A stretch of 64,000 nucleotides of DNA from a virus. Lineage: Duplodnaviria > Heunggongvirae > Uroviricota > Caudoviricetes. The position numbers and the translations under genes were made by a program. The stretch is from IMG/VR virus record IMGVR_UViG_3300032038_000006; one strand, written 5' to 3'. Shown here piece by piece: positions 1 through 64,000 of this stretch (position 1 is its first letter; the number at the start of each line of letters is the position of its first letter). The notes under the pieces are model-generated. The model was given only the letters and a program-made list of their open reading frames with translations, made no database searches and was not told the DNA's origin.

Positions 1-35
1 AGTAGCCCCTACGCATTGATTTTGAAATCTAATAT

Positions 36-64
36 TTGACTTTTTTCAAAATTTATGTTAATAT
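36..64 (+). promoter_or_regulatory. sigma70-like promoter (variant -10 TAATAT)
   Basis: TTGACT n17 TAATAT. Confidence 0.45.
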
Positions 65-123
65 TATAATATAAGGTATGATACCTTATTTAAATAGTAT
101 TTTTTTTGGGAGGGATATAATAA

Positions 124-1284
124 ATGAGTACAGAAATGATATATCCAAATCCTCCATAGTTCTATGGAACCGATGGAGCAACTGGATTAGTCTCATATAT
201 CGGCGGCCCTAATATCGGATATTCAGACGGCGCGCCATTCGTTTCGGCGGCACTTCCTTGGGAACCCTTCCCTACAGCAAAAACTTCTGTGCCGCCAGTC
301 AATAAAAATGAGAAGATGTGGGGTATGACTTATGGATACTTCGCAAATAGGGGCGAAATTAAATCTGCTGAGGGAATAGAATCTCAGGAGCGTATGTATA
401 AGCTCAATAATAATTGGGTTTGCTTAACAATAGTAAACTACCAAGACACATATCATTCAACTCGAATTTATGCAGACCACTTGGCAACGCCAACGGAAGG
501 CGATATTAAAGAATTTGTCAGGGCGGCACATAAACGTGGGGTTAAAGTTTGCTTAAAACCAATGGTACATTCAAGAGATAATGTCTGGAGAGCCCATATC
601 GGCTTTCCAGACCTCAATATGGATGACCTCAATGCTTATTGGGGACCTTGGTTTGAAAGCTATAAAAACTTTATTCTCAGCTATGCAGAAATAGCACAAG
701 AATGTGGAGCAGAAATGCTATGTATCGGCTGTGAAATGCTTGGTACTGAGCACCGTAAGTATGACTGGGAATATATAATTAAAGAAGTCCGTCGTGTCTA
801 TAAAGGTAAAATTGTTTATAACACTAATCATGACCATGAAGATGACCAACAATGGTTTGAGCTTTGTGATTATCTTGGTACTTCTGCTTATTATCCAGTC
901 GGGGCAGAGTACCTTGACGGACCAGTAGATAATAGCTACGGCTCTCTTGTAAAAAGATGGTGGGAAATTCGTTATCGTCTTGATGCTATTGCTAAGGACC
1001 GCGGCAAACAATTCATCTTTATGGAAGTAGGATGTCGCTCAGTAATGAATGCTTCTGCTCATCCTTGGGACTTTACAGAAAGCCTTTCATATGATGAAGA
1101 TGAACAGTTGAATTTCTATATGTCTTGTATGGAAGTATTCAAAGATGACCCGTACTTTGCTGGAGTTTTCTGGTGGGATTGGCCGACATTCTTGCCAAAG
1201 AAGCATGGCGCTGATTTCTACATAATTGATAAGAAAGCAGAAGATTATCTCCAGCAATTCTATGGAGCGATGAATAATGTCTGA
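124..1284 (+). CDS. glycoside hydrolase-like (TIM-barrel GH26/GH113-like) protein; in-frame TAG at 157
   Basis: GGGAGG RBS plus ATG at 124. ORF is continuous through the TAG into the conserved domain. The track start at 289 is a GTG with no RBS. Confidence 0.55.
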
Positions 1285-1849
1285 TTTCACAAAAAAGTTT
1301 AAATATGACATCGGGGCTGAGCCTGGTAAAAAGGCCACCCCGAAAACATATACTTTTGAACCTAATGACGGAGAAAGGAAAGCAGAAATGACCTTTGACT
1401 TTTCTAATGTTAATGGTGATGAAGATAAACAAACGGTTTATCGTTTTATTGCAACATTAACAAGAGAAAAAGTCGAAGAGCTTGTTGCACGAGAATTTGC
1501 TCGCGGCAACATTAAGGTTTCTGACTCTAATGATGTTACTTACAAATGGGAGTATCTTCCTTATCACTACAACGAAACTTGGGCAGAGTATTGCGATTTA
1601 GTAGAGCAGGGACTTATAGGTCCAGAGTTTGTTTACTTTATTTATCGTGGTTATCACGACGAATCAGGTGTTAATTACGACACTATTACTTATAATGTTT
1701 TAAAACAACGTTATCCTGTGCTTCCCGAATGGGAAGAACGTCCTAAAGAACCTAATATGAATGAATTAATATATAAGATTGGTGTTTTGGAAAGACGAGC
1801 TGCTAATTTGGAAGATGCAATACTTGATGGAGAGAAAAGTCAATCTTAA
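1277..1849 (+). CDS. hypothetical protein
   Basis: ORF; ATG overlaps the upstream stop. Confidence 0.5.
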   Translation: MSDFTKKFKYDIGAEPGKKATPKTYTFEPNDGERKAEMTFDFSNVNGDEDKQTVYRFIATLTREKVEELVAREFARGNIKVSDSNDVTYKWEYLPYHYNETWAEYCDLVEQGLIGPEFVYFIYRGYHDESGVNYDTITYNVLKQRYPVLPEWEERPKEPNMNELIYKIGVLERRAANLEDAILDGEKSQS

Positions 1850-1853
1850 ATGA

Positions 1854-1882
1854 TTGACTTTTTCTTTTTCTTGTGGTATAAT
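1854..1882 (+). promoter_or_regulatory. sigma70-like promoter
   Basis: TTGACT n17 TATAAT, TGn. Confidence 0.6.
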
Positions 1883-1915
1883 GTTTACAGTAATCAAATT
1901 GGAGGAGAGGTATGA

Positions 1916-3034
1916 ATGAATTTTAATGAAAGACAAAAGAAAGTTATTTATGCTCAAGAGCCTAAAATACTATGCCTCGCAACCGCAGCTTGCGGAAAGA
2001 CAAGAGTTTTAACTGAGAGGATTCGAGTTTTAATAGAAGAAAAAAATGTTCTTCCACCAGATATTGTTGCAATATCATTTACTAATATGGCAGCCGATGA
2101 AATGAAACGTCGTATAGGCGGGGCGGCATCGGGAGCTTTTATTGGTACTATTCATTCTTATGGTAATAAGATTTGCACTATTAATGGTATTGATACTCAA
2201 AAATATCTTGATGATTATGACTTTGATGCTATCCTTCTAAGGGCAGTAAAGATACCTTCTTCAAAGTTTCCTAAGATTAAGCATTTACTTATTGATGAGT
2301 GTCAGGATTTAAGCCCTCTGGAATATCAATTTTTAATGAAAATTCCAACAGAAAATATCTTTTTCGTAGGAGATAACAGACAAGCTATTTACGGCTTCCG
2401 AGGTTGTACAGATGAATATCTAATTTCTATGTGGAAAGATACCGATTTCAAAAAATATTACTTAACTGAAAACTATCGCAATGCGCCAAACATTGTTCGC
2501 TTTGCAGAAAGCTTCTTGGACTCTTATACAAAGTTAAGCCCAAGTTCAATGCCAGTTAAGACGAGGGTGGGTATTCTTGAAGGAAAAGAAGAACGTATGC
2601 CGTTTATTGAAGCTCTTGAAGAACTGGAACTTTCACAGAACTGGGGCTCTTGGTTTATATTAACAAGAACCAACAATGAGCTTGCGGCGGCACAAGATAT
2701 TTTAAACAGTAGAAAAATTCCAAATGTCACCTTTAAAAAGGGAGACCTTGATTTGGATGAACTCGCGGCACTTTTAACAAGTAATCGTGTTAAGGTTCTC
2801 ACCATTCATTCAGCTAAAGGTCTTGAAAATAAAAACGTAATTGTTACAGGCGCACGTCTCTATAATGAAGAGGAACGTAAAATCTCATACGTCGCAGCAA
2901 CAAGAGCAGAGAACGCATTATACTGGTGTAATGCTATCGCTCCAAGAACTAAGAAAGGTCATAGAGCACTTCCGAAATCAGCCGAGGCGGGCAGAATCTT
3001 TGATAAGTCCACCACGGAGATGATTGAGTTTTGA
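1916..3034 (+). CDS. UvrD/PcrA-like SF1 helicase (short form)
   Basis: Motifs AACGKT, LIDECQDL, GDNRQAIYGFRG, NYRNAPNI, TIHSAKGLE, VAATRAEN. Confidence 0.7.
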   Translation: MNFNERQKKVIYAQEPKILCLATAACGKTRVLTERIRVLIEEKNVLPPDIVAISFTNMAADEMKRRIGGAASGAFIGTIHSYGNKICTINGIDTQKYLDDYDFDAILLRAVKIPSSKFPKIKHLLIDECQDLSPLEYQFLMKIPTENIFFVGDNRQAIYGFRGCTDEYLISMWKDTDFKKYYLTENYRNAPNIVRFAESFLDSYTKLSPSSMPVKTRVGILEGKEERMPFIEALEELELSQNWGSWFILTRTNNELAAAQDILNSRKIPNVTFKKGDLDLDELAALLTSNRVKVLTIHSAKGLENKNVIVTGARLYNEEERKISYVAATRAENALYWCNAIAPRTKKGHRALPKSAEAGRIFDKSTTEMIEF

Positions 3035-3531
3035 AAACGAAAGTATTATGTGATAATGAGGATTATGTAATAGAAATCGCTCTCGCGGCGCATATGGCTT
3101 TGGTAGAATGTAAAACTCCGATGTTTAATTTATCAGAAGGAGAAAAAGTTATTCTACTTGCTTTAGTCAAAAAGCAATTAAGAGAAGCGGGGTTTAAAGT
3201 AGATATTCCTACTGAATACTTCGCACAGGTCCCTATAATAGAGCCACGCACCTTTATTGGTTTAGCTGAGCCATTTGACGTGTTTGCGGTAGCATTAAAT
3301 TACTTATCCACATATGATGATTTAAGTAATCCAGATGATTACCTTGAAATTCTCGAAGAACTAAAGGAGCTTTATTCTGAACAAGAAATAATAAAAGGTG
3401 TAGTTTACACAGCTATTTTCCATACTCCAGTAAGAGGGGTTCGAGGATACTGTGCTCACATCACCGAAGAAAAATTAAGAATTGTCTTTTGGGGCTTCGA
3501 TGATTTAATTGAAAATGATATTTCAGTATGA
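3031..3531 (+). CDS. hypothetical protein (TTG start; alternative ATG at 3094)
   Basis: ORF only. Confidence 0.4.
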   Translation: MKTKVLCDNEDYVIEIALAAHMALVECKTPMFNLSEGEKVILLALVKKQLREAGFKVDIPTEYFAQVPIIEPRTFIGLAEPFDVFAVALNYLSTYDDLSNPDDYLEILEELKELYSEQEIIKGVVYTAIFHTPVRGVRGYCAHITEEKLRIVFWGFDDLIENDISV

Positions 3532-3645
3532 ATTTTATATAAGGGGTTATATAATTTTCTACTTAAATATATCGCCGTCTGCTAAACGGGCGGCATAAAT
3601 GCGTGTTCCCCTCATAGTCCGCAAGGACGAAAAGGAGGAATTTTA

Positions 3646-4518
3646 ATGAATAAGAAACTTAAAACATCAATTAAGATTGCGACAGCAGTCCTCGCGTCTG
3701 CTGTCGTGATTTGTTTTGCTACACCTCACATTGCTGGGTCTGATAGCAAAACAGCACACGGGGCAGATTTTCCTGTAAAGGCGGCCGTTGTTGCTACTTT
3801 GCCAGAAACAACAGCTACTGTAACCACAGGGACCACTACCACAACTTCATTCACAAGCACATCCACAACTTCTACAATCGCAAGCACATCCACAATAACT
3901 TCAGAAACTACAACAACTGTAGTAACTGAAGACTTCGCGGCCCCAGTAGAAACTCCTGCTGAACCTACTGAGGCGGCAACACAACCAGCAGAACCCCAAA
4001 GAGAATATGTTGTGTTTAAACCAAGCACTCATTATATACATAAGTCAACCTGTCGCTGGGTTGACAGCACTTGTTATGAAATCACAGATACTAAAGAAAT
4101 TGAATGTAGAAAATGTAGTGAATGTAATCCAGAAATAGAGATTATCAACAATTATGTCGAATCTACTCCTGTAGTTGCGAATAATACAGGAATAACAGAC
4201 TACGAAAGACAGCTTCTTGCTGAGATAACCTGCCATGAATATGGTTCAAATTGGGTATCAACAGCAGAGAAAGCAAAAATTGTTGCAGGAGTTATGAACC
4301 GTGTTTATAGCCCTGCTTATCCTAATGATATTTATTCAGTGCTAATGCAAGATGGTCAGTTCCACGGTTCTTGGGACGGCGGCCATGGATATTGGCCTGG
4401 ATGTATCACACCTAATGAAGACAGCTGGGCGGCAGTAGATTATTACTTCGCTCACCAAAATGAATTTGGAAGCTGGACTTCTTGGAGTGGCGACGGACAG
4501 TGGAATTATTTCTATTAA
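3646..4518 (+). CDS. secreted cell-wall hydrolase, SleB-like (Hydrolase_2) C-terminal domain
   Basis: Signal peptide, Thr/Ser-rich linker, and a C-terminus resembling SleB (VMNRV...FHG). Confidence 0.55.
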   Translation: MNKKLKTSIKIATAVLASAVVICFATPHIAGSDSKTAHGADFPVKAAVVATLPETTATVTTGTTTTTSFTSTSTTSTIASTSTITSETTTTVVTEDFAAPVETPAEPTEAATQPAEPQREYVVFKPSTHYIHKSTCRWVDSTCYEITDTKEIECRKCSECNPEIEIINNYVESTPVVANNTGITDYERQLLAEITCHEYGSNWVSTAEKAKIVAGVMNRVYSPAYPNDIYSVLMQDGQFHGSWDGGHGYWPGCITPNEDSWAAVDYYFAHQNEFGSWTSWSGDGQWNYFY

Positions 4519-4625
4519 TACCCATTAGAAAAGATATGTGATTGACTTGGCAACTCAATTGCGTAAGCGAGACAAGTAAAAAGGCAAAAACAGAAAATAT
4601 CGAAATGGGAACACGCAACCAAAAG

Positions 4626-4651
4626 GAGTAGTCAATGACTACTCTTTTTTT
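4626..4651 (+). terminator. rho-independent terminator
   Basis: GAGTAGT..ACTACTC followed by T7. Confidence 0.65.
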
Positions 4652-4657
4652 AATTAT

Positions 4658-4686
4658 TTGACTTTTTAAAATATTTGTGTTATAAT
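4658..4686 (+). promoter_or_regulatory. sigma70-like promoter
   Basis: TTGACT n17 TATAAT. Confidence 0.65.
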
Positions 4687-4714
4687 TTAATAAAAGAATA
4701 AAAAGGAGGAAGAA

Positions 4715-5251
4715 ATGATTAGTGATTTAATTCCCACTGTAAAAGTGGAAGTTCCTATGCCGCGGTGTCGTCAGCCAAAACCTGATTATAGTCCACAAAT
4801 ATCAACATTTCACGGTTATCCCATGTTTTCTTTTAGTGAACATTGGTATTACCAGTATAATGAAGATTTTTCTCCAATTGATGAAATAATAAAAGCTGAA
4901 TCTTTTATAGAACAGAAATACAATAGGGTAATAACTTTTTCTCTTTATGAGGATTTTTATTATCTTAGAACAAAAATTGGTATATTTGAGTGGAATGAAG
5001 GAACTCCTATTCATATCTGTTTTGTAGATATGCTCTCAATGCGTCATAGAGGATTAAATTATGAAGCTCTTGTCTGGATATATGAAGAATTAGAGGGGCT
5101 ACATAAGCCGAAGGAAGAGCCAAAGCCTAAGCCATCTTTCGGTAAGCTTCGTCCTGTTCCAACTTGCCCACGATGCGGCGGCAAGATTAATTTGGAGACT
5201 TTGAAATGTGAGTATTGCCAAACTGAATTTTATTATGAGGAGGGGAACTAA
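4715..5251 (+). CDS. hypothetical protein with C-terminal CxxC...CxxC zinc ribbon (paralog of 9752..10291)
   Basis: Strong RBS. The C-terminus PVPTCPRCGGKINL...CEYC is shared with 9752. Confidence 0.5.
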   Translation: MISDLIPTVKVEVPMPRCRQPKPDYSPQISTFHGYPMFSFSEHWYYQYNEDFSPIDEIIKAESFIEQKYNRVITFSLYEDFYYLRTKIGIFEWNEGTPIHICFVDMLSMRHRGLNYEALVWIYEELEGLHKPKEEPKPKPSFGKLRPVPTCPRCGGKINLETLKCEYCQTEFYYEEGN

Positions 5252-5799
5252 TGAGTGTATACATTTGTGCTGATGCAAATCTATTAACAGATGAGAAAAT
5301 CACACAGAAAGTAATTAAGAACTGGCGTTCGGTTATAAAACCAGATGATATTGCTCTTATTATCGGAAACTTTATCAATAAAGAAGCTGGTGAAGATAAA
5401 ATAAAAGAAGTCATATCGCAGCTCACGGGCACATTGGAGATAATCGACTATGGGGAAGACCTTCCATCAGGATTTTTTTCAAAAGAAAAATGGCTGAATT
5501 TTGGAATTTCACGAACCATTTGCGTCGGGGGATACACAATTGGCGAGATATGCGGCGAGGAACAGCCAGCTATTATTGCTGTAGAACCACGAAACTTCGG
5601 AAGTCATGAAGTAAAATACTATGCGGCGGCACAGTCTTTAAGTAAGAAAAAGGAAAGATTCAAAGACAATATCTTGAACCTCAGTATGGAACATTGGAAT
5701 TACACTCCGATACTTTATACTGATGTTGCGCGTATGATTGATGATGCAATCTTATTTGAGTCTATGAACAATGAAGAAATTAACCTAAGCGAGAAGTAA
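5251..5799 (+). CDS. hypothetical protein
   Basis: ORF; start overlaps the upstream stop. Confidence 0.45.
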   Translation: MSVYICADANLLTDEKITQKVIKNWRSVIKPDDIALIIGNFINKEAGEDKIKEVISQLTGTLEIIDYGEDLPSGFFSKEKWLNFGISRTICVGGYTIGEICGEEQPAIIAVEPRNFGSHEVKYYAAAQSLSKKKERFKDNILNLSMEHWNYTPILYTDVARMIDDAILFESMNNEEINLSEK

Positions 5800-5812
5800 T
5801 GGAGGGATTGAT

Positions 5813-6562
5813 ATGGGCGTAATAATTATGACAGATACTACTGATATACCGATTACAATGATTGGTGAATATGCAGGAGAATGTTGGGGAGCGAATACTA
5901 AAGACCACGAAAAGAATTATCAGCGAGGACTTGATTGTATCAAATGTAATCACGGCAGAACTATGGAGTTCCCGTAGGTTTATATGAAGATAACAGGTTA
6001 TTCAGCTCGTGTAATTCGTGAACTGTACACCCATATTGCTGGCGGCCCCACCCGTTTGCAAGCTTCTACTCGTTATATTGATTATGGAAATTTTGAGTAT
6101 GTAACTCCACCAAGTTTACAGGGGTCAGCATTGGCTGTTTATCAGAATATGATGAAGCAGATTTCTGATGCGGCGATACTTCTTGAAAAGACTTATAAAG
6201 TTTCAAGAGAAGACGTTGGTATGTTACTTCCTTTAGGTATGACATCAACTGTTGTTATCAGAACAAATCTTCGTCATTTAATTGATATGTCACATCAGAG
6301 ACTTTGTAGCAGAGCCTATTGGGAGTTCAGAAAGTTAATGAAAGAGATTATCGAAGCTCTTGCTTTTTACTCTGATGAATGGGCAACTATTGTTAAAGAG
6401 CTTAAATTATTTAAGCCTAAATGTGAAGTGCTCGGTTTCTGTCCTGAAGATAAGACTTGTAAGAGAAAGCCAATTAATGATGTGGCAACAAGAGATGCAT
6501 TACTTGCTCAATATCCATTTATAGTAGGAGTTGACTTAGCTCCAGAGGTGAATACCGAATGA
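5813..6562 (+). CDS. thyX: FAD-dependent thymidylate synthase ThyX; in-frame TAG at 5975
   Basis: GGAGGG RBS plus ATG at 5813. ThyX-like HG...EF and R..H...S..RY segments. The N-terminus is recovered only by reading through TAG. Confidence 0.65.
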
Positions 6563-7590
6563 TATGGATATTGGTTGTATTACTTGGTATCGTATGTGGC
6601 GGCATTACATATGCCGTCTGCGATATTTTATCGGTTAAGTCTCTTAAAGGTAAGTTAAAGTTTTCTTCCGAATAGGAGCAAGTTAAGAAAGGACTTATTG
6701 AGAAGAAAGATGCCGCCGTCAAGGAAATGACGGATGAAATCCAAAAGGAGATTGCGGGAAAACAGGCATCATTAAGAGAATACACCTCTATGCTCGACGA
6801 GAAGAAAGCCCAATATAATACCGATGTACAAAGACTTGACGCGCAATATATAGCGACTCGTGAAGAATATGCTAAAATGGATAGGGAAGCTGAACTTGAG
6901 CGTCAAAAAGAAAATGCTGAAATCGTTGCCGCGGCAACAGCAGAACGAGAAAAGAAGATAGCTGGTGTTCAGGCTCAATATGAGAAAGATAAGGAGCAGT
7001 TGGCTGTAAATTTTTAGACATTCAGCGACGAAATAAATTTGAAAAAGGCGGCGTTGACTGAAGAAATTAAAGCCTTTGAACAAAGACAGGCGGCAATCGT
7101 AGCTTAGTTTAAGAAAGATGAGGAAGTTCGTAAGCAACGTGACTTCTATCACATTACTCTTGATACTTTAACTCTTTCAGATATAGCTAAGTTAAAGTCT
7201 ATGGCACCTGGCTTCTCTCGTCCAGAAATCTTTTATAAACTTCTATATGAGACTTACTATAAAACTCAGATAGAGGAACTCTTTAAACGAGTTCTTGGTG
7301 ACAAGAAAGATAAGGGCGGCATTTATAAGATTACTAATATAAATGATGAAAAAGTTTATATTGGTAAAACAACAAAGTTTATAGACCGTTGGCGTACTCA
7401 TGCTAAGCGTGGCTGTAATATTGAACGAATAGCTGGTCAAATCTATGACGCTATGTTCAAAGAAGGTTTGGAGAACTTCACTTGGGAAATCGTAGAGGTT
7501 TGTCCAAAAGAAGAACAAACTGAAAAAGAAAAATACTGGATAGAATTTTATCACTCCGACCAGTATGGATATAATATCAGAAAGGGATAA
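6559..7590 (+). CDS. TM helix + coiled-coil + C-terminal GIY-YIG nuclease domain, one ORF if TAG (6673, 7015, 7105) is sense; GIY-YIG domain is 7201..7590
   Basis: No stop other than TAG between 6559 and 7590. Contains GIYKITN...YIGKT and YGYNI. Confidence 0.45.
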
Positions 7591-7598
7591 TCAATTAT

Positions 7599-7627
7599 TT
7601 GACTTTCCCTTTCTTTTATGATATAAT
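7599..7627 (+). promoter_or_regulatory. sigma70-like promoter
   Basis: TTGACT n17 TATAAT. Confidence 0.65.
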
Positions 7628-7659
7628 TTTTATATCAAAAGATGAAAGGAGAAATTCAA

Positions 7660-7740
7660 ATGGGACTTCTATTACTTGGTATAATTGTATATGTCTTTAC
7701 TAAAGCTGTCCTTGATGGTTTCTTCGATAACTTTAAGTAA
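7660..7740 (+). CDS. small hydrophobic peptide (26 aa)
   Basis: RBS AAAGGAG plus ATG, located after a promoter. Confidence 0.3.
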   Translation: MGLLLLGIIVYVFTKAVLDGFFDNFK

Positions 7741-7752
7741 GGAGGAAAGCGA

Positions 7753-8016
7753 ATGAGAGTAAGAATTTATCTCGATGGTTATAAGGATGTTGAAGCTTTC
7801 AGCAGAAAGTTAAACTTTTTAAATGATGAGAGCCGTATGGAGCTTGTCCATGGCAATGGCCGCTACAGAGTAGATGCGAGAAGCTTTCTTGGTGTTTTAA
7901 TGGCTCACGCTGAGTGGGGCGATGACATCTGGTTTGAAAGTGATAGCGACCTTTATTCTGTTATTGAGCCTTGGATAAATATCGAGGGCGGCGACGGCAA
8001 CTATATTCACGAATAA
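7753..8016 (+). CDS. hypothetical protein
   Basis: RBS AAGGAGG. Confidence 0.45.
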   Translation: MRVRIYLDGYKDVEAFSRKLNFLNDESRMELVHGNGRYRVDARSFLGVLMAHAEWGDDIWFESDSDLYSVIEPWINIEGGDGNYIHE

Positions 8017-8028
8017 GGAGAGATTTTT

Positions 8029-8739
8029 ATGGCAAGATTATTTGTCACAGGAGACACCCACGGTGGTCTCGATATGTCAAAATTAAATAGCCGCCATTTT
8101 AAATGTAATGAATTGACTAAAGAAGATATTCTTGTCATAATGGGAGACGCAGGTTTCATTTGGGCTGACAGTTCTCAGGAGAGATTTTGGCAAAAGTTCT
8201 TGAACGATAAACCTTGGACAACTTTTTGTGTTCTTGGTAATCACGAAAACTATGACAGAATTGAACAGCTTCCTACCACTACATTTGGCGGTGAAGAGTG
8301 TTATCAGGTTTCTGATTCTATCTATTACGCGATGACTGGAAAAATATATCATTTGTGCGGTCAGGATTGTCTTGTTATGAATGGGGCAGACTCACACGAT
8401 ATATTTATTGACGGTAAGCGTTATCGTCATCCACATACTTCTTGGTGGGAGCAAGAACAAATAACAGAAAAAGATGTTGAAATAGCTAAGACTAATCTTT
8501 CTTTCTATCGCGGTACAGTAGATTATGTCTTTTCTCATACTGGCGGCACAAAGATTTGTAACTTTCTTGGTTTCAAATCTACTGTATCTGACCTTATGCT
8601 TGATAAGGTTTTAAAGGAAACTATCTATAAACAGCATTATTGTGGTCATTACCACGTTGATAAGGTAACTCCAGACGGAATAATCCTTTACGATGATGTG
8701 CGTATGATTGCAGATGATAGTAAAGAAACAATTTTCTAA
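8029..8739 (+). CDS. calcineurin-like metallophosphoesterase
   Basis: Motifs GDTHG, GDAG, GNHE. Confidence 0.6.
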   Translation: MARLFVTGDTHGGLDMSKLNSRHFKCNELTKEDILVIMGDAGFIWADSSQERFWQKFLNDKPWTTFCVLGNHENYDRIEQLPTTTFGGEECYQVSDSIYYAMTGKIYHLCGQDCLVMNGADSHDIFIDGKRYRHPHTSWWEQEQITEKDVEIAKTNLSFYRGTVDYVFSHTGGTKICNFLGFKSTVSDLMLDKVLKETIYKQHYCGHYHVDKVTPDGIILYDDVRMIADDSKETIF

Positions 8740-8753
8740 GGAGGAGATTTATA

Positions 8754-9086
8754 ATGATGAATGGTAAGATTGCTGGTACATATCTTGGACTTGCAAAAAA
8801 TGGCGATGAATGGGTAATGGGAGTATAGCTTGTTATTGCAACTAAAGAGAAGCAATATCCCGTAGGCCCAATTATAGCACAAGACTTAAATGCAATCGCA
8901 GGTATTCTTCAGGCGGCAGATACACCAAACTGGGAAAATCTCAATGGACAGGTTGTTCAGTTTGATGTAGATGAGGGAGGTAGAGTTACAAAAATAGTCA
9001 ATTGTATTGACGATAGTCTCTTCCTTAATTTCTCAGAAGTAGCACCTGCCGAAGATACTTCTAATTAGGAAGAAAAAGAAGATTGA
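8754..9086 (+). CDS. hypothetical protein, in-frame TAG at 8826 and 9066
   Basis: RBS GGAGGAG plus ATG. Absent from the ORF track because of the TAGs; followed by a terminator. Confidence 0.45.
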
Positions 9087-9095
9087 TTTTAAGAA

Positions 9096-9126
9096 AGTCA
9101 AAGCTAAAAAAGCTTTGACTTTTTTT
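9096..9126 (+). terminator. terminator whose 3' arm carries the -35 TTGACT of the next promoter
   Basis: AAAGTCAAAGCT..AGCTTTGACTTT followed by T6. Confidence 0.6.
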
Positions 9127-9143
9127 ATATTTTATAGTATAAT
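9115..9143 (+). promoter_or_regulatory. sigma70-like promoter
   Basis: TTGACT n17 TATAAT. Confidence 0.65.
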
Positions 9144-9172
9144 ATTATTATAAAAGTAAAGGAGAGATTAGA

Positions 9173-9430
9173 ATGACGGGAACAAATAGAGTCCTCGCTG
9201 AACAGGCTTTGGCTTCACGTTTTCATCTTATGATTACAACAGTTAATGCCTACGGCGAAGAAATAGAACATTCAATTAAAATGAAGAAAAAAGATTTTCT
9301 CTCTCAGACAGCTAATCTCGATTTAAAGGTAAAGTTAGTCGAGGGCTATCCTGAAGGAGAAATGATGGAGAACTGGCTTTACATTTCCAAGACTGGTAAG
9401 TCAGCTTGGTTAAAGGAAAGGGAGGATTAA
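9173..9430 (+). CDS. hypothetical protein
   Basis: RBS. Confidence 0.45.
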   Translation: MTGTNRVLAEQALASRFHLMITTVNAYGEEIEHSIKMKKKDFLSQTANLDLKVKLVEGYPEGEMMENWLYISKTGKSAWLKERED

Positions 9431-9431
9431 T

Positions 9432-9752
9432 GTGGCTAATAAAGTTACACAGGAAGAGATAGAACTTATTAACGAGCTTTATTGTGAACTCAAAGTAAAG
9501 GCAAGAGTTGCTGAAGCTGTAGGGCGTTCAGTTAGTACAGTAAGCAAGTATATAATTCCTGACTACGTTCCTAAGTCACAGCGTATTCAGATAACTTTTG
9601 ATAAGGAAGCGAATGACTGTGGCGGCTTCATTGTGAAGATTAATGATTTAATCGCACAAGGTTGTGGCGTTCCTGAAGCACTCCTTAAGACTTGCTCTAT
9701 AGATGCAACTGAAAGAGCTGAACTTGAAGCTCTGAGAAAGGAGATATTCTGA
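9432..9752 (+). CDS. HTH DNA-binding protein (GTG start)
   Basis: GGGAGG RBS; helix-turn-helix-like segment RVAEAVGRSVSTVSKYI. Confidence 0.45.
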   Translation: MANKVTQEEIELINELYCELKVKARVAEAVGRSVSTVSKYIIPDYVPKSQRIQITFDKEANDCGGFIVKINDLIAQGCGVPEALLKTCSIDATERAELEALRKEIF

Positions 9753-10291
9753 TGAGATGTGTTAAAACTAATGACGAAGCTATTCATGAGATAGTTACAT
9801 TCAATGGCTATCCAGTAGTTCAAATGGGACAGTGGCCATATAGAGAAGATTATCCTGCAACTATGGTCTGTGGTCTTAGCCATCATCAGCAAATGGATAG
9901 GGTAGAGGAATTTGTATTAAGAGAATATGATAGAAAAATAAAATTTTTTCAACAGCTTAATCTTTTCGATGAAAAACTTTTTATTCTCATCTACTGGGAA
10001 AAGAAATTCTATTCCTATAAGATACCTTGGAGAAATACTTTCTCTGTTGGACGAGCTCCTTTCCCTGAGATGTACGGAGACAGTTGTTTTGGAGGGGAAG
10101 CTCTTCTTATTGACCTATGTAAAGACTGGGTTAAGAGAATTAGAAAGCCAGGAGATGGGGAAAAGAAAATACCTGTGTTACAAGGCCTCAAGCCTGTGCC
10201 TACTTGTGAACGTTGCGGCGGCACAATTAATTTAAGCACAATGAGTTGTGAATATTGTAACACAAAATATTATGTGGAAGGAGTATTTTAA
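9752..10291 (+). CDS. hypothetical protein with C-terminal zinc ribbon (paralog of 4715..5251)
   Basis: Shared C-terminal motif. Confidence 0.5.
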   Translation: MRCVKTNDEAIHEIVTFNGYPVVQMGQWPYREDYPATMVCGLSHHQQMDRVEEFVLREYDRKIKFFQQLNLFDEKLFILIYWEKKFYSYKIPWRNTFSVGRAPFPEMYGDSCFGGEALLIDLCKDWVKRIRKPGDGEKKIPVLQGLKPVPTCERCGGTINLSTMSCEYCNTKYYVEGVF

Positions 10292-10602
10292 TGGAAAAGG
10301 CTTTCACAGTTCGTGAAGATTGTGAACTCGTCAATTATATGATTGGTCTTACAGAAGACTTTCACGACAAAAATCCAAACTTCATTCTTCGTGGTTCATA
10401 TGGCGTCCTCGCCGCAAGACTTCTCGGTTTTACTTACCCTGAGTATCTTCGTTACTGTGCTGTCAACGGCGGCACAATAAAGGGTCGCACAGGTTTCCCT
10501 CACTGTGTGTTCAAGAATAAGAAGGACGCAGAGAAAATATGTAATCTTATCAATAAGGAGTGGGATAGATTCGTTCAATCCTTCTATCACAAGTATCGTT
10601 AA
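10291..10602 (+). CDS. hypothetical protein
   Basis: ORF. Confidence 0.45.
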   Translation: MEKAFTVREDCELVNYMIGLTEDFHDKNPNFILRGSYGVLAARLLGFTYPEYLRYCAVNGGTIKGRTGFPHCVFKNKKDAEKICNLINKEWDRFVQSFYHKYR

Positions 10603-10663
10603 AACTAAGCCGCGGTCTTTAATTTTGAGGGTCGCGGCACAACCTGTATATGGAGGTGTCGAT

Positions 10664-10838
10664 TATGTTTTGTTATCTTTTATACATTGGAAGCTATAAT
10701 TCTATAAGTGCAAAACTTTATCAAGTTTTTGAAGAGCAGTATCAAGCAGAAGAAATGGGTGAGAAATTAAAACAAGGCGGTGGATGTGACTATTATTATG
10801 TACAGAGAGAGATAATAGTTAGAGGAAGTATTATATAA
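10664..10838 (+). CDS. small hypothetical protein
   Basis: RBS GGAGGTG; followed by a terminator. Confidence 0.3.
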
Positions 10839-10895
10839 ATCTACTTTATTTTGAAGCAGAAGTTTCTGCTTATTCTTAATAAAGGAGGGAAAACA

Positions 10896-11348
10896 ATGAC
10901 TTATAATTCAAGACCAATGTATGGAATTAAGGAGTCCTTCTATGGTCCTGCGGCATATCGTGAAGCTGAATATCAGCAGAGTACAAAGCCACAGCCTGCT
11001 TAGTCATTGGCAGTTGGTGATAGTAAGACTAAGCCTACTATTGAAGGCTTCGAGAAGACTATTTACCCTCAGCCAGGAACAAAGCAGGAACTTATGGGTG
11101 CAGGTGTAGTTGCTTACGCACAGGCTTTTGAAACTTGGGCAGAGGATACTAATGCTCCAGAGCCAGAGCCAACTCCACAGTATGAGGCTGTAACATTTAC
11201 TGGAACAGGCACGGACGAAGACCCTTATGTACCAGCGTTTGCAGAGAATACATACTACAAGTTAGAAGGAACAGAATATGTACTTCTTTCATCTAAACCC
11301 AATGATTGGGGTACTGGAACATACTATAAGGTAAAGGAAGCAGAATAA
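10896..11348 (+). CDS. hypothetical protein, in-frame TAG at 11001
   Basis: RBS AAAGGAGGG plus ATG; in frame with the track ORF at 11007. Confidence 0.45.
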
Positions 11349-11482
11349 TGAACATGGATATGATTATCGGTGGCGGCACAGGAAGAGAGTTCATTGATGC
11401 TGGTACTTTGAAAGAAATCGAAGCAGCAGCTCCTGCCGCAGCAAACAAGGAAGAAGAAAAAGAAGACCCTAATAAGGAATAA
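11348..11482 (+). CDS. small hypothetical protein
   Basis: Start overlaps the upstream stop. Confidence 0.3.
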   Translation: MNMDMIIGGGTGREFIDAGTLKEIEAAAPAAANKEEEKEDPNKE

Positions 11483-11486
11483 TCTA

Positions 11487-11517
11487 ACTTTTATAAGTCA
11501 AAGGCTTAAAAACCTTT
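11487..11517 (+). terminator. terminator fused to the next promoter -35
   Basis: GTCAAAGG..CCTTTGAC followed by T7. Confidence 0.6.
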
Positions 11518-11534
11518 GACTTTTTTTCTGATTT
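11506..11534 (+). promoter_or_regulatory. sigma70-like promoter
   Basis: TTGACT n17 TATAAT. Confidence 0.65.
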
Positions 11535-11565
11535 ATAGTATAATATTTATATCAAAGGTGATAAA

Positions 11566-11790
11566 ATGAATTTGATATTGATACTTTCTATTCTTGGAGC
11601 TATCTTTAGTCTTGGCGGAAATATCCTCATTATGCTGAAAAAACGTAGTGGCTGGATAGCTTGGATAATAGGAAACTTCCTATGGATAGCGGTCAATATT
11701 GTAGGAGTATTTAATTTGCCAATGGTTTTAATGTATATAGCCTATTTCATAATTAACATTGGCGGATTTGTAAAATGGAAAGGAGACTAA
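11566..11790 (+). CDS. small membrane protein (3 TM)
   Basis: Hydrophobic ORF downstream of a promoter. Confidence 0.45.
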   Translation: MNLILILSILGAIFSLGGNILIMLKKRSGWIAWIIGNFLWIAVNIVGVFNLPMVLMYIAYFIINIGGFVKWKGD

Positions 11791-11792
11791 AT

Positions 11793-12698
11793 ATGCCAAG
11801 ATTATTTTTCACAGTAGGAATCCCTGGCTCTGGTAAGTCCACTTTATATAAGACTTATTTCTCTGAGGCGGCTTATGTATCTTCTGACCAGATACGTCAG
11901 GACGTATTCGGAGATGTTAATGACCAGACTCATAATGCAGGAGTATTTAACTTAATGTTAAATCGTACTCGCGACCTTTTAAAGGCTAATGTCGACGTTT
12001 ACTACGATGCAACAAACATTAATGCTAAGCGTCGTATTGGCTTCTTAAAGGAGTTATCTAAGATACCTGACCTTGTAAAGATATGCGTTCTTTGTGTACC
12101 TCCTTTCGAGACTGTAAAGGAGCGTAATGCTTCTCGTGAGCGTGTCGTTCCTGAGTTCGTTCTCGACCGTATGCTTAGAAATTTCGAGATACCTGACTAT
12201 GCTGAGGGTTGGGATAAGATAATGACTTTCGGTAATGACAATAACTTCGATGTAGTAGGAGAAATGCTTTTCGAAGCTGATAATGTTTCTCACGATAATC
12301 ATCACCACTCTTTATCTATCGGCGGACATATGAGAGCGGCGGAGAAGTATATCGCTGATAAGATGATTCAGATAGTAAGAGACTCATCTCATTCTGATTT
12401 ACTAAGAACTGCGGCACTCTTCCACGATATTGGTAAGCCTTACTGCAAGGTTTATCACGATGCTCGTAACAATCCTACAGAAGAGGCGCACTTCTATAAT
12501 CATGAGAACGTAGGAGCATACTTCTACTTATCTCATTCTGGTTGTTCTGACCGTAATCTCTATATCGCTCTTTTAATCAACCACCATATGGACCACTACA
12601 AGGGCGAGAAGTATATGGAGAAGATGGCAGTTCGTTATAGTGAAGAATTTATGCGAGACCTTGAGCGTCTTCACGAAGCTGATAAGGCGGCGCACTAA
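11793..12698 (+). CDS. polynucleotide 5'-kinase (P-loop) fused to HD-domain phosphohydrolase; Pnkp-like RNA repair enzyme
   Basis: GIPGSGKST Walker A. HD motifs HHHSLSIGGH and ALFHDIGK. Confidence 0.65.
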   Translation: MPRLFFTVGIPGSGKSTLYKTYFSEAAYVSSDQIRQDVFGDVNDQTHNAGVFNLMLNRTRDLLKANVDVYYDATNINAKRRIGFLKELSKIPDLVKICVLCVPPFETVKERNASRERVVPEFVLDRMLRNFEIPDYAEGWDKIMTFGNDNNFDVVGEMLFEADNVSHDNHHHSLSIGGHMRAAEKYIADKMIQIVRDSSHSDLLRTAALFHDIGKPYCKVYHDARNNPTEEAHFYNHENVGAYFYLSHSGCSDRNLYIALLINHHMDHYKGEKYMEKMAVRYSEEFMRDLERLHEADKAAH

Positions 12699-12740
12699 AA
12701 GATTATAATTCCCAAAGGCAATTTTTACCTTATATAAGAA

Positions 12741-12768
12741 GGGTATCTTCGGATACCCTAATTTATTT
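12741..12768 (+). terminator. rho-independent terminator
   Basis: GGGTATC-TTCG-GATACCC followed by a T-rich run. Confidence 0.55.
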
Positions 12769-12783
12769 ATAGGGGGAATTTTA

Positions 12784-13308
12784 ATGCCAAATATTGATAA
12801 GCCTTAGAACTCTGATATGTATCAGTATCCAGATTATTCTAAAAAGAACGGCTGTAAGTGCGGCGACGTTGGTATGTATTTAGGACCAGCTTGCCCTCCA
12901 TTCCCTCCAATGCCACCAGACTATCCATATCCTCCATGTCCTCCTCCGTTTCCTCCATTCCCTCCTTTCCCTCCTCAGCCAGAGCCTGAGCCAGAGCCAG
13001 GAAAGAGCAGTAAGGAAGCACAGATTTGCAAGCTCTCTAAGAAGGCTGCGATGATTAATCGTATGCTTGAGAATCTTGAAACAAAGAAGAAGGATGTTAT
13101 TATTAAGGTTGGCGATACAAGCTTTAACTTTGGTAATATTGATGCGGAGATTAAGGACTGGGCAGACGGCAGCTATGCTGCAACAGTCAAGACAATACTT
13201 GAACATCAGCGTTCACTCATTCAGGCTCAGATTAAAGAGCTTGCTGATGAGCTTGATGATGAAGTTGAGACTACACCAGGTGGTATAGAGGAAGCTATTA
13301 CTGGTTAA
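12784..13308 (+). CDS. proline-rich/coiled-coil hypothetical protein, in-frame TAG at 12805
   Basis: RBS AGGGGG plus ATG. Confidence 0.45.
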
Positions 13309-13320
13309 TAGCTTTGAGGG

Positions 13321-13350
13321 GTTCGAAAGAATCCCTCTTTCTTTTTCTTG
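13321..13350 (+). terminator. rho-independent terminator
   Basis: GAGGG..CCCTC followed by a T-run. Confidence 0.55.
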
Positions 13351-13376
13351 ACTTTTTAATTTTTCTGTGATATAAT
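13348..13376 (+). promoter_or_regulatory. sigma70-like promoter
   Basis: TTGACT n17 TATAAT, TGn. Confidence 0.65.
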
Positions 13377-13407
13377 AATTATATAATCAGAAAGGAGGGA
13401 AAAGTCA

Positions 13408-14001
13408 ATGAAGAAACCAATAGTTGTAAACCTATTTGCTGGTCCTGGCGCAGGAAAATCTACTGCGGCGGCTTATATCTTTAGTTAGTTAAAGATGAAG
13501 GGAGTAAATTGTGAGCTGATAACAGAGTTCGCAAAAGATAAAACTTGGGAGAAGAACTATTCCGCATTAAGATGTTAGGAATATGTTTTCGGCAAACAGT
13601 CCTATAAAATGGACAGATGCCGCGACCAAGTAGATGTTATCATCACAGATAGCCCATTGCCGCTCGGAGTATTTTATAATCAGAATCCAGTCTTGGGACA
13701 GCATTATGAACATTTAGTAATGGATGTGTTTAATACTTATGATAACATTAACTATTTTATCAATCGAAAAAAGCCTTACAATCCTGTTGGCAGAAATCAG
13801 ACAGAGGAAGAAGCAAAAGAGATTGATGTCAGAATAAAGAAGTTCCTTTAGGTCCATGATATTCCTTATTGGATAAAAGATGGAACTGAAGCAGGATATA
13901 CAGACATTTGTAATGACGTGTTGGATTATATCCATAAAGCACAAACAAAAGAATGGCTAAGCAATGAATATGATAAATTTGCGACAGAATATTACGATTA
14001 A
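13408..14001 (+). CDS. P-loop NTPase/kinase (dNMP-kinase-like); in-frame TAG at 13486, 13576, 13849
   Basis: RBS AAAGGAGGG. GPGAGKST Walker A. Continuous only if TAG is sense. Confidence 0.5.
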
Positions 14002-14005
14002 AAAT

Positions 14006-14034
14006 TTGACTTTCTGAAAATATTATTATATAAT
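14006..14034 (+). promoter_or_regulatory. sigma70-like promoter
   Basis: TTGACT n17 TATAAT. Confidence 0.6.
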
Positions 14035-14065
14035 ATATATAGAAAATCAAACAGGAGGAGAAGTA

Positions 14066-14368
14066 ATGAGTTTAAATCAGAGAGGATTTCAGCCTTGGGA
14101 TATAGTAAAGTCTAAGGTGCTTATGAATGTAACAATGCTCGAAAAAGTTGAAGACGAGAATGGGGTAACATCACTTAAAGTTACCGACAATCAAATTTTT
14201 AAGATGAGTGGTAAGGAGTTCAGAACAAGTCTTGAGCAGGACAGACTTGACGGCGTTAAACACAAGGTCGAGATTGTTTATGAAAAGCCTGAGAAGTTCC
14301 AGATAAATGGAATTTACATTCTTGCTGATGGCAGAAAGGCTTGGACTTTTGCTGAAAAGACCAATTAA
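14066..14368 (+). CDS. hypothetical protein
   Basis: RBS. Confidence 0.45.
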   Translation: MSLNQRGFQPWDIVKSKVLMNVTMLEKVEDENGVTSLKVTDNQIFKMSGKEFRTSLEQDRLDGVKHKVEIVYEKPEKFQINGIYILADGRKAWTFAEKTN

Positions 14369-14372
14369 AAAT

Positions 14373-14401
14373 TTGACTTTTTAAATAAAATATAATATAA
14401 T
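14373..14401 (+). promoter_or_regulatory. sigma70-like promoter
   Basis: TTGACT n17 TATAAT. Confidence 0.55.
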
Positions 14402-14433
14402 ATTATTACAATATTAAAAAGGAGCGATTTTAA

Positions 14434-14571
14434 ATGGCTGATACATATGAAATAATCTGTGAAGAGTGCGGTAAGCCTTTTGATTCAGTTGATGAAGAGG
14501 CTACACTTTGCCCTGAGTGCTGGAGTGCTTTAATCTCAGAAATGGGAGATGGAAAAGATGGAGGTAATTCA
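14434..14571 (+). CDS. small zinc-ribbon protein
   Basis: CxxC...CxxC. Confidence 0.35.
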
Positions 14572-15199
14572 TAATTATAATGAAGTTTCTAATTTAAGAG
14601 GTATTGTTAGTGGTATATATAAAATAACTTATTTACCATTAAATAAATCTTATATTGGAAAAAGTACCGATATTTATAAACGTTGGAGACAGCATTTGTA
14701 TCGAGATAATAAATCGAATAAAGATTTCCATTATCTCTTATGGGAAGAGCCACAGAATTTTTCTTTTTCTATATTAGAAGAGTGTGATGTCTCAATAATA
14801 GATGAAAGAGAAAAACATTGGATTGCTTACTATGATACAAAAAATGAAGGATTTAATTTAACTACAGGCGGAGAATGTGGAACTCATTATGATTATGATT
14901 ATGACGAAATTGTAAATATTTATAAACAAAATGGTTATAATGCTGTATTGACTTCAAAGATAATTGGATGCAATAGAGAAACAGTAATAAAGGCGATTTC
15001 AGCGAAAAATGTTAGAAGAACTTTAAAAAGAGCCATTAAATGCTTAGATAAAAAAGGTAATTTAATAAGAACTTTTAATTCGATTGCTGAAGCGTCAAGC
15101 GCAATGGGAATAGATGGTTCTTCAATAAGTGCTGTTTGTAAGAAAAAGAGAAAAAGTGCAGGTGGTTTCATCTGGGTATATCAGGAAGAAGGCGAATAA
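14549..15199 (+). CDS. GIY-YIG homing endonuclease with C-terminal DNA-binding modules; AT-rich
   Basis: Motifs GIYKITY, YIGKS, KRW, N..TGG. Confidence 0.7.
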   Translation: MEKMEVIHNYNEVSNLRGIVSGIYKITYLPLNKSYIGKSTDIYKRWRQHLYRDNKSNKDFHYLLWEEPQNFSFSILEECDVSIIDEREKHWIAYYDTKNEGFNLTTGGECGTHYDYDYDEIVNIYKQNGYNAVLTSKIIGCNRETVIKAISAKNVRRTLKRAIKCLDKKGNLIRTFNSIAEASSAMGIDGSSISAVCKKKRKSAGGFIWVYQEEGE

Positions 15200-15663
15200 T
15201 GGAGATAATAACTTCATACTTTTATCAAATAAGATTTTTTACTCCTAATATTATTCCATTAAGTATGGCGGTTTTTGACCCTGCTTGGTATCATATCAAC
15301 GGAGACTATAAGTCAACTTACGTTGATAAGAATGGTGTCCTTATCGGTTGTAGAGCGGACCCATTCGTATCAGACTTTCAAAATATGGCTGAATGTGGCG
15401 GCAAGACCTGTAAAGCAGACCCACATAGTTGTGCGTTTCTGCGTGATTATTATTTACAGCTCAAGTGCCTTGATTACAGAGAAATGATGGAGAGGTTCGA
15501 GAGCATTGGTCATCGAGTAAAAGACTTCTTACAATTTAAAGAAGACCCCGTTGCCGCCCTAATCGTTTATGAGAAACCAGAACAATTATGTTCAGAAAGA
15601 CTCATTATACAGAAATGGTTTAACGACCATGGCTATGAGATAAAAGAGTTTTCAAAAAATTGA
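15199..15663 (+). CDS. hypothetical protein
   Basis: ORF. Confidence 0.45.
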   Translation: MEIITSYFYQIRFFTPNIIPLSMAVFDPAWYHINGDYKSTYVDKNGVLIGCRADPFVSDFQNMAECGGKTCKADPHSCAFLRDYYLQLKCLDYREMMERFESIGHRVKDFLQFKEDPVAALIVYEKPEQLCSERLIIQKWFNDHGYEIKEFSKN

Positions 15664-15688
15664 CTTTTTTCTGATTTTATGTTATAAT
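15660..15688 (+). promoter_or_regulatory. sigma70-like promoter driving tRNA array 1
   Basis: TTGACT n17 TATAAT, TGn. Confidence 0.65.
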
Positions 15689-15723
15689 ATTTATAGTGAT
15701 TGAGAAAATCAGTCACAATTTAT

Positions 15724-15797
15724 TTCCCCATCGTCTAATGGTAGGACGCTTGCCTTTGAAGCAAAGAATAGGGGTTCGACTCCCTTTGGGGAAACCA
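15724..15797 (+). tRNA. tRNA-Gln(TTG)
   Basis: Cloverleaf; T-loop TTCGACT; CCA encoded. Confidence 0.8.
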
Positions 15798-15854
15798 ATA
15801 TCATAATGGTCTGGCATAGCCATCTTGAAAGTATGCCCCTTTCCTTTCTTTAAT

Positions 15855-15930
15855 GGGACGTTAGTACAATGGTTAGTGCCCTCGGCTCATAACCGAGCTT
15901 ATCTGAGTTCGAATCTCAGGCGTCCCACCA
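15855..15930 (+). tRNA. tRNA-Met/Ile2(CAT)
   Basis: Anticodon loop CTCATAA. Confidence 0.8.
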
Positions 15931-15943
15931 GTAAGTTAATAAT

Positions 15944-16021
15944 GTGCCTGTAGTTCAGTTGGCATAGAACACCTGACTTTTAATCAGGGGGTCATGGGTT
16001 CGAGTCCCATCAGGCACACCA
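15944..16021 (+). tRNA. tRNA-Lys(TTT)
   Basis: Loop CTTTTAA. Confidence 0.8.
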
Positions 16022-16161
16022 AACTAAGATGCTATCAGCAATTATATGACAAGTCCAACCCTGCAGAACGACGGTTCGACTCCTCGGCGGCGCGCCATTT
16101 ATATGCGTCGTTAGTTTAACGGTAGAATGGCGGGTACGTCAAACAAAAGCATCTTGATAAT

Positions 16162-16255
16162 GCGGTCGTAAGCCTAATTTGGTAAGGCAGCGGTTTGCTA
16201 AACCGTGAGTAATCGAGCAATCGGTGTGGGAGTTCGAGTCTCCCCGACCGCGCCA
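16162..16255 (+). tRNA. tRNA-Ser(GCT), type II
   Basis: Loop TTGCTAA; long variable arm. Confidence 0.7.
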
Positions 16256-16609
16256 TAATGATTTCTTAAAAGTAATTTTGAGGTCTGGATTTTTTACCGC
16301 AATGTTAGTCAGAATTAAATGAGGAAACGCGGCTCTATCAAAATTACTGTTAAGAGGTCATTATGACCTTTACCCGCTGTGCGGGGTCGTAGAAATACGA
16401 TAGCTCATCCACCACGTGTGGAAAGAGTTCCTTAGTACGTTATGCTTTTCGTATAGCGTTCTATGATTATTGCCGCCCATCTCGGGGCGTGCCCCTTCTC
16501 CATGGTAGCCCTCTTGTGTGGGAGTAAATCACGATGTGACTGTGGATATAATACGAGGATTGACGTACAAGCAAGGGTCCTTATTTAAAAAGCAAAGAGG
16601 TGAAACACA

Positions 16610-16873
16610 ATGAAGAAGGCTATTTTAGCTTGTCTTATGGCAGGCGCTATGGCTGTAACTTTTGTTTCTTGCGATACATCAAAGGATAGCGGAAGCAACA
16701 GTGAAACCACAACAGTAGTTACAACAGAAGTTGAAACAACAGAAGCTGAAACAACTGAAGCTACAACAGTAGCAGAGGAGACAACTGAGGCTACCGAAGA
16801 AACAACTACTACCACAGAAACTGAGGCAGAAGAGACTACAACAGAGACAACTACAACAACTGCTGTAGCTTAA
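16610..16873 (+). CDS. lipoprotein with Thr/Glu-rich (TTE) repeats
   Basis: Signal peptide plus lipobox FVSC; RBS AAAGAGGTG. Confidence 0.5.
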   Translation: MKKAILACLMAGAMAVTFVSCDTSKDSGSNSETTTVVTTEVETTEAETTEATTVAEETTEATEETTTTTETEAEETTTETTTTTAVA

Positions 16874-16888
16874 TAAGCACTCAAAGAT

Positions 16889-16917
16889 TTGACAATTTTT
16901 ATAAAATATGTTATAAT
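16889..16917 (+). promoter_or_regulatory. sigma70-like promoter upstream of the suppressor tRNAs
   Basis: TTGACA n17 TATAAT. Confidence 0.65.
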
Positions 16918-17014
16918 TATTTTATAAGAATGAAAGACGCATTCAGCTATCATTTCTTACAATAGAACACTTAAAATGTTTAAAAGGTAAATGTAAAAGC
17001 GTCTTGGAGAATTT

Positions 17015-17090
17015 TGCCGCTTCGTTTAGTTGGCGAGGACAACGGACTCTAACTCCGTCTTACTGGGTTCGATTCCCAGAGCGGCAACCA
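17015..17090 (+). tRNA. tRNA-Sup(CTA) amber suppressor no. 1
   Basis: Anticodon stem ACGGA/TCCGT; loop CTCTAAC; type I; A73. Confidence 0.7.
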
Positions 17091-17093
17091 TAA

Positions 17094-17170
17094 TTCTCCG
17101 TCGTCAAGAGGCTTAAGACAGCAGTCTCTAAAACTGCCACTCCTTGGTTCGAATCCAAGCGGAGAAACCA
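17094..17170 (+). tRNA. tRNA-Sup(CTA) amber suppressor no. 2 (acceptor TTCTCCG resembles the phage tRNA-Gln genes)
   Basis: Anticodon stem GCAGT/ACTGC; loop CTCTAAA. Confidence 0.75.
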
Positions 17171-17194
17171 ACGTCTTGAAAGGAGGTCTGTCCG

Positions 17195-17320
17195 ATGCAG
17201 TACCTAATAGTTGTTTGTGTAACTGTGTTTCTTTGGAAGCTCATAGAAGTTATGCCAGACATCATCGCCGCAACCCATGACAAGAAGAAGACAGACCCCT
17301 ACAAAGACAATCATTATTAA
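17195..17320 (+). CDS. small membrane peptide (41 aa)
   Basis: RBS AAAGGAGG plus ATG. Confidence 0.3.
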   Translation: MQYLIVVCVTVFLWKLIEVMPDIIAATHDKKKTDPYKDNHY

Positions 17321-17324
17321 AAAT

Positions 17325-17353
17325 TTGACTTTTTTCTTTAGATATGATATAAT
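17325..17353 (+). promoter_or_regulatory. sigma70-like promoter
   Basis: TTGACT n17 TATAAT. Confidence 0.65.
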
Positions 17354-17382
17354 ATTTATGTACTTAAAAAATAACAAACAAT

Positions 17383-17457
17383 GTGGGATTCGTATAACGG
17401 TTAGTATTCCTGTCTTCCAAACAGGCGATGGGAGTTCGATTCTCCTATCCCACACCA
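17383..17457 (+). tRNA. tRNA-Gly(TCC)
   Basis: Loop CTTCCAA. Confidence 0.8.
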
Positions 17458-18180
17458 GTGCCATTATTTAATGGCATTGTAACTTAAATGTTACTGGTTG
17501 CGGCGAGACTTGTCAAGGAAAAGACGTTAAAACCCCACGAGGAAGTGGTTTAAATTCCCTTTACACCCTCGCTGAGAGAAAGCGAATCACCAAATATTCT
17601 CTACAGTTGAGTTGAGGTTTACTCATTGGACTGTTTAAAACCACAAAAACCAAATTGGGCAGAGACCCATCACAGACCTGCCCGACTGTGTGATGGCAGT
17701 ATAAATCCGTGTATTGGCTGGCACGGCAGCGGTTACGTACATTACCGTGAGTACGATAGGCACGCAATGTCCATTCGGGGAAGTACCGATAAAATTACGA
17801 CATCTACTGCTGACGATGTAAAAGGGAAAATTTCTTGGTTATGAACATACCTAAATCAAGTGGTTAAGCGGCGCGTTTACTGCGTTAGTGTGGGAACCTG
17901 ACGACATTACAATGGTCCATAACTTGTGTTGGTTATGGCGGCGATTAGAATAGTCGCCCGTTGTCACGGCAAATTATTCACATAGCTACAGCTCAGTGGC
18001 TTTATAACTAATGAGATTAGGTTGAAATTCCTTTCAGCAACTGGCGATGGAGGGGTTCGAGTACCCTGTCTCCTGTGTGCAGGAGATGTGGCGGCACCCA
18101 AGATTGTTGAAGAAATACTCTCAATTAAGTCGACCTTCACGTGGTGAGAGTGCTTGCGAAATGACTTAGAAATCAAAAAT

Positions 18181-18209
18181 TTGACATTTTTTATAATTTA
18201 TGTTATAAT
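18181..18209 (+). promoter_or_regulatory. sigma70-like promoter
   Basis: TTGACA n17 TATAAT. Confidence 0.65.
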
Positions 18210-18230
18210 AATTATAGAAAATAAAGAGAA

Positions 18231-18304
18231 CGCGCGGTGGTGCAAAGGTAGCATAACGGAGTCATTATCCGTTGATATAGGTTCGAGTCCTGTCTGCGCA
18301 ACCA
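18231..18304 (+). tRNA. initiator-like tRNA-fMet(CAT)
   Basis: C1xA72 mismatch; CGCGCGG...CTGCGCAACCA; loop GTCATTA. Confidence 0.6.
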
Positions 18305-18360
18305 AATAAAGATGTGTCAGCAACTTTTTCTTTAAAATTTTAACGCCGCTATTTTAAATT

Positions 18361-18435
18361 CCTCTCGGCGTTATGGTGTAATCTGGTAGCACAGCCCCAA
18401 AAAGGGGACGGTAAGGTTCAAATCCTATGAGAGGT
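18361..18435 (+). tRNA. degenerate tRNA-like element (anticodon region CCCCAAAAAGGGG)
   Basis: Acceptor CCTCTCG/TGAGAGG and a T-loop TTCAAAT, but no canonical anticodon arm. Confidence 0.3.
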
Positions 18436-18455
18436 AAAAGCACATCTTGATAAAT

Positions 18456-18532
18456 CGCGCCATCTTCTAACAGGTGTAGGAAGTAGCCCTTTCAAGGCTA
18501 AAATGCGAGTTCGAGCCTCGCTGGCGTGACCA
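18456..18532 (+). tRNA. tRNA-Glu(TTC)
   Basis: Loop CTTTCAA. Confidence 0.75.
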
Positions 18533-18652
18533 TTAAGATATATCAGCAACTCACTTTTGTAGGTTCAATTCCTATCTCCCCAACCAATTATATTGGGGAG
18601 ACTGCCCCGCGGTAAAAGGGGTTATATCTTGTAGCCTATTTAATAGGCTTAT

Positions 18653-18729
18653 CGGCGAGTAGCGCAACAGGCAGAGGCAATGGACTTAAAATCCATTCAG
18701 TGTGGGTTCGAATCCCATCTCGCCGACCA
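18653..18729 (+). tRNA. tRNA with anticodon TAA (Leu-decoding) in a type I body
   Basis: Stem ATGGA/TCCAT; loop CTTAAAA; A73. Confidence 0.55.
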
Positions 18730-18807
18730 TGGGGCATTAAGTGCGTGATAATTTTGGTGATTGGTTATCTTGTAGCGCCCCTAAAATCACCATTTAAATC
18801 GGGGATT

Positions 18808-18884
18808 AGCTCAGTTTGGTAGAGCGCTCGCCTTGGGAGCGAGAGGCCGTGGGTTCGAGTCCCGCATCTCCGACCAGATAAGAC
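18808..18884 (+). tRNA. tRNA-Pro(TGG)
   Basis: Loop CTTGGGA. Confidence 0.8.
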
Positions 18885-18944
18885 TCAGCAGCAACTCTGA
18901 AAGTTTTTTGGGCATATAAAAACACAAGATGAGTCTTGATAAAT

Positions 18945-19031
18945 CGGCGTGTGGCGGAATTGGCAGACGCGCCAGCCTAAGGAGCTGGTGTCCTTCGGGA
19001 CGTGTGGGTTCGAGTCCCACCATGCCGACCA
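18945..19031 (+). tRNA. tRNA-Leu(AAG), type II
   Basis: Loop CTAAGGA; variable arm GTCC-TTCG-GGAC. Confidence 0.65.
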
Positions 19032-19187
19032 GAGAATACGTGCGACCACATATAGCGGTCTGTGGTGCCGCGGCACGTATTATCACCACTAAGACAGTCC
19101 AGCAATTCTTTAAAAGCATTTGAATTTTAATCAAAAGGTAGCTAACATAACTGTCTTGAATATTTGAATATAAAGGAGAGATTAACC

Positions 19188-19706
19188 GTGATTACCGAGA
19201 AGATATTTACTCGTGGTAATGGTGAGAAGGTTCGTTATTCACAGATAGGCTCTATTGTAGCCGACTACATCGCAAAGGCACCTAATGCCTCATACGAAAT
19301 AACTGTGGGTACAGATAGCCAGAACCACAAGTGCACAAGAATGGTGGAAGTAATTGCTGTTCACCGTATCGGTGATGGCGGCATTTTCTTCTATCGCAAG
19401 CAAGATATACCAAAGATAAGAGTTCTTAAGACTAAGATACAGGAAGAGACTTCTCGTTCTATTGAGAACGCAACAGGTTTCGTAGACGCTCTTGCTTATG
19501 CTCTTATCGACTATGATATTGACCTTGAGCAAATGTCTAATGACGGAAGATTTACTTTCGCTGTCCACGCTGACATTGGTCACGCAGGTAAGACAAATCA
19601 GCTTATTACTGAGATTACCTCTTGGATTAAGACTTGTGGCTTCGAGGTTGCTATCAAGCCAGATAGCTACGCTGCATCTGGTATCGCAAACAGAATTACA
19701 AAGTAA
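19188..19706 (+). CDS. hypothetical protein (GTG start) inside the tRNA array
   Basis: RBS GGAGAG. Confidence 0.45.
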   Translation: MITEKIFTRGNGEKVRYSQIGSIVADYIAKAPNASYEITVGTDSQNHKCTRMVEVIAVHRIGDGGIFFYRKQDIPKIRVLKTKIQEETSRSIENATGFVDALAYALIDYDIDLEQMSNDGRFTFAVHADIGHAGKTNQLITEITSWIKTCGFEVAIKPDSYAASGIANRITK

Positions 19707-19846
19707 CGAATATCGAGGGAAGGGCATAGTAAATTAAATACTGAGATAGTAGAAATACGTAGCGAAGGTGCTTAATTTACGCTGGTAAGGAAAGTAAGTA
19801 GTGGGTTGCCTATATTCGTTATCATAAATTTTCGGAGGGCGGCACA

Positions 19847-20077
19847 ATGGAAAGAGATAGAGCATACTATCGTTATCAGAGAAGACAACACATAGCTCGC
19901 AAGAGACATATCATTGATGAAACTCATCATTGGTTTTGTGATTGCGACGGAAAGTTAGCCAAAGGTAAAATTCATTGTTCCTGCTGGATGTGTGCCTTCA
20001 ATCATCCTAAGAGTGGCTGGAAGCAGGTTACATATTCCGATATGAAAAGAATTGAAAAGCTTGATTACTCTGAATAG
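19847..20077 (+). CDS. small Cys/His-rich (zinc-binding) protein
   Basis: RBS GGAGGG. Confidence 0.4.
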   Translation: MERDRAYYRYQRRQHIARKRHIIDETHHWFCDCDGKLAKGKIHCSCWMCAFNHPKSGWKQVTYSDMKRIEKLDYSE

Positions 20078-20181
20078 GAGTATCTGGCTGCTTAATAGGG
20101 ACTACACGTTGTTCTTGTAGTTTAAAAGAAGGAAAGAGTCGCTCTCTTGAAATCAAAGGATACGCCCAACCCTATTTCAAT

Positions 20182-29291: not shown

Positions 29292-29628
29292 ATGTTGGGA
29301 TGGAGAGGGCGGCAGCCGTTCTTCTCTTAACAATTTTTATGGTGAGGCGGCACAGAACAAACCTTCAACAGGTAAGAAGAAGGTAAAAGAAAAGACTAAG
29401 AAGTCAGACCATAAGCATGATTATGAGAAAGTTCTCATTAACTATGACGATTGGCACGGTCTCTGCGTTGGCAGATTATGTCGTATCTGTGGTAAACTTG
29501 TATGCGACAGAACTACTGTTTGTCTCCCGACAAATAATGGTTATTATCGAGCAATAGATGATGATGAACTTCTCAAACTCCCTGAGTACAAGGACCTAAG
29601 AATAATTAATGGCGGAAAATTCATATAA
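29260..29628 (+). CDS. hypothetical Cys-rich protein
   Basis: RBS GGAGG. Confidence 0.4.
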   Translation: MGKGDYRKVNECWDGEGGSRSSLNNFYGEAAQNKPSTGKKKVKEKTKKSDHKHDYEKVLINYDDWHGLCVGRLCRICGKLVCDRTTVCLPTNNGYYRAIDDDELLKLPEYKDLRIINGGKFI

Positions 29629-29632
29629 AAAT

Positions 29633-29661
29633 TTGACATTTTTTATATATTATGATATAAT
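29633..29661 (+). promoter_or_regulatory. sigma70-like promoter
   Basis: TTGACA n17 TATAAT. Confidence 0.65.
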
Positions 29662-29694
29662 ATATATAGAAAATGAGGAAAGAGGTAAAAAGAA

Positions 29695-30627
29695 ATGAAA
29701 AAGTATGTAGACATCGAGCGTTTCAAGGAGAAGTATGATACCGTCTTTTCAATCGGCGAGCAGGTAACGATTACCGAGAAGGTTGACGGTTCAAATGCAT
29801 CATTCACATATGACCCCACAACAAATACAGTTCTTGCGTTTTCTCGTAAGAACCAGCTTAATGAGGCTAACACACTTAACGGTTTCTGGAACTGGGCACA
29901 GCAGCTTAATGTTTCTCAGATTGATATGCTTACACAGCACGGTAGATATGTAATCTTCGGCGAGTGGCTTACAAAGCATACAATCAAGTACCCTGAGACA
30001 AGATACAAGAACTTCTATATGTTTGACGTATGGGATACTCAGACAGAGGAGTACCTCCCTCACGAGGATACTTATGCAATCTTCAAGGGACTTGAGAACG
30101 CAGTACAGCTTACTCAGCAGGTAATTTACTTTGTTCCTATCTTCTACACAGGTGAGTTCAGAGGTTGGGATAGTGTTTACCAGCTTGTAGGTCAGACTAT
30201 GCTCGGCGCGGAGCCTTGTGGTGAGGGTGTTGTTATTAAGTCTCAGGATAGACTTGATAACAAGAACAGCAGAACTCCTTCATACCTCAAGATTGTTGCA
30301 GAGAAGTTCTCCGAGGTTCATCAGGACCATCACAAGTCTGTAGACCCAGAGGAGCTCAAGAAGAGAGAGGCTGAGAGACAGTATGTAGCAAGTGTTGCAA
30401 CTGCTCGTAGAGCTGAGAAGTGTCTCCAGAAGCTTGTTGATGAGGGTCAGCTTAGACCTGATTGGGACGAGCACGATATGGGAGCAATCGCAAAGGTACT
30501 TCCTAAGATGATGTATGAGGATTGCCGCAAGGAGGAGCCGGAGGTTGTTGCAGCTTGCGAGAACTTCGGTAAGATTTGCGGTAGCCTTACAATGACATAC
30601 GTAAGAGATATGCTTAAGAGCAGATAA
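29695..30627 (+). CDS. Rnl2-family ATP-dependent RNA ligase
   Basis: Motif I EKVDGSN; FGEW; EGVVIK; C-terminal lysines. Confidence 0.65.
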   Translation: MKKYVDIERFKEKYDTVFSIGEQVTITEKVDGSNASFTYDPTTNTVLAFSRKNQLNEANTLNGFWNWAQQLNVSQIDMLTQHGRYVIFGEWLTKHTIKYPETRYKNFYMFDVWDTQTEEYLPHEDTYAIFKGLENAVQLTQQVIYFVPIFYTGEFRGWDSVYQLVGQTMLGAEPCGEGVVIKSQDRLDNKNSRTPSYLKIVAEKFSEVHQDHHKSVDPEELKKREAERQYVASVATARRAEKCLQKLVDEGQLRPDWDEHDMGAIAKVLPKMMYEDCRKEEPEVVAACENFGKICGSLTMTYVRDMLKSR

Positions 30628-30638
30628 GGAGGGCCCAT

Positions 30639-30869
30639 ATGGATATTAATGTAAAGGTAACATTCACAGCTCCTTCCGCTGAAGGACTCAGCGGCAATAC
30701 AGAGCATAAGTCATGGACATATCTTACAGCTAAATCAGAAAAGGAACTCGATAACGTTATCGAGGGCGTCCTTACTGACTTCGTGATGAAGACAGGCGTA
30801 AATAGAGATATGGTTACAATCGCAAAGGAGTACGATAATGACACTGGAGAATCTGATAGCGGTTCTTGA
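30639..30869 (+). CDS. hypothetical protein
   Basis: RBS AAGGAGGG. Confidence 0.4.
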   Translation: MDINVKVTFTAPSAEGLSGNTEHKSWTYLTAKSEKELDNVIEGVLTDFVMKTGVNRDMVTIAKEYDNDTGESDSGS

Positions 30870-31023
30870 GGCTTTCGCCGAAGTAAGTATCCGTGTGACT
30901 TTTCATGACGATGTTCTTTTTGAGGGCATCGCCATTGGAAATAAATCAAAATGGGTTGAATATGCTCAACGCAGAGTAAACCTAATACAAAATCGGAATG
31001 GAGTGTATTACATCTATGTATAA
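30838..31023 (+). CDS. hypothetical protein
   Basis: ORF. Confidence 0.3.
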   Translation: MTLENLIAVLEAFAEVSIRVTFHDDVLFEGIAIGNKSKWVEYAQRRVNLIQNRNGVYYIYV

Positions 31024-31195
31024 GAAGCTCACAGAATGGGAAATAAGGATTATGATAGAGACGAGTCCGCATACCGCGGCCGCCTATATCAGAGATTTAG
31101 AGCGAAAGCTCGAAGAAGCACAGAAGATGGCTCAAGCCTATAAGGACTTGACCACAGGTAACTTGACAATAACGCCAGACCATATCGACGGCTGA
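30998..31195 (+). CDS. hypothetical protein
   Basis: ORF. Confidence 0.3.
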   Translation: MECITSMYKKLTEWEIRIMIETSPHTAAAYIRDLERKLEEAQKMAQAYKDLTTGNLTITPDHIDG

Positions 31196-31223
31196 CGTTT
31201 AAATATTAAGGAGGATTTCAACT

Positions 31224-32801
31224 ATGGGATTTATTTTAGCAAATCTTGGCATCATTCTCGGCGGTCTCGCCATTCTCTTATTCATCGTAGTTATAGCGAC
31301 GGGTTATGTAAAGGCTCCGCCAGACACCGCATTCATCATTTCAGGTCTTCGTAAAAAGACCGTCATCGGTAAGTCATCTATCAAAATTCCATTCCTTGAA
31401 AGATTGGATAAGTTAACTCTCCAGTTAATTCAGATAGACGTAAAGACTTCAAACTCAGTTCCAACGGCAGACTACATCAACGTTATTGCCGACGGTAACG
31501 TAAACGTAAAGGTATCCAGCAATCCAGAACTTTTATCAATCGCGGCAGAGAACTTCCTTAATAAGGACGTCTCAGACATTGCAAAGGTAGCACGAGAAGT
31601 GCTTGAAGGTAATATGCGTGAAATCATCGGTCAGATGACCTTGGAAGAAATGGTAAATGACCGTAAGAAGTTCGCAGAAAAGGTTGCGGAAAATGCAAGT
31701 CCTGACTTCAAGGCTATGGGTCTTGAAATTATTTCATTCAATGTTCAGAATTTCTCTGATGAGCAGGGACTTATCGAGAACCTTGGTATTGATAATACCG
31801 TAAAGATTCAGAAGAAGGCGGCAATCGCTAAGGCAGATGCTGAAAAGGAAATCGCAATCGCTCAGGCTAAGGCACAGAAGGATGCCAACGATGCACAGGT
31901 TGCGGCAGACACAGAAATCGCTAAGAAGAAGAATGAGCTTGCTATTCAGAAGGCAGAACTCAAGAAGCAGGCAGACATCAAGAAGGCAGAAGCCGACGCC
32001 GCATACCAGATTCAGGAGCAGGAACAGCGTAAGACTGTTGAGACTACAACCGCTGATGCAAACCTTGCTAAGCTCGAAAAGGAAATCGAGTTAAAGGAGC
32101 GTAACGTAGCCATCACCGAGAAGGCTCTTGAAGCAGAAATCAAGAAGAAGGCAGAAGCAGAGAAGTACGCAAGACAGCAGGAAGCTGAGGCTCGTCTCAT
32201 CGAAACACAGAAGGCGGCAGAAGCAGACTTGTTCGAGCGTCAGAAGTCAGCAGAAGCTAAGAAGAACGAAATCGAGCGTCAGGCAGAGGCTCAGAAGGTT
32301 CAGGCAGAGCGTGAAGCAGAAGCTAAGAAGGTCGCTGCAGAAGCAGCTCTTTATGAAGAGCAGCAGAAGGCAGAGGCACGTAAGGCAGCAGCTCTCGCAC
32401 AGCAGGCAGCTATGGAAGCTGAAGCGGCAGGTATTAAGGCAAAGGGTGAAGCTGAAGCAGCAGCTCTCCTTGCTAAGGCAGAGGCTGAAGCCGAGGGTAT
32501 CCTCAAGAAGGCTGAAGCTATGAAGCAGTACGGTGACGCTGCTAAGATGGATATGCAGATTGAAGCACTCAAGGTTTACTTCGAGCAGCTCCCTGCAATC
32601 GCTGGAGCAATCGCAGCACCTATGTCACAGATTGACAAAATCACTATGTACGGTGAAGGTAACACAGCTAAGCTCACAGGAGATATAATGACAACCCTCA
32701 ATCAGGTTAACGATGGCTTAAAGGGCTCAACAGGTATTGACATTCAGTCAATCCTCGGCGGCGTTCTCGGCAGTAAGTTAATCGAGAATAAGGAAGACTA
32801 A
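31224..32801 (+). CDS. flotillin-like SPFH/band-7 membrane protein with long EA-rich coiled coil
   Basis: N-terminal TM; SPFH core; repetitive AEAEKKA segments. Confidence 0.6.
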   Translation: MGFILANLGIILGGLAILLFIVVIATGYVKAPPDTAFIISGLRKKTVIGKSSIKIPFLERLDKLTLQLIQIDVKTSNSVPTADYINVIADGNVNVKVSSNPELLSIAAENFLNKDVSDIAKVAREVLEGNMREIIGQMTLEEMVNDRKKFAEKVAENASPDFKAMGLEIISFNVQNFSDEQGLIENLGIDNTVKIQKKAAIAKADAEKEIAIAQAKAQKDANDAQVAADTEIAKKKNELAIQKAELKKQADIKKAEADAAYQIQEQEQRKTVETTTADANLAKLEKEIELKERNVAITEKALEAEIKKKAEAEKYARQQEAEARLIETQKAAEADLFERQKSAEAKKNEIERQAEAQKVQAEREAEAKKVAAEAALYEEQQKAEARKAAALAQQAAMEAEAAGIKAKGEAEAAALLAKAEAEAEGILKKAEAMKQYGDAAKMDMQIEALKVYFEQLPAIAGAIAAPMSQIDKITMYGEGNTAKLTGDIMTTLNQVNDGLKGSTGIDIQSILGGVLGSKLIENKED

Positions 32802-32807
32802 TTTATG

Positions 32808-32845
32808 AAAGTCAAAGGCGTAAAAACCTTTGACTTTTTTTTTAT
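32808..32845 (+). terminator. terminator fused to the next promoter -35
   Basis: GAAAGTCAAAGG..CCTTTGACTTT followed by T9. Confidence 0.6.
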
Positions 32846-32858
32846 AATATGATATAAT
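32830..32858 (+). promoter_or_regulatory. sigma70-like promoter
   Basis: TTGACT n17 TATAAT. Confidence 0.65.
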
Positions 32859-32904
32859 ATATATAGAAAATGAGAAAAAGGTATAAATAAAAGGAGGAGC
32901 TTGA

Positions 32905-33474
32905 ATGATTTATTTTATTAGCGATTGCCATTTTGGTCATGACCGAGAGTTCGTATTTGGACCGAGAGGTTTTAGCAACATTGATGAGATGCATAAGGCT
33001 CTCATTGAAAATTGGAATAAGACTGTTACAGATGAGGACGACATCTATGTCGTTGGAGATTTCTTCCTCGGCACAAATTGGGAGTTCATTAAGAATACTC
33101 TCAATACTCTGAAGGGTCGAATTCATCTTATCGTTGGAAATCACGACACTCCCGCTAAGATTACAGAATACACAGCTTGGGATAACATTGTCGAGATTGC
33201 TGATGCACTTCGTGTTAAGTATAAGAAGAGAACATTCTTCCTCTGTCATTATCCTACATTCACAGCAGGTCTTGAGCAGGACCCTCATAGAGCAGTAATC
33301 AATATCTTCGGTCACACTCATAGCAAAGAGAAGTTCTTCGAGGATAGACCTTATATGTATAATGTGGCGGCAGATGCACATAACTGCACACCTGTTTCTA
33401 TTGAGCAGATTATTGAGGATTTCAATGCTAAGGTTGATGAGTGTATTGCATACCTTAATGAGGAGGACAAGTAA
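32905..33474 (+). CDS. calcineurin-like metallophosphoesterase
   Basis: Motifs DCHFGH, GDFF, GNHD, GHTH. Confidence 0.6.
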   Translation: MIYFISDCHFGHDREFVFGPRGFSNIDEMHKALIENWNKTVTDEDDIYVVGDFFLGTNWEFIKNTLNTLKGRIHLIVGNHDTPAKITEYTAWDNIVEIADALRVKYKKRTFFLCHYPTFTAGLEQDPHRAVINIFGHTHSKEKFFEDRPYMYNVAADAHNCTPVSIEQIIEDFNAKVDECIAYLNEEDK

Positions 33475-33866
33475 TGGCTGACGGAATTTATAATGCACAA
33501 ATAGAGTCTACTTGCCTCGGTCTCTACGACGGCACAGGACCATTGTTCTTCTATATAAGAACTATTTTCTATGATGATGAGCACCCTTCTCTTTCAACAC
33601 CAGACTATTGCTCTGATTTTACAACTCAATTTGGTCATTTCGTTACTCCATCACTTGGACCGACAGAATATATAAGTTATCCCTATACCGATGAGCTAAT
33701 AAGAGAAACTTTGAAGGTAATCGGTGTAAACAAATGGGAAGATTTACCGAATAAATATCTAAGAATAAAAATCACTGATGGTATTATTACTGACATCGGG
33801 CATATTACTAAGAACAAATGGTTCAATATTCGTAAGTTCTTTAAAGAGAAGCCAGAGGTGAAGTGA
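33474..33866 (+). CDS. hypothetical protein
   Basis: ORF. Confidence 0.4.
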   Translation: MADGIYNAQIESTCLGLYDGTGPLFFYIRTIFYDDEHPSLSTPDYCSDFTTQFGHFVTPSLGPTEYISYPYTDELIRETLKVIGVNKWEDLPNKYLRIKITDGIITDIGHITKNKWFNIRKFFKEKPEVK

Positions 33867-34100
33867 ATGGTTGATGAGACTTACAGCTTTACAAAAGAGG
33901 AACTTGATGAACTTGGTTCTTTCTTTAGAGTACACGTTGCAAATGCCAATGATGATGGCAATAGCGGACGATATAAATGCCCAAAGCATTGGATGAAGTT
34001 CGTTATATTTGCGCCGCCGCGAGCAGGAATCCTATACAAAGGATTTGTATGTAATTGCGGCTTCGAGTTTTATTTGAGGAAGAAAAAGGAGGGAGAATAA
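33867..34100 (+). CDS. small Cys-containing protein
   Basis: ORF. Confidence 0.35.
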   Translation: MVDETYSFTKEELDELGSFFRVHVANANDDGNSGRYKCPKHWMKFVIFAPPRAGILYKGFVCNCGFEFYLRKKKEGE

Positions 34101-34101
34101 A

Positions 34102-34767
34102 ATGATTAAACCCGCAATCTTATATGAAGCTCAGCTAAAGAAAAAGATTGCTGAGACTTGGTATGACCCAGATTATATGTACTACTATGATACTATCCCT
34201 GGCATACCTGATATAGCAGATAAGCCAGATAATCAGTATCAGTTTGTTTCTGTCAATGAACAGGGAGAGGTAGTCGGCTTCTTCTCATACTGGGTATATG
34301 AACCTTCAAAGCGTGCAATGAACTTCGGACTGATGGCTTTCAGAAAGCACAACAGAACCTTTATGAAAGATGCTGTTCAGATGTTTAAGGATATGTTCTT
34401 GAAGTATGGTATCGAGAGTGCCGAGTGGCGCTGCTATGCAGATAATGAAGAAGCAGTCAAGCTCTATCGTAATATTATAAATCGCTACGGCGGCGTCGAG
34501 GTCGGAACTCTCAGAAAGAATGGGGCACCGCAGAACCGCAAGATATGCGATACTATTATCTTTGAAATTATCAAAGAGGACTTAATATTTATATACGATA
34601 ATCATCATCGTCCTATTGATATAAAAGCAATGTCAGACAAACAAAGAATAGCTAATATCCATGATAAAGCGCACACCTTTTCGATATTAACACAGCGAGA
34701 TGTTGCAAAGATAGATTTGCTTTATGATAAGTATTGCTTAAAGAACAGGTTAAATAAGGAGGACTAA
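34102..34767 (+). CDS. hypothetical protein
   Basis: ORF. Confidence 0.4.
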   Translation: MIKPAILYEAQLKKKIAETWYDPDYMYYYDTIPGIPDIADKPDNQYQFVSVNEQGEVVGFFSYWVYEPSKRAMNFGLMAFRKHNRTFMKDAVQMFKDMFLKYGIESAEWRCYADNEEAVKLYRNIINRYGGVEVGTLRKNGAPQNRKICDTIIFEIIKEDLIFIYDNHHRPIDIKAMSDKQRIANIHDKAHTFSILTQRDVAKIDLLYDKYCLKNRLNKED

Positions 34768-34768
34768 A

Positions 34769-35149
34769 ATGGGATATAATTATGAAGAGCTTATGGACAA
34801 ATATAGACGAAACTATAATGACCTGACTGCAGAGGAAATAGATTTCCTTATTAAGGAGTCAAAAGCAAGGTTAATTGCTGGTATACCTATTAGTGTAAAT
34901 GGCTTCTATCTTGCAATAGAACAAGATTATACCAGTTATGAGTATGGCGATGTAACTGATATTTTGTCACATGGCTGGCTGGTAAGAGAACTTGTTGTCC
35001 ATATTGACGGTAAGGATTACTATACTCTTGTAGCTTGGAATGACGACTATGGTATTGATGAAGATGATGAGCTCGAATTCAAGGAGGCTGTACGCAAGCA
35101 GGTCCTTGTAGAGAGATGGGTAGAGGTGGAAAATGAGAATAGGAATTGA
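34769..35149 (+). CDS. hypothetical protein
   Basis: RBS GGAGGA. Confidence 0.4.
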   Translation: MGYNYEELMDKYRRNYNDLTAEEIDFLIKESKARLIAGIPISVNGFYLAIEQDYTSYEYGDVTDILSHGWLVRELVVHIDGKDYYTLVAWNDDYGIDEDDELEFKEAVRKQVLVERWVEVENENRN

Positions 35150-35705
35150 TTTAGATAACGTAGTTGTTAATACTACCGAAGCAGTTATCGAGTATTTAAA
35201 CGAGAGAGTTCCAAACCTCAATCTTAAAATGGAAGATATAAAGGAGTATTGGTTGGAGAGAAATTTACCAGCTGGCTATTCTCTTCTCGTACAGGAAGCC
35301 TTTGAATCTAAACATATGTGGAAAAAGGTTAAACTTATCAAGTATGCAAGAAAGTATATTAAGAAACTTTACCAAGAGGGGCACGAAATTTACTTCGTAA
35401 CCAGCTCTTTACCTGAGAACTTACGCAAAAAGATTAAGCACTTATCTCGTAATCTCAGCTTCTTCCCTGAAGGATACGTTGAAAGTCACACTATAAACAT
35501 TCGTCAGAAGCAACTTCTTAAACTTGATATATTGCTTGACGATTGTATGGATAATCTTGTGGGAGATATTTCATACACTCCACTTTGTATGGGTTATCCT
35601 TGGAATGAAGATGATGGGCGTGTAGGTCACGTATATGGTTGGCCCGAAGCTTATAATGTTATTCACTATATTATTGATGATAAGGAGAAAGAAGCTAATG
35701 CATGA
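35133..35705 (+). CDS. HAD-family 5'(3')-deoxyribonucleotidase
   Basis: IGIDLDNVV DxD motif. Confidence 0.5.
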   Translation: MRIGIDLDNVVVNTTEAVIEYLNERVPNLNLKMEDIKEYWLERNLPAGYSLLVQEAFESKHMWKKVKLIKYARKYIKKLYQEGHEIYFVTSSLPENLRKKIKHLSRNLSFFPEGYVESHTINIRQKQLLKLDILLDDCMDNLVGDISYTPLCMGYPWNEDDGRVGHVYGWPEAYNVIHYIIDDKEKEANA

Positions 35706-36069
35706 ATCATTTAAGAATATACCAGTAATAGATTGCCATGATTTGACAGATATATTCTGTGAGGAAATGGGATTACCAAATCATAGACAGATTTGGTATG
35801 ACCACGTACAACTTACTGAAGCTCAGGCGAGAGATATTGAGATTATCGGCGACATCGTTTGGAGAAATTATGCTCAGATATATGGTAATGAGTCTTTTGA
35901 AAGATGTGATAATGACACCTTTTACTATGACAGTGAAGAATATGCAGATGAAGGCGAAAAAGATGCTGATAGAATAAATAAGCTTGCTAAGAAGATAAGT
36001 GAGATAGCAGATAAAAAATTCGCTGACGGCACATTTCCAGAAGAATTTTATAACCTTGTCTGGTGGTAA
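35698..36069 (+). CDS. hypothetical protein
   Basis: ORF. Confidence 0.35.
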   Translation: MHESFKNIPVIDCHDLTDIFCEEMGLPNHRQIWYDHVQLTEAQARDIEIIGDIVWRNYAQIYGNESFERCDNDTFYYDSEEYADEGEKDADRINKLAKKISEIADKKFADGTFPEEFYNLVWW

Positions 36070-36081
36070 GGAGGAAATCAT

Positions 36082-36537
36082 ATGACATTGGAAGAGATAA
36101 AAGAAAAATATCACGAGCTCAATGAGGAGTCAATAAGGATTAACAGTGAGCTTTTTCATCTTTCAGAATAGAGACGAGAGATACAGAAAGAAAGATTAAA
36201 GCCTTTGGTTGGTAAAGCTTACCGTAATCGTAAAGACAATCGAGTAATATTCGTTTACTCTGTACCATTTGAAGTATATAGAGCACTTGGCGTCTCATTT
36301 AATGAGTATCAGATTCCTGTGCTCAAGACTTCTATGGATAATGATAATGGCGGCTCATCTGTGCCAACAGTTGAGATAGATACTATTTTCTCAAAGGCTT
36401 GTAATGCCAAAGACCCCGTAAAGGAATGGGAAAAAGAATGGGAGGAAGTTTCTGCAAATGAATTTTTACAGGAAGTTATCGACCAGTATGTTATGTTTAT
36501 GTCAGATATAAGAGGAACATCTATTAAGGAGGACTAA
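36082..36537 (+). CDS. hypothetical protein, in-frame TAG at 36169
   Basis: RBS AAGGAGGA plus ATG; in frame with the track ORF at 36205. Confidence 0.4.
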
Positions 36538-36539
36538 TT

Positions 36540-36872
36540 ATGATACTTATGTTAATCTTTATAAGCGCAATCATTATTGCTTACATTATAAGAGTGATAG
36601 GTTTAAAGAAGGACCGTAACTATTTTGACAATCATTGCGGAGTAGCTTTATTTGCTCAACTGCTTTGTATATGCGGTCTCGGAGCAAGTACAATTTGCGC
36701 TTTTGCAATCCCTATCGAACAGTGCCAATATGATAACTCATATAAAAAGTGGGATACCAGACGCGTCGCACTGGAAGAAAGAATAGACCTGTGGGAACAG
36801 GGCAATGCAGATAATACTCTTTTCAGCGATATAACAGATTTTAATGTAGAGCTTGTAGATGAACAATATTAG
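36540..36872 (+). CDS. membrane protein (paralog of 36970..37395)
   Basis: Shared W-D-x-R...G...D motif. Confidence 0.4.
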   Translation: MILMLIFISAIIIAYIIRVIGLKKDRNYFDNHCGVALFAQLLCICGLGASTICAFAIPIEQCQYDNSYKKWDTRRVALEERIDLWEQGNADNTLFSDITDFNVELVDEQY

Positions 36873-36969
36873 AGCTCTAATCTTTGGACAAACTGGTTTA
36901 ATAATAGTGCTTGCCAGCATTTTGATAAGATTGAAATACCAAAGAATATGATAGAAAGCGAGGACTAAT

Positions 36970-37395
36970 ATGATAATCGGAATTATACTCTTTAGCCTTT
37001 TAGCCTTTGGCATACTTATGCTTCTCTTACCATCAGAATTAACAGATTTCTTACCAGATTGGGTAGCTGGTTTCGTCGTTATTTGTTTATTTATCGGCGG
37101 CGCAGGCTCCCTTGTTGTGGGCTCAACATACATATGCGAAAGAACAAAAAGCGGCTATAAGCAAAACTATGACGAGTGGGATAATCGTCAGAGAGGACTC
37201 GCGGCAAGAATAAATGAGTGGAACAACGGTGCAGAAGACGATAAGTTATGGGATGAAGTAAAAAAGTATAACAGTGATTTAAAAGATTCTCAGTATTGGG
37301 CTAACAATAACTGGACCAGCTGGTTTAATGAAAATGCGTGCAATGAATTTGAAACATTTGATATACCTGAATATCAAAGAGATAAGGAGCAGTAA
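36970..37395 (+). CDS. membrane protein (paralog of 36540..36872)
   Basis: Shared motif. Confidence 0.4.
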   Translation: MIIGIILFSLLAFGILMLLLPSELTDFLPDWVAGFVVICLFIGGAGSLVVGSTYICERTKSGYKQNYDEWDNRQRGLAARINEWNNGAEDDKLWDEVKKYNSDLKDSQYWANNNWTSWFNENACNEFETFDIPEYQRDKEQ

Positions 37396-37412
37396 TGCTC
37401 CTTTTCTTTTTA
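37385..37412 (+). terminator. rho-independent terminator
   Basis: AGGAGCA..TGCTCCT followed by a T-run. Confidence 0.55.
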
Positions 37413-37420
37413 ATAAAAAT

Positions 37421-37449
37421 TTGACATTTTTTATATTTTATGATATAAT
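37421..37449 (+). promoter_or_regulatory. sigma70-like promoter
   Basis: TTGACA n17 TATAAT. Confidence 0.65.
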
Positions 37450-37481
37450 ATATATAGAAAAGATGAAAGGAAAGATGTTAA

Positions 37482-38333
37482 ATGACAGCTATTGATAATT
37501 ATACAACATATATAGAGGGTATGCAGAAGTCGCTTGATGACAAGCTGTTCTGGATACCGCTTCTCGAAAATGAGAAGATAAATGCAGTTGTTGACTTCGG
37601 TTGTGCTGACGGAGCACTTATTGACAAAGCTTATCATCAGTTGTATCTTCAGCATAATGAAAACGCTAAATTTATCGGAGTCGATAATAACGAGAAGATG
37701 CTTGATAGGGCATTAACAAATTGTCCTTTTATGAAGGCGGCAACAAACCTTGGAGGAGTTCAAGTAAGAGAAAACTATCTTCTTAATCTTAGCAGCGTTA
37801 TTCACGAGGTTTATTCTTATTGCACTGACGAAGAAATTGATGACTTCTGGAATCACGTTCTCAATGATAACTATAAATATATCGCTATCAGAGATATGAT
37901 GGTTGATAGGTCTGTAAATCTTATTAACCCAGTAGTAGAACGAACACAGAGTGGTATTCATTGTTTCCGTAATGAATATTGGAACAAGTATTATGATAAA
38001 ATATGCAAGTTTGATACAAAACAGTGGCAGAATTTCCTTATTCATAATGGCTATGATGCAGATGAAAGTATTTATGAAGTTGAAAATAAAGACGTTCTTC
38101 ATTTCCTTATGAAGTATCGTTATATCGAGAACTGGGAAAGAGAAGTAAGAGAAAACTATTTCCCAATCTACTTTGAGGACTTACTCAATAAAATAATCGA
38201 AAACGGCAACTATGAAATCGTCTATGCAAGACAGTACATTCTTCCTTTTGTAAAAGAAAAGGTTAAGGAAGACTTCGACATAGACCTCGTAGATAATACC
38301 CATTGTCAGATTTTACTTAAATGGGTTGATTAA
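37482..38333 (+). CDS. class I SAM-dependent methyltransferase
   Basis: Motif I VVDFGCADG. Confidence 0.55.
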   Translation: MTAIDNYTTYIEGMQKSLDDKLFWIPLLENEKINAVVDFGCADGALIDKAYHQLYLQHNENAKFIGVDNNEKMLDRALTNCPFMKAATNLGGVQVRENYLLNLSSVIHEVYSYCTDEEIDDFWNHVLNDNYKYIAIRDMMVDRSVNLINPVVERTQSGIHCFRNEYWNKYYDKICKFDTKQWQNFLIHNGYDADESIYEVENKDVLHFLMKYRYIENWEREVRENYFPIYFEDLLNKIIENGNYEIVYARQYILPFVKEKVKEDFDIDLVDNTHCQILLKWVD

Positions 38334-38347
38334 AAGGAGGTATCTTA

Positions 38348-38671
38348 ATGGGTTTTCGTAAGCATACATTCCCAATCAGACTTATAGACAAGGCTGAAAA
38401 GCCCATTAAGATTGTTTCTGGTTGGGCAAATGACGACTACACAATCGGTTTCCACAAGATTTGCACTAAGCGTCAGAGCTGGACTAAGTGGGCGGCAACA
38501 GACCTCTACTCTGGTACTTGCATCACTATCCAGAAGACTCGCCGTCAGTGCGTTGAGTGGATTGAGAACAACAAGGAGCTTATCGAGAAGACTATGGAGG
38601 AGCCTTGGTACATCCAGAGAGTTATGGAGTTCAAGAGACTCCTTGAAAAGGAAATGGAGGAAATGGAATGA
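38348..38671 (+). CDS. hypothetical protein
   Basis: RBS. Confidence 0.4.
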   Translation: MGFRKHTFPIRLIDKAEKPIKIVSGWANDDYTIGFHKICTKRQSWTKWAATDLYSGTCITIQKTRRQCVEWIENNKELIEKTMEEPWYIQRVMEFKRLLEKEMEEME

Positions 38672-38991
38672 GTGGCTTACACAAAGACGGAATAGGCTGG
38701 AACGCTCTTGGTGTTTGGTGTGGTGAATGTGGTGCCAGCACCTGTGAAGGGTGTAAATATGAGTTCAGACCATTCCAAGGTTTCAGCGAAAAAGTAATCG
38801 CAGAGTTTAAGAGAGTACAGAAGGAGGACGAAGAGTTTATGGAAAGAGAACTTAAAAAGCCCTATGAGAATATGCCCGTTGAAAATCCTATCCCTGCAAA
38901 TGCTTGGTGCGGCGAATGTAACACAGATACTTGCGAAGGATGTCCTTACAGAGAGGAGCTTATAAGAAATGGAGAGAACAAGCCATTATAA
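38668..38991 (+). CDS. protein with repeated CGEC...CEGC metal-binding units
   Basis: ORF. Confidence 0.4.
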   Translation: MSGLHKDGIGWNALGVWCGECGASTCEGCKYEFRPFQGFSEKVIAEFKRVQKEDEEFMERELKKPYENMPVENPIPANAWCGECNTDTCEGCPYREELIRNGENKPL

Positions 38992-39280
38992 AAATGAGCG
39001 TAGCTCACGCGAGAAGTTCATCCACGATGTCATCGGTTATGGTAATGTCATAGAAAAGTTCTACTGGGATAGAGGTCATAAAGACGGTCCTGAGATACAT
39101 TGCGTAACCGATACTGGCATCATTATCATTTACAATGCAATCACAAACAGACTGGTCACAACTCTTATCGCAAGACCAGCACAAATTAACAGGTACTATG
39201 AGAAAGAAGGACGGGTCGCTCCGCAGTCTCTTCTTGATTTGGCGGCGGAGCATCAAGAGAAAGGATATAATAATCTATGA
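38969..39280 (+). CDS. hypothetical protein
   Basis: ORF. Confidence 0.35.
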   Translation: MERTSHYKNERSSREKFIHDVIGYGNVIEKFYWDRGHKDGPEIHCVTDTGIIIIYNAITNRLVTTLIARPAQINRYYEKEGRVAPQSLLDLAAEHQEKGYNNL

Positions 39281-48217: not shown

Positions 48218-48904
48218 ATGGGAATAATATATAAAATAACTAATTTAATTAATAGAAAAGCTTATATAGGATAGACAAGAATGTCCTTAAAAGCCAGAAT
48301 GTATAAACATTATTCTCACTCTAAAGAAGAAGGCGTAACAGGAATTGACGCTGCGATAGGAAAATATGGAAAAGAAAATTTTCTTATAGAAGTTATCGAA
48401 GAATGTGACGACTCTTTATTAGATGAAAGAGAAAGATACTATATTGAATTGTATTCTACTTATGCCAACTATGGGAAAGGATATAATTTAACATTAGGCG
48501 GACAAGATGGCTTAGGCTCATTAAGACAATTTACTATTGAAGAAGTAAATGATGCTCTTTCAAAAGGTGGAAGTATTAAGGTGGCTTCATAGCTATTAAA
48601 ATGTGCAGAAAGGACTCTATCTTCCTTTATGAAAAAGAATGGCATTAAAACTCCTTATAAAAGTAAGGGGAGAGTTGAAAATATCCTTAATAAGGGAAGA
48701 TAGTTTAAAGAAGGAGACTACGTAAAACCTGTTTACTGTAAAGAATTAGACAAGTCTTTTCCTTCTTTAAAAGATTGTGCTTAGTTTTTAATAGATAACG
48801 GTTATTCTAAAGCATCATCTATGGAAGCTGCACGAAAAGGATTAAGCAGACATTTAACAGGAGGTCGGCAGAGTTATCTACGAATGCATTTTGAGTATTT
48901 GTAA
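48218..48904 (+). CDS. GIY-YIG homing endonuclease with C-terminal DNA-binding modules; in-frame TAG at 48272, 48590, 48701, 48782
   Basis: GIIYKITN..YIG[TAG]T, then ...YNLTLGG. AT-rich. Continuous only if TAG is sense. Confidence 0.55.
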
Positions 48905-48946
48905 CCCTCCCTCGCCTCCACCAACAGTAAGAAAGGAGGAAGACGA

Positions 48947-49246
48947 ATGAGAGTTATAAAGATATGGCTGGACGATGTTCGTCCTGCTCCTGATAAAACT
49001 TGGTGGGCAGTCAAGTCTGTCAATCAGGCTAAGATAGTTATTCGTGCCGCAGAGGGTATTGAGGACGCATCTATCCAGCTCAGTCTGGACCATGACCTCG
49101 GTCAGTGGGCTAAGGACGGCGGCGACGGCATAAAGTTGCTTGACTGGATGGCAGAGACAAAGCGTTTCTACCCTGTTGAGCTTCACACACAGAACCCTGT
49201 TGGCAGGGAGAATATGCAGAGACTTATTGACCGTTACTGGAGGTAG
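48947..49246 (+). CDS. hypothetical protein
   Basis: RBS AAGGAGGA. Confidence 0.4.
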   Translation: MRVIKIWLDDVRPAPDKTWWAVKSVNQAKIVIRAAEGIEDASIQLSLDHDLGQWAKDGGDGIKLLDWMAETKRFYPVELHTQNPVGRENMQRLIDRYWR

Positions 49247-49248
49247 GA

Positions 49249-49464
49249 ATGAAGATAGATAAGATTTATACGGTAATTATACAGGATTCCTCTATTGGAT
49301 TTCTTACCCAAAAGGAAAGAGACGCTTGGATGATGGAGCAGTATCATATGTATAAGATTTCCGCAAATCGCCCATTTAAGACTTTCAAGGAATACTGGGA
49401 TGGAGCAGAAATGCTCACTATCCCCATCATCAGAATGAAAATCTTTGAGGGCGGCGCAAAGTAA
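49249..49464 (+). CDS. hypothetical protein
   Basis: ORF. Confidence 0.35.
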   Translation: MKIDKIYTVIIQDSSIGFLTQKERDAWMMEQYHMYKISANRPFKTFKEYWDGAEMLTIPIIRMKIFEGGAK

Positions 49465-49506
49465 TCCACTTTTAATTATCAAACCTATTGACTGAAAGGA
49501 GTTTTT

Positions 49507-49794
49507 ATGAGAGATTATGACAGTGAAGCTACTTTTTATAGTGTAATTATCTGCTTTATAATTTGCTTTATACTCATTTGTCTTTCACAGTGCGCCACAA
49601 GCAGCTCTTTTGAGGACGAAATGAGGCAGTATAAATATCTCGTAGTCAATGGAGAAACCTATAAGACTGAAGATATAGTAAGTGTCGATGCTGAATATGA
49701 ATATCATAGTAATGATATTATCATAATAGTTCTGAAGGACGGCACAAAGGTTTCATTTCAGGAAGGAAATTACACTCTTAAGGATAAGAAATAA
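49507..49794 (+). CDS. membrane-anchored hypothetical protein
   Basis: RBS. Confidence 0.4.
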   Translation: MRDYDSEATFYSVIICFIICFILICLSQCATSSSFEDEMRQYKYLVVNGETYKTEDIVSVDAEYEYHSNDIIIIVLKDGTKVSFQEGNYTLKDKK

Positions 49795-49805
49795 CAAATA
49801 AAAAT

Positions 49806-49834
49806 TTGACTTTTCTCATAAAATATGTTATAAT
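49806..49834 (+). promoter_or_regulatory. sigma70-like promoter
   Basis: TTGACT n17 TATAAT. Confidence 0.65.
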
Positions 49835-49865
49835 ATATATAGAAAATGAGAAAAGAGGTACAAAA

Positions 49866-50057
49866 ATGTTTATATGTCCCACTTGTGGTAGAGAATATGA
49901 GGAAGAGGAAATGGTTGCGAAGCATTTTCTTTCTTGTTGGAAAGAGCATAACACGTCGCACATTTCTAAAGAAGCTCCTCATAGTCCCGACATAGAAGTA
50001 AGAAAGTCTAATCCAGATGCAGAAGCCTTCTTCGCCTCTTTTAAGAAAGGAGAATGA
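49866..50057 (+). CDS. small zinc-ribbon protein
   Basis: CPTCG...C. Confidence 0.35.
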   Translation: MFICPTCGREYEEEEMVAKHFLSCWKEHNTSHISKEAPHSPDIEVRKSNPDAEAFFASFKKGE

Positions 50058-50058
50058 A

Positions 50059-50412
50059 ATGGATAAAACAGTATCGGTAAAGACTCATCTTATTATCACA
50101 GACATTCACGAAGAATACAATATAAATTGGTGCGGTCGGCTTATTGACTCCAACCCTGTTCTTAAAAATGGTATGCCTATCTTTGTCGTTGCAGGTAGCA
50201 ACGGCAGAATGGAGCTCAACACCATTGATATGAAACAGATAGAGGAGTGGGGTAAGAAAATGACCTATCCTCGTGGACGTAAGGCAGTCACAACTGATAA
50301 AGCCTACATCTACATTAAAGAAAAGGGCGGCAATGAGAAGCTCGTCTGTGTAGTAACCCATAATCACATTAAGAAGTACGCTTCAATGTATGATAAGGTT
50401 GGTTACAGATAA
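50059..50412 (+). CDS. hypothetical protein
   Basis: ORF. Confidence 0.4.
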   Translation: MDKTVSVKTHLIITDIHEEYNINWCGRLIDSNPVLKNGMPIFVVAGSNGRMELNTIDMKQIEEWGKKMTYPRGRKAVTTDKAYIYIKEKGGNEKLVCVVTHNHIKKYASMYDKVGYR

Positions 50413-50430
50413 ATACAGACAATAAAGAAT

Positions 50431-50459
50431 TTGACTTTTTCTAAAAAATATGATATAAT
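50431..50459 (+). promoter_or_regulatory. sigma70-like promoter
   Basis: TTGACT n17 TATAAT. Confidence 0.65.
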
Positions 50460-50494
50460 ATTTATAGAAAAGGTTAAGAAAGAGAGTAAATCTT

Positions 50495-50758
50495 ATGAAA
50501 CGTAAATACAGAAAGGAAAGAAATACTATGAAAGACTTTTTAGGACTCGTAAGTGCTTTTCTGGGAATGTTGACTGCATTCCTCGGAGCAATCGGTATCG
50601 AAGCTGGTTTCATAATCTCAGTTGTTTTATGTATTCTGAAACTGGCAAGCATTTGTGTAATCGGCTGGGGTGTAGTCGTTGCACCAACTCTAATTCCGCT
50701 TGGCTTACTTATCGTCGGTTTCATACTTATGGGACTTGTCGGTTTGTTCCTCAATTAA
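50495..50758 (+). CDS. small membrane protein
   Basis: ORF after a promoter. Confidence 0.4.
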   Translation: MKRKYRKERNTMKDFLGLVSAFLGMLTAFLGAIGIEAGFIISVVLCILKLASICVIGWGVVVAPTLIPLGLLIVGFILMGLVGLFLN

Positions 50759-50769
50759 GCAATAAAAAA

Positions 50770-50798
50770 TTGACTTTTCTTGAAAAATATGATATAAT
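50770..50798 (+). promoter_or_regulatory. sigma70-like promoter
   Basis: TTGACT n17 TATAAT. Confidence 0.65.
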
Positions 50799-50829
50799 AT
50801 TTATAGAGAAATGAAAGAGAGGTACTTTT

Positions 50830-51003
50830 ATGGAAGCTGTAAAGAATGAGAATGTAAAGAAGTTCGTATCCCGTTTTCAGCATCGTGCTGAAGCAAAGGC
50901 TTTCGCAGAAAAGAATAACGCTGTCGTTGAGCGTTGCCCCGCAGTTGGTGCAAATGCTGACGGCTTCTTCAAGTTTCAGGTTGTTGTAGAACGTAAAGCC
51001 TGA
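50830..51003 (+). CDS. small hypothetical protein (57 aa)
   Basis: RBS; followed by the GGGAGG...CCTCCC hairpin. Confidence 0.35.
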   Translation: MEAVKNENVKKFVSRFQHRAEAKAFAEKNNAVVERCPAVGANADGFFKFQVVVERKA

Positions 51004-51044
51004 TTTCCTTTACTAATCGGGAGGCTTGCTCCTCCCGTACTTAA

Positions 51045-51119
51045 GCCCTCGTCGTTCAACGGATAGGATATATGGCTACGAACCACAAGATGAAAGTTCG
51101 ATTCTTTCCGAGGGTGCCA
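51045..51119 (+). tRNA. tRNA-Arg(ACG)
   Basis: Loop CTACGAA. Confidence 0.7.
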
Positions 51120-51121
51120 AT

Positions 51122-51197
51122 GCTGACGTAGCACAATTGGTGGTGCAATTGATTAGTAATCAATAGGCTGAGGGTTCGAGTCCCTCCGTTAGCCCCA
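51122..51197 (+). tRNA. tRNA-Thr(AGT)
   Basis: Loop TTAGTAA; A34. Confidence 0.6.
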
Positions 51198-51220
51198 ATA
51201 ATTCCAAAGCAATTAAAAAT

Positions 51221-51249
51221 TTGACTTTTTCTAAAAAATATGATATAAT
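51221..51249 (+). promoter_or_regulatory. sigma70-like promoter within tRNA array 2
   Basis: TTGACT n17 TATAAT. Confidence 0.65.
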
Positions 51250-51296
51250 ATTTATAGAAAAGTTGAGAAAGACAATTAAAGAAATTGGTGTTCTGT

Positions 51297-51390
51297 GGAG
51301 ATACTGTAGCCAAAAGGTAAGGCGGCGGACTGCAACTCCGTGAACAGGGCAATCCCCTTCCTGTCGGTTCGACTCCGACCAGTATCTCCA
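51297..51390 (+). tRNA. tRNA-like with anticodon GCA (Cys) and a roughly 20-nt variable region; no encoded CCA
   Basis: Acceptor GGAGATA/TATCTCC; loop CTGCAAC. Confidence 0.4.
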
Positions 51391-51408
51391 GAGAACATCA
51401 ATACAAAT

Positions 51409-51484
51409 GCTCCTGTAGCACAATAGGTAGTGCAGGTCCCTTGTAAGGACAAGGTTGCAGGTTCGATTCCTGTCGGGAGCCCCA
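51409..51484 (+). tRNA. tRNA-Thr(TGT)
   Basis: Loop CTTGTAA. Confidence 0.75.
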
Positions 51485-51740
51485 TACGGTGTGGTTAGCC
51501 GAGTAGTAACCTTGGATTTGTCCTTGCCAAGCATAAAACGGACACCTTAGAAGGGTTAGATGGTTAAATCCTTGTCCCGTAGTGAGAGTAGGTCGGATAT
51601 AGACTCTCCCTCGTCAGCAGAGTAGGAGCTGGCATCTACCGTTGCAGGTGTAGGGTAACGGGGTGAGTAGTTGGCAAGCTTAACAAACCAACTCGGAGTA
51701 ATCTTACTTCGTTAGGGAGTGGTACTGCTCCCTAAGATAT

Positions 51741-51818
51741 CGGGCATTGACGCAATTGGTTTAGCGTAACTGACTCTTAATCAGTAAGTTTGGGGTTCGA
51801 GTCCCCGATGCCCGACCA
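51741..51818 (+). tRNA. tRNA-Lys(CTT)
   Basis: Loop CTCTTAA. Confidence 0.75.
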
Positions 51819-51843
51819 ATAATCTTCAATAACAAATAAAAAT

Positions 51844-51872
51844 TTGACTTTTTTTAGAAAATATGATATAAT
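51844..51872 (+). promoter_or_regulatory. sigma70-like promoter within tRNA array 2
   Basis: TTGACT n17 TATAAT. Confidence 0.65.
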
Positions 51873-51901
51873 ATTTATAGAAAAGGTCAAGAGAGAAAAA
51901 C

Positions 51902-51978
51902 AATTTTAAATGGGAGAATAGCTCTAACGGTTAGAGCGGCGAGCTGTTAACTCGATGGTTGTGGGTTCGAATCCCTCC
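51902..51978 (+). tRNA. tRNA-Asn(GTT)
   Basis: Loop CTGTTAA. Confidence 0.65.
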
Positions 51979-51981
51979 TCT

Positions 51982-52067
51982 CCCGCCAAATGGGTCGGTA
52001 GCCTAACGGTTAGGCAGGCGGCTGTTAACCGTCGGAATTTATTTCCTATGCAGGTTCGAATCCTGTC
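51982..52067 (+). tRNA. tRNA-Asn(GTT)-like with extended variable region
   Basis: Loop CTGTTAA; 86 nt. Confidence 0.45.
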
Positions 52068-52195
52068 CGTCCCGCCAAAAACGAAAATTGTGGTAGCTTA
52101 ATAGTCATATGGTAAACGCTACAAGAGGGTGTGGATAACGTCACAGCGACTGCACTGGAGCGACACCTCTGTCCGCTTAATCGCTCCAATTAAAT

Positions 52196-52272
52196 GGTGC
52201 CGTAGTTCAATAGAGTAGAGCACTGGACTGTCACTCCAGAGGTTGCGGGTTCGAGTCCCGTCGGTATCGCCA
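52196..52272 (+). tRNA. tRNA-Asp(GTC)
   Basis: Loop CTGTCAC. Confidence 0.7.
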
Positions 52273-52361
52273 AAGGCTCGATTAAGAACAAAAGAGGTTA
52301 CGAGAGGAACAAAAATAATAACCCATATGTCGTGCGGCAAGACGTTAATTGCCACCAAAAT

Positions 52362-52436
52362 GGTTCTGTCGATTAACTGGTTAAGTCAGTAGCCTGTCAC
52401 GCTACAGTTACGGGTTCGAGTCCCGTCGGAATCGCC
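52362..52436 (+). tRNA. tRNA-Asp(GTC) second copy
   Basis: Loop CTGTCAC. Confidence 0.7.
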
Positions 52437-52440
52437 AAAT

Positions 52441-52514
52441 GTGGGATTAGTTTAGTGGTAAAATACCAGTTTGCCATACTGGTGTCGAGGGTTCAATTCC
52501 CTTATCCCACACCA
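52441..52514 (+). tRNA. tRNA-Gly(GCC)
   Basis: Loop TTGCCAT. Confidence 0.8.
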
Positions 52515-52517
52515 AAT

Positions 52518-52594
52518 GCCGTCGTAGCTCAGCTGGTTAGAGCACTCGGCTGATAACCGAGAGGTCGGAGGTTCGAGTCCTCTCGGCGGCACCA
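52518..52594 (+). tRNA. tRNA-Ile(GAT)
   Basis: Loop CTGATAA. Confidence 0.8.
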
Positions 52595-52609
52595 ATAGCA
52601 GAAAAGAAT

Positions 52610-52638
52610 TTGACTTTTTCTATAAAATATGGTATAAT
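52610..52638 (+). promoter_or_regulatory. sigma70-like promoter within tRNA array 2
   Basis: TTGACT n17 TATAAT. Confidence 0.65.
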
Positions 52639-52766
52639 ATTTATAGAAAATGAGAAAGAGATTAAAAACTTCAAAGATATGAAGCAACTCTGGGCGTTCC
52701 TGAAAAACGGACAGTATCTTTGAGAGCGGATAAGGGTTTTATGAGTTTTACCTCTCTGCAAATAAT

Positions 52767-52845
52767 GGGCTTTGGGACTGCAAGGGGTGGTCACCTGTTT
52801 TGCAAACAGGAAAACAGATGGGTTCGATTCCCATAAGGTCCACCA
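52767..52845 (+). tRNA. tRNA-Ala(TGC) with G3:U70
   Basis: Loop TTTGCAA; G3·U70 wobble present. Confidence 0.7.
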
Positions 52846-53011
52846 AGGTGCATAGGGTCCGCTACCTTAAACCCTACGAAGCGTTAACATGGATTTACGG
52901 TTTCAACTACCACTGGCAGACAATCAGCGATTTATCAATGAGCGTCAGATATGTGGCTTTGTGGCAAACGCTCCGTTACCAAATAAGAAGGCAAAGTAAA
53001 ACCGAACTAAT

Positions 53012-53087
53012 GGCGGCATCGACAAGTGGTCTAAGTCACCAGCCTTTCACGCTGGAGTCACGGGTTCGAATCCCGTTGCCGTCACCA
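53012..53087 (+). tRNA. tRNA-Glu(TTC) second copy
   Basis: Loop CTTTCAC. Confidence 0.7.
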
Positions 53088-53115
53088 TTTCCGAAAGGAA
53101 AAGGAAAAGAAAAAT

Positions 53116-53144
53116 TTGACTTTTTTAAAAAAATATGGTATAAT
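53116..53144 (+). promoter_or_regulatory. sigma70-like promoter
   Basis: TTGACT n17 TATAAT. Confidence 0.65.
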
Positions 53145-53222
53145 ATTTATAGAAAAGGTCAAGAAAACCAATTCAAAAAAATTAAATGATGACGTGCTAA
53201 GGCACAGAAAGTGAGGGCTATT

Positions 53223-53639
53223 ATGGCTAACGAGAAGATGACAATGAGAACATTCCTTAACGGTGTACTTGCTACAGAGGGTCTTGCAGAGGACCTTGCA
53301 ACTTACGCTAAGGCTGAGCTTACAAAGCTCGACGAGAAGAACGAGAAGAGACGTAACTCTCTTACTCCTGCACAGGCTGAGAACGAGGCTCTTAAGGCTA
53401 AGTTCGTTGCTGAGGCAAACGCAGAGACTGCTTACGCTGCATCTGCTGTCGCTGAGATGCTTGGTGTTTCCACACAGAAGGCATCTGCTCTTATGAGAGC
53501 ACTTAAGGCTGACGGTGTTGTTGCAGAGGGCGAGGCAAAGTCTGCAACTGGTAAGGGTAAGGTTAAGACTTACACTCTCACAGGTGTAGAGTTCGTTTCT
53601 AAGGCTCCTGCTAAGGCTGAGGCTGAGGCAGAGGGCTGA
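53223..53639 (+). CDS. small Ala/Lys-rich probable DNA-binding protein with host-like codon usage
   Basis: RBS GTGAGGG plus ATG; HTH-like AEMLGVSTQKASALMRALK. Confidence 0.45.
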   Translation: MANEKMTMRTFLNGVLATEGLAEDLATYAKAELTKLDEKNEKRRNSLTPAQAENEALKAKFVAEANAETAYAASAVAEMLGVSTQKASALMRALKADGVVAEGEAKSATGKGKVKTYTLTGVEFVSKAPAKAEAEAEG

Positions 53640-53692
53640 TAACCCTTCAAACTGAAACATTCGCGGCGGGGCAATGACCTCGCCGTAGAAAT

Positions 53693-53770
53693 CGCGGCAT
53701 AGTGGAACTGGTTTAACACGCCACCCTCTCAAGGTGGAGAGTCGGGGTTCGAGTCCCCGTGCCGTGACCA
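53693..53770 (+). tRNA. tRNA-Glu(CTC)
   Basis: Loop CTCTCAA. Confidence 0.65.
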
Positions 53771-53994
53771 TTAAATCTTGAACTATTAGAGACGTGGTTC
53801 GTGACCTTGATTTATCAAGGTAGGAAGGTTCGATTCCTTCAGGGAGTAAGGTGCAGTTCGAGTCTGCAAATAGTTTTAAGTTGTTACGGAGAGCCACGGC
53901 TGCTCAAGATATTCGCCATCAGCTGTAAAGCGAGTATTAGACCAAGTACATAACTTGGAGAGTGAGGTAACTATCCGCTACTCACTTATTAAAT

Positions 53995-54083
53995 CGGCAG
54001 GTAGCACGTAATTGGTAGCGTCGCGGGCTGTAACCCCGTTGCCCTTAGGGGTCTTGAAGGTTCGAGTCCTTCCCTGCCGACCA
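53995..54083 (+). tRNA. tRNA-Tyr(GTA), type II
   Basis: Loop CTGTAAC; long variable arm. Confidence 0.75.
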
Positions 54084-54089
54084 ATTTAA

Positions 54090-54163
54090 TTCCCTTTCGT
54101 CTAATGGTAGGACGCCTGTCTCTGAAACAGATAATGTAGGTTCGACTCCTGCAAGGGAAACCA
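54090..54163 (+). tRNA. tRNA-Gln(CTG)
   Basis: Loop CTCTGAA; body matches Gln(TTG). Confidence 0.75.
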
Positions 54164-54468
54164 AAAGTTGAATACCAGTCTCAACTTTAAAATAAAGGGA
54201 AACATATGGGGCGCGGCACCTCTAAGTGGTCGTAGTTTTTGAGTCGGTGTGCTAAGAACTGACTTCGGGTGTTCTGGACGTGATGCAGAAATAGTGCTGG
54301 TAGAAGGACCAGATAACTTGTTTAGGAGTGAGTAACCTATTCCCTACCGTGTCTTTAGGTAAAAAGATGCCGTGGCAATTACGGAGTATGTCGTCGCTGA
54401 GCCTCAGACGTAAAATTGACTTGGACAGCCTTCCCGAAGGGGTTGCAAACCTTTCAATAGGCACATAT

Positions 54469-54545
54469 TGCGGGGTGGAGCAGTCTGGTAGCTCGCAAGA
54501 TTCATTATCTTGAGGTCGTTGGTTCAAATCCTTCTCCCGCAACCA
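54469..54545 (+). tRNA. tRNA(CAT), fMet-like body but T1-A72 paired
   Basis: Loop TTCATTA; D-arm identical to E. coli fMet. Confidence 0.55.
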
Positions 54546-54548
54546 AAT

Positions 54549-54623
54549 GCCCCTATAGCATAACGGAGAGTGCACGCGCCTTCTAAGCGTGTGATGTAGG
54601 TTCGATTCCTACTGGGGGTGCCA
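54549..54623 (+). tRNA. tRNA-Arg(TCT)
   Basis: Loop CTTCTAA. Confidence 0.75.
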
Positions 54624-54628
54624 TTAAT

Positions 54629-54704
54629 ACTCGCATAACTCAATTGGTAGAGTGCTTCCTTGACGTGGAAGAAGTTGTCAGTTCAAGTCTGGCTGTGAGT
54701 ACCA
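54629..54704 (+). tRNA. tRNA-Val(GAC)
   Basis: Loop TTGACGT. Confidence 0.7.
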
Positions 54705-54880
54705 TTAGGATTACCGCTTATTCTTTAAAAGTACGCCCAAACTTTTTGAAGTTGCAACCTTGTCGAAAAGGGAAGACTAAGCTAAGCGGCGGAGATGAAT
54801 GGTCTCCGTAAATAAATCATATCGTATACGCAAGATATTGAATGACTTATGCTTAACTCGTTAAAAGAAGCATTGGAAAT

Positions 54881-54958
54881 GCCTGTGTAGCTCAGATGGT
54901 TTAGAGTGTGCGCCTCATAAGCGTAAGGTCGTGGGTTCGATGCCCGCCACAGGCACCA
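54881..54958 (+). tRNA. tRNA-Met/Ile2(CAT)
   Basis: Loop CTCATAA. Confidence 0.75.
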
Positions 54959-55179
54959 TTCGTTTGGAAGCGTCGTGAATAAACTTCCCCTGCGGCACAG
55001 GGACACTGAGCACCGTATTTGGTAGTTTCTTTTAAGTTAAGGAAATTATCTGTCGGAACGCCATATCAGTTGCGTTTAAGTACTGCTACTTACTAAGCGG
55101 CGTGAACGGAATCCCACGAGACGGCGATTGACCGAGCTGACAAGCAGCTTCTGGAATATGAAAGTAGTGCGTACGGCTA

Positions 55180-55255
55180 CCTTGTTAATGGGCTCGTAGC
55201 TCAATTGGGAGAGCGCCTGCCTTGCAAGCAGGAGGTCGAGGGTTCGACTCCCTTC
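55180..55255 (+). tRNA. tRNA-Ala(TGC) second copy, G3:U70
   Basis: Loop CTTGCAA. Confidence 0.8.
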
Positions 55256-55362
55256 GAGTCCACCAATAAAGATAGGTACAGCAAACCAAAATGGTTAAAG
55301 ATTTTTGTTTTGAGAAAAATTGAAGTGGTTCAAATCCACAAAGTATAACCTATCTTGATAAT

Positions 55363-55438
55363 GCCTCGGAAGCTAACTCGGTAGAAGCGGCGGACTGAAA
55401 ATCCGCAGGAACTGGTTCGACACCAGTCTGGGGCACCA
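55363..55438 (+). tRNA. tRNA-Phe(GAA) second copy
   Basis: Loop CTGAAAA. Confidence 0.7.
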
Positions 55439-55780
55439 TGAGCTTGGCGGCTCATAAAAACAGTTCCCTTATGGTGCAAGGATTTATCAACCCTCTACAT
55501 CATATTGTAGAAACGGGCGGGTGCAGGTGATTCAGTGCTCGTGCGACTGGCTTTGGTAGTGTTTCAGAATAAAACATTAGAACTACCCTCCAATTGACTG
55601 GGAGTTGGCAGTTGAGGTTTGACTCACCAAACGAGTTGCCAGAGATAGGCGTGAAGTCGTAAGTCGACGTGCGGCGGACAATCATTCCATTTCAATTGAA
55701 TGAGGAATTGGTAGTTAAGTACTAAAGTATCAGAAGCCCTGATAGGCTCTGACGACAGGAAGACAACTGATTCCTTTTAT

Positions 55781-56626
55781 GCGTCGTTGGTGTAATGGTA
55801 GCATACTTGGTTCCATTCGCAAATTTAAATGTTATTCTCTCTTAATAGGAGAGTGATAAAATGCAAAGCGAAAATTTAATCAAAGGTCAGATAATTGAAT
55901 TAAAAGTTCAAGAAGAATTACTAAGATATGGATTTGATATTTCTATTCCTACTTATAATTCTTCAAGATATGATTTAATTGCAGATACAGGAAAAGAGCT
56001 TCTTAAAATTCAAATTAAAAAGTCTATTGGAGTTACTGAAAATAGCTTTAAATTTGATTGCTTTTCCTCAAATGTAACTGCAAAACAAGCTTCAAAACAT
56101 AAATACACAAAAGAAGAAGTTGATTATTTTGCTACTGTATGGAAAGATAAAGTATATTTAGTACCGATAGATGAAACTTCCTATAGTAAAACTATTCAAC
56201 TTGTTAAAAATAATTACGGCAATTATGCAGAAGATTATTTATGTGAAAATGTTTTACAAAGTTATTCAAGATTATCTGATGATGAGCTGTATAATTTCAC
56301 AAGTCAAAGAAAATATCATTGTAGTAAATGTGGTTGTGAAATTAAAACTAATTCAGAATATTGTGTTTCCTGCAAAAACTTATTGAGTCAAACAGTAGAA
56401 AGACCATCGCGAGATGAGTTAAAAACGTTGATACGCATCAAAACTTTTGTTGATATAGGCAAAATGTATAGCGTTTCTGATAATGCGATAAGAAAATGGT
56501 GTGATGCAGAAGGACTGCCAAGAAAGAAAAGTGAGATAAAAAAATATTCTGAAGTGGAGTGGAATAACATTTAAACATTGTAAATGGACCCAAACGGTCA
56601 GGGTTCGAGTCCTTGACGGCGTGCCA
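55781..56626 (+). tRNA. tRNA gene split by a roughly 770-nt insertion: 5' exon 55781..~55812, 3' exon ~56588..56626; anticodon probably CCA (Trp) or TCC
   Basis: 5' half GCGTCGTTGGTGTAATGGTAGCATACTTGG. 3' half CCAAACGGTCAGGGTTCGAGTCCTTGACGGCGTGCCA. The acceptor halves pair 7/7. Confidence 0.5.
55861..56574 (+). CDS. Hjc/PD-(D/E)xK-like nuclease + zinc ribbon + HTH; candidate intron-encoded homing endonuclease; AT-rich
   Basis: RBS AGGAGAG. ELKVQEELLRYGFDIS...YDLIAD...IQIKK. CSKCGC...CVSC. Confidence 0.5.
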   Translation: MQSENLIKGQIIELKVQEELLRYGFDISIPTYNSSRYDLIADTGKELLKIQIKKSIGVTENSFKFDCFSSNVTAKQASKHKYTKEEVDYFATVWKDKVYLVPIDETSYSKTIQLVKNNYGNYAEDYLCENVLQSYSRLSDDELYNFTSQRKYHCSKCGCEIKTNSEYCVSCKNLLSQTVERPSRDELKTLIRIKTFVDIGKMYSVSDNAIRKWCDAEGLPRKKSEIKKYSEVEWNNI

Positions 56627-56648
56627 AAAGTTTCAGTCATAGTACCTC

Positions 56649-56676
56649 GGGCAGCATTAGGCTGCCCTTTTTTCTT
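56649..56676 (+). terminator. rho-independent terminator after the split tRNA
   Basis: GGGCAGC..GCTGCCC followed by T6. Confidence 0.65.
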
Positions 56677-56695
56677 TCTATAAACAAATAAAAAT

Positions 56696-56724
56696 TTGAC
56701 ATTTTTATAATTTTATGGTATAAT
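56696..56724 (+). promoter_or_regulatory. sigma70-like promoter
   Basis: TTGACA n17 TATAAT. Confidence 0.65.
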
Positions 56725-56756
56725 ATATATAGAAAATAAGGAAAGAGGTAAAAACT

Positions 56757-57050
56757 ATGAAAGTTATAAAAACTATATATATTGTTCAGTGCGAAGACCA
56801 TTCTGACCTTACCGTTTACACTTCTAAAGAAGAGGCGGTTACAGCGATAGAAGACGAAATCAATTATTATGCTGAAAAATGGGGCAATGAAGATGAAGCA
56901 ATCGTAACTGCCAGAGAAGAGCTTCAGGACTCTTTGACGAGAGCCGATAGAAGCGGTTATTTCGGCACTTACATTTCAGATAATTCTATCAGTTGTCATA
57001 TTGAAACAGTAGAATTCGATGTCGACATTGACCTCACGAAAGGAGTTTAA
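56757..57050 (+). CDS. hypothetical protein
   Basis: RBS. Confidence 0.4.
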   Translation: MKVIKTIYIVQCEDHSDLTVYTSKEEAVTAIEDEINYYAEKWGNEDEAIVTAREELQDSLTRADRSGYFGTYISDNSISCHIETVEFDVDIDLTKGV

Positions 57051-57051
57051 T

Positions 57052-57237
57052 ATGGAAGATAAGTTCATTTTACTTGGTAGAGATACAATTCTCAATAAGG
57101 ACGATATAAGTTCAATACAGCTAAAAGAAACAAATATCAGGTACGTTTCAAGACGCGGGCATGAGCTGATTTCATCTTTTGAAACAGAAGAAGCGGCTCA
57201 GGCAGCATTTAAAGACCTTATAGATGCTTTTATTTAA
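57052..57237 (+). CDS. small hypothetical protein
   Basis: RBS AAAGGAG. Confidence 0.35.
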   Translation: MEDKFILLGRDTILNKDDISSIQLKETNIRYVSRRGHELISSFETEEAAQAAFKDLIDAFI

Positions 57238-57252
57238 GGAGGGCGGCGCAAT

Positions 57253-57567
57253 ATGATTATAGTAACTGAACCTATTCTCGGTCTTGATGTTGAGTATGAA
57301 ACAATCACAGAGTTTGTTAATGACTTTGTTGATGACACTTATGTTGAGGAAATGCTCAACCAAGACTTCGGGACCATTGAGCTCCCTCTTGACAGCGGTG
57401 AGTTCGGTAAAGGCTCAATTATGAGGAAGATGATAAGTGAACCAGACTGGGAGCGCATCAAGGACAACTACATTCAGTATTTCTGTGAGGAAATCGAAGA
57501 TGAACTTGACTGGAATGGCAGCGCTGAGTTCGATGACTTTATTATAAGAGAAAGTGAGGAAAAGTAA
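57253..57567 (+). CDS. acidic hypothetical protein
   Basis: RBS AAGGAGGG. Confidence 0.4.
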   Translation: MIIVTEPILGLDVEYETITEFVNDFVDDTYVEEMLNQDFGTIELPLDSGEFGKGSIMRKMISEPDWERIKDNYIQYFCEEIEDELDWNGSAEFDDFIIRESEEK

Positions 57568-57825
57568 ATGGAAGATATGAAGGTATTTCTGGTAGAAGAT
57601 TGCGATTGTGAGTATCGCGTCTTCGTTCATTTTGAAGATGCTCTCAAGTATGCAATCCAGCAGATTGAGGAGTCTAAGAATGACACTGAGACTAAGATGG
57701 AGATGTACAAGGAGCTTGTAATGTCTGTCGCTAATAGAGACGCTTCCGTATGGGGACAGGGCTTCTCAATTGATGAGTTCCTTTGGTGCTGGCGCATTGA
57801 CTTGTTTGCAGGGGAGGCTAAGTAA
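57568..57825 (+). CDS. hypothetical protein
   Basis: ORF. Confidence 0.4.
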   Translation: MEDMKVFLVEDCDCEYRVFVHFEDALKYAIQQIEESKNDTETKMEMYKELVMSVANRDASVWGQGFSIDEFLWCWRIDLFAGEAK

Positions 57826-57983
57826 TGGAAAAGGTTTATGTAGTTGAAGGACAGGGAAGAGATACTGGTGCATGGACCATACTCAACATCTTCAAAAATT
57901 ATCCCTCGGCTGTAAAGTATGCTCAGGCTATGGAGCAGGACGAATGGGTAGTCAGAATAAGAACTTGGCAGGTGAATGACTAA
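57825..57983 (+). CDS. small hypothetical protein
   Basis: Overlapping TAATG. Confidence 0.3.
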   Translation: MEKVYVVEGQGRDTGAWTILNIFKNYPSAVKYAQAMEQDEWVVRIRTWQVND

Positions 57984-58144
57984 TGTGTAACGTAATCGGA
58001 TTCAGCTCATATGACAGATTCGAGAGAGTTATCCTCGGCGGCGTTTCCTATGAGGACGCTCGAAACTTTATAGAGAGATATAGAGGGGTCTATGTTGATG
58101 CAACTGGCTTTAGCTGGTATCTTCAGATAGTCGACGCCTACTAA
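57983..58144 (+). CDS. small hypothetical protein
   Basis: Overlapping TAATG. Confidence 0.3.
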   Translation: MCNVIGFSSYDRFERVILGGVSYEDARNFIERYRGVYVDATGFSWYLQIVDAY

Positions 58145-58163
58145 GAGATAAACAAAAAGAAAT

Positions 58164-58192
58164 TTGACTTTTTTCATATTTTATGTTATAAT
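58164..58192 (+). promoter_or_regulatory. sigma70-like promoter
   Basis: TTGACT n17 TATAAT. Confidence 0.65.
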
Positions 58193-58226
58193 ATATATAG
58201 AAAATGAGGAAAGGAAATGAAAAAGA

Positions 58227-58382
58227 ATGAAAGATTTCAAGTGTACTGACTGCGGATATTTCTGGAAGGAATATCCTGAAGCGAGACCATCTTGCCATTG
58301 GGTGTCAAGATGTCCTGATGATTTTCCTCCCTGTGAAGAGGAAGAGTACGAAAACCCTGACTGTGACCCTGAGTGGGCGTAA
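58227..58382 (+). CDS. small zinc-ribbon protein
   Basis: CTDCG...C..C. Confidence 0.35.
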   Translation: MKDFKCTDCGYFWKEYPEARPSCHWVSRCPDDFPPCEEEEYENPDCDPEWA

Positions 58383-58392
58383 GGAGGATACT

Positions 58393-58674
58393 ATGACAAG
58401 AGAAAGCTTTGAAAGAGCAAAGGAACTCGATGAGAGAATCGCTGATACTAAGACAAGAGTAAATGCTCTCCTTACAAGAATGGGAGCTGGACCTTCTGGA
58501 GTAAAAGTTGACCACATTAAGCTCTCTGGCTATACTGATGAAGAGGGCGGCACCAGACTTCCTGAGAGATTCGTCGGAATCCCTGAAGAGGTCGGCGTTA
58601 AGATAGTTGCATTACTCAGAGACTATTACAGCAAGGAGCTTGCAGAGCTTCAGGCAGAATGGGAGGCACTTTAA
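58393..58674 (+). CDS. hypothetical protein
   Basis: RBS AAGGAGGA. Confidence 0.4.
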   Translation: MTRESFERAKELDERIADTKTRVNALLTRMGAGPSGVKVDHIKLSGYTDEEGGTRLPERFVGIPEEVGVKIVALLRDYYSKELAELQAEWEAL

Positions 58675-58916
58675 TGGAAAAGATAACTGAAGTTTACATC
58701 GTTCACTATGTGAACGCTTGGGAGATTGATGTCTGTGCCTCTCCTGAGGCGGCAGAACAGAAAGGTAGAAGTTACCTTCAGGAAATCGCCACTGAGTTCA
58801 CTAAGGAAGAGTTCGACCTCATAGTCGCTGAGTTTGAAAACTCTCTGAGAGAATATGAGGGCGCCTTCTCTGTTGAAGACGTAATGTGGGTTGAAATTCA
58901 GCCTCTTATCTACTAA
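58674..58916 (+). CDS. hypothetical protein
   Basis: ORF. Confidence 0.4.
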   Translation: MEKITEVYIVHYVNAWEIDVCASPEAAEQKGRSYLQEIATEFTKEEFDLIVAEFENSLREYEGAFSVEDVMWVEIQPLIY

Positions 58917-58935
58917 GAAAGAACAAAAGAAAAAT

Positions 58936-58964
58936 TTGACTTTTTTTATAAAATATGATATAAT
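58936..58964 (+). promoter_or_regulatory. sigma70-like promoter ahead of the 450-nt ORF-free region
   Basis: TTGACT n17 TATAAT. Confidence 0.65.
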
Positions 58965-59439
58965 ATTTATAGAAAAGGTTGAGGAAAGAAAATAAAAAGC
59001 GGTACACGGTTCGGTACGGTTTCTGAGTTCTCCGCTATATAAATGTGAAGTAATTGTAACCGATTGACATAGACCAGCCTTAGGTTGCTTGAGATACAGC
59101 AGGGGTAGGGCATCGCAGATGAGCGTGTGTGGTTGGGAAGAGACGAAATCCGCTGACCACTAAAGTTCTCCGACTGCAAGAGGTACGGCGGCAGAACTGA
59201 AAGGCGATTAATAAATTGACGGGGCAGCGGCTTTTAGGAGAATTTTCCTGCGTTTAGTGGAAAACAACCTTTCTACCTTTGGTTGACGGTGACTGGATAG
59301 TGGAACCGTTACCTCACTTTTAAATGGGGATTGGCAGAGGTCAGTATCTCGGGGAGTGTTTCAATGGAAATCTCCTGAGCCGCCGTTGAAAGAAACGGTC
59401 GAAGCGGGTTCCAACTCCCGTAGTCTCCACCAATTAAAT

Positions 59440-59516
59440 GTGGTTATGATGCAACTGGCAGACATCTTCGGCTAAGAACCGAAGTCTTGAGAGTTCGAAT
59501 CTCTCTAACCGCACCA
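59440..59516 (+). tRNA. tRNA with anticodon AAG in a type I body
   Basis: Stem CTTCGG/CCGAAG; loop CTAAGAA. Confidence 0.5.
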
Positions 59517-59518
59517 AT

Positions 59519-59593
59519 GTCTCAGTCGTTCAACGGATAGGACAGTGACCTCCTAAGTCGCTGATGTGGGTTCGATTCCCGCTTGGGACACCA
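59519..59593 (+). tRNA. tRNA-Arg(CCT)
   Basis: Loop CTCCTAA. Confidence 0.7.
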
Positions 59594-59602
59594 ATAAAAA
59601 AT

Positions 59603-59631
59603 TTGACATTTTTTATAAAATATGATATAAT
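59603..59631 (+). promoter_or_regulatory. sigma70-like promoter
   Basis: TTGACA n17 TATAAT. Confidence 0.65.
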
Positions 59632-59727
59632 ATATATAGAAAATGAGAGATAAGAAAAAAAACAAAAATCTCATTTCTATGCGGCTGAGCTGTTAGCAAA
59701 GAGGTTCGTCGCCAAACAGCTATTAAT

Positions 59728-59803
59728 CGGTGTGAAGCTCAATTGGCTGAGCAGCTGACTCTTAATCAGTAGGGTGTGGGTTCGAGTCCCATCACACCGA
59801 CCA
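59728..59803 (+). tRNA. tRNA-Lys(CTT) second copy
   Basis: Loop CTCTTAA. Confidence 0.7.
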
Positions 59804-60092
59804 ATCTTCTGGAGCGACAGGAAGTAAAAATCAGGTCGGCGGCTCTTCTTCGGGGTGCCTTAAAATACGAAGAAACGCAAACTCCGCTGGCGTTGTAAAA
59901 GGGGACACGCAGTTGTTATCTGCCTTCGCGGTATAGTTATCCGTAGGGAATGTTCTTCGCCCTGACTGACCTTCGAAAGGTAAGCGGTTGGCATACGAGA
60001 TGTGCCCGTTCATCCCCCACCGAGTGAGAACGTGAAACTAATAATGGGGTTGCTGAGCCGTCAGCAATGAGGTTGGTCGCCAACGGTATTAA

Positions 60093-60167
60093 TCGCCCCT
60101 TAGGCAAGTGGTTAAGCCGTCAGATTCTCAGTCTGAAGACGAGGGTTCGACTCCCTCAGGGGTGACC
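60093..60167 (+). tRNA. tRNA-Glu(CTC) second copy
   Basis: Loop TTCTCAG. Confidence 0.55.
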
Positions 60168-60519
60168 AGCAAGACTCCATAACAGCAAACCAGAGAGGAA
60201 ACTCATAGCAAGTCAGAGCCATAGCGGGGCGGCAGGAGAGCAAACGGTATTAGTTCCTGCTTGCTAAACTCTTAGCTGATGATACCGATGGAGCAGGTCT
60301 TATCCTTGGCACCTAAAGAGCAAAGGACGGAATGCGTCGCTCGAAACCGCGACCGCAACCGAGTGTTTGCGATTAAAGAACAGGTACCACTGGCAGAAGG
60401 GGCATCATAAGTCCTTTAATAAGGCGAAAGTAATTCCAGTGATGTCGGTGCCCTGTTCACACTCATTAATATTTTTAATTTATTCACAAAAAATTTACAG
60501 AATATTCACAAAAAAATAC

Positions 60520-60548
60520 TTGATTTTTTTCAAAAAATATGTTATAAT
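60520..60548 (+). promoter_or_regulatory. sigma70-like promoter (-35 TTGATT) preceded by two TTCACAAAAAA direct repeats
   Basis: TTGATT n17 TATAAT. Confidence 0.55.
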
Positions 60549-60580
60549 ATATATAGAAAAAAAATAAAAAAGAAATAAAT

Positions 60581-60672
60581 GTCGAGGTCACTCAGTGGGG
60601 AAGAGTAACAGTCCAGAAAACTGTCGCTCCTCGAAAGGGGAGCTGAGGGTTCGAATCCCTCTCTCGACGCCA
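60581..60672 (+). tRNA. tRNA-Ser(AGA), type II
   Basis: Loop CCAGAAA; long variable arm; A34. Confidence 0.6.
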
Positions 60673-60738
60673 ACCACGAAAAGTGGAAACCAAATCTATA
60701 TGCACCTACTGCACAGTGTAGGAGAAACGAGGTTCGTA

Positions 60739-61134
60739 ATGAGTATAATGCATTTTGAAGTATCAAAGGATATGACACCCACCAAAATCAAGAACGCGGC
60801 TAAGGCTCGACTTCAGGAACTTTTCATTGAGTTTCTTAAGAATGAGTTCGGCGATGAGAACGTTGCAATGATACAGACAGGCACAGCAACATCTCCTAAG
60901 AGAGAAATCGGCTTCATCTGTGGTGACGTTAAGCTTGAGAACGGCGAAATCGTTCCTCTTGTAGCTTCTGATAATCCTACTTGCAAGGAGTTCAATGAGC
61001 ACAAGACAGATAAGGGTAAGTTCGTTCCTGCGTTCGACTTCGGTGCGGCATCTGATGCTTATGCAGCTTGGGCTGCAGGCAAGGCAGAGAAGGAAGCCGA
61101 GAAGGAAGCAAATAAGGCAAAGAACGCTAAGTGA
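60739..61134 (+). CDS. abundant-looking hypothetical protein (host-type codon usage)
   Basis: RBS GGAGAAACGAGG plus ATG. Confidence 0.45.
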   Translation: MSIMHFEVSKDMTPTKIKNAAKARLQELFIEFLKNEFGDENVAMIQTGTATSPKREIGFICGDVKLENGEIVPLVASDNPTCKEFNEHKTDKGKFVPAFDFGAASDAYAAWAAGKAEKEAEKEANKAKNAK

Positions 61135-61224
61135 TGCGGGGAGGGCTTTAGGAGCGAACCTCATTAAAAACTCCTATTAACATATAAAGTTATTAACCTG
61201 TTCCATTTGAGAGGAGAATGCTTA

Positions 61225-61362
61225 ATGGCTAAAAGAAACATCAATCAGTTCGTAACCCTCACAGCTTCCAGTAAGACTGTTGAGAAGTGGGATAATGAAG
61301 TTCGCAAGGCGGCTTCGGAAAAGCGTAAGGCTTCTCCCAAAGGCGAGAAAGGTAAGAGGTGA
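61225..61362 (+). CDS. small basic protein
   Basis: RBS GAGGAGAA. Confidence 0.3.
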   Translation: MAKRNINQFVTLTASSKTVEKWDNEVRKAASEKRKASPKGEKGKR

Positions 61363-61432
61363 GCATAATGCTCACCATTAATTCGCCACCGTAAAATCAG
61401 CGTCGCGGCACAGCCGCAGGAAAGAGGTTAAA

Positions 61433-61792
61433 ATGGAAAATGAAAAGACAGTAATCGACTTCACTGGTATGTCCACCTCTCAGGTCTACAAAGAGGTCCG
61501 TAAGAGACTTACAGAGGACTTCCTCGAATTTATGTCTCAGAAGTATGAGAGAGCAGTTCGTCTCAGCAATACAGAAGTTGCTGTTGTCCTCGGTTTTATA
61601 AACGACGAGGACGGTTTCCCTCACGATGTCTGCGGTATCTGTAAGGCACAGTCTAAAGCTTACTACTCTAAGGATACTGATGACAAGGGTAATGCTCTCA
61701 AGAGAGAGGTTAAGGAATTTAACATTGACGATGAGCTTGATGCCGCAATCCTTGAGACAAAGGCAAATCAGAAGGGCGTTCCTAAGAAGTAA
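61433..61792 (+). CDS. hypothetical protein
   Basis: RBS; followed by a terminator. Confidence 0.45.
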   Translation: MENEKTVIDFTGMSTSQVYKEVRKRLTEDFLEFMSQKYERAVRLSNTEVAVVLGFINDEDGFPHDVCGICKAQSKAYYSKDTDDKGNALKREVKEFNIDDELDAAILETKANQKGVPKK

Positions 61793-61810
61793 CAAACAAT
61801 GATATGAATA

Positions 61811-61840
61811 GCGGGGCGGTACAATCCGCCCTTTCTTGCT
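61811..61840 (+). terminator. rho-independent terminator
   Basis: GGGCGG..CCGCCC followed by a T-rich run. Confidence 0.55.
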
Positions 61841-61851
61841 CTAATAAAAAT

Positions 61852-61880
61852 TTGACTTTCAATATAAATTATGGTATAAT
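61852..61880 (+). promoter_or_regulatory. sigma70-like promoter
   Basis: TTGACT n17 TATAAT. Confidence 0.65.
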
Positions 61881-61904
61881 ATATATAGAAAGTTAAGGAA
61901 AGGA

Positions 61905-62264
61905 ATGATGTTAATGTTAACAGCAACACAGATAGTAGAGATGGTAAGTACCTTATATACTGACCACGGCGAAACAATTTCAATCGACAGCGATGAAGAC
62001 CTCTCCACTTACTTCGATACTGAAATAATTACTCTTATCGAAAGCGGTGAGTTAAAGCCTGACTATTCTTATGGCAATTGCGTAGAGTACACAGTAGAGT
62101 CAATCTGCTATGCTCTTTGCGACAAGTACGGCTATAATGTTAAGGACTACGCTGAAGATAATGTCTTCGAGAGCCCTGGCTTAGACGTTCACGTTATGAG
62201 CGTCGCCATTGATGACGAAACAGAAGTCATCACATCATTCCACAATGTGTACTACTGGGGGTAA
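61905..62264 (+). CDS. hypothetical protein
   Basis: RBS AAGGAAAGGA. Confidence 0.4.
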   Translation: MMLMLTATQIVEMVSTLYTDHGETISIDSDEDLSTYFDTEIITLIESGELKPDYSYGNCVEYTVESICYALCDKYGYNVKDYAEDNVFESPGLDVHVMSVAIDDETEVITSFHNVYYWG

Positions 62265-62268
62265 GAAA

Positions 62269-62451
62269 ATGGAAGAGCGTTATTGTGAAGTAATGGGACG
62301 CAGCCGTGAGTATCCTGACGAAGATGTAATTCTTCTCTTTAGCGGCTCCGAAAGCGAATGTGAAGCCTATTTCCTTCGTAACGGGGGCGTTTATCAGGAA
62401 GGCACAATGGTCTATGATATGGAAATATGGGAAGTAGAGGAGGACGTCTAA
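62269..62451 (+). CDS. small hypothetical protein
   Basis: ORF. Confidence 0.35.
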   Translation: MEERYCEVMGRSREYPDEDVILLFSGSESECEAYFLRNGGVYQEGTMVYDMEIWEVEEDV

Positions 62452-62798
62452 TGGAAAGAACAGTATATATGGTATCAAAAGTCCAGAACGGATATATCGA
62501 CGGTCACACTTATAAGGTCTTCGTAGACTATAAGCGTGCGGTCACAGAATTCAAGTCCTTGCTCGGCGAAGTAATGCTTGAGAGCTTCAGAGAAAACCCT
62601 ACCGATGGAAACATTTGGGACGTACTTACTCACTGGTACGATATGACAATGATAAGTTCTTTCGGTGATGTCGAGACAGCTGACATAAAAATCCCTCTTG
62701 ACTCTCAGGAGTTCAAGAACACATACGGAGGCTGTATAGTCGTATGGCTTTCCGATGAGGATTACTTCCAGCTCAGAGCAATCGAGGAGGTATCCTAA
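62451..62798 (+). CDS. hypothetical protein
   Basis: ORF. Confidence 0.4.
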   Translation: MERTVYMVSKVQNGYIDGHTYKVFVDYKRAVTEFKSLLGEVMLESFRENPTDGNIWDVLTHWYDMTMISSFGDVETADIKIPLDSQEFKNTYGGCIVVWLSDEDYFQLRAIEEVS

Positions 62799-63313
62799 TG
62801 GAAAAAGTCTGGATAGTTGATGACGAATATGGTCACGCTATAAAGGTCTTCTACGACGAGGAAAACGTAATCGAATATATCTTATCTCGTATATATGACG
62901 ACGCTGATGGTAAGGTTGATGACTTCTTAACAGAGAAGGAAGCCCTTTACTGCTCCTATGACGAATATTATAAGGGCGGCACAAACTCCTTTGGTACTGA
63001 AATCTATACAGCAACTCTAATGGAGGTGTCAGACAGTGACGCTAATCGAGAAGATGAAGTTAATACTGAAAACGAATACGGAGCCAGAACTACTACTATC
63101 AGACGAGGAACTCCAAACTTACCAACGACTCTCAGGCGCTCCCGCCGTCAGACGTTTTTACAACTCGCCACGACAAAGGGAACTTTGTCTGTACCTGTTT
63201 CTTTTGGAAAGAGCAATAAGCGAGATGCAGATAGCGGAGAAAGCAAACGAAGCGGTAACCGAGTCCCTAAAGTACGAGCTGCAAACGCTCAAAACGGAAA
63301 ACGCCGTCCTTAA
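62798..63313 (+). CDS. hypothetical protein; the 3' third overlaps 63036..63383 and is probably not genuinely coding to its end
   Basis: ORF extended by the lack of TAG stops. Confidence 0.35.
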   Translation: MEKVWIVDDEYGHAIKVFYDEENVIEYILSRIYDDADGKVDDFLTEKEALYCSYDEYYKGGTNSFGTEIYTATLMEVSDSDANREDEVNTENEYGARTTTIRRGTPNLPTTLRRSRRQTFLQLATTKGTLSVPVSFGKSNKRDADSGESKRSGNRVPKVRAANAQNGKRRP

Positions 63314-63383
63314 ACGCCAGTTACAACACTACGAACAAATGGCAGGGCGGCACGAAGAAGACTTCAACTCACAATTTGATTAA
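63036..63383 (+). CDS. coiled-coil hypothetical protein (GTG start, GGAGGTG RBS)
   Basis: RBS 7 nt upstream of GTG. Confidence 0.4.
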   Translation: MTLIEKMKLILKTNTEPELLLSDEELQTYQRLSGAPAVRRFYNSPRQRELCLYLFLLERAISEMQIAEKANEAVTESLKYELQTLKTENAVLKRQLQHYEQMAGRHEEDFNSQFD

Positions 63384-63388
63384 AACTT

Positions 63389-63432
63389 AAGGAGGGCGGC
63401 ACCAAGACCACGGCGTTTGTCCTCCTTTATTA
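63389..63432 (+). terminator. rho-independent terminator before the terminal repeat array
   Basis: AAGGAGG..CCTCCTT followed by a T-rich run. Confidence 0.5.
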
Positions 63433-63579
63433 TAATTATATCATTATAATTATACGGGGTCTGAAAATTTTATAAGGACCTATATACTCCCAACACTTAA
63501 ATAACGATTAAGGGAGAACTATTATATATAATTATAATATTAATATAATAATATAATTATAATAATATAATTATAATAA

Positions 63580-64000
63580 TAGGGGAGTCTATAATTTTTA
63601 AATAATAAAGAAACCAATAGCAGACAGCGAATCCAGTATAAGGGGAGCATTACATTGAACGATTAGGAAGAACAATATAATTAAATATTATAATAAAATA
63701 GCAGATAGACAGCAGAACAATAAGGGGAGCTATACTAAAGGATTAGAAAAGGGGAGCCAAACCTAAAAATTATCAGAGGGCGGCACAACAATTAAGGAAA
63801 GAAAAGAGACGTCAGTAAAGGGAGAGTAATAAAAGGGGAGCAATATAATTATATAATAATAATAATAGGGGAGCAGTAAAAGAGAAATAGTAAAAGGGGA
63901 GCAATAACTGGGAAGCCTATAAAAGGGGAGCCTATAATCTTAAATTATAAAAAGGGGAGGGGTAATTGCCCCAATAATAAGGGGAGCCTATAATAATCCC
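63580..64000 (+). repeat. AT-rich array of about 11 direct repeats with core AAGGGGAGC, several followed by CTATAAT, phased at 28-29 bp in the last six copies; no ORF
   Basis: Copies near 63583, 63641, 63723, 63751, 63834, 63866, 63895, 63924, 63953, 63981. Confidence 0.6.

Follow-up and report, generated by a model that had tools for sequence, protein, structure and literature searches.

The 64,000-nucleotide window, the whole stretch of viral DNA analyzed here, carries a promoter-like element of about 50 bp in many near-identical copies, which raises the question of whether these are ordinary promoters read by the host RNA polymerase or sites at which some additional factor acts. A pattern scan for TTGACW-N17-TATAAT detected 37 exact sites in the window, all 37 on the plus strand, whereas 100 shuffles averaged 0.06 and never gave more than 1. 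Together with two variants, at 36 (deviating -10) and 60520 (deviating -35), they bring the total to 39 (Table 1). A weight matrix built from 38 copies scored these at 26-69 bits and copy 36 at 30 bits; it found no additional site of at least 15 bits on the plus strand of the window, and its sole minus-strand match (15.9 bits) was a palindromic shadow of copy 14006. The initial annotation had reported 39 copies, all on the plus strand, at about one per 1.6 kb and occurring inside the tRNA arrays and before the tmRNA. Each of these statements was borne out: the orientation holds for 39 of 39 copies, the density is 39 in 61.8 kb, and copies lie in both arrays and 12 nt upstream of the tmRNA.

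Table 1. Promoter copies in the window, all on the plus strand, with associated hairpins and downstream genes. In fused elements the -35 hexamer lies in the 3′ arm of the hairpin.
Element	Positions	-35 at	Hairpin or terminator	Downstream gene or remark
Promoter copy 1, variant	30-76	36 (TTGACT)		-10 TAATAT, 30 bits; upstream of GH113 gene
Fused terminator-promoter	1834-1894	1854 (TTGACT)	1834-1863	UvrD-like helicase ORF at 1916
Separate terminator + promoter	4621-4698	4658	4621-4649	ORF at 4715
Hairpin + promoter	7579-7639	7599	7579-7614	AGAAAGGGA...TCCCTTTCT, interior loop; encloses or pairs -35
Fused terminator-promoter	9091-9155	9115	9091-9125	ORF at 9173
Fused terminator-promoter	11495-11556	11516	11495-11522	ORF at 11566
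Separate terminator + promoter	13316-13388	13348	13316-13337	
Promoter	14000-14046	14006		Single-ORF unit 14066-14368
Promoter	14367-14413	14373		Unit with GIY-YIG ORF at 14549
Promoter	15654-15700	15660		tRNA-Gln, Met, Lys, Ser
Promoter	16883-16929	16889		Deviant downstream box; two tRNA(CUA) amber suppressors
Promoter	17319-17365	17325		tRNA-Gly
Promoter	18175-18221	18181		12 tRNAs + RNaseH-like ORF
Separate terminator + promoter	21421-21501	21461	21421-21446	ORF at 21523
Promoter	22088-22134	22094		DUF2828/VWA gene
Fused terminator-promoter	24527-24589	24549	24527-24557	ORF at 24608
Promoter	25561-25607	25567		ORF at 25628
Fused terminator-promoter	27872-27934	27894	27872-27907	Stem reaches into spacer; ORF at 27956
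Promoter	29627-29673	29633		RNA ligase ORF at 29695
Fused terminator-promoter	32807-32870	32830	32807-32838	ORF at 32905
Separate terminator + promoter	37384-37461	37421	37384-37403	ORF at 37482
Fused terminator-promoter	39923-39985	39945	39923-39951	ORF at 40006; 2.67-kb indel site in relative
Promoter	42983-43029	42989		
Promoter	43899-43945	43905		
Separate terminator + promoter	45635-45718	45678	45635-45660	ORF at 45739
Promoter	47747-47793	47753		tmRNA begins 12 nt past putative start site
Promoter	49800-49846	49806		Gene replaced from +7 in a relative
Promoter	50425-50471	50431		Subfamily ATTTATAGAAAAGGTYRAG
Promoter	50764-50810	50770		Small ORF, then tRNA-Arg, tRNA-Thr
Promoter	51215-51261	51221		tRNA-Cys, Thr, Lys
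Promoter	51838-51884	51844		Six tRNAs
Promoter	52604-52650	52610		tRNA-Ala, tRNA-Glu
Promoter	53110-53156	53116		542-nt stretch, then nine tRNAs
Separate terminator + promoter	56649-56736	56696	56649-56667	Gene differs in two relatives, from ~+7 and ~+16
Promoter	58158-58204	58164		
Promoter	58930-58976	58936		tRNA-Leu after 469 nt
Promoter	59597-59643	59603		tRNA-Lys, tRNA-Glu
Promoter variant	60514-60560	60520 (TTGATT)		Same in two relatives; tRNA-Ser
Separate terminator + promoter	61813-61892	61852	61813-61831	ORF at 61905

The conserved unit extends from about -47 to +15 and holds ~63 bits, of which the -35 and -10 hexamers supply only 21. Its parts follow in the order A-tract, TTGACT, T-run, TRTGnTATAAT, ATWTAT, and AGAAAA. 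The A-tract (-41 to -37) is UP-like, TRTG is the Gram-positive -16 motif, the discriminator consists of A and T only, and the putative start is an A preceded by T (-1) and followed by G (+2). The previously described consensus, with its 17-bp spacer and extended -10 (TG at -15/-14 in 34 of 38 copies), was retained as written. The T-run behind the -35 was kept even in copies without a hairpin, a feature for which a host-promoter explanation does not account.

A downstream box had been ascribed to every promoter, which proved overstated: the full box, AT[AT]TATAGAAA, occurs in 23 of the 39 copies, deviating in those before about 17.4 kb, and since the other 16 lack it, it is not strictly required. 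Transcription would start at the A 7 nt after the -10, so that ATWTAT would be the discriminator and only AGAAAA would be transcribed, placing most of the box upstream of the likely start site. Judged by its sequence, each box position maps to a known RNA polymerase contact, namely the AT-rich discriminator, the T(-1)A(+1) start, G(+2), and an initial transcribed sequence made up of purines only. Positions +1 to +6 were 89% purine, with YG steps half as frequent as in the background. According to published work, promoter escape is slowed by YG and TA steps near +6 and favoured by GG and GA (PMC5961368), and the consensus-like T5 promoter N25 is escape-limited (PMC12464699). The AGAAAA start probably favours escape from a promoter that would bind polymerase very tightly.

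The elements are also the best-conserved DNA between the window and a relative that shares about 62% amino-acid identity with it. At syntenic sites the element was 86-91% identical and its flanks 33-72%, and the downstream box was kept in relatives. Furthermore, the exact 40-nt pattern, box included, recurs in about 90 different IMG/VR contigs (at least 120 stretches) and, in Bacillota MAGs, precedes rpsP, pyk, and pth. These host housekeeping genes encode ribosomal protein S16, pyruvate kinase, and peptidyl-tRNA hydrolase, respectively. Just outside the window, the box recurs in a second class of promoters, which lie on the minus strand.

The window is best read as the putative early-gene and tRNA region of a ~181-kb TAG-recoded gut or rumen phage, for which no DNA similarity to cultured phages was found. 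The TRTG motif, strong ribosome-binding sites, MAG bin labels, and protein matches point to a host among the Bacillota. In an adjacent block of large genes, each gene carries 3-21 in-frame TAG codons, and only one such promoter occurs in 8 kb versus one per 1.6 kb in the window. A few genes within the promoter units likewise carry in-frame TAG codons, and thus the "early" label is not clean. Where an ORF with a ribosome-binding site directly follows, its start codon usually lies 22-28 nt past the putative transcription start, and in such protein-coding units the cassette would run on into a purine leader that includes this site. In 14 other units a tRNA or the tmRNA follows the putative start after 12-90 nt, or after a longer distance in a few cases, and these copies lack a ribosome-binding site. 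The leaders are 83% purine, consisting of purine runs that offer no RNA structure.

Eight copies have a terminator hairpin whose 3′ arm contains the -35 hexamer and whose U-tract is the T-run of the spacer, and eight further copies stand directly behind a separate GC-rich terminator. All six overlaps already proposed were confirmed and took top ranks in an independent terminator scan (stems at 9091, 11495, 24527, 27872, 32807, and 39923); the hairpins at 1834-1863 and 7579-7614 are additional. By a fold criterion applied to the upstream 34 nt, overlap occurred in 7 of 38 copies, 7-fold above the 1.07 expected from shuffling; none of the 200 shuffles gave more than 4. Hairpin covariation was examined among 793 distinct consensus promoters from the window and additional loci, which yielded 49 stems of 9 bp or longer from 38 sources. 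These stems had 27 different inner arms, each with a matching complement. The hairpins here are of the AAAGTCAAAG/CTTTGACTTT type, and polyG/polyC forms surround the -35 in neighbouring and other phages. Thus, the earlier description of sigma-70 promoters, some of them compact terminator-fused modules, stands at the sequence level, without the box in every copy. In the fused copies, the -35 hexamer and its flanks would serve as the hairpin 3′ arm and the T-run as the U-tract of the intrinsic terminator of the upstream unit, so that transcripts from that unit would stop 10-20 nt short of the next start site. The fused hairpins are only moderately GC-rich (3-6 GC pairs), and termination may therefore be partial.

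Taken together, these features make it highly probable that the host primary sigma factor (sigma-A/sigma-70 type) reads the 39 elements as promoters of the early/tRNA region in a TAG-recoded Bacillota phage. The initial annotation had suggested an additional factor or RNA-level signal. On such a reading, the box ATWTATAGAAAA would be a binding site or RNA 5′ tag through which a phage factor, such as a shut-off repressor, an early-mRNA endonuclease, or a 5′-end-specific protein, would jointly control early units. The box does hold about 13 bits over -6 to +6, beyond most host promoters; its retention in relatives and in the minus-strand class fits such a role, and its lack in suppressor-tRNA copy 16889 could mean different regulation. 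However, the same box follows consensus promoters in the roughly 90 unrelated viral contigs and precedes rpsP, pyk, and pth, so no extra factor is needed. Its lack in 16 copies, the mere 6 nt that would enter the RNA, the unstructured leaders, and the failure to recognise a transcription regulator among 20 proteins scanned also weigh against a phage factor, which we regard as improbable. Still far less credible is a selfish or structural repeat (MITE-like, or a packaging or replication signal) that merely resembles a promoter. Copy number is high, and the 50-90-bp units cross-match at 80-96% identity, but the hexamers keep the optimal 17-bp spacing with TRTG across copies (37 of 39 exact), and the copies are intergenic, co-oriented with genes, usually at a set distance from start codons or RNA genes, and conserved at syntenic sites in diverged relatives; terminal inverted repeats were not seen.

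Besides regulating, the cassettes might act as recombination substrates through which genes are inserted, deleted, or swapped between copies, driving plasticity. Near-identical promoter and leader stretches of ~50-90 bp, every 1.6 kb and in one orientation, would permit homologous recombination, a mechanism demonstrated for the promoter-early stem-loop (PeSL) cassettes of T4-type phages (PMC2839356). Supportively, the ~93% identical relative IMGVR_UViG_3300019845_000023 has two cassettes enclosing a 2.67-kb, 7-ORF block in place of the window's single cassette 39945, and the window copy is a chimera of the two with a crossover in the shared leader GGAAGTAAAAAT. The first ORF of this block is HNH-like. 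Gene insertions or replacements start +7 to +28 nt past the putative start at 27894, 32830, 49806, 56696, and 59603, and a more distant relative (L122) has the same genes in thoroughly shuffled order. However, the 5 of 20 indel junctions within cassettes, significant against a uniform null (P = 0.002), are not so (P = 0.84) if junctions are confined to non-coding DNA, about a third of which is cassette. Many junctions of tRNA-array indels fall at tRNA ends or ribosome-binding sites rather than promoters, and the L122 rearrangement junctions mostly lack a promoter. We therefore hold this additional role to be possible but somewhat doubtful.

As putative host sigma-A promoters in short units, the elements have their closest known counterpart in PeSLs (Arbiol et al. 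2010, PMC2839356; Comeau et al. 2014, PMC4122927). The RB49/phi1 PeSL promoters are near-consensus sigma-70 (TTGACA-N17-TATAAT), and PeSLs fall into five subclasses by stem-loop position, one overlapping the -35 box (PMC2839356, PMC4122927). Both systems are repeated ~50-100 bp composites with an AT-rich upstream region, a near-consensus sigma-70 promoter, a stem-loop terminating the upstream unit, and, at the 3′ end, a ribosome-binding site with the start codon; both cluster densely among small, variable genes, and the one cassette-flanked indel fits the PeSL recombination model. In contrast to PeSL phages, which infect Gram-negative hosts, the present phage is TAG-recoded and would infect Bacillota; a clear stem-loop is present in only 16 of 39 copies, 14 copies drive tRNAs or the tmRNA without a ribosome-binding site, the hairpin is not of the polyG/polyC type, and under the non-coding null a recombination role is statistically unproven.

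As here, transcripts from T5 early promoters such as N25 begin with A- and purine-rich bases, whereas the host group and downstream-region sequence differ and no terminator fusion is known for T5. N25 and the present elements are alike very strong, consensus-like promoters by sequence, with output depending on the initial transcribed sequence (PMC12464699). The SPO1 host-takeover module and Kayviruses K and 812 likewise combine many strong consensus host-sigma promoters with short early units; phage 812 counts 63 predicted promoters and 30 terminators over 140 kb, and each promoter class has its own logo (PMC6445280). Compared with these, the present copies vary less (about 63 bits) and continue across the tRNA arrays, and their terminator/-35 fusion has no described counterpart for K/812 in the consulted passages of PMC6445280. 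Lambdoid-phage morons (discussed in PMC2839356) are also genes with their own promoter and terminator, but they lack a conserved flanking cassette, whereas one repeated element forms the flanks here. The promoter-terminator array is real but belongs to a known kind of phage regulatory cassette; the outcome would be about 39 short units of 1-12 genes, each insulated individually, about 14 of them for tRNAs or the tmRNA.

A search of the window for the pattern TTGACW-N17-TATAAT retrieved 37 sites, all on the + strand, whereas 100 dinucleotide-preserving shuffles gave a mean of 0.06 and a maximum of 1. Allowing one mismatch added two family members, one at 60520 (TTGATT) and one at 36, whose -10 hexamer reads TAATAT (copies are named by the window position of the -35 hexamer); nothing comparable occurred on the minus strand. 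A weight matrix built from 38 copies scored those copies at 26–69 bits and position 36 at 30 bits. Because the scan with this matrix left no other + strand site of 15 bits or more in the window, the count of 39 is exact; the lone minus-strand hit, at 15.9 bits, was the reverse image of the AT-palindromic copy 14006. The initial annotation, which had reported 39 + strand copies with consensus -35 and -10 elements and a 17-bp spacer, was thus right, and the array lies far beyond chance.

Conservation extended from about -47 to +15 and amounted to about 63 bits, of which the hexamers supplied 21; the conserved unit is longer than a promoter requires. Its consensus reads c..AAAAAT / TTGACT / TTTTTtTATAAaTATGn / TATAAT / ATwTAT / AGAAAA. 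TTGAC was invariant in 37 of 38 copies, with T (29 copies) or A (9 copies) as the sixth base, and all 38 had a spacer of exactly 17 bp and TATAAT as the -10. An extended -10 with TG at -15/-14 was present in 34 of 38 copies; its consensus, TATGn, falls within the TRTG motif, which is the -16 region of Gram-positive promoters (Voskuil and Chambliss; Helmann 1995). An UP-like A-tract, AAAAAT, occupied -41 to -36, the place of the proximal UP subsite, with A in 26–36 of the 38 copies at each position. All 39 copies were intergenic and co-oriented with the genes. The start site was taken by established spacing as the A located 7 nt after the -10, and from this predicted start the distance to a start codon preceded by a ribosome-binding site was mostly 22–28 nt in about 25 protein-coding units. 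Leaders of RNA genes were as short as 12 nt (the tmRNA at +12), and several tRNAs began at +15 to +44.

The same 52-bp consensus occurred 11 times in 20 kb of a relative with about 62% protein identity (L133), and at three syntenic sites the element was 86–91% identical, compared with 33–72% for the flanks. The strongest DNA matches between the window and this relative were in fact the promoters, and the non-consensus copy 60520 was identical in the window, in L133, and in a 95% relative (L140). High identity of the element over diverged flanks points to purifying selection on the whole unit, not to recent duplication alone. Sequence, position, and conservation together thus give good support to the 39 copies being promoters of the sigma-70/sigma-A type.

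Folding of 80 nt around each -35 predicted a 9–15-bp hairpin in eight copies, with TTGACT and the flanking bases as its 3′ arm and the T-run of the spacer following it. All six overlaps of terminator and -35 listed in the initial annotation were recovered, and two were added to them.

Copies in which the -35 hexamer is part of a predicted terminator hairpin (position of the -35 in the window)
Copy	Strand	Source of the assignment
1854	+	added by folding
7599	+	added by folding
9115	+	initial annotation, recovered by folding
11516	+	initial annotation, recovered by folding
24549	+	initial annotation, recovered by folding
27894	+	initial annotation, recovered by folding
32830	+	initial annotation, recovered by folding
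39945	+	initial annotation, recovered by folding

An independent terminator scan ranked seven of these eight hairpins (9–15 pairs, 3–6 GC) near the top and also listed several terminators separate from the promoters; the predicted terminator hairpins fold at -14 to -22 kcal/mol. A ninth fused module lies just upstream of the window, at position 454 of the adjoining DNA of the same phage (L206:454). Two geometries were seen: either additional pairs stand between the loop and the -35 (AAAGTCAAAG-NN-loop-NN-CTTTGACTTT), or the -35 abuts the loop and the stem runs on into the spacer, whose sequence then deviates from the T-run so as to pair with the upstream arm (GCGGAGAGTCAA/TTGACTTTCCGC). When the upstream 34 nt were shuffled, the folding criterion returned a mean of 1.07 and a maximum of 4 fused hairpins, compared with 7 observed. 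Furthermore, GTCAA occurred within 30 nt upstream in 61 of 793 distinct consensus promoters from the window and the fetched loci, against 25 expected, and 49 of these 61 form stems of at least 9 bp. The 49 come from 38 sources and have 27 different inner arms, each with its matching complement, a covariation that favors the hairpin. At the other fetched loci, the same folding criterion placed the -35 in a paired 3′ arm in 71 of 816 promoters and inside the loop in 98 of 816, the loop class including GGGG...CCCC forms. Eight more window copies lie within about 30 nt behind a separate GC-rich terminator, so a clear stem-loop accompanies 16 of the 39 copies (8 fused and 8 adjacent), and the others have only weak A/T pairing around the -35. 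That the fused elements act as an intrinsic terminator and a promoter in one is therefore a well-supported prediction from sequence, position, conservation, and covariation.

The initial annotation had also described a conserved box downstream of the -10 in every promoter and had taken it as a hint of an additional factor or an RNA-level signal. The full box, AT[AT]TATAGAAA, was present in 23 of the 39 copies only, those within the first 17 kb departing from it, and each of its + strand occurrences lay inside a promoter. With the start at the A, ATWTAT would be the discriminator, T(-1)A(+1) the preferred pyrimidine-purine start, and G the base at +2, leaving only AGAAAA as the transcribed part. 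Purines made up 89% of positions +1 to +6 and 83% of +1 to +20, against a background of 55%, and YG steps occurred at half the background rate. NAD-type capping of transcripts beginning with the +1A was considered; its consensus prefers a purine at -1, and the promoters here have T at that position. G at +2 is a known contact of core polymerase, and a large-scale study found promoter escape to be slowed by YG/TA steps near +6 and favored by GG/GA (PMC5961368); for T5 N25, a promoter close to consensus, escape is the limiting step, and the initial transcribed sequence modulates this promoter (PMC12464699).

Exact matches to the 40-nt pattern TTGACW-N12-TRTG-N-TATAAT-ATWTATAGAAA came from about 90 IMG/VR contigs (at least 120 stretches) and from bacterial assemblies (64 stretches); nearly all of the latter were gut or rumen Bacillota MAGs, and many of these 64 stretches were phage-like arrays. 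Three of the 64, however, stood upstream of host genes, encoding ribosomal protein S16, pyruvate kinase, and peptidyl-tRNA hydrolase. Other phages at the fetched loci carried equally dense arrays of perfect promoters with lineage-specific flanks, their promoters having in common A as the first discriminator base and TA at -1/+1. A box private to this phage lineage is thus ruled out, and since it occurs in other viral contigs and before host genes, we read it as part of an optimum for the host polymerase. An RNA tag, or a phage factor dedicated to the box, is possible but not needed: the presence of the box in unrelated contigs and before housekeeping genes of the host speaks against a phage factor, and Pfam scans of 20 window proteins found no sigma factor, anti-sigma factor, or other transcription regulator. 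Rfam searches of the window (gathering threshold and E ≤ 0.05) returned only tRNAs, the tmRNA, and three sub-threshold hits, and placed no RNA family over the promoters or leaders.

The window is part of a 180,954-bp ENA metagenome contig, its position 1 corresponding to about record position 13,944. It carries, all on the + strand, 46 tRNA genes and the tmRNA, and genes for two RNA ligases, a kinase/HD protein, a UvrD-like helicase, a DUF2828/VWA protein, and an SPFH protein; many of its small ORFs had no family match. Megablast of 20 kb gave only tRNA-sized DNA matches to cultured phages. The best protein matches were to phages of Clostridium, Bacillus, Listeria, and Moorella, and related contigs were binned with rumen and gut Clostridia MAGs; the host is probably a member of the Bacillota. 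TAG is a sense codon in this phage: each large gene upstream (L206:566-7335; record 6424-13193) contains 3–21 in-frame TAG, whereas most window genes, which are presumably early genes, contain none. A few genes have 1–3 (window ~124-1284, 5813-7590, and 26460-27839, and L205:11365-12171 in the DNA reaching beyond the window end), and two tRNA(CUA) genes lie in the window. Promoter density was one per 1.6 kb in the window versus one in the 8 kb of large recoded upstream genes, and this scarcity in the recoded block fits promoters that mark early, standard-code genes; the genes that they drive are thus presumably transcribed early.

Both amber-suppressor tRNA(CUA) genes stand under their own consensus promoter, 16889 (region 16889-17170), the first tRNA lying 91 nt past the predicted start. 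The discriminator and start of this promoter, TATTTTATAAGAATG, are off the family box, which may bear on the timing of recoding. The phage tmRNA (47800-48144; tag peptide ADYAIAA*) likewise has a consensus promoter to itself, located 12 nt upstream. Immediately beyond the window end, gene orientation flips to the minus strand in a divergent block of small genes (L205:12700-20516; record ~79.4-87.3 kb); a stretch of 7.5 kb there has about 15 minus-strand consensus promoters, which constitute a second class. Its upstream box, (C)TAACAAAAAAcTa-TTGACA, differs from that of the window class, and its core, TATAAT-ATATATAG, is the same. Some copies of this class have GGGG/CCCC hairpins around the -35, and some have a TTTGTGCA box; subclasses recur in unrelated IMG/VR contigs (e.g., L038, L074, and L025). 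A segment of about 1.5 kb is duplicated within the divergent block.

The closest described system is the promoter-early stem-loop (PeSL) of T4-like phages. In a PeSL, an AT-rich region and a near-consensus sigma-70 promoter are combined with a stem-loop, at which transcription from upstream ends, and with a ribosome-binding site and start codon; the unit recurs throughout hyperplastic regions, and experiments have demonstrated both its promoter and its terminator activity (PMC2839356, PMC4122927). Five PeSL subclasses are distinguished by stem-loop position, one of them overlapping the -35 box (PMC2839356). The array shares with PeSLs the near-consensus sigma-70 promoter, the AT-rich upstream region, and the crowding in plastic regions of small variable genes. 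The stem-loop in or next to the promoter is clear only in the 16 copies described, and the 3′ ribosome-binding site and start codon belong to the roughly 25 protein-coding units and are absent from the 14 units that begin with a tRNA or the tmRNA. The array probably belongs to another phage group than the PeSLs, and its consensus is unusually uniform and continues through the tRNA arrays. Host-type promoters also number in the dozens in Kayvirus and other large phages of Bacillota (PMC6445280). The array is a PeSL-like early promoter array, well organized and potentially useful, yet unsurprising to a specialist in phage transcription.

PeSLs also recombine copy with copy, giving indels or mini-circles, for which a possible counterpart here is one 2.67-kb indel flanked by cassettes (promoter units with their leaders, with or without a terminator). 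It emerged from comparing the window with 47.8 kb, assembled from three loci, of the ~93%-identical IMGVR_UViG_3300019845_000023. Opposite window cassette 39945, this relative has two cassettes, A1 and A2, separated by seven ORFs (2.67 kb; the first ORF is HNH-like) and then a terminator. The window copy agrees with A1 as far as the leader and with A2 from GGAAGTAAAAAT on, which places the crossover inside the cassette. Gene insertions or replacements began +7 to +28 past the predicted start at 27894, 32830, 49806, 56696, and 59603, and gene content and order varied among relatives, a more distant one having the same genes in shuffled order. Cassettes contained 5 of 20 indel junctions (against a 93–95% relative), an enrichment over a uniform null (P = 0.002) that vanished when junctions were confined to non-coding DNA (P = 0.84), and many junctions lay instead at tRNA ends or ribosome-binding sites. 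Because the enrichment is absent against the non-coding null, no hotspot is claimed, and a PeSL-like recombination role of the cassettes is plausible but unproven.

Individual genes were also present in the window and absent from close relatives, or the reverse, and the junctions lay at ribosome-binding sites or the 3′ ends of tRNAs. Only the window had a 136-aa ORF encoding a tRNA-synt_2c domain (27956-28366) and tRNA-Arg(CCU) (59519-59593), and only the relative had tRNA-Ile(AAU) (L140:11996-12064). A 772-bp insert (55816-56587) interrupts the window tRNA-Trp(CCA) gene (55781-56627) directly behind the anticodon; all of the insert except about 60 nt is an ORF (55861-56574) for a 237-aa PD-(D/E)XK_5 protein. 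The tRNA is intact in the 95% relative (L140:7939-8012), and the 62% relative has a homologous ORF at the same position of its own diverged tRNA-Trp, with both exons intact (L133:9940-10742). Homologs of the ORF also lie within split tRNA-Asn and tRNA-Leu(UAA) genes of other phages (L137:9838-10510 and L138:9293-10325). The split gene showed no intron signature of group I or group II and is the only tRNA-Trp in the window, and the phage genes include those for two RNA ligases and a kinase/HD protein; the split gene may represent a new kind of phage tRNA intron or splicing arrangement. Long non-coding or doubtful stretches separate a promoter from its first tRNA at 58971-59440, 53151-53693, 52645-52767, and 16924-17015, and a further one (23643-24262) follows the DUF2828/VWA (Ro-like?) gene; these may be unannotated small RNAs. 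The sub-threshold Rfam matches were to 6A RNA (23727-23774) and, weakly, to YrlA-like RNA (20994-21050 and 51329-51464).

Single-molecule work has shown that RNA polymerase can slide on DNA after termination and re-initiate (PMC6978380, PMC10372574). A polymerase releasing its transcript at the spacer T-run of a fused element would already be positioned at the -35/-10 that follows and could start again while still on the DNA. We consider it improbable that the fusion is such a polymerase hand-off device and more than a means of compaction; in this scheme, the cassettes would also be recombination sites shuffling the early genes of a widespread group of TAG-recoded Bacillota phages. If the hand-off occurred, the units would be insulated at the RNA level and coupled at the polymerase level, and the whole reading would extend the PeSL principle beyond T4-like phages.

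The array leaves the current understanding of transcription unchanged. What it provides is a predicted transcription map of an uncultured TAG-recoded phage of about 181 kb, with about 39 units, their likely starts, and 16 predicted terminators, and its 52-bp consensus could serve as a strong, insulated expression part in Clostridia-type hosts. Promoter-terminator cassettes had been described in T4-like phages that infect Gram-negative hosts; the 71 of 816 promoters at the fetched loci show them to be common also in phages of the gut and rumen that probably infect Bacillota. Here, host-type promoters would drive the two suppressor tRNAs, the other 44 tRNAs, and the tmRNA, an arrangement that bears on the timing of the switch to the recoded late genes.

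Follow-up and report, generated by a model that had tools for sequence, protein, structure and literature searches.

The 64,000-nt window analysed here raises the question of why one GC-rich heptamer, GGCGGCA, recurs along it almost always on the same strand. The window lies in a 181-kb TAG-recoded phage, uncultivated and from gut or rumen, whose structural genes are SPbeta-like and which carries 46 tRNAs and one tmRNA. An exact count gives 52 sites, of which 46 lie on + and 6 on -, near the first-pass annotation's estimate of at least 49 (44 on + and 5 on -). Dinucleotide-preserving shuffles of the window yield 2.59 +/- 1.64 sites (maximum 8). The claimed over-representation and strand bias are confirmed. 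The sites are listed below; they read GGCGGCA unless another form is given, and L001, L002 and L003 are relatives.

246..252, +, GH113-like gene 124-1284 (in-frame TAG), xxG-GCG-GCA frame
290..296, -, GGCGGCAC, within + gene
522..528, +, GGCGGCA(C), coding, Ala-Ala frame
2122..2128, +, UvrD-like helicase gene, Ala-Ala frame
2686..2692, +, GGCGGCACA, UvrD-like helicase gene, Ala-Ala frame
3589..3595, +, intergenic, small hairpin (3' arm), pairs with GCCGTCTG
3972..3978, +, coding, Ala-Ala frame
4428..4434, +, coding, Ala-Ala frame
5177..5183, +, coding, Gly-Gly frame, CxxCGG, paralogous to 10217
5625..5631, +, GGCGGCACA, coding, Ala-Ala frame
6598..6604, +, GIY-YIG gene 6559-7590 (in-frame TAGs), Gly-Gly frame, also a hairpin 5' arm
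6711..6717, -, within + gene
7089..7095, +, GIY-YIG gene, Ala-Ala frame
7315..7321, +, coding, Gly-Gly frame
8542..8548, +, GGCGGCACA, metallophosphatase gene, Gly-Gly-Thr
8912..8918, +, gene 8754-9086 (in-frame TAG), Ala-Ala frame
10217..10223, +, GGCGGCACA, coding, Gly-Gly-Thr, CxxCGG paralogue
10468..10474, +, GGCGGCACA, coding, Gly-Gly-Thr
11372..11378, +, GGCGGCACA, small ORF, Gly-Gly-Thr
15397..15403, +, coding, Gly-Gly frame, kept in L001, GGTGGCA in L002
15552..15558, -, within + gene
16471..16477, -, opening bases of a 115-nt element, non-coding and conserved
18090..18096, +, GGCGGCAC, non-coding, tRNA genes either side, kept in L001
19377..19383, +, coding, Gly-Gly frame, GGCGGTA in L002
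19838..19844, +, GGCGGCACA, spacer from Shine-Dalgarno GGAGG to ATG (GGAGGGCGGCACAATG)
24506..24512, -, GGCGGCAC, non-coding
24628..24634, +, GGCGGCAC, small membrane-like ORF, Ala-Ala frame
27570..27576, +, GGCGGCACA, coding, Gly-Gly-Thr, kept in L001 and L002
27690..27696, +, GGCGGCACA, coding, Gly-Gly-Thr, kept in L001 and L002
29308..29314, +, coding, Gly-Gly frame
29346..29352, +, GGCGGCACA, coding, Ala-Ala-Gln, kept in L003, GGCGGCG in L001, GGCGGTA in L002
31817..31823, +, SPFH/flotillin-like gene, Ala-Ala frame
32213..32219, +, SPFH/flotillin-like gene, Ala-Ala frame
33366..33372, +, phosphoesterase gene, Ala-Ala frame
37736..37742, +, methyltransferase-like gene, Ala-Ala frame
38491..38497, +, coding, Ala-Ala frame
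42604..42610, -, within + gene
43753..43759, +, GGCGGCAC, coding, Ala-Ala frame
44939..44945, +, GGCGGCACA, coding, Gly-Gly-Thr
46286..46292, +, coding, Ala-Ala frame
48055..48061, +, within the tmRNA gene (47800-48143)
50326..50332, +, coding, Gly-Gly frame
52585..52591, +, GGCGGCAC, tRNA-Ile(GAT) 3' acceptor strand, possibly incidental
53012..53018, +, tRNA-Glu(TTC) 5' acceptor strand, possibly incidental
58546..58552, +, GGCGGCAC, coding, Gly-Gly-Thr
58748..58754, +, coding, Ala-Ala frame
59187..59193, +, non-coding
60228..60234, +, non-coding, tRNA genes either side
62975..62981, +, GGCGGCACA, coding, Gly-Gly-Thr
63346..63352, +, AGGGCGGCACGAAGA, non-coding, iteron-region edge, first in a set of three similar copies (family D10)
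63395..63401, +, GGAGGGCGGCACCAAGA, non-coding
63779..63785, +, AGAGGGCGGCACAACA, non-coding, within the AAGGGGAGC iteron array
63400..64000, no strand, iteron region, AT-rich, non-coding, ~2.3 kb in total, extending beyond the window end

The sites occur once per 1.4 kb at a strand ratio of ~8:1, with irregular spacing that includes five gaps of 4-5.5 kb. Longer forms are polar as well, with counts of 22:2 (+:-) for GGCGGCAC and 14:1 for GGCGGCACA, against an order-1 expectation of 0.09. Under the Markov correction that the annotation had proposed, the expectation rises with context, to 16 sites at order 3 and 40 at maximum order, because the sub-words GGCGGC (84:11) and GCGGCA (71:21) are enriched themselves. 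The motif core is GCGGC (148:41 vs 26 expected), with favoured flanks G- and -A/G. Several trivial sources are ruled out: slippage of (GGC)n, since GGCGGCGGC is found only once in the window; a single protein family, since the flanks are mutually unrelated except for a downstream -CAA preference; and the tRNA genes.

Coding constraint leaves the excess in place. Per-gene synonymous shuffles, with protein and codon usage fixed, predict 3.74 +/- 1.75 coding copies, while the window holds 35, a 9.4x excess that makes GGCGGCA the top outlier among all 7-mers (z = 14). Non-coding DNA on the + strand contributes 8 copies against 0.41 expected, ~20x. The annotation was right that genes form the motif in two frames, 16 sites as GGC-GGC-A (Gly-Gly) and 19 as xxG-GCG-GCA (Ala-Ala), with 0 in the third. 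Its description of these codons as otherwise rare suits GCG (97 of 982 Ala codons, 41 of the 97 preceding GCN) but not GGC, which makes up 30% of Gly codons. GGCGGCA occupies 62% of Gly-Gly-(A..) opportunities and 27% of x-Ala-Ala opportunities. Gly-Gly pairs are written GGC-GGC in 35 of 66 cases (6.1 expected) and Ala-Ala pairs GCG-GCA in 25 of 84 (3.3 expected), and the Ala-Ala preference depends on codon order: GCA-GCG falls outside the frequent pairs, and GCT-GCT is depleted. GGCGGCA placement overrides normal codon choice.

Some positions required correction. The sites at 246, 6598, 7089 and 8912 seem non-coding under the standard code, yet belong to genes that contain in-frame TAG. Of the non-coding examples, those at 19838, 48055 (tmRNA), 63395 and 63779 hold, whereas 57241 reads GGCGGCG, and the site placed at 526 is actually at 522. 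Within the window, coding copies are 35 sense and 4 antisense, and since every gene there lies on +, transcription direction fully confounds the strand bias. A polar DNA signal is therefore unjustified from the window by itself; flanks and relatives are needed.

These flanks and relatives bear directly on the possibility that GGCGGCA is a transcript-level or transcription-coupled early-gene element, either an mRNA binding or processing site or a non-template elongation-factor signal (ops/RfaH-like), with the same GC-rich word serving unrelated ends in promoter spacers, terminator stems and the terminase region. The uniform gene direction and 35:4 sense bias suit this account, as do ~38 near-identical strong sigma-A type promoters that drive the region, non-coding copies in transcribed spacers (three directly after a Shine-Dalgarno), and the window's many RNA-handling genes, among whose products are two RNA ligases, one PNK/HD protein and one Ro/TROVE-like protein. 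The ops element also starts GGCGG, and in the distant relatives L005 and L013 all 10 GGCGGCA sites follow gene direction. Against it, the bias is gone in the adjacent block of - genes of the source phage, with 6 copies on the window's + strand and 4 on - (4 sense vs 6 antisense), although many of these sit in repeated promoter and terminator cassettes and are thus non-independent. Copies also sit inside promoters, in the spacer that separates -35 from -10, and the promoter concerned does not transcribe them. Relatives' + oriented terminase and portal genes contain antisense TGCCGCC 5, 5, 4 and 5 times against 0.19-0.58 expected, exceeding all 300 shuffles, with 0-2 sense copies and a GC skew that is still positive. 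In 14 genomes this - strand cluster falls from -1.5 to +2.5 kb relative to the start of the terminase gene, and antisense enrichment was gained independently across lineages, with extra lineage-specific gains. The contrast between the window (35:4) and the terminase/portal block (3:12) gives Fisher p = 2e-6, the reversal being 4-5 sites per genome, partly inherited among relatives and seen in these rather than in the source contig. In L005, that clade's own heptamer, GGCCGCA, holds its strand where gene direction switches. Known ops-type elements are found a single time in each operon, compared with every 1.4 kb here. GGCGGCA polarity is set by genome region, not by transcription, as the reversal at 4-5 sites per genome in relatives shows, and we regard a transcript-level role as rather improbable.

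Comparison across relatives also shows how the sites evolve. Strand counts are 14:2 in L001, 9:5 in L002 and 6:1 in L003, and many of the relatives' sites are non-homologous in position, differing by synonymous C/T changes; the extra conservation of sites over background, measured against L001, is marginal (11/12, background 0.65-0.69). Sites turn over and density is maintained. Sister clades carry heptamers of their own: CGGCGCG (9:0; 6 coding copies vs 0.31 expected), GGCCGCA (7:1, with - genes holding 3 copies in antisense) and GCCGCAG (8:1). A polar GC-rich heptamer is thus clade-specific, its word varying among sister clades, much as the sequence of Chi varies across bacterial taxa.

The motif might instead have no signal function and be a by-product of a codon-pair preference linked to the phage's own tRNA-Gly(GCC) and tRNA-Ala(UGC), of GC-rich hairpin stems in a genome rich in AT, or of context-dependent mutation or repair bias. 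The phage does encode tRNA-Gly(GCC) and two tRNA-Ala(TGC) genes, and some copies form stems of small hairpins or terminators. Candidate host DNA is also weakly alike. The sole host clue comes from a flotillin gene, which shares 55-60% identity with homologues in Lachnospiraceae. In 583 kb from this family, taken as the best host guess and oriented by GC skew, genes exceed synonymous shuffles 2.2x for GGC-GGC and 1.6-1.9x for GGCGGCA, whose excess in the phage is 9.4x. In the same 583 kb, GGCGGCA is no outlier (114:42, rank 4519 of 16330), stands at 2.7x the order-1 expectation and equals the order-3 one, and is among the top five 7-mers in 0 of 80 loci. Effects of 9.4x in coding and ~20x in non-coding DNA argue against a by-product. 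The codon-order dependence of GCG-GCA disfavours tRNA reuse, and hairpins account for few sites because the + strand of the window has only 11 GCCGCC partner arms vs 84 GGCGGC. Antisense enrichment is built from wholly different codons (Ala-Ala as GCC-GCC, Pro-Pro as CCG-CCx and Cys-Arg as TGC-CGC, in three frames), and sister clades with similar tRNA-rich regions favour other words. Such an origin is very unlikely. The DNA-level evidence that fits a Chi-like signal fits equally a polar signal of another type, arranged about a replication origin or a terminus in the iteron region; its variants are a guide for a directional translocase (KOPS/SRS-like, or serving packaging or ejection), a preferred primase start site on the lagging-strand template and a strand-specific nicking site. 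The strong + polarity stops exactly at this region, which contains AAGGGGAGC ~14 times, then TTAAAAAATTTAACTA 3 times and GCAGCTCAC ~10 times, and which may be an origin and not a terminus. Three independent close-relative contigs start near it, ~22.3 kb upstream of the terminase gene. The mean spacing of ~1.4 kb is within the range of phage Okazaki fragments, and GGCGGCA ends in GCA, a triplet known to be recognised by the primase of phage SP6. Yet a whole-genome replication or packaging signal should not be nearly missing from ~20 kb of sampled late genes (1 site in the 8 kb left of the window; 0-2 sites in the 9 kb past the portal gene in relatives), and a packaging-direction signal predicts one genome-wide orientation rather than a flip near the terminase genes. 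The irregular spacing also counts against it, no phage is known to use KOPS-like sequences, and T5-type nicks keep to one strand throughout the genome. We consider these variants together unlikely, while giving them more weight than a transcript-level element.

The annotation had read the motif as a Chi-like hotspot or another polar DNA signal. This reading is partly supported: a DNA-level polar signal is backed by the excess over the synonymous null (35 vs 3.7), the non-coding excess (8 vs 0.41) and independence from gene direction outside the window. The Chi-like part draws no support from the guessed host family, where the motif is no outlier. GGCGGCA(CA) would be a polar DNA-level recognition sequence accumulated by selection in this phage lineage, set wherever the protein cheaply permits, as GGC-GGC or GCG-GCA, and in non-coding DNA. 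Its likeliest reader may be a helicase-nuclease that processes DNA ends, of the AddAB/RecBCD type and presumably encoded by the host, and a Chi-like role is our tentative preference. On reaching the motif from its 3' side, the enzyme would stop degradation and begin recombinase loading, as at Chi. In the proposed layout, packaging would begin near the terminase genes and proceed into the late genes, so that the early block, including the window, would be packaged last and injected first. The window's + sites would then be oriented toward an enzyme coming in at that first-injected end, and the small - cluster just inside the terminase-proximal end toward one from the opposite end.

The motif contains the GCGG core common to the AddAB "Chi" of B. 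subtilis (AGCGG) and S. aureus (GAAGCGG). Its density, ~8:1 ratio and regional clustering resemble those of Chi-rich phages: LLS has 23 Chi, 20 in the same orientation, one per 1.86 kb and clustered toward one end; P1 carries 50 over 94.8 kb, with both strands represented and positions arranged relative to pac; MD8 has 32:0; and Chi is the commonest octamer in both LLS and P1 (PMC12315714; bioRxiv 10.1101/2021.07.08.451572). Words of the Chi type, which tell an enzyme to stop degrading and start recombining, are known to accumulate in some phages, and the pattern of GGCGGCA matches.

The heptamer GGCGGCA occurs at 52 sites in the 64-kb window by exact count, 46 on the plus strand and 6 on the minus strand (46:6), against a chance level of 2.59 +/- 1.64 (maximum 8) in dinucleotide-preserving shuffles. 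Both the count and the shuffle check agree with the first-pass annotation, which had called the word enriched and strand-biased. Longer versions behave in the same way, with GGCGGCAC at 22:2 and GGCGGCACA at 14:1 against 0.09 expected. GGCGGCA is the peak of a small word family whose core, GCGGC, stands at 148:41 against about 26 expected; in core-bearing heptamers, G (46) is preferred over C (15) at position 1 and A (46) over G (22) at position 7. Apart from a downstream C-A-A preference, the flanks of the sites are unrelated, and paralogous genes account only for the sites at 5177 and 10217, so the earlier proviso that a single repeat in one protein family might lie behind the signal did not hold.

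Several simple origins can be set aside. Triplet-repeat slippage is ruled out because GGCGGCGGC is found only once in the window, and inflation by tRNA genes is ruled out, with RNA genes holding only 3 of the 46 plus-strand sites. The remaining words with a strong strand skew come from tRNA T-loops (GGTTCGA, 44:0, a separate family) and from a repeated promoter. A resemblance to the Neisseria DNA uptake sequence, GCCGTCTG, was also considered; it has four copies, and no uptake-sequence pattern emerges because two of them are hairpin partners of GGCGGCA. A literature search for the heptamer returned primer-type matches only.

The window covers positions 13,944-77,943 of ena:ERZ27256903:k141_101128 (180,954 bp), a contig of a large uncultivated phage. 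Megablast against INPHARED gave no near-identical known phage, protein matches to known phages are distant, and relatives reach 182-193 kb. The structural module is SPbeta-like, with YonG, YonD, YonB, YomW and YomU domains. TAG is a sense codon in this phage: in-frame TAGs number 1-21 per gene upstream of the window and in the late, structural and packaging genes, all of which stop with TAA or TGA. The features concerned, together with the tmRNA, are as follows.

L015 (flank/relative locus) 1-9369: TAG-bearing region outside the window
L103 (flank/relative locus) 8331-13182: TAG-bearing region outside the window
Window 5813-6562: thyX, example of a window gene with TAG
Window 6559-7590: GIY-YIG gene, example of a window gene with TAG
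Window 17015-17090 and 17094-17170: two tandem tRNA(CUA) suppressor genes
Window 47800-48143: tmRNA with the short tag ADYAIAA

The window also holds 46 tRNA genes in three clusters (15724-21371, 51045-55438 and 59440-60672) that serve nearly every amino acid. The tRNAs and the tmRNA have as neighbours two RNA ligases, a kinase/HD protein, a nucleotidyltransferase and a Ro/TROVE-like DUF2828-vWA protein, and together with these RNA-repair-type genes they make up an extensive module for supplying and repairing tRNAs. A small ORF between tRNA genes (16611-16873) has a signal-peptide/lipoprotein-like N-terminus and a Thr/Glu/Ala-rich low-complexity tail (TTTEAETTEATT...). Homing-endonuclease-type genes (GIY-YIG with NUMOD, HNH) occur at window 6559-7590, 14549-15199 and 55861-56574 and at 15327-15842 of the flanking locus L016, one of them directly 3' of thyX, and a UvrD-like helicase at window 1916-3034 is unusually short at 372 aa. 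About 38 near-identical strong sigma-A-type promoters, all rightward, recur roughly every 1.5 kb (for example at 14006, 29633, 42989, 51844 and 59603). They take the form AAAAATTTGACtttttt..aTGnTATAATatatatagaaaa with a 17-nt spacer and an extended -10 element, and their sequence points to a host RNA polymerase that is probably of the Firmicutes type.

Gene calls treated TAG as a sense codon; under the standard code, four GGCGGCA sites would appear non-coding. With these calls, 35 of the 46 plus-strand sites are coding, 8 are non-coding and 3 lie in RNA genes. The first pass had described two reading frames, Ala-Ala (GCG-GCA) and Gly-Gly (GGC-GGC), and this description stands: 19 coding sites read xxG-GCG-GCA, 16 read GGC-GGC-A and none uses the third frame. 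When codons were shuffled synonymously within each gene, keeping the protein sequence and codon usage fixed, 500 shuffles gave 3.74 +/- 1.75 coding copies (maximum 10) against the 35 observed. No other 7-mer deviates as strongly (z = 14), and the top words of the same test at k = 6 and k = 5 are GGCGGC and GCGGC. Gly-Gly pairs are written GGC-GGC in 35 of 66 cases (6.1 expected) and Ala-Ala pairs GCG-GCA in 25 of 84 (3.3 expected), and the word fills 16 of 26 Gly-Gly-(A..) opportunities. Codon order matters, since the reversed Ala pair shows no preference, and pairs that contain GCT are under-represented. Non-coding window DNA carries 8 plus-strand copies against 0.41 expected, an excess of about 20-fold. 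The coding excess over the synonymous null and the non-coding excess therefore show that selection, or whatever process operates, targets the nucleotide word itself.

The strand of the word is harder to read from the window alone. All 96 of 96 called genes lie on the plus strand, and the strand bias inside the window is therefore inseparable from co-orientation with transcription. Beyond it, a 2.3-kb AT-rich non-coding region runs from window 63400-64000 into L016 10600-12700 and contains about 14 copies of AAGGGGAGC, then three of TTAAAAAATTTAACTA and about 10 of GCAGCTCAC. This iteron region, which has one TAG-rich gene inside, lies between converging plus and minus gene blocks and is a candidate origin, terminus or packaging region. 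Independent ENA contigs of three close relatives (70-142 kb) start near it, 22.2-22.4 kb upstream of the terminase gene, and small contigs cross it without a consistent break; the shared start could reflect a true end of the DNA molecule or a point where assemblies repeatedly break. To the right of the iteron region, genes turn to the minus strand for about 17 kb, in a block of small genes represented on three flanking loci.

L016 12700-20516, minus strand: part of the block of small genes
L018 1-15350, minus strand: part of the block of small genes
L099 7500-20342, minus strand: part of the block of small genes

In this block, which resembles the host-takeover modules at the genome ends of SPO1 and T5, repeated intergenic cassettes of 100-130 nt separate the genes. 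Each is built from a terminator hairpin (GGGCGGC-loop-GCCGCCC), GGCCCGGG, a GTTAG..CTAAC hairpin and a promoter TTGACAgGGCGGCACa..TATAAT, and in cassette promoters of the form TTGACA-g-GGCGGCAC-a..TATAAT the heptamer sits between the -35 and -10 elements. Across 10.4 kb of the block in the source contig, GGCGGCA occurs 6 times on the window's plus strand and 4 times on its minus strand, many copies sitting in the cassettes, and the sense bias of the word is therefore lost there. A role in hairpin or terminator stems fits several copies in this block and two window sites. Such stems are rejected as a general cause, with 84 GGCGGC and only 11 GCCGCC on the plus strand of the window.

Farther right, plus-strand genes resume with a YonG-like protein, the large terminase, the portal protein and others. 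In the genomes of 14 relatives, the minus strand of these plus-strand genes carries 4-5 copies of GGCGGCA in a stretch from -1.5 to +2.5 kb relative to the terminase start, with extra lineage-specific antisense copies in L100 and L104. Each terminase/portal locus thus carries 4-5 antisense copies against 0.19-0.58 expected, above all 300 of 300 synonymous shuffles. The antisense sites read as GCC-GCC, CCG-CCx and TGC-CGC codons, in genes that are still G-rich on the sense strand. Sense and antisense counts are 35:4 in the window and 3:12 in the terminase/portal block (p = 2e-6), a reversal observed in relatives rather than in the terminase region of the source contig, with few sites per genome that are partly shared by descent. 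The word is scarce deeper in the late genes: the 8 kb to the left of the window have 1 copy, and 0-2 copies occur over the 9 kb past the portal gene. The bias is lost in the minus block and the antisense cluster lies in plus-strand genes; the strand of GGCGGCA thus appears to follow the genome region, not transcription.

An IMG/VR protein search with the Ro-like protein found loci at 98%, 81% and 74% identity, which carry GGCGGCA at 14:2, 9:5 and 6:1, respectively, over about 21 kb each. Against the relative locus L001 (92.5% identical), 11 of 12 sites are preserved, compared with a 7-mer background of 0.65-0.69, a sign of constraint that is marginal at best. Against L002 and L003, many sites are non-homologous in position, and synonymous C/T exchanges, for instance GGTGGCA or GGCGGTA, make up most of the differences. 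Individual sites turn over while density is kept. A 115-nt non-coding element at 16471-16585 (also 16360-16440) is 92-100% conserved in the same three loci, with diverged and rearranged flanks; no Rfam family matches it, and shuffled sequences are predicted to fold at least as well (z = +0.34). A small RNA pairing with GGCGGCA through its 5' end (TGCCGCC at 16471) was considered and dropped, as the fold equals shuffles and the heptamer lies in a predicted stem.

More distant relatives use other words. The clade of L010 and L012, whose Ro-like protein is 43% identical, has no GGCGGCA excess and instead shows CGGCGCG(A) at 9:0, with 6 coding CGGCGCG copies against 0.31 expected. For L005 the word is GGCCGCA (7:1, with three copies antisense within minus-strand genes), and for L105 it is GCCGCAG (8:1). 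Such lineage-to-lineage change is what a co-evolving protein-DNA interaction predicts, and general translational or structural causes predict no such change.

Chi is a polar DNA word that makes the RecBCD/AddAB helicase-nuclease stop degrading and start recombining, and GGCGGCA shows the excess beyond composition and codon usage expected of it. In the lambdoid phage LLS, 20 of 23 Chi sites are oriented for RecBCD entry at one end, at one per 1.86 kb and with half within the terminal 22% of the genome; the E. coli phage P1 has 50 in 94.8 kb on both strands, placed relative to pac and denser toward the ends, and Pseudomonas phage MD8 has 32:0 (PMC12315714; bioRxiv 10.1101/2021.07.08.451572). In LLS and P1, Chi is the commonest octamer, neighbouring words are enriched too, and sites are thought to come and go (PMC12315714; bioRxiv 10.1101/2021.07.08.451572). 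As in these phages, a short asymmetric GC-rich word is here the most over-represented oligomer, at about one per 1.4-1.9 kb and a strand ratio of about 7-8:1 or better; its density is uneven, with clusters in particular regions, its orientation appears to depend on position in the genome and not on individual genes, neighbouring words are in excess as well, and there is turnover of sites. By analogy, the pattern fits this known class of Chi-rich phages. Chi-rich phages tend to have no recombination module or RecBCD/AddAB inhibitor of their own (Bobay 2013; Zheng 2025); a scan of about 40 proteins of the 64-kb window recognised none. The Chi sequences of Firmicutes AddAB enzymes are likewise asymmetric, G-rich and 5-7 nt long (B. 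subtilis AGCGG, S. aureus GAAGCGG, L. lactis GCGCGTG), and GGCGGCA shares a GCGG core with the first two while differing as a whole sequence.

The arrangement of the sites can be read in the same terms. Under the lambda rule, a top-strand word is active for an enzyme coming from the right (PMC12315714). The plus-strand array in the window would then face an enzyme entering from the window's right; for the minus-strand cluster at the terminase genes, the matching side of entry would be its left. If packaging begins near the small-terminase gene and runs into the late genes, as it does in many pac and cos phages, the early block would be packaged last and injected first. With such a packaging start, both arrays would face the two ends of the packaged DNA; we infer this layout relative to the packaged ends and the packaging direction.

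Three differences temper the analogy. In P1, LLS and MD8, the word is an experimentally established host Chi and growth depends on RecBCD, whereas GGCGGCA is a putative one; E. coli Chi suits host codon usage (bioRxiv 10.1101/2021.07.08.451572), while GGCGGCA opposes that of the phage; and GGCGGCA is no outlier in the candidate host clade. Firmicutes, and within them Clostridia, are the likely host phylum of this phage, and AddAB is used there. The closest bacterial homologues of a flotillin-like phage gene, at 55-60% identity, are from Lachnospiraceae such as Acetatifactor and Butyrivibrio of gut and rumen. In a GC-skew-oriented panel of 37 Lachnospiraceae loci (583 kb, about 20 kb per genome), a clade guessed from this homology and a test of low power, GGCGGCA stands at 114:42, which is 2.7 times the order-1 Markov expectation, equals the order-3 one and ranks 4519 of 16330 7-mers. 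The synonymous-shuffle ratio is 1.6-1.9x in panel genes, at 0.14-0.27 copies/kb, against 9.4x and 0.78 copies/kb in the phage. GGCGGCA and its clade variants are in the top five 7-mers of 0 of 80 candidate-host loci, again with low power at about 20 kb per genome.

We know of no Chi described for Lachnospiraceae. One panel locus, from a Candidatus Eisenbergiella MAG (L072), has the S. aureus-type GAAGCGG at 18:5 against 3.5 expected, which may be a sign that this family, too, uses a Chi of the AGCGG type; in other host loci, repeats within the flotillin gene itself raise the GAAGCGG counts. GAAGCGG as a host Chi used by the phage was rejected, since its 9 window copies compare with 4.7 expected and 8 of 100 shuffles reach 9.

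Weighing these observations, we tentatively favour a Chi-type signal, a reading that falls somewhat short of probable. It is very improbable that the word is a by-product without function. Codon-pair or tRNA-supply bias, which would be confined to the sense strand of coding DNA, fails on the roughly 20-fold non-coding enrichment, on the antisense enrichment that employs other codons and on a pair preference that depends on codon order. Strand bias of a short asymmetric word can arise in phages with co-oriented genes, as in T7, whose EcoP15I sites (CAGCAG) have a complete or near-complete one-strand bias; that case involves bias only and predicts neither a 10-20-fold excess nor a regional reversal. 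A transcript-level element is improbable as well. Elements of the ops/RfaH type occur as a single copy in an operon leader, always on the non-template strand and with a cognate NusG paralogue, while GGCGGCA has 46 copies throughout coding sequence and forms antisense clusters; scans of the window proteins found no NusG-like protein.

Another kind of polar DNA signal is unlikely, yet carries more weight than these. KOPS and SRS are octamers of bacterial chromosomes that converge on dif and are read by the gamma domain of FtsK/SpoIIIE; like GGCGGCA they are G-rich, more frequent than expected and skewed between strands, and they change orientation at a fixed place on the chromosome. The polarity of GGCGGCA stops at the iteron-rich region. 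Unlike them, GGCGGCA has a far higher density, and the sparse late region, nearly without the word, opposes a KOPS-like guide for the whole genome; to our knowledge, no phage uses KOPS or SRS. Rather doubtful, finally, is a self-marking system in which a phage-encoded helicase-nuclease or translocase reads clade-specific polar words in these ~180-kb TAG-recoded phages. Such a reader would spare or steer phage DNA during destruction of host DNA, as a private, co-evolving analogue of Chi. The absence of a phage-word signal in candidate hosts and the rapid change between sister clades, as seen in the sequences, would be compatible with it.

If GGCGGCA is indeed a host AddAB Chi, the phage genome would disclose which sequence acts as the recombination hotspot in an uncultivated Clostridia lineage of the gut or rumen, a group for which we know of no Chi. 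The clade-specific words would form a comparative series tying sequence to nuclease recognition residues, and they could serve in practice as host-prediction markers and to shield linear DNA in poorly tractable bacteria. If the reader is instead phage-encoded, the words would represent a new kind of self/non-self marking. Under the Chi reading, reliance on host recombination through many Chi sites, documented until now in enterobacterial and Pseudomonas phages, would extend to large stop-codon-recoded phages of anaerobic Firmicutes.

Follow-up and report, generated by a model that had tools for sequence, protein, structure and literature searches.

In TAG-recoded phages, only a reassignment of TAG to Gln has been reported, and the host GlnRS has been proposed as the enzyme which charges the suppressor tRNA. 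Phages with this code (code 15) and a tRNA-Sup(CUA) include Lak, crAss-like, Garnet, Amethyst and jumbo phages (Borges et al., preprint 10.1101/2021.08.26.457843; Peters et al., PMC9523058; PMC13037316). More than one such gene can be present in a genome: phAss-1 has three tRNA-Sup-CTA genes, and its relatives among the proposed Phassvirus gut phages have two (PMC10607447). In the amber suppressor supE of E. coli (glnV44, from tRNA-Gln(CUG)) a tRNA-Gln body likewise reads UAG by means of a CUA anticodon, and GlnRS tolerates its A36 because recognition is dominated by U35 and the acceptor end. GlnRS has also been found to mischarge amber suppressors of other origin, namely tRNA-Trp su+7 and a tRNA-fMet with CUA (PMC9976931), cases in which the CUA anticodon alone pulls a tRNA towards Gln identity.

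The DNA analyzed here is a stretch of 64,000 nucleotides (the window), which an exact-protein match placed at positions 13,944-77,943 of the metagenomic contig k141_101128 (ENA ERZ27256903; 180,954 bp). It carries two tRNA genes with a CUA anticodon in tandem on the plus strand, referred to as tRNA1 (type 1; 17015-17090) and tRNA2 (type 2; 17094-17170). Recoding of TAG to Gln by a phage tRNA-Sup(CUA), including several in one genome, is already described and the locus is one more example. What it adds in detail is that its clade, as judged from the tRNA sequences, keeps two old and structurally distinct suppressors of the Gln type, one of which has a Glu-like D arm. The window is best explained as part of an early region, dense in promoters and rich in tRNA genes, of a jumbo phage with a genome of 181 kb or more, and the pair would probably act as two non-identical, Gln-inserting amber suppressors which serve the reading of TAG as Gln under code 15.

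As in the code 15 phages described previously, a phage-borne CUA tRNA is found together with TAG codons which are concentrated in a subset of genes and align with Gln, and the suppressors lie in a nearly TAG-free region with host-type promoters; likewise, no phage GlnRS was seen. The window differs from these phages in having two structurally different suppressors in tandem, and in that a few genes of the early region (ThyX, ATPase, homing endonucleases) contain TAG. The likeness to phAss-1 (~136 kb, PMC10607447) extends to a large phage with many tRNAs, TAG as Gln, more than one tRNA-Sup-CTA and no dedicated synthetase. However, the phage of the window is a different one. Megablast of its tRNA region and of one relative's locus against the phage collection returned no match. 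The contig is larger than phAss-1, and the window alone contains 46 tRNA genes and a tmRNA (ARAGORN). Unlike supE, which arose from a resident gene by one base change, tRNA1 and tRNA2 appear to be old lineages maintained by selection, and they deviate from the E. coli identity set by having A73 and other 2-71 and 3-70 pairs. The su+7 and tRNA-fMet cases are laboratory cases in E. coli.

If both tRNAs do no more than accept Gln, which is most likely, the arrangement would be ordinary for a TAG-recoded phage. The locus offers a well-resolved case of stop codon recoding in gut and rumen-type phages, from a jumbo clade with strong early promoters. The pair would also be a convenient test bed for establishing which host enzyme charges phage suppressor tRNAs, a question raised in the recoding literature.

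Structure and conservation of the tandem CUA tRNA genes

The two genes, of 76 nt (tRNA1) and 77 nt (tRNA2), are separated by a spacer of 3 nt. ARAGORN assigned the anticodon CTA on the plus strand to both, and the Rfam tRNA model (RF00005, gathering score 29) gave bit scores of 53.4 and 53.6, respectively. The cloverleaves are regular, with acceptor stems of 7 bp and anticodon and T stems of 5 bp. The D loop contains G18G19, the T loop contains TTCGA and the CCA end is encoded. C34-U35-A36, A37 and G10 are present in each, of which U35, A37 and G10 are identity elements of tRNA-Gln. The anticodon loops (CTCTAAC in tRNA1, CTCTAAA in tRNA2) and the acceptor stems (TGCCGCT/AGCGGCA and TTCTCCG/CGGAGAA, both with A73) are as the initial annotation had given them. 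Its view of the pair as structurally sound suppressors of the amber (UAG) type is borne out by ARAGORN, Rfam and the regular cloverleaves, and no alternative fold shifts the anticodon in either gene. The D stem of tRNA1 is GTTT/GGAC and its variable loop has 4 nt. In tRNA2, the D stem has 3 bp around AAGAGGCTTAA and the D arm takes the form GTC-AAGNGGNNNAA-GAC, with a segment AAGAGGCUUAA of 11 nt and two extra nucleotides after G19; the variable loop has 5 nt. The two genes share ~65% identity, which excludes a recent duplication.

That the two are tRNA-Pyl and that TAG stands for pyrrolysine is hardly credible. The CUA anticodon is the only likeness to tRNA-Pyl, and the label "Pyl" which ARAGORN attaches automatically derives from the anticodon only. 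A tRNA-Pyl has an anticodon stem of 6 bp, a variable loop of 3 nt, a small D loop lacking G18G19 and no T-loop consensus. Both cloverleaves contradict this identity, being canonical in their G18G19, TTCGA loops, 5-bp anticodon stems and variable loops of 4 and 5 nt. In addition, no pyl gene was found among the 128 genes called over positions 5,220-87,256 of k141_101128, and TAG aligns with Gln in ThyX and in an ATPase (see below).

Both types were found together in three related viral contigs (L002, L022, and L024), which rules out a chance origin of the pair. The locus of L002 is 95-98% identical to that of the window. In L022 and L024 the tRNA genes are 75-96% identical and the coding DNA ~73%, and the gene order is changed, with a tRNA-Ser lying between the suppressors and type 2 adjoining the tmRNA. 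Type 1 was also found in a fourth contig (L062). When the type-1 tRNAs were aligned, together with a tRNA-Gln(CUG) of L022, all 104 of 104 stem cells were paired and 12 pairs were changed on both sides, with the first four acceptor pairs and A73 invariant. Type 2 is more conserved and has two compensatory pairs, in the T stem. Persistence despite rearrangement, together with these compensatory changes, indicates that both types are functional tRNAs under selection.

These data bear on the suggestion that a single tRNA of the pair decodes UAG, the other being redundant or decaying, or having a non-decoding role such as that of a decoy for a host nuclease which targets tRNAs. At the syntenic place of L062, type 1 is present without type 2 and has a promoter of its own, and the set of tRNA-repair genes in the window would fit pressure from host anticodon nucleases. 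However, the L062 locus covers 4.7 kb of an 89-kb contig and type 2 may lie elsewhere on it, while both types have perfect cloverleaves, an encoded CCA and a CUA loop which is unchanged across the relatives, in addition to the 12 and two compensatory pairs. A single decoding tRNA is accordingly considered very unlikely.

TAG as a sense codon and its amino acid

The gene calls of the collection on k141_101128 treat TAG as sense. Among the 128 calls, 100 genes end in TAA and 28 in TGA, and no in-frame TAA or TGA occurs in any of them. A total of 77 in-frame TAGs were counted, spread over 23 of the 128 genes. Six large genes directly upstream of the window hold 42 of the 77 (14.9 TAG per 1000 codons, compared with 2.0 in the other 122 genes), and a single gene of 944 codons holds 21. 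Within the block of six, TAG occurs 42 times, CAA 38 times and CAG 17 times, making TAG the most-used putative Gln codon of the TAG-rich genes. When the window is read with the standard code, TAG is the final codon in only eight of 105 ORFs. Five of the eight either are fragments of longer genes that contain TAG or overlap with tRNA genes. The other three (36870, 47702, and 49244) meet TAA or TGA within 2-32 codons, which fits TAG as a terminator as well as TAG as sense; at most three of the eight could be real TAG terminators. The genome is TAG-recoded, with TAG as a sense codon, and the two CUA tRNAs thus have clients. For annotation, the contig needs TAG to be treated as sense, as otherwise large genes fall apart.

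The TAG-containing genes of the window, all on the plus strand, include a ThyX-like gene (5813-6562; gene call, Pfam Thy1) with one in-frame TAG at 5975-5977 and an AAA_28 ATPase gene (13408-14001; gene call, Pfam AAA_28) with three (13486, 13576, and 13849). The TAGs of these two fall inside the Pfam-recognized ThyX and AAA_28 domains. Three in-frame TAGs each are present in a GIY-YIG endonuclease gene (6559-7590; at 6673, 7015, and 7105) and, as called, in a second GIY-YIG-type gene (48281-48904; at 48590, 48701, and 48782). A GH113 glycoside hydrolase gene (124-1284) has one at 157, near the N terminus as called; the ORF taken from a GTG start gave no exact-protein match because the called gene begins farther upstream and includes the TAG. 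The ThyX-like protein had no match when its sequence was searched against the PDB. The TAG-rich proteins encoded upstream of the window may be late or structural, and for five of them no family was found in PHROGs. A 456-aa upstream protein gave no match in a search for related loci, nor did the 355-aa C-terminal piece of a 1105-aa upstream protein in a search for homologues.

To determine the amino acid, homologues were read directly from DNA or taken from broad families dominated by standard-code sequences, as protein databases show recoded relatives with an assumed Q at TAG, which would make the comparison circular. In 15 of 17 viral homologues, the residue opposite the TAG of ThyX is a Gln encoded by CAA or CAG, and the position lies in the motif E(F/Y)PQVY. 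For codon 57 of the ATPase (13576), the aligned residue is Gln in 145 of 150 family representatives, and Gln is the majority residue in just 3 of the 197 columns of that alignment. An HNH endonuclease gene on the same contig has one TAG (codon 97) in an NL(E/Q)W motif, a position occupied by Glu in 76 of 83 distant homologues and by Gln, encoded by CAA, in a homologue of 81% identity which stems from another recoded phage. The exchange is reciprocal, since the same homologue has a TAG where the contig of the window's phage has Gln. The remaining TAG columns are variable. In a crude tally of BLOSUM sums over eight family columns, Q (11.7) was ahead of E (9.0) and K (6.3), the informative TAG columns being a small sample of only ~8 with Glu as the runner-up; over 15 DNA-verified pairs, E and Q were about equal.

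Three further comparisons were set aside. A TAG column of a GIY-YIG gene, with Glu in 8 of 11 homologues, was given no weight as it lies in a Lys/Glu-rich stretch of low complexity. In an alignment of paralogous proteins of 735 and 944 aa, the partners of TAG were mixed, two of them being Gln, and with 29% identity the proteins are too divergent to be weighed; a 54%-identical homologue of a 268-aa gene decides nothing, its partners being E, D, K, A, T, Q, and F. On the informative columns, Gln is most likely the meaning of TAG and the best-supported one, which agrees with the surveys and proteomics published on such phages, with Glu as a possible minor or second reading.

Identity of the two suppressors

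The tRNA-Gln genes of the phage itself were used as comparators, namely tRNA-Gln(UUG) at 15724-15797 (plus strand; acceptor UUCCCCA) and tRNA-Gln(CUG) at 54090-54163 (plus strand; acceptor UUCCCUU, loop CUCUGAA), both of which have U1-A72 and A73. In the window and its relatives, this combination was found in 6 of 6 tRNA-Gln, in 9 of 9 CUA tRNAs and in only one other tRNA, which is initiator-like. In all eight tRNA-Glu of the clade, the first pair is instead G1-C72 or C1-G72. When compared with tRNA-Glu, both CUA tRNAs have U1-A72 and CUA, not G1-C72 or C1-G72 with a YUC anticodon. The U1-A72 pair is a determinant read by GlnRS, GluRS2 and bacterial GatCAB; for GatCAB of S. aureus it is a positive determinant, and tRNA-Glu is rejected through an extra U20B in the D loop.

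The anticodon element G36 of tRNA-Gln is absent from tRNA1 and tRNA2, which have A36 in its place and are suppressors for that reason; A36 is tolerated in E. coli, as supE illustrates. The acceptor set of E. coli GlnRS (G2-C71, G3-C70, and G73) is found in neither tRNA, with G2-C71, C3-G70 and A73 in tRNA1 and U2-A71, C3-G70 and A73 in tRNA2. This set is not general, since the tRNA-Gln of the phage share that of tRNA2 and cellular tRNA-Gln of the UGCC type vary at position 73 (U, G, or A). The combination of A73 with U35 also resembles the determinants of LysRS. Both genes are ~59-68% identical to the tRNA-Gln genes of the window, which excludes a supE-style point mutant of a resident tRNA-Gln. 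The term "supE-type" used in the initial annotation thus holds for a Gln body with a CUA anticodon, but not for the manner of origin.

It had also been proposed that tRNA1 may carry a different identity. This was not upheld, as tRNA1 has the more orthodox tRNA-Gln body of the two, a design which is abundant with CUG and UUG anticodons. It consists of a UGCC acceptor, a GUYU/GGAC D stem, a CUNNNAC loop and a 4-nt variable loop. A search pattern modeled on tRNA1 (TGCC...T.GT, CTYTGAC loop, 4-nt variable loop, GTTCGA, and a Gln anticodon) found this design, carrying CUG or UUG, in at least 120 contigs from viruses and at least 120 from bacteria. Among the matches listed, ARAGORN called tRNA-Gln at 118 viral ones (79 unique sequences), and the bacterial ones include Sphingomonadales, Verrucomicrobiota, Acidobacteria and many Clostridia/Oscillospiraceae. 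Positions which the pattern left free also resemble tRNA1 (GTCT...GGAC D arm, GGCA at the 3' acceptor), and in several viral and bacterial matches the anticodon arm is ACGGA-CTCTGAC-TCCGT, that of tRNA1 except for G36 instead of A36. In the related phage L022, the acceptor of a tRNA-Gln(CUG) is TGCCGTT/AACGGCA, followed by A73; its anticodon loop is CTCTGAC and its variable loop has 4 nt.

Among 1,476 unique tRNAs from all fetched loci, a TGCC start was found in 89 tRNA-Gln, four suppressors and five of ~1,300 tRNAs of other isotypes. When the anticodon was masked, Gln made up 28 of the 30 nearest neighbors of tRNA1, a count which is somewhat overstated as the set was enriched by the tRNA1-modeled pattern. 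Given the abundance of the design with Gln anticodons, tRNA1 appears to be a standard tRNA-Gln design carrying a CUA anticodon. Origins from tRNA-Trp, Tyr, Leu, Ser, or Lys, each one base from CUA, were also considered and are contradicted by the first pair, the discriminator and the type of variable arm. If either suppressor is ambiguous in identity, the comparisons would place the ambiguity with tRNA2, not with tRNA1.

In tRNA2 the signals are mixed, with a Gln-like acceptor and a D arm of the tRNA-Glu type. Its U1-A72, U2-A71, C3-G70, and A73 are exactly those of tRNA-Gln(UUG) and tRNA-Gln(CUG) of the phage. The acceptor start UUC and A73 had already been noted as common to tRNA2 and these two genes, an observation which stands and to which U1-A72 can be added. 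The anticodon loop CU-CUA-AA parallels CU-CUG-AA of tRNA-Gln, and the only BLAST match of tRNA2 among phage records is a tRNA-Gln. With the anticodon masked, Gln is the top isotype among its 30 nearest neighbors (15 of 30, in the set enriched by the tRNA1 pattern); within the clade, tRNA2 is about equally close to Glu and Gln. An anticodon-blind pattern of the tRNA2 D arm matched 43 viral tRNAs, of which 25 are Glu, seven CUA, six Cys, three Met, one UUA and one Gln. In three viral contigs (L317, L349, and L358), CUA tRNAs with plainly Glu-like bodies were found.

These features raise the question of whether the two suppressors are equivalent. While tRNA1 would insert Gln, tRNA2 could be glutamylated by GluRS but poorly amidated by GatCAB, or be charged by another enzyme such as LysRS, and the outcome would be a division of labor with either a Gln/Glu mixture at UAG or one suppressor for each route of charging (GlnRS versus GluRS and GatCAB). 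If there were one suppressor per route, the recoded genome would be workable in hosts of either kind. Besides the predominance of tRNA-Glu among the D-arm matches and the closeness of tRNA2 to Glu within the clade, it can be argued that the extra D-loop bases are an antideterminant for GatCAB, that one conserved TAG column has Glu in distant homologues with E about equal to Q over the DNA-verified pairs, and that the Glu-like CUA tRNAs of the three contigs show such suppressors to exist. However, all eight tRNA-Glu of the clade differ from tRNA2 at the first pair and the variable loop of tRNA2 has 5 nt, compared with 4 nt in Glu tRNAs. Frequent insertion of Glu would damage two near-invariant Gln columns (ThyX and ATPase), and at the HNH position where distant homologues have Glu, the closest homologue verified at the DNA level has CAA, an exchange of Q to E being common anyway. 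Furthermore, Gln is the only reading of TAG in phages given in published surveys. A division of labor between the two tRNAs is therefore regarded as rather unlikely.

The likely identity of tRNA2 is Gln. It is rated so because its first pair is a determinant shared by GlnRS, GluRS2, and GatCAB, because the 5-nt variable loop is not Glu-like, and because a CUA anticodon by itself attracts tRNAs to GlnRS, a pull which would favor Gln charging despite the Glu-like D arm.

Proposed expression and role of the pair

A promoter of the sigma-70 type lies at 16889-16917 (plus strand), ~98 nt upstream of tRNA1. It consists of TTGACA, a spacing of 17 nt and TATAAT, matching 12 of 12 consensus positions, together with a TG extension, and presumably drives the two-tRNA unit. 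The motif TTGACW-N14-TG-N-TATAAT occurs in 33 copies in the window, all on the plus strand, with none expected by chance. With this density of consensus promoters, we infer that the region and the suppressor pair within it would be transcribed early in infection by host RNA polymerase with the primary sigma factor. In the published model for recoded phages, suppressors are expressed from early regions compatible with the standard code and the TAG-rich genes are translated afterwards.

In the mechanism proposed, the host RNA polymerase would transcribe the pair as one short unit from the sigma-70-type promoter, and host enzymes would process the tRNAs, in which CCA is already encoded. Both would then be charged with Gln by the host machinery, either by GlnRS or by a non-discriminating GluRS followed by GatCAB, each of which would read the U1-A72 pair of tRNA1 and tRNA2. 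The charged tRNAs would outcompete release factor 1 at UAG, so that the TAG-containing genes of the phage could be translated in full. The pair would descend from two old and separate tRNA-Gln-like lineages, tRNA1 being of the widespread UGCC type and tRNA2 combining the UUC-type acceptor of its clade with a Glu-like D arm. On the simplest view, the possession of two suppressors would provide capacity and robustness.

It is also conceivable, though extremely improbable, that the suppressors act mainly against the host, by read-through of host TAG stops and disturbance of the proteome. Such a role has been proposed for crAss-like phages which have suppressor tRNAs but no recoded genes, and the pair is located in an early region rich in strong host-type promoters. 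However, the phage has its own 77 in-frame TAGs, and those in the conserved ThyX and ATPase domains imply that suppression is needed for phage proteins; an effect on the host could be an added consequence rather than the main role.

Suppressor tRNAs in other viral contigs

Two different CUA tRNAs in tandem, separated by 4 nt, were also found at 12025–12174 on the minus strand of L016, an unrelated viral contig of 33 kb. The order of this pair is that seen in the window, with the loop CTCTAAC tRNA first and the loop CTCTAAA tRNA second, and the anticodon arm of the latter is identical to that of tRNA2, the second CUA tRNA of the window. Two CUA tRNAs each are likewise present in the viral contigs L019 (1673–1966) and L067 (6202–6340).

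CUA suppressor tRNAs with a body that is Glu-like as a whole were identified in three further viral contigs, namely L317 (1828–1876), L349 (2911–2959) and L358 (8227–8275), all of which possess a G1-C72 acceptor of the GGCCC type, a Glu D arm and a variable loop of 4 nt. Their D arm is shared by a UUA (ochre) tRNA in L323 (2237–2285). These Glu-like tRNAs and the UUA tRNA are candidates for the reading of stop codons as an amino acid other than Gln in phages.

Other tRNA genes, tmRNA and tRNA-repair functions

None of the 46 tRNAs of the window is a tRNA-Trp, which the related contig L022 does possess (2185–2258). Five tRNAs with Leu anticodons (18653–18729, 20182–20258, 20407–20481, 20866–20942 and 59440–59516) are only 75–77 nt in length and therefore do not have the long variable arm usual in bacterial tRNA-Leu. 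Two others, called as 'Cys' (91 nt; 51300–51390) and 'Asn' (86 nt; 51992–52077), are unusually long. A tmRNA with the short tag ADYAIAA is located at 47800–48143; in the relatives L022 and L024, where the tmRNA lies at 7441–7791 and 4350–4717, respectively, it is directly adjoined by the type-2 suppressor, the counterpart of tRNA2.

The window also has an apparent tRNA-repair gene set, comprising a T4 Rnl1-like RNA ligase (41245–42375), a second RNA ligase (PF09414; 29695–30627) and an AAA_33 kinase-HD phosphohydrolase fusion (11775–12698), which suggests protection of the large tRNA set from host anticodon nucleases. Located among the tRNA genes, a protein of 136 amino acids (27956–28366) is an alanyl-tRNA synthetase fragment, matching the catalytic-domain model PF01411 with 37 bits over model positions 375–436 only.

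Promoter repeats and further genes

The extended consensus promoter TTGACW-N14-TG-N-TATAAT was found in 33 copies, versus 0 expected by chance, all on the plus strand and spanning positions 1854 to 61880 (for example 16889–16917, 18181–18209 and 21461–21489). As conservation extends to the flanking bases, the copies appear as a dispersed repeat of 40–60 bp. As a whole, the window has the look of an early region densely supplied with promoters.

Directly after tRNA2 and ahead of the next promoter lies an ORF of 41 codons (17195–17320) that has a ribosome-binding site and is hydrophobic in its N-terminal half; it may be co-transcribed with the suppressor tRNAs, and this stretch is kept in the related contig L002. 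The first tRNA array is directly followed by a DUF2828/vWA protein of 493 amino acids (22162–23643) with 35–38% identity to proteins of large Bacillus phages, one record of which names the homologue an RNA-binding protein.

In-frame TAGs, three to four per gene, occur in two GIY-YIG homing-endonuclease genes (6559–7590 and 48281–48904) and in a NUMOD4/HNH homing-endonuclease gene on the minus strand of L001 (15327–15842). As mobile genes, they have thus themselves adapted to recoding in this genome. Numerous close relatives of the HNH family are found in other recoded contigs.

Follow-up and report, generated by a model that had tools for sequence, protein, structure and literature searches.

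The window, by which we mean the whole 64,000-nucleotide stretch of phage DNA that was analysed, ends in a genuine array of short direct repeats that is under selection, has been homogenised separately in each lineage that carries it and lies beside an extreme A/T tract. We tentatively regard its units as multiple binding sites for a protein, in a region concerned with genome ends, packaging or the terminus, a reading that is possible but falls well short of probable.

Eleven cores of the form GGG(G/A)A(G/A), all on the + strand, were found in the array (63582-63994), together with two degenerate ones. GGGGAG occurs 10 times in 63440-64000, while 2000 dinucleotide shuffles gave 0.61 +/- 0.74 and never more than 4; for GGGGAGC the count is 8 and the shuffles give 0.10. 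The approximately 11 repeats reported at the window end by the initial annotation are thus real and far beyond chance. The window has exactly 8 copies of the longer core AAGGGGAGC, all of them on the + strand; seven of the copies are within 63640-63987 and the eighth is found within a tRNA-Ser at 60635. Tandem Repeats Finder (TRF) gave 14 and 15 nt as the base period of the array, and the cores, of which about 9 nt are conserved, follow each other at 14, 15 and 27-33 nt, plus gaps of 60-84 nt. The 29-bp phasing described before is a real recurring spacing (27-33) among the last copies, but it corresponds to a double unit. Similarly, the CTATAAT said to follow the core often holds for only four units, in which a perfect TATAAT comes after the core (63582, 63835, 63925 and 63981), and fails in most others; two further units have TATACT or TATAAA. 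The remaining descriptive claims stood up well: no ORF of at least 40 aa was found in the window beyond 63383 (if TAG is translated, the + strand stays open for at most 45 codons), the region 63440-64000 has 30% GC (A 258, C 60, G 111, T 132), and GGCGGCAC-type sites are indeed present in or near the array, at 63346, 63395 and 63779. The array is complete within the window, its last unit ending at 63994, and the source contig shows no further copy over the 8 kb that follow. The features of this region are as follows.

63344..63353, + strand: copy of AGGGCGGCAC at the 3' end of the last ORF (repeat family D10).
63389..63427, + strand: terminator-like hairpin AAGGAGGGC ... GTCCTCCTT, including GGGCGGCAC, read from the sequence; it would close the upstream operon.
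63455..63519, + strand: conserved unique block GGGGTCTGAAAATTTT ... CCAACACTTAAATAACGA, followed by the degenerate core AAGGGAGAAC.
63520..63581: 62-bp pure A/T tract of TATAAT/ATTATA units with a 14-nt period, partly palindromic.
63582..63994, + strand: repeat array, consensus aatAAaA-GGGGAGC-c-tataat, unit of 14-15 nt.
63582, 63642, 63724, 63751, 63835 and 63868, + strand: starts of array cores 1 to 6.
63896, 63910, 63925, 63954 and 63981, + strand: starts of array cores 7 to 11.
63512 and 63819, + strand: degenerate cores.
5' half of the array, + strand: loose, carrying an 82-nt duplication.
63616-63627 and 63697-63708, + strand: two copies of AATAGCAGAYAG that mark the 82-nt duplication in the array (direct-repeat family D13).
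63777..63816, + strand: embedded conserved element, GGGCGGCAC, 22 nt, ACGTCAGT.
63817 to 63994, + strand: dense 3' half of the array.
63954..63972, + strand: small hairpin GGGG-TAATTG-CCCC inside the array, suggestive only.

The A/T tract is the longest A/T-only run in 72 kb and also the least stable 100-bp window in them (dG -91.6, against a mean of -129.5 and sd of 8.8). TRF described it as 4.2 copies of a 14-nt period, and it includes the inverted repeats I5-I13.

Megablast of 61000-64000 against the INPHARED phages gave no match, no close annotated phage was found, and exact-pattern scans of IMG/VR with the array unit and the window end returned chance matches or none. A paired-core scan (AAGGGGAGC-N10-40-AAGGGGAGC) gave 74 loci, all of them unrelated, such as collagen-like coding repeats. 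Phass-1, from the code 15 clade (PMC10607447), was discarded as a distant relative only, with non-coding gaps that are not homologous. Relatives could be retrieved through the neighbouring exonuclease in IMG/VR and through the 268-aa protein encoded next to the array in a protein collection and JGI metagenomes. They showed that a collinear intergenic region of ~0.9 kb is common to four lineages: ours with L085 and L086; L089/L090; L080, L081 and L091; and L084. Its shared order begins with a terminator with GGGCGGCAC and the GGGGTCTGAAAATTTT...CCAACACTTA block, continues with the A/T tract, made of TATAAT units, and a loosely repeated part in which CCAGCAGAAC is duplicated, then GGCGGCAC, 25-30 nt, ACGCCAGT and the dense repeats, and ends in a conserved leader (CCTAC..GTCGTGGGC, TGCCTGCGCAC, AAAAGTCAAATATTT) before the 268-aa gene. 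At the position of our hairpin, L080, L081 and L084 have clean intrinsic terminators with GGGCGGCAC within the stem. In the four-lineage alignment of the unique block the columns GAAAATTTT and CC.ACACTTA.A.AA are invariant. The AATAGCAGAYAG pair corresponds to the CCAGCAGAAC x2 element of L080, L081 and L084, and the embedded element, which in relatives is the GGCGGCAC to ACGCCAGT stretch, lies at an equal relative position in L089, L091/L081 and L084. Equivalents of the small hairpin were found in L085 (GGGGG/CCCCC), L086 (GGGG/CCTT) and L089 (GAGGG/CCCTC).

While the layout is kept, the repeats themselves change. Each lineage has its own core, uniform within a genome, namely GGGGAGC(C), GGGGAGTA, GGAGCCGA or GGGGAAGC, with the extended units AAGGGGAGC(C)TATAAT, TAATAAGGGGAGTA, RGGAGCCGA..TATAAT and GGGGAAGC(C)TAT. 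All of the 85 units counted in seven loci share one orientation. Among phages related at 97%, the 5' half of the array is nearly invariant and the dense 3' half varies in the number and order of units. From lineage to lineage the neighbouring 268-aa protein shares only 30-51% identity, and since the layout has remained collinear at this distance the non-coding region must be under selection. The initial annotation had named a lack of conservation in related phages, together with a lack of termini or replication signal at the site, as grounds for giving up its interpretation; the array is in fact kept in four lineages. These data bear directly on the simplest alternative, that the array is a functionless, slippage-prone satellite in an intergenic gap tolerant to recombination. 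Copy number and order do shift between near-identical phages, as expected of a satellite, and the homogeneity within genomes can come from unequal crossing-over alone. However, array, orientation, G-run core and embedded unique motifs are all kept in four lineages, and neutral non-coding DNA would be unrecognisable between phages with a neighbouring protein at 30-51% identity. We therefore consider a satellite very improbable.

A fifth lineage, L079/L092, deviates from this plan. The A/T tract, thus kept in all five lineages, here immediately precedes the gene, with only GTAGTA repeats, a decayed array, after it, and before the CAGCTCAC array, which is present to the right in our phage as well, there is a cassette of repeats with a 17-22-bp period and a Rep-like gene with an HTH_36 domain. 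This gene matched HTH_36 in Pfam (E 1.4e-4) and PHROG 270, 'replication initiation protein' (E 1e-4). Elsewhere in the clade, a phage has relatives of the Rep-like gene flanked by PhoH and DnaB and again preceded by these repeats. Nothing homologous to the Rep-like protein of L079 was found on our source contig.

The source contig, k141_101128 (ENA assembly ERZ27256903), has 180,954 bp; window positions equal record positions minus 13,943, and about 102 kb of it were scanned (record 5.9-86.2 kb and 147.6-169.3 kb). The window contains 46 tRNAs, a tmRNA and two tRNA(CUA) suppressors, and all its genes are on the + strand. Just upstream of the window lie large genes that contain as many as 21 TAG codons in frame but neither TAA nor TGA, indicating that the late genes are TAG-recoded. 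Immediately 3' of the array come a 168-nt leader, a strong ribosome-binding site and the 268-aa gene, which has 7 in-frame TAGs. The encoded protein had no match in Pfam, PHROG, NCBIfam or PDB, nor by tblastn against annotated phages, and its AlphaFold model from a 2-sequence alignment was unusable (pLDDT 33). Rfam 15 detected only the tRNAs and the tmRNA in the window, and nothing at E<=1 beyond two chance-level matches in the 11300-13700 region of locus L004. After the 268-aa gene there is a canonical promoter and then a second array (array B), ~1 kb to the right of the first (array A), with 10 copies of CAGCTCAC, GTTAAA(N)TTTAAC palindromes and GGCCCGGG repeats. Thus, two conserved arrays flank one recoded gene. 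Array B ends at a bidirectional terminator, and the genes beyond are on the - strand. We also considered a fork trap (Ter) in which one protein would recognise both array A and array B, the latter as its reverse complement (GTGAGCTG), but the idea was dropped because array B is invariant across lineages while array A changes.

The array lies at the end of the + strand arm, and the junction of the two arms is ~1 kb beyond it. Several polarities meet there. Two promoter-dense gene blocks converge at the junction, leaving a 3.1-kb gap without canonical promoter around the array, and GC skew goes from +0.14 to -0.10 across it. The 8-mer GGCGGCAC, of which the window has 22 copies where 3.0 would be expected, some of them non-coding and others in two coding phases, has its densest window cluster at the array, with three copies within 450 bp (63344, 63393 and 63777). 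On either side it is oriented towards the junction, with counts of 39:3 to the left and 4:17 to the right over six loci that are partly redundant. In the replication module it is antisense to the genes (0:3, 0:5 and 0:3), so that its polarity is not a by-product of transcription. In bacteria, convergence of Chi or KOPS polarity marks the terminus or physical DNA ends. If GGCGGCAC is assumed to be a Chi- or KOPS-like sequence, its convergence would by analogy mark a terminus or physical DNA ends and not an origin.

Our preferred interpretation starts from this position. The 11-13 units of 14-15 bp in the same orientation, with core AAGGGGAGC, would be binding sites for a sequence-specific and lineage-specific phage protein, set beside a 62-bp A/T tract that could be easily melted or bent. 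The point of convergence is where genome ends, a concatemer junction or a replication terminus would be expected, and the nucleoprotein complex assembled on the units may serve the recognition of a genome end or packaging site. Binding of a protein to the units, the identity of the convergence point as an end or terminus, and the role in packaging are all inferences. As the junction is the place expected for ends or terminus, an end or packaging recognition complex would be the likeliest role. Lineage-specific cores and changing unit numbers are how site arrays of a co-evolving factor behave, and reiterated sites in non-coding, bendable DNA, as in pac sites and terminal repeats, are found here. 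Among the options that the initial annotation had offered, a packaging or pac-adjacent region is the best fit to the position. Several observations count against this interpretation. The assemblies of our 181-kb contig and of several relatives run on through the locus without a break, no protein binding the units was found, and the ~102 kb examined show no terminase gene, near the array or elsewhere; the structural (tail-like, recoded) genes in them lie ~60-70 kb upstream of the array. In large phages with terminal repeats the terminase gene need not be close to the site. The A/T tract would be equally typical of an origin, and a function as RNA would also fit the purine richness (0.62), the resemblance of the core to a Shine-Dalgarno sequence and the confinement of the units to one strand.

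The same A/T tract and direct repeats could instead form a replication origin, with the units as iterons for a phage initiator and the tract as the unwinding element. In 72 kb no A/T-only run is longer and no 100 bp less stable than the tract, which suits this role, as do direct repeats with lineage-specific cores and variable copy number. The L079/L092 locus is also suggestive, with a decayed GGGGAG array and, at the same locus, iterons of 17-22-bp period with a Rep-like gene whose relatives adjoin DnaB in a replication module. The most telling point against an origin is that transcription, GC skew and the polar 8-mer converge at the locus and do not diverge from it. Furthermore, the 14-15/28-29-bp spacing is out of helical phase, the core has only ~9 nt, no DnaA boxes were found, and there is no Rep, DnaA or DnaD family member among the 73 ORFs of the window and flank nor any homologue of the L079 Rep on the contig. 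Our replication module (double-HTH protein, DnaB, primase, RecJ and DnaE, at record 147-169 kb) is 70-90 kb from the array and has neither array motif nor A/T run. Hence, from the usual hallmarks of iteron origins the A/T unwinding element is present, but helical-phase repeats, a nearby initiator and divergent polarity are absent. The iteron option of the initial annotation retains the A/T tract, the lineage-specific cores and the L079 cassette in its favour and loses on convergence, DnaA boxes, initiator and phase, and we give it about one chance in a handful. An R-loop primer was rejected, G being only 20% of the region and in short runs.

Function at the RNA level seems to us similarly doubtful. 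The array could be transcribed, either as the 5' leader of the 268-aa gene, rich in purines and unstructured, or as a non-coding RNA of its own, with transcription beginning in the A/T tract and each unit acting as a Shine-Dalgarno (SD) mimic without start codon that binds 30S. It might take the form of a multi-copy STAB-SD or polypurine 5' stabiliser, or of a sponge for ribosomes or C-rich small RNAs. All units are on the strand of the downstream gene, with 58-63% purine on the + strand, and the sequence A(A/G)GGGAG is the ribosome-binding site of phage genes at 9418, 13498, 40661 and 57810. The part of the unit common to the four lineages, AAGG(A/G)G, is complementary to the anti-SD, and the lineage-specific part comes after it. 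Folding prediction gives no structure for the RNA (z -0.64), there is a terminator upstream of the array and no canonical promoter or terminator between array and gene, and the A/T tract lies directly upstream of the gene also in L079/L092. SD sequences without start codon, including the polypurine of phage SP82, stabilise Bacillus mRNAs (PMC7509114; references in PMC3997798). Of the 22 SD-like positions scored within the array or next to it (63506-64006), not one is followed by an ATG at 9-26 nt, compared with 475 of 1022 elsewhere. A purine tract complementary to the anti-SD and lacking a start codon, as in STAB-SD, is present, but the depletion of ATG is not strand-specific. ATG is depleted in the arrays (7 vs 14.8), yet CAT is depleted on the other strand as well (8 vs 18.0), which argues that start codons are not avoided in one strand in particular. 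Several other data weaken the case, in that there is no conserved promoter, the anti-SD pairing of most units is moderate (~-8.4 kcal/mol, predicted by a coarse scan), the L079 lineage expresses the gene while lacking the array, and the leader downstream yielded a single compensatory pair. We know of no precedent for 11-20 copies of such an element, and this was also counted against it. One might speculate that an array RNA with 11-20 SD mimics acts in trans as a 30S or C-rich-sRNA sponge or in cis as a ribosome-loaded stabiliser, which we find rather unlikely. In either form such an RNA would aid a TAG-recoded phage, with its 46 tRNAs and tmRNA, to reprogramme or time the translation of its late recoded genes.

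The initial annotation also offered an array of promoters for a phage sigma factor or RNA polymerase; -10-only host promoters would be another form of this reading, and either kind would drive the downstream late gene. In four units the core is indeed followed closely by a perfect TATAAT, the last unit reads TTGCCC-17-TATAAT (10/12 matches), and no other promoter can be recognised for the gene. The phage has a well-defined promoter class, TTGACT-17-TGnTATAAT (aaaaaTTGACTTTTTTtATAaAaTATGaTATAATatatatagaaaa), with 37 near-identical members on the + strand of the window and ten more on the - strand of the right block. Their strict 45-bp architecture is missing from the array, which contains none of the 37, and there is no canonical promoter between 61852 and the one preceding array B. 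The array units have neither -35 element nor TG extension, and at 14-29 bp from each other they could not be occupied independently. TATAAT is missing in the units of L089 and in the last unit of L085 and L086, which are related at 97%, and the core GGGGAGC is found upstream of no other gene in ~102 kb of contig. Even the TAG-recoded late genes use promoters of the canonical type. The search for a phage sigma factor or RNA polymerase that had been proposed as a check detected none among the 73 ORFs. Without a canonical promoter in the array, with TATAAT not conserved and with the motif nowhere else, a promoter array is disfavoured and, in our estimation, improbable.

The phages that share this locus form a large uncultured clade with genomes of ~150-190 kb, late-gene TAG recoding and an origin in rumen, gut and digester samples. 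A DnaB search gave 967 proteins at E <= 1e-5, the best of them on contigs of up to ~190 kb. For this abundant recoded clade, the junction is the best candidate for a cis-acting landmark, be it of genome ends, packaging site or terminus, and the main value of the array is as a landmark for ends and replication. If the array acts as RNA, it would represent a new kind of phage element for translation control.

Among known systems several have some resemblance to the array. CRISPR and type III toxin-antitoxin loci (ToxI-like) also have direct repeats in the same strand upstream of a gene. The near-identical 23-47-nt repeats, unique spacers and cas genes of a CRISPR are absent, and here the units are degenerate, irregular and only 14-15 nt long, so the initial annotation was correct in considering the repeat too short. 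Neither are there the near-identical 34-36-nt repeats (34-45 nt for the class), the terminator and the toxin gene of the ToxN/CptN/TenpN families that a type III antitoxin would require. The injection-stop signal of T5 is a non-coding region rich in repeats and palindromes at the border of the terminal repeat. Our locus is likewise a dense mixture of palindromes, direct repeats and AT-rich sequence, set in an extended non-coding gap between gene blocks of a large virulent phage, but it shows no sequence similarity, no DnaA boxes and no evidence of a terminal-repeat border. STAB-SD of cryIIIA and the polypurine stabiliser of SP82, described by Agaisse and Lereclus in 1996 and by Hue and colleagues in 1995 (as cited in PMC3997798 and PMC7509114), share with the array a purine-rich SD-like sequence without start codon, untranslated and in the sense strand of the downstream gene, in their case within a Gram-positive or phage transcript. 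They are, however, single and near a mapped 5' end, whereas here there are 11-20 copies over ~450 nt and transcription is presumed.

Iteron origins such as lambda ori, P1 incC-repA-incA and SaPI ori have, like this locus, replicon-specific direct repeats beside an AT-rich meltable tract, and in P1 and F a gene is flanked by two repeat arrays as well. The differences are that here the spacing is not a helical multiple, no initiator is adjacent, there are no DnaA boxes, polarity converges and the two flanking arrays have different cores. In T7, short-repeat arrays (SRL and SRR) flank the terminal repeat, and in SPP1 the boxes of the small terminase, pacL and pacR, are located upstream of gene 1. 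Our array resembles both in having about a dozen short repeats in the same orientation within a few hundred non-coding AT-rich bp, next to the expected genome ends or concatemer junctions, and in that the arrangement is conserved in relatives and the repeat sequence is not. Unlike in them, the termini are here expected from position, no terminase gene is nearby, and a recoded gene and a second array intervene between the array and the strand switch. The unit is also a 14-15-bp sequence with a G-run, and the phage, of ~181 kb, TAG-recoded and with Firmicutes-type signals, belongs to an unrelated group. We file the array in none of these classes, because their defining features are either missing or beyond what sequence can test. 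In form, by analogy, the closest are the T7 terminal-repeat arrays, the boxes of pac sites and the iteron origins.

The phage shows evidence of TAG recoding. Two tRNA(CUA) genes are located at window 17015-17170, and the big tail-like genes upstream of the window (L098 1-8104, equivalent to record 5859-13962) contain up to 21 in-frame TAGs. Seven are found in the 268-aa gene that follows the array, the row of 11 GGGGAG-type repeats (gene at L004 12258-13064), and none in its orthologues at the related loci L080, L081 and L084; in-frame TAGs are also absent from most window genes. The arm carrying the tRNA and tmRNA genes includes RNA-repair-type genes as well, namely two RNA ligases, a kinase/HD protein, a DUF2828/vWA Ro-like protein and a Macro domain.

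Features of the window, of L004 (the piece of the same contig running past the window end) and of related loci
Window 15724-21371, 51045-55438 and 59440-60672: three clusters with 46 tRNAs
Window 47800-48143: phage-encoded tmRNA, tag ADYAIAA
Window 62798-63313 and 63036-63383: overlapping long ORFs in different frames
Window 1854 to 61852, + strand: 37 near-identical promoters, aaaaaTTGACTTTTTTtATAaAaTATGaTATAATatatatagaaaa; further site at L004 13099
L004 12090-12257 (equivalent to window 63994-64161) and L089 2655-2846: 170-nt leader between array and 268-aa gene
L004 13099-13632 (equivalent to window 65003-65536): second conserved non-coding unit, just past the window end
L079 12700-14330 (minus strand), L095 5700-6537 and L097 5650-6468: Rep-like cassette
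Window 246, 522, 2686 through 63346, 63395, 63779, spread over the whole window: 8-mer GGCGGCAC

The frame-2 ORF seems to encode a genuine coiled-coil protein, which has an orthologue in L089, and the end of the frame-1 ORF resembles out-of-frame translation; the overlap (62798-63383) may reflect an error in ORF calling, a frameshift or an indel from the assembly.

Between lineages whose protein shares just 51% identity, no other non-coding stretch is as well conserved as the leader. Within it lies a hairpin of lineage-dependent sequence (GGGACATTTCCAT/ATGGAAAGCCCC versus GGACGTT/AACGTCC) that may be a regulatory RNA structure. The second unit is almost unchanged across all five lineages. One strand carries ten copies of CAGCTCAC, and the unit also includes a canonical early promoter, a bidirectional terminator, four GTTAAA(N)TTTAAC palindromes and two copies of the repeat GGCCCGGG. 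It had no match in Rfam and its folding gave a z of -1.5; it may represent either a non-coding RNA or a site of the cos/pac/ori type. At the junction, where the two genome arms converge, lineage L079 has what looks like a mobile cassette, in which an HTH_36 Rep-like gene is accompanied by an AT-rich stretch and by GGAA/TTCC and 17-22-bp-period repeats. In a different phage of this clade the cassette lies next to DnaB.

The aaaaaTTGACTTTTTTtATAaAaTATGaTATAATatatatagaaaa promoters have a density of ~1 per 1.7 kb, with none of this type on the - strand of the window. In several cases a hairpin, AAAGTCAAAG..CTTTGACTTT, is fused to the promoter and overlaps its -35 element.

The 8-mer GGCGGCAC is strongly over-represented and strand-polar in the window (22 copies on + and 2 on -, 3.0 expected). 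It occurs in non-coding DNA as well as in several reading phases, and it is also present in L098, L099-L101, L080, L086, L089 and L091. Its polarity flips at the junction immediately right of the array, and in the replication module (record 147-169 kb) it is antisense to the genes. Judged from this distribution, GGCGGCAC appears to behave like a Chi/KOPS-type motif of the host.
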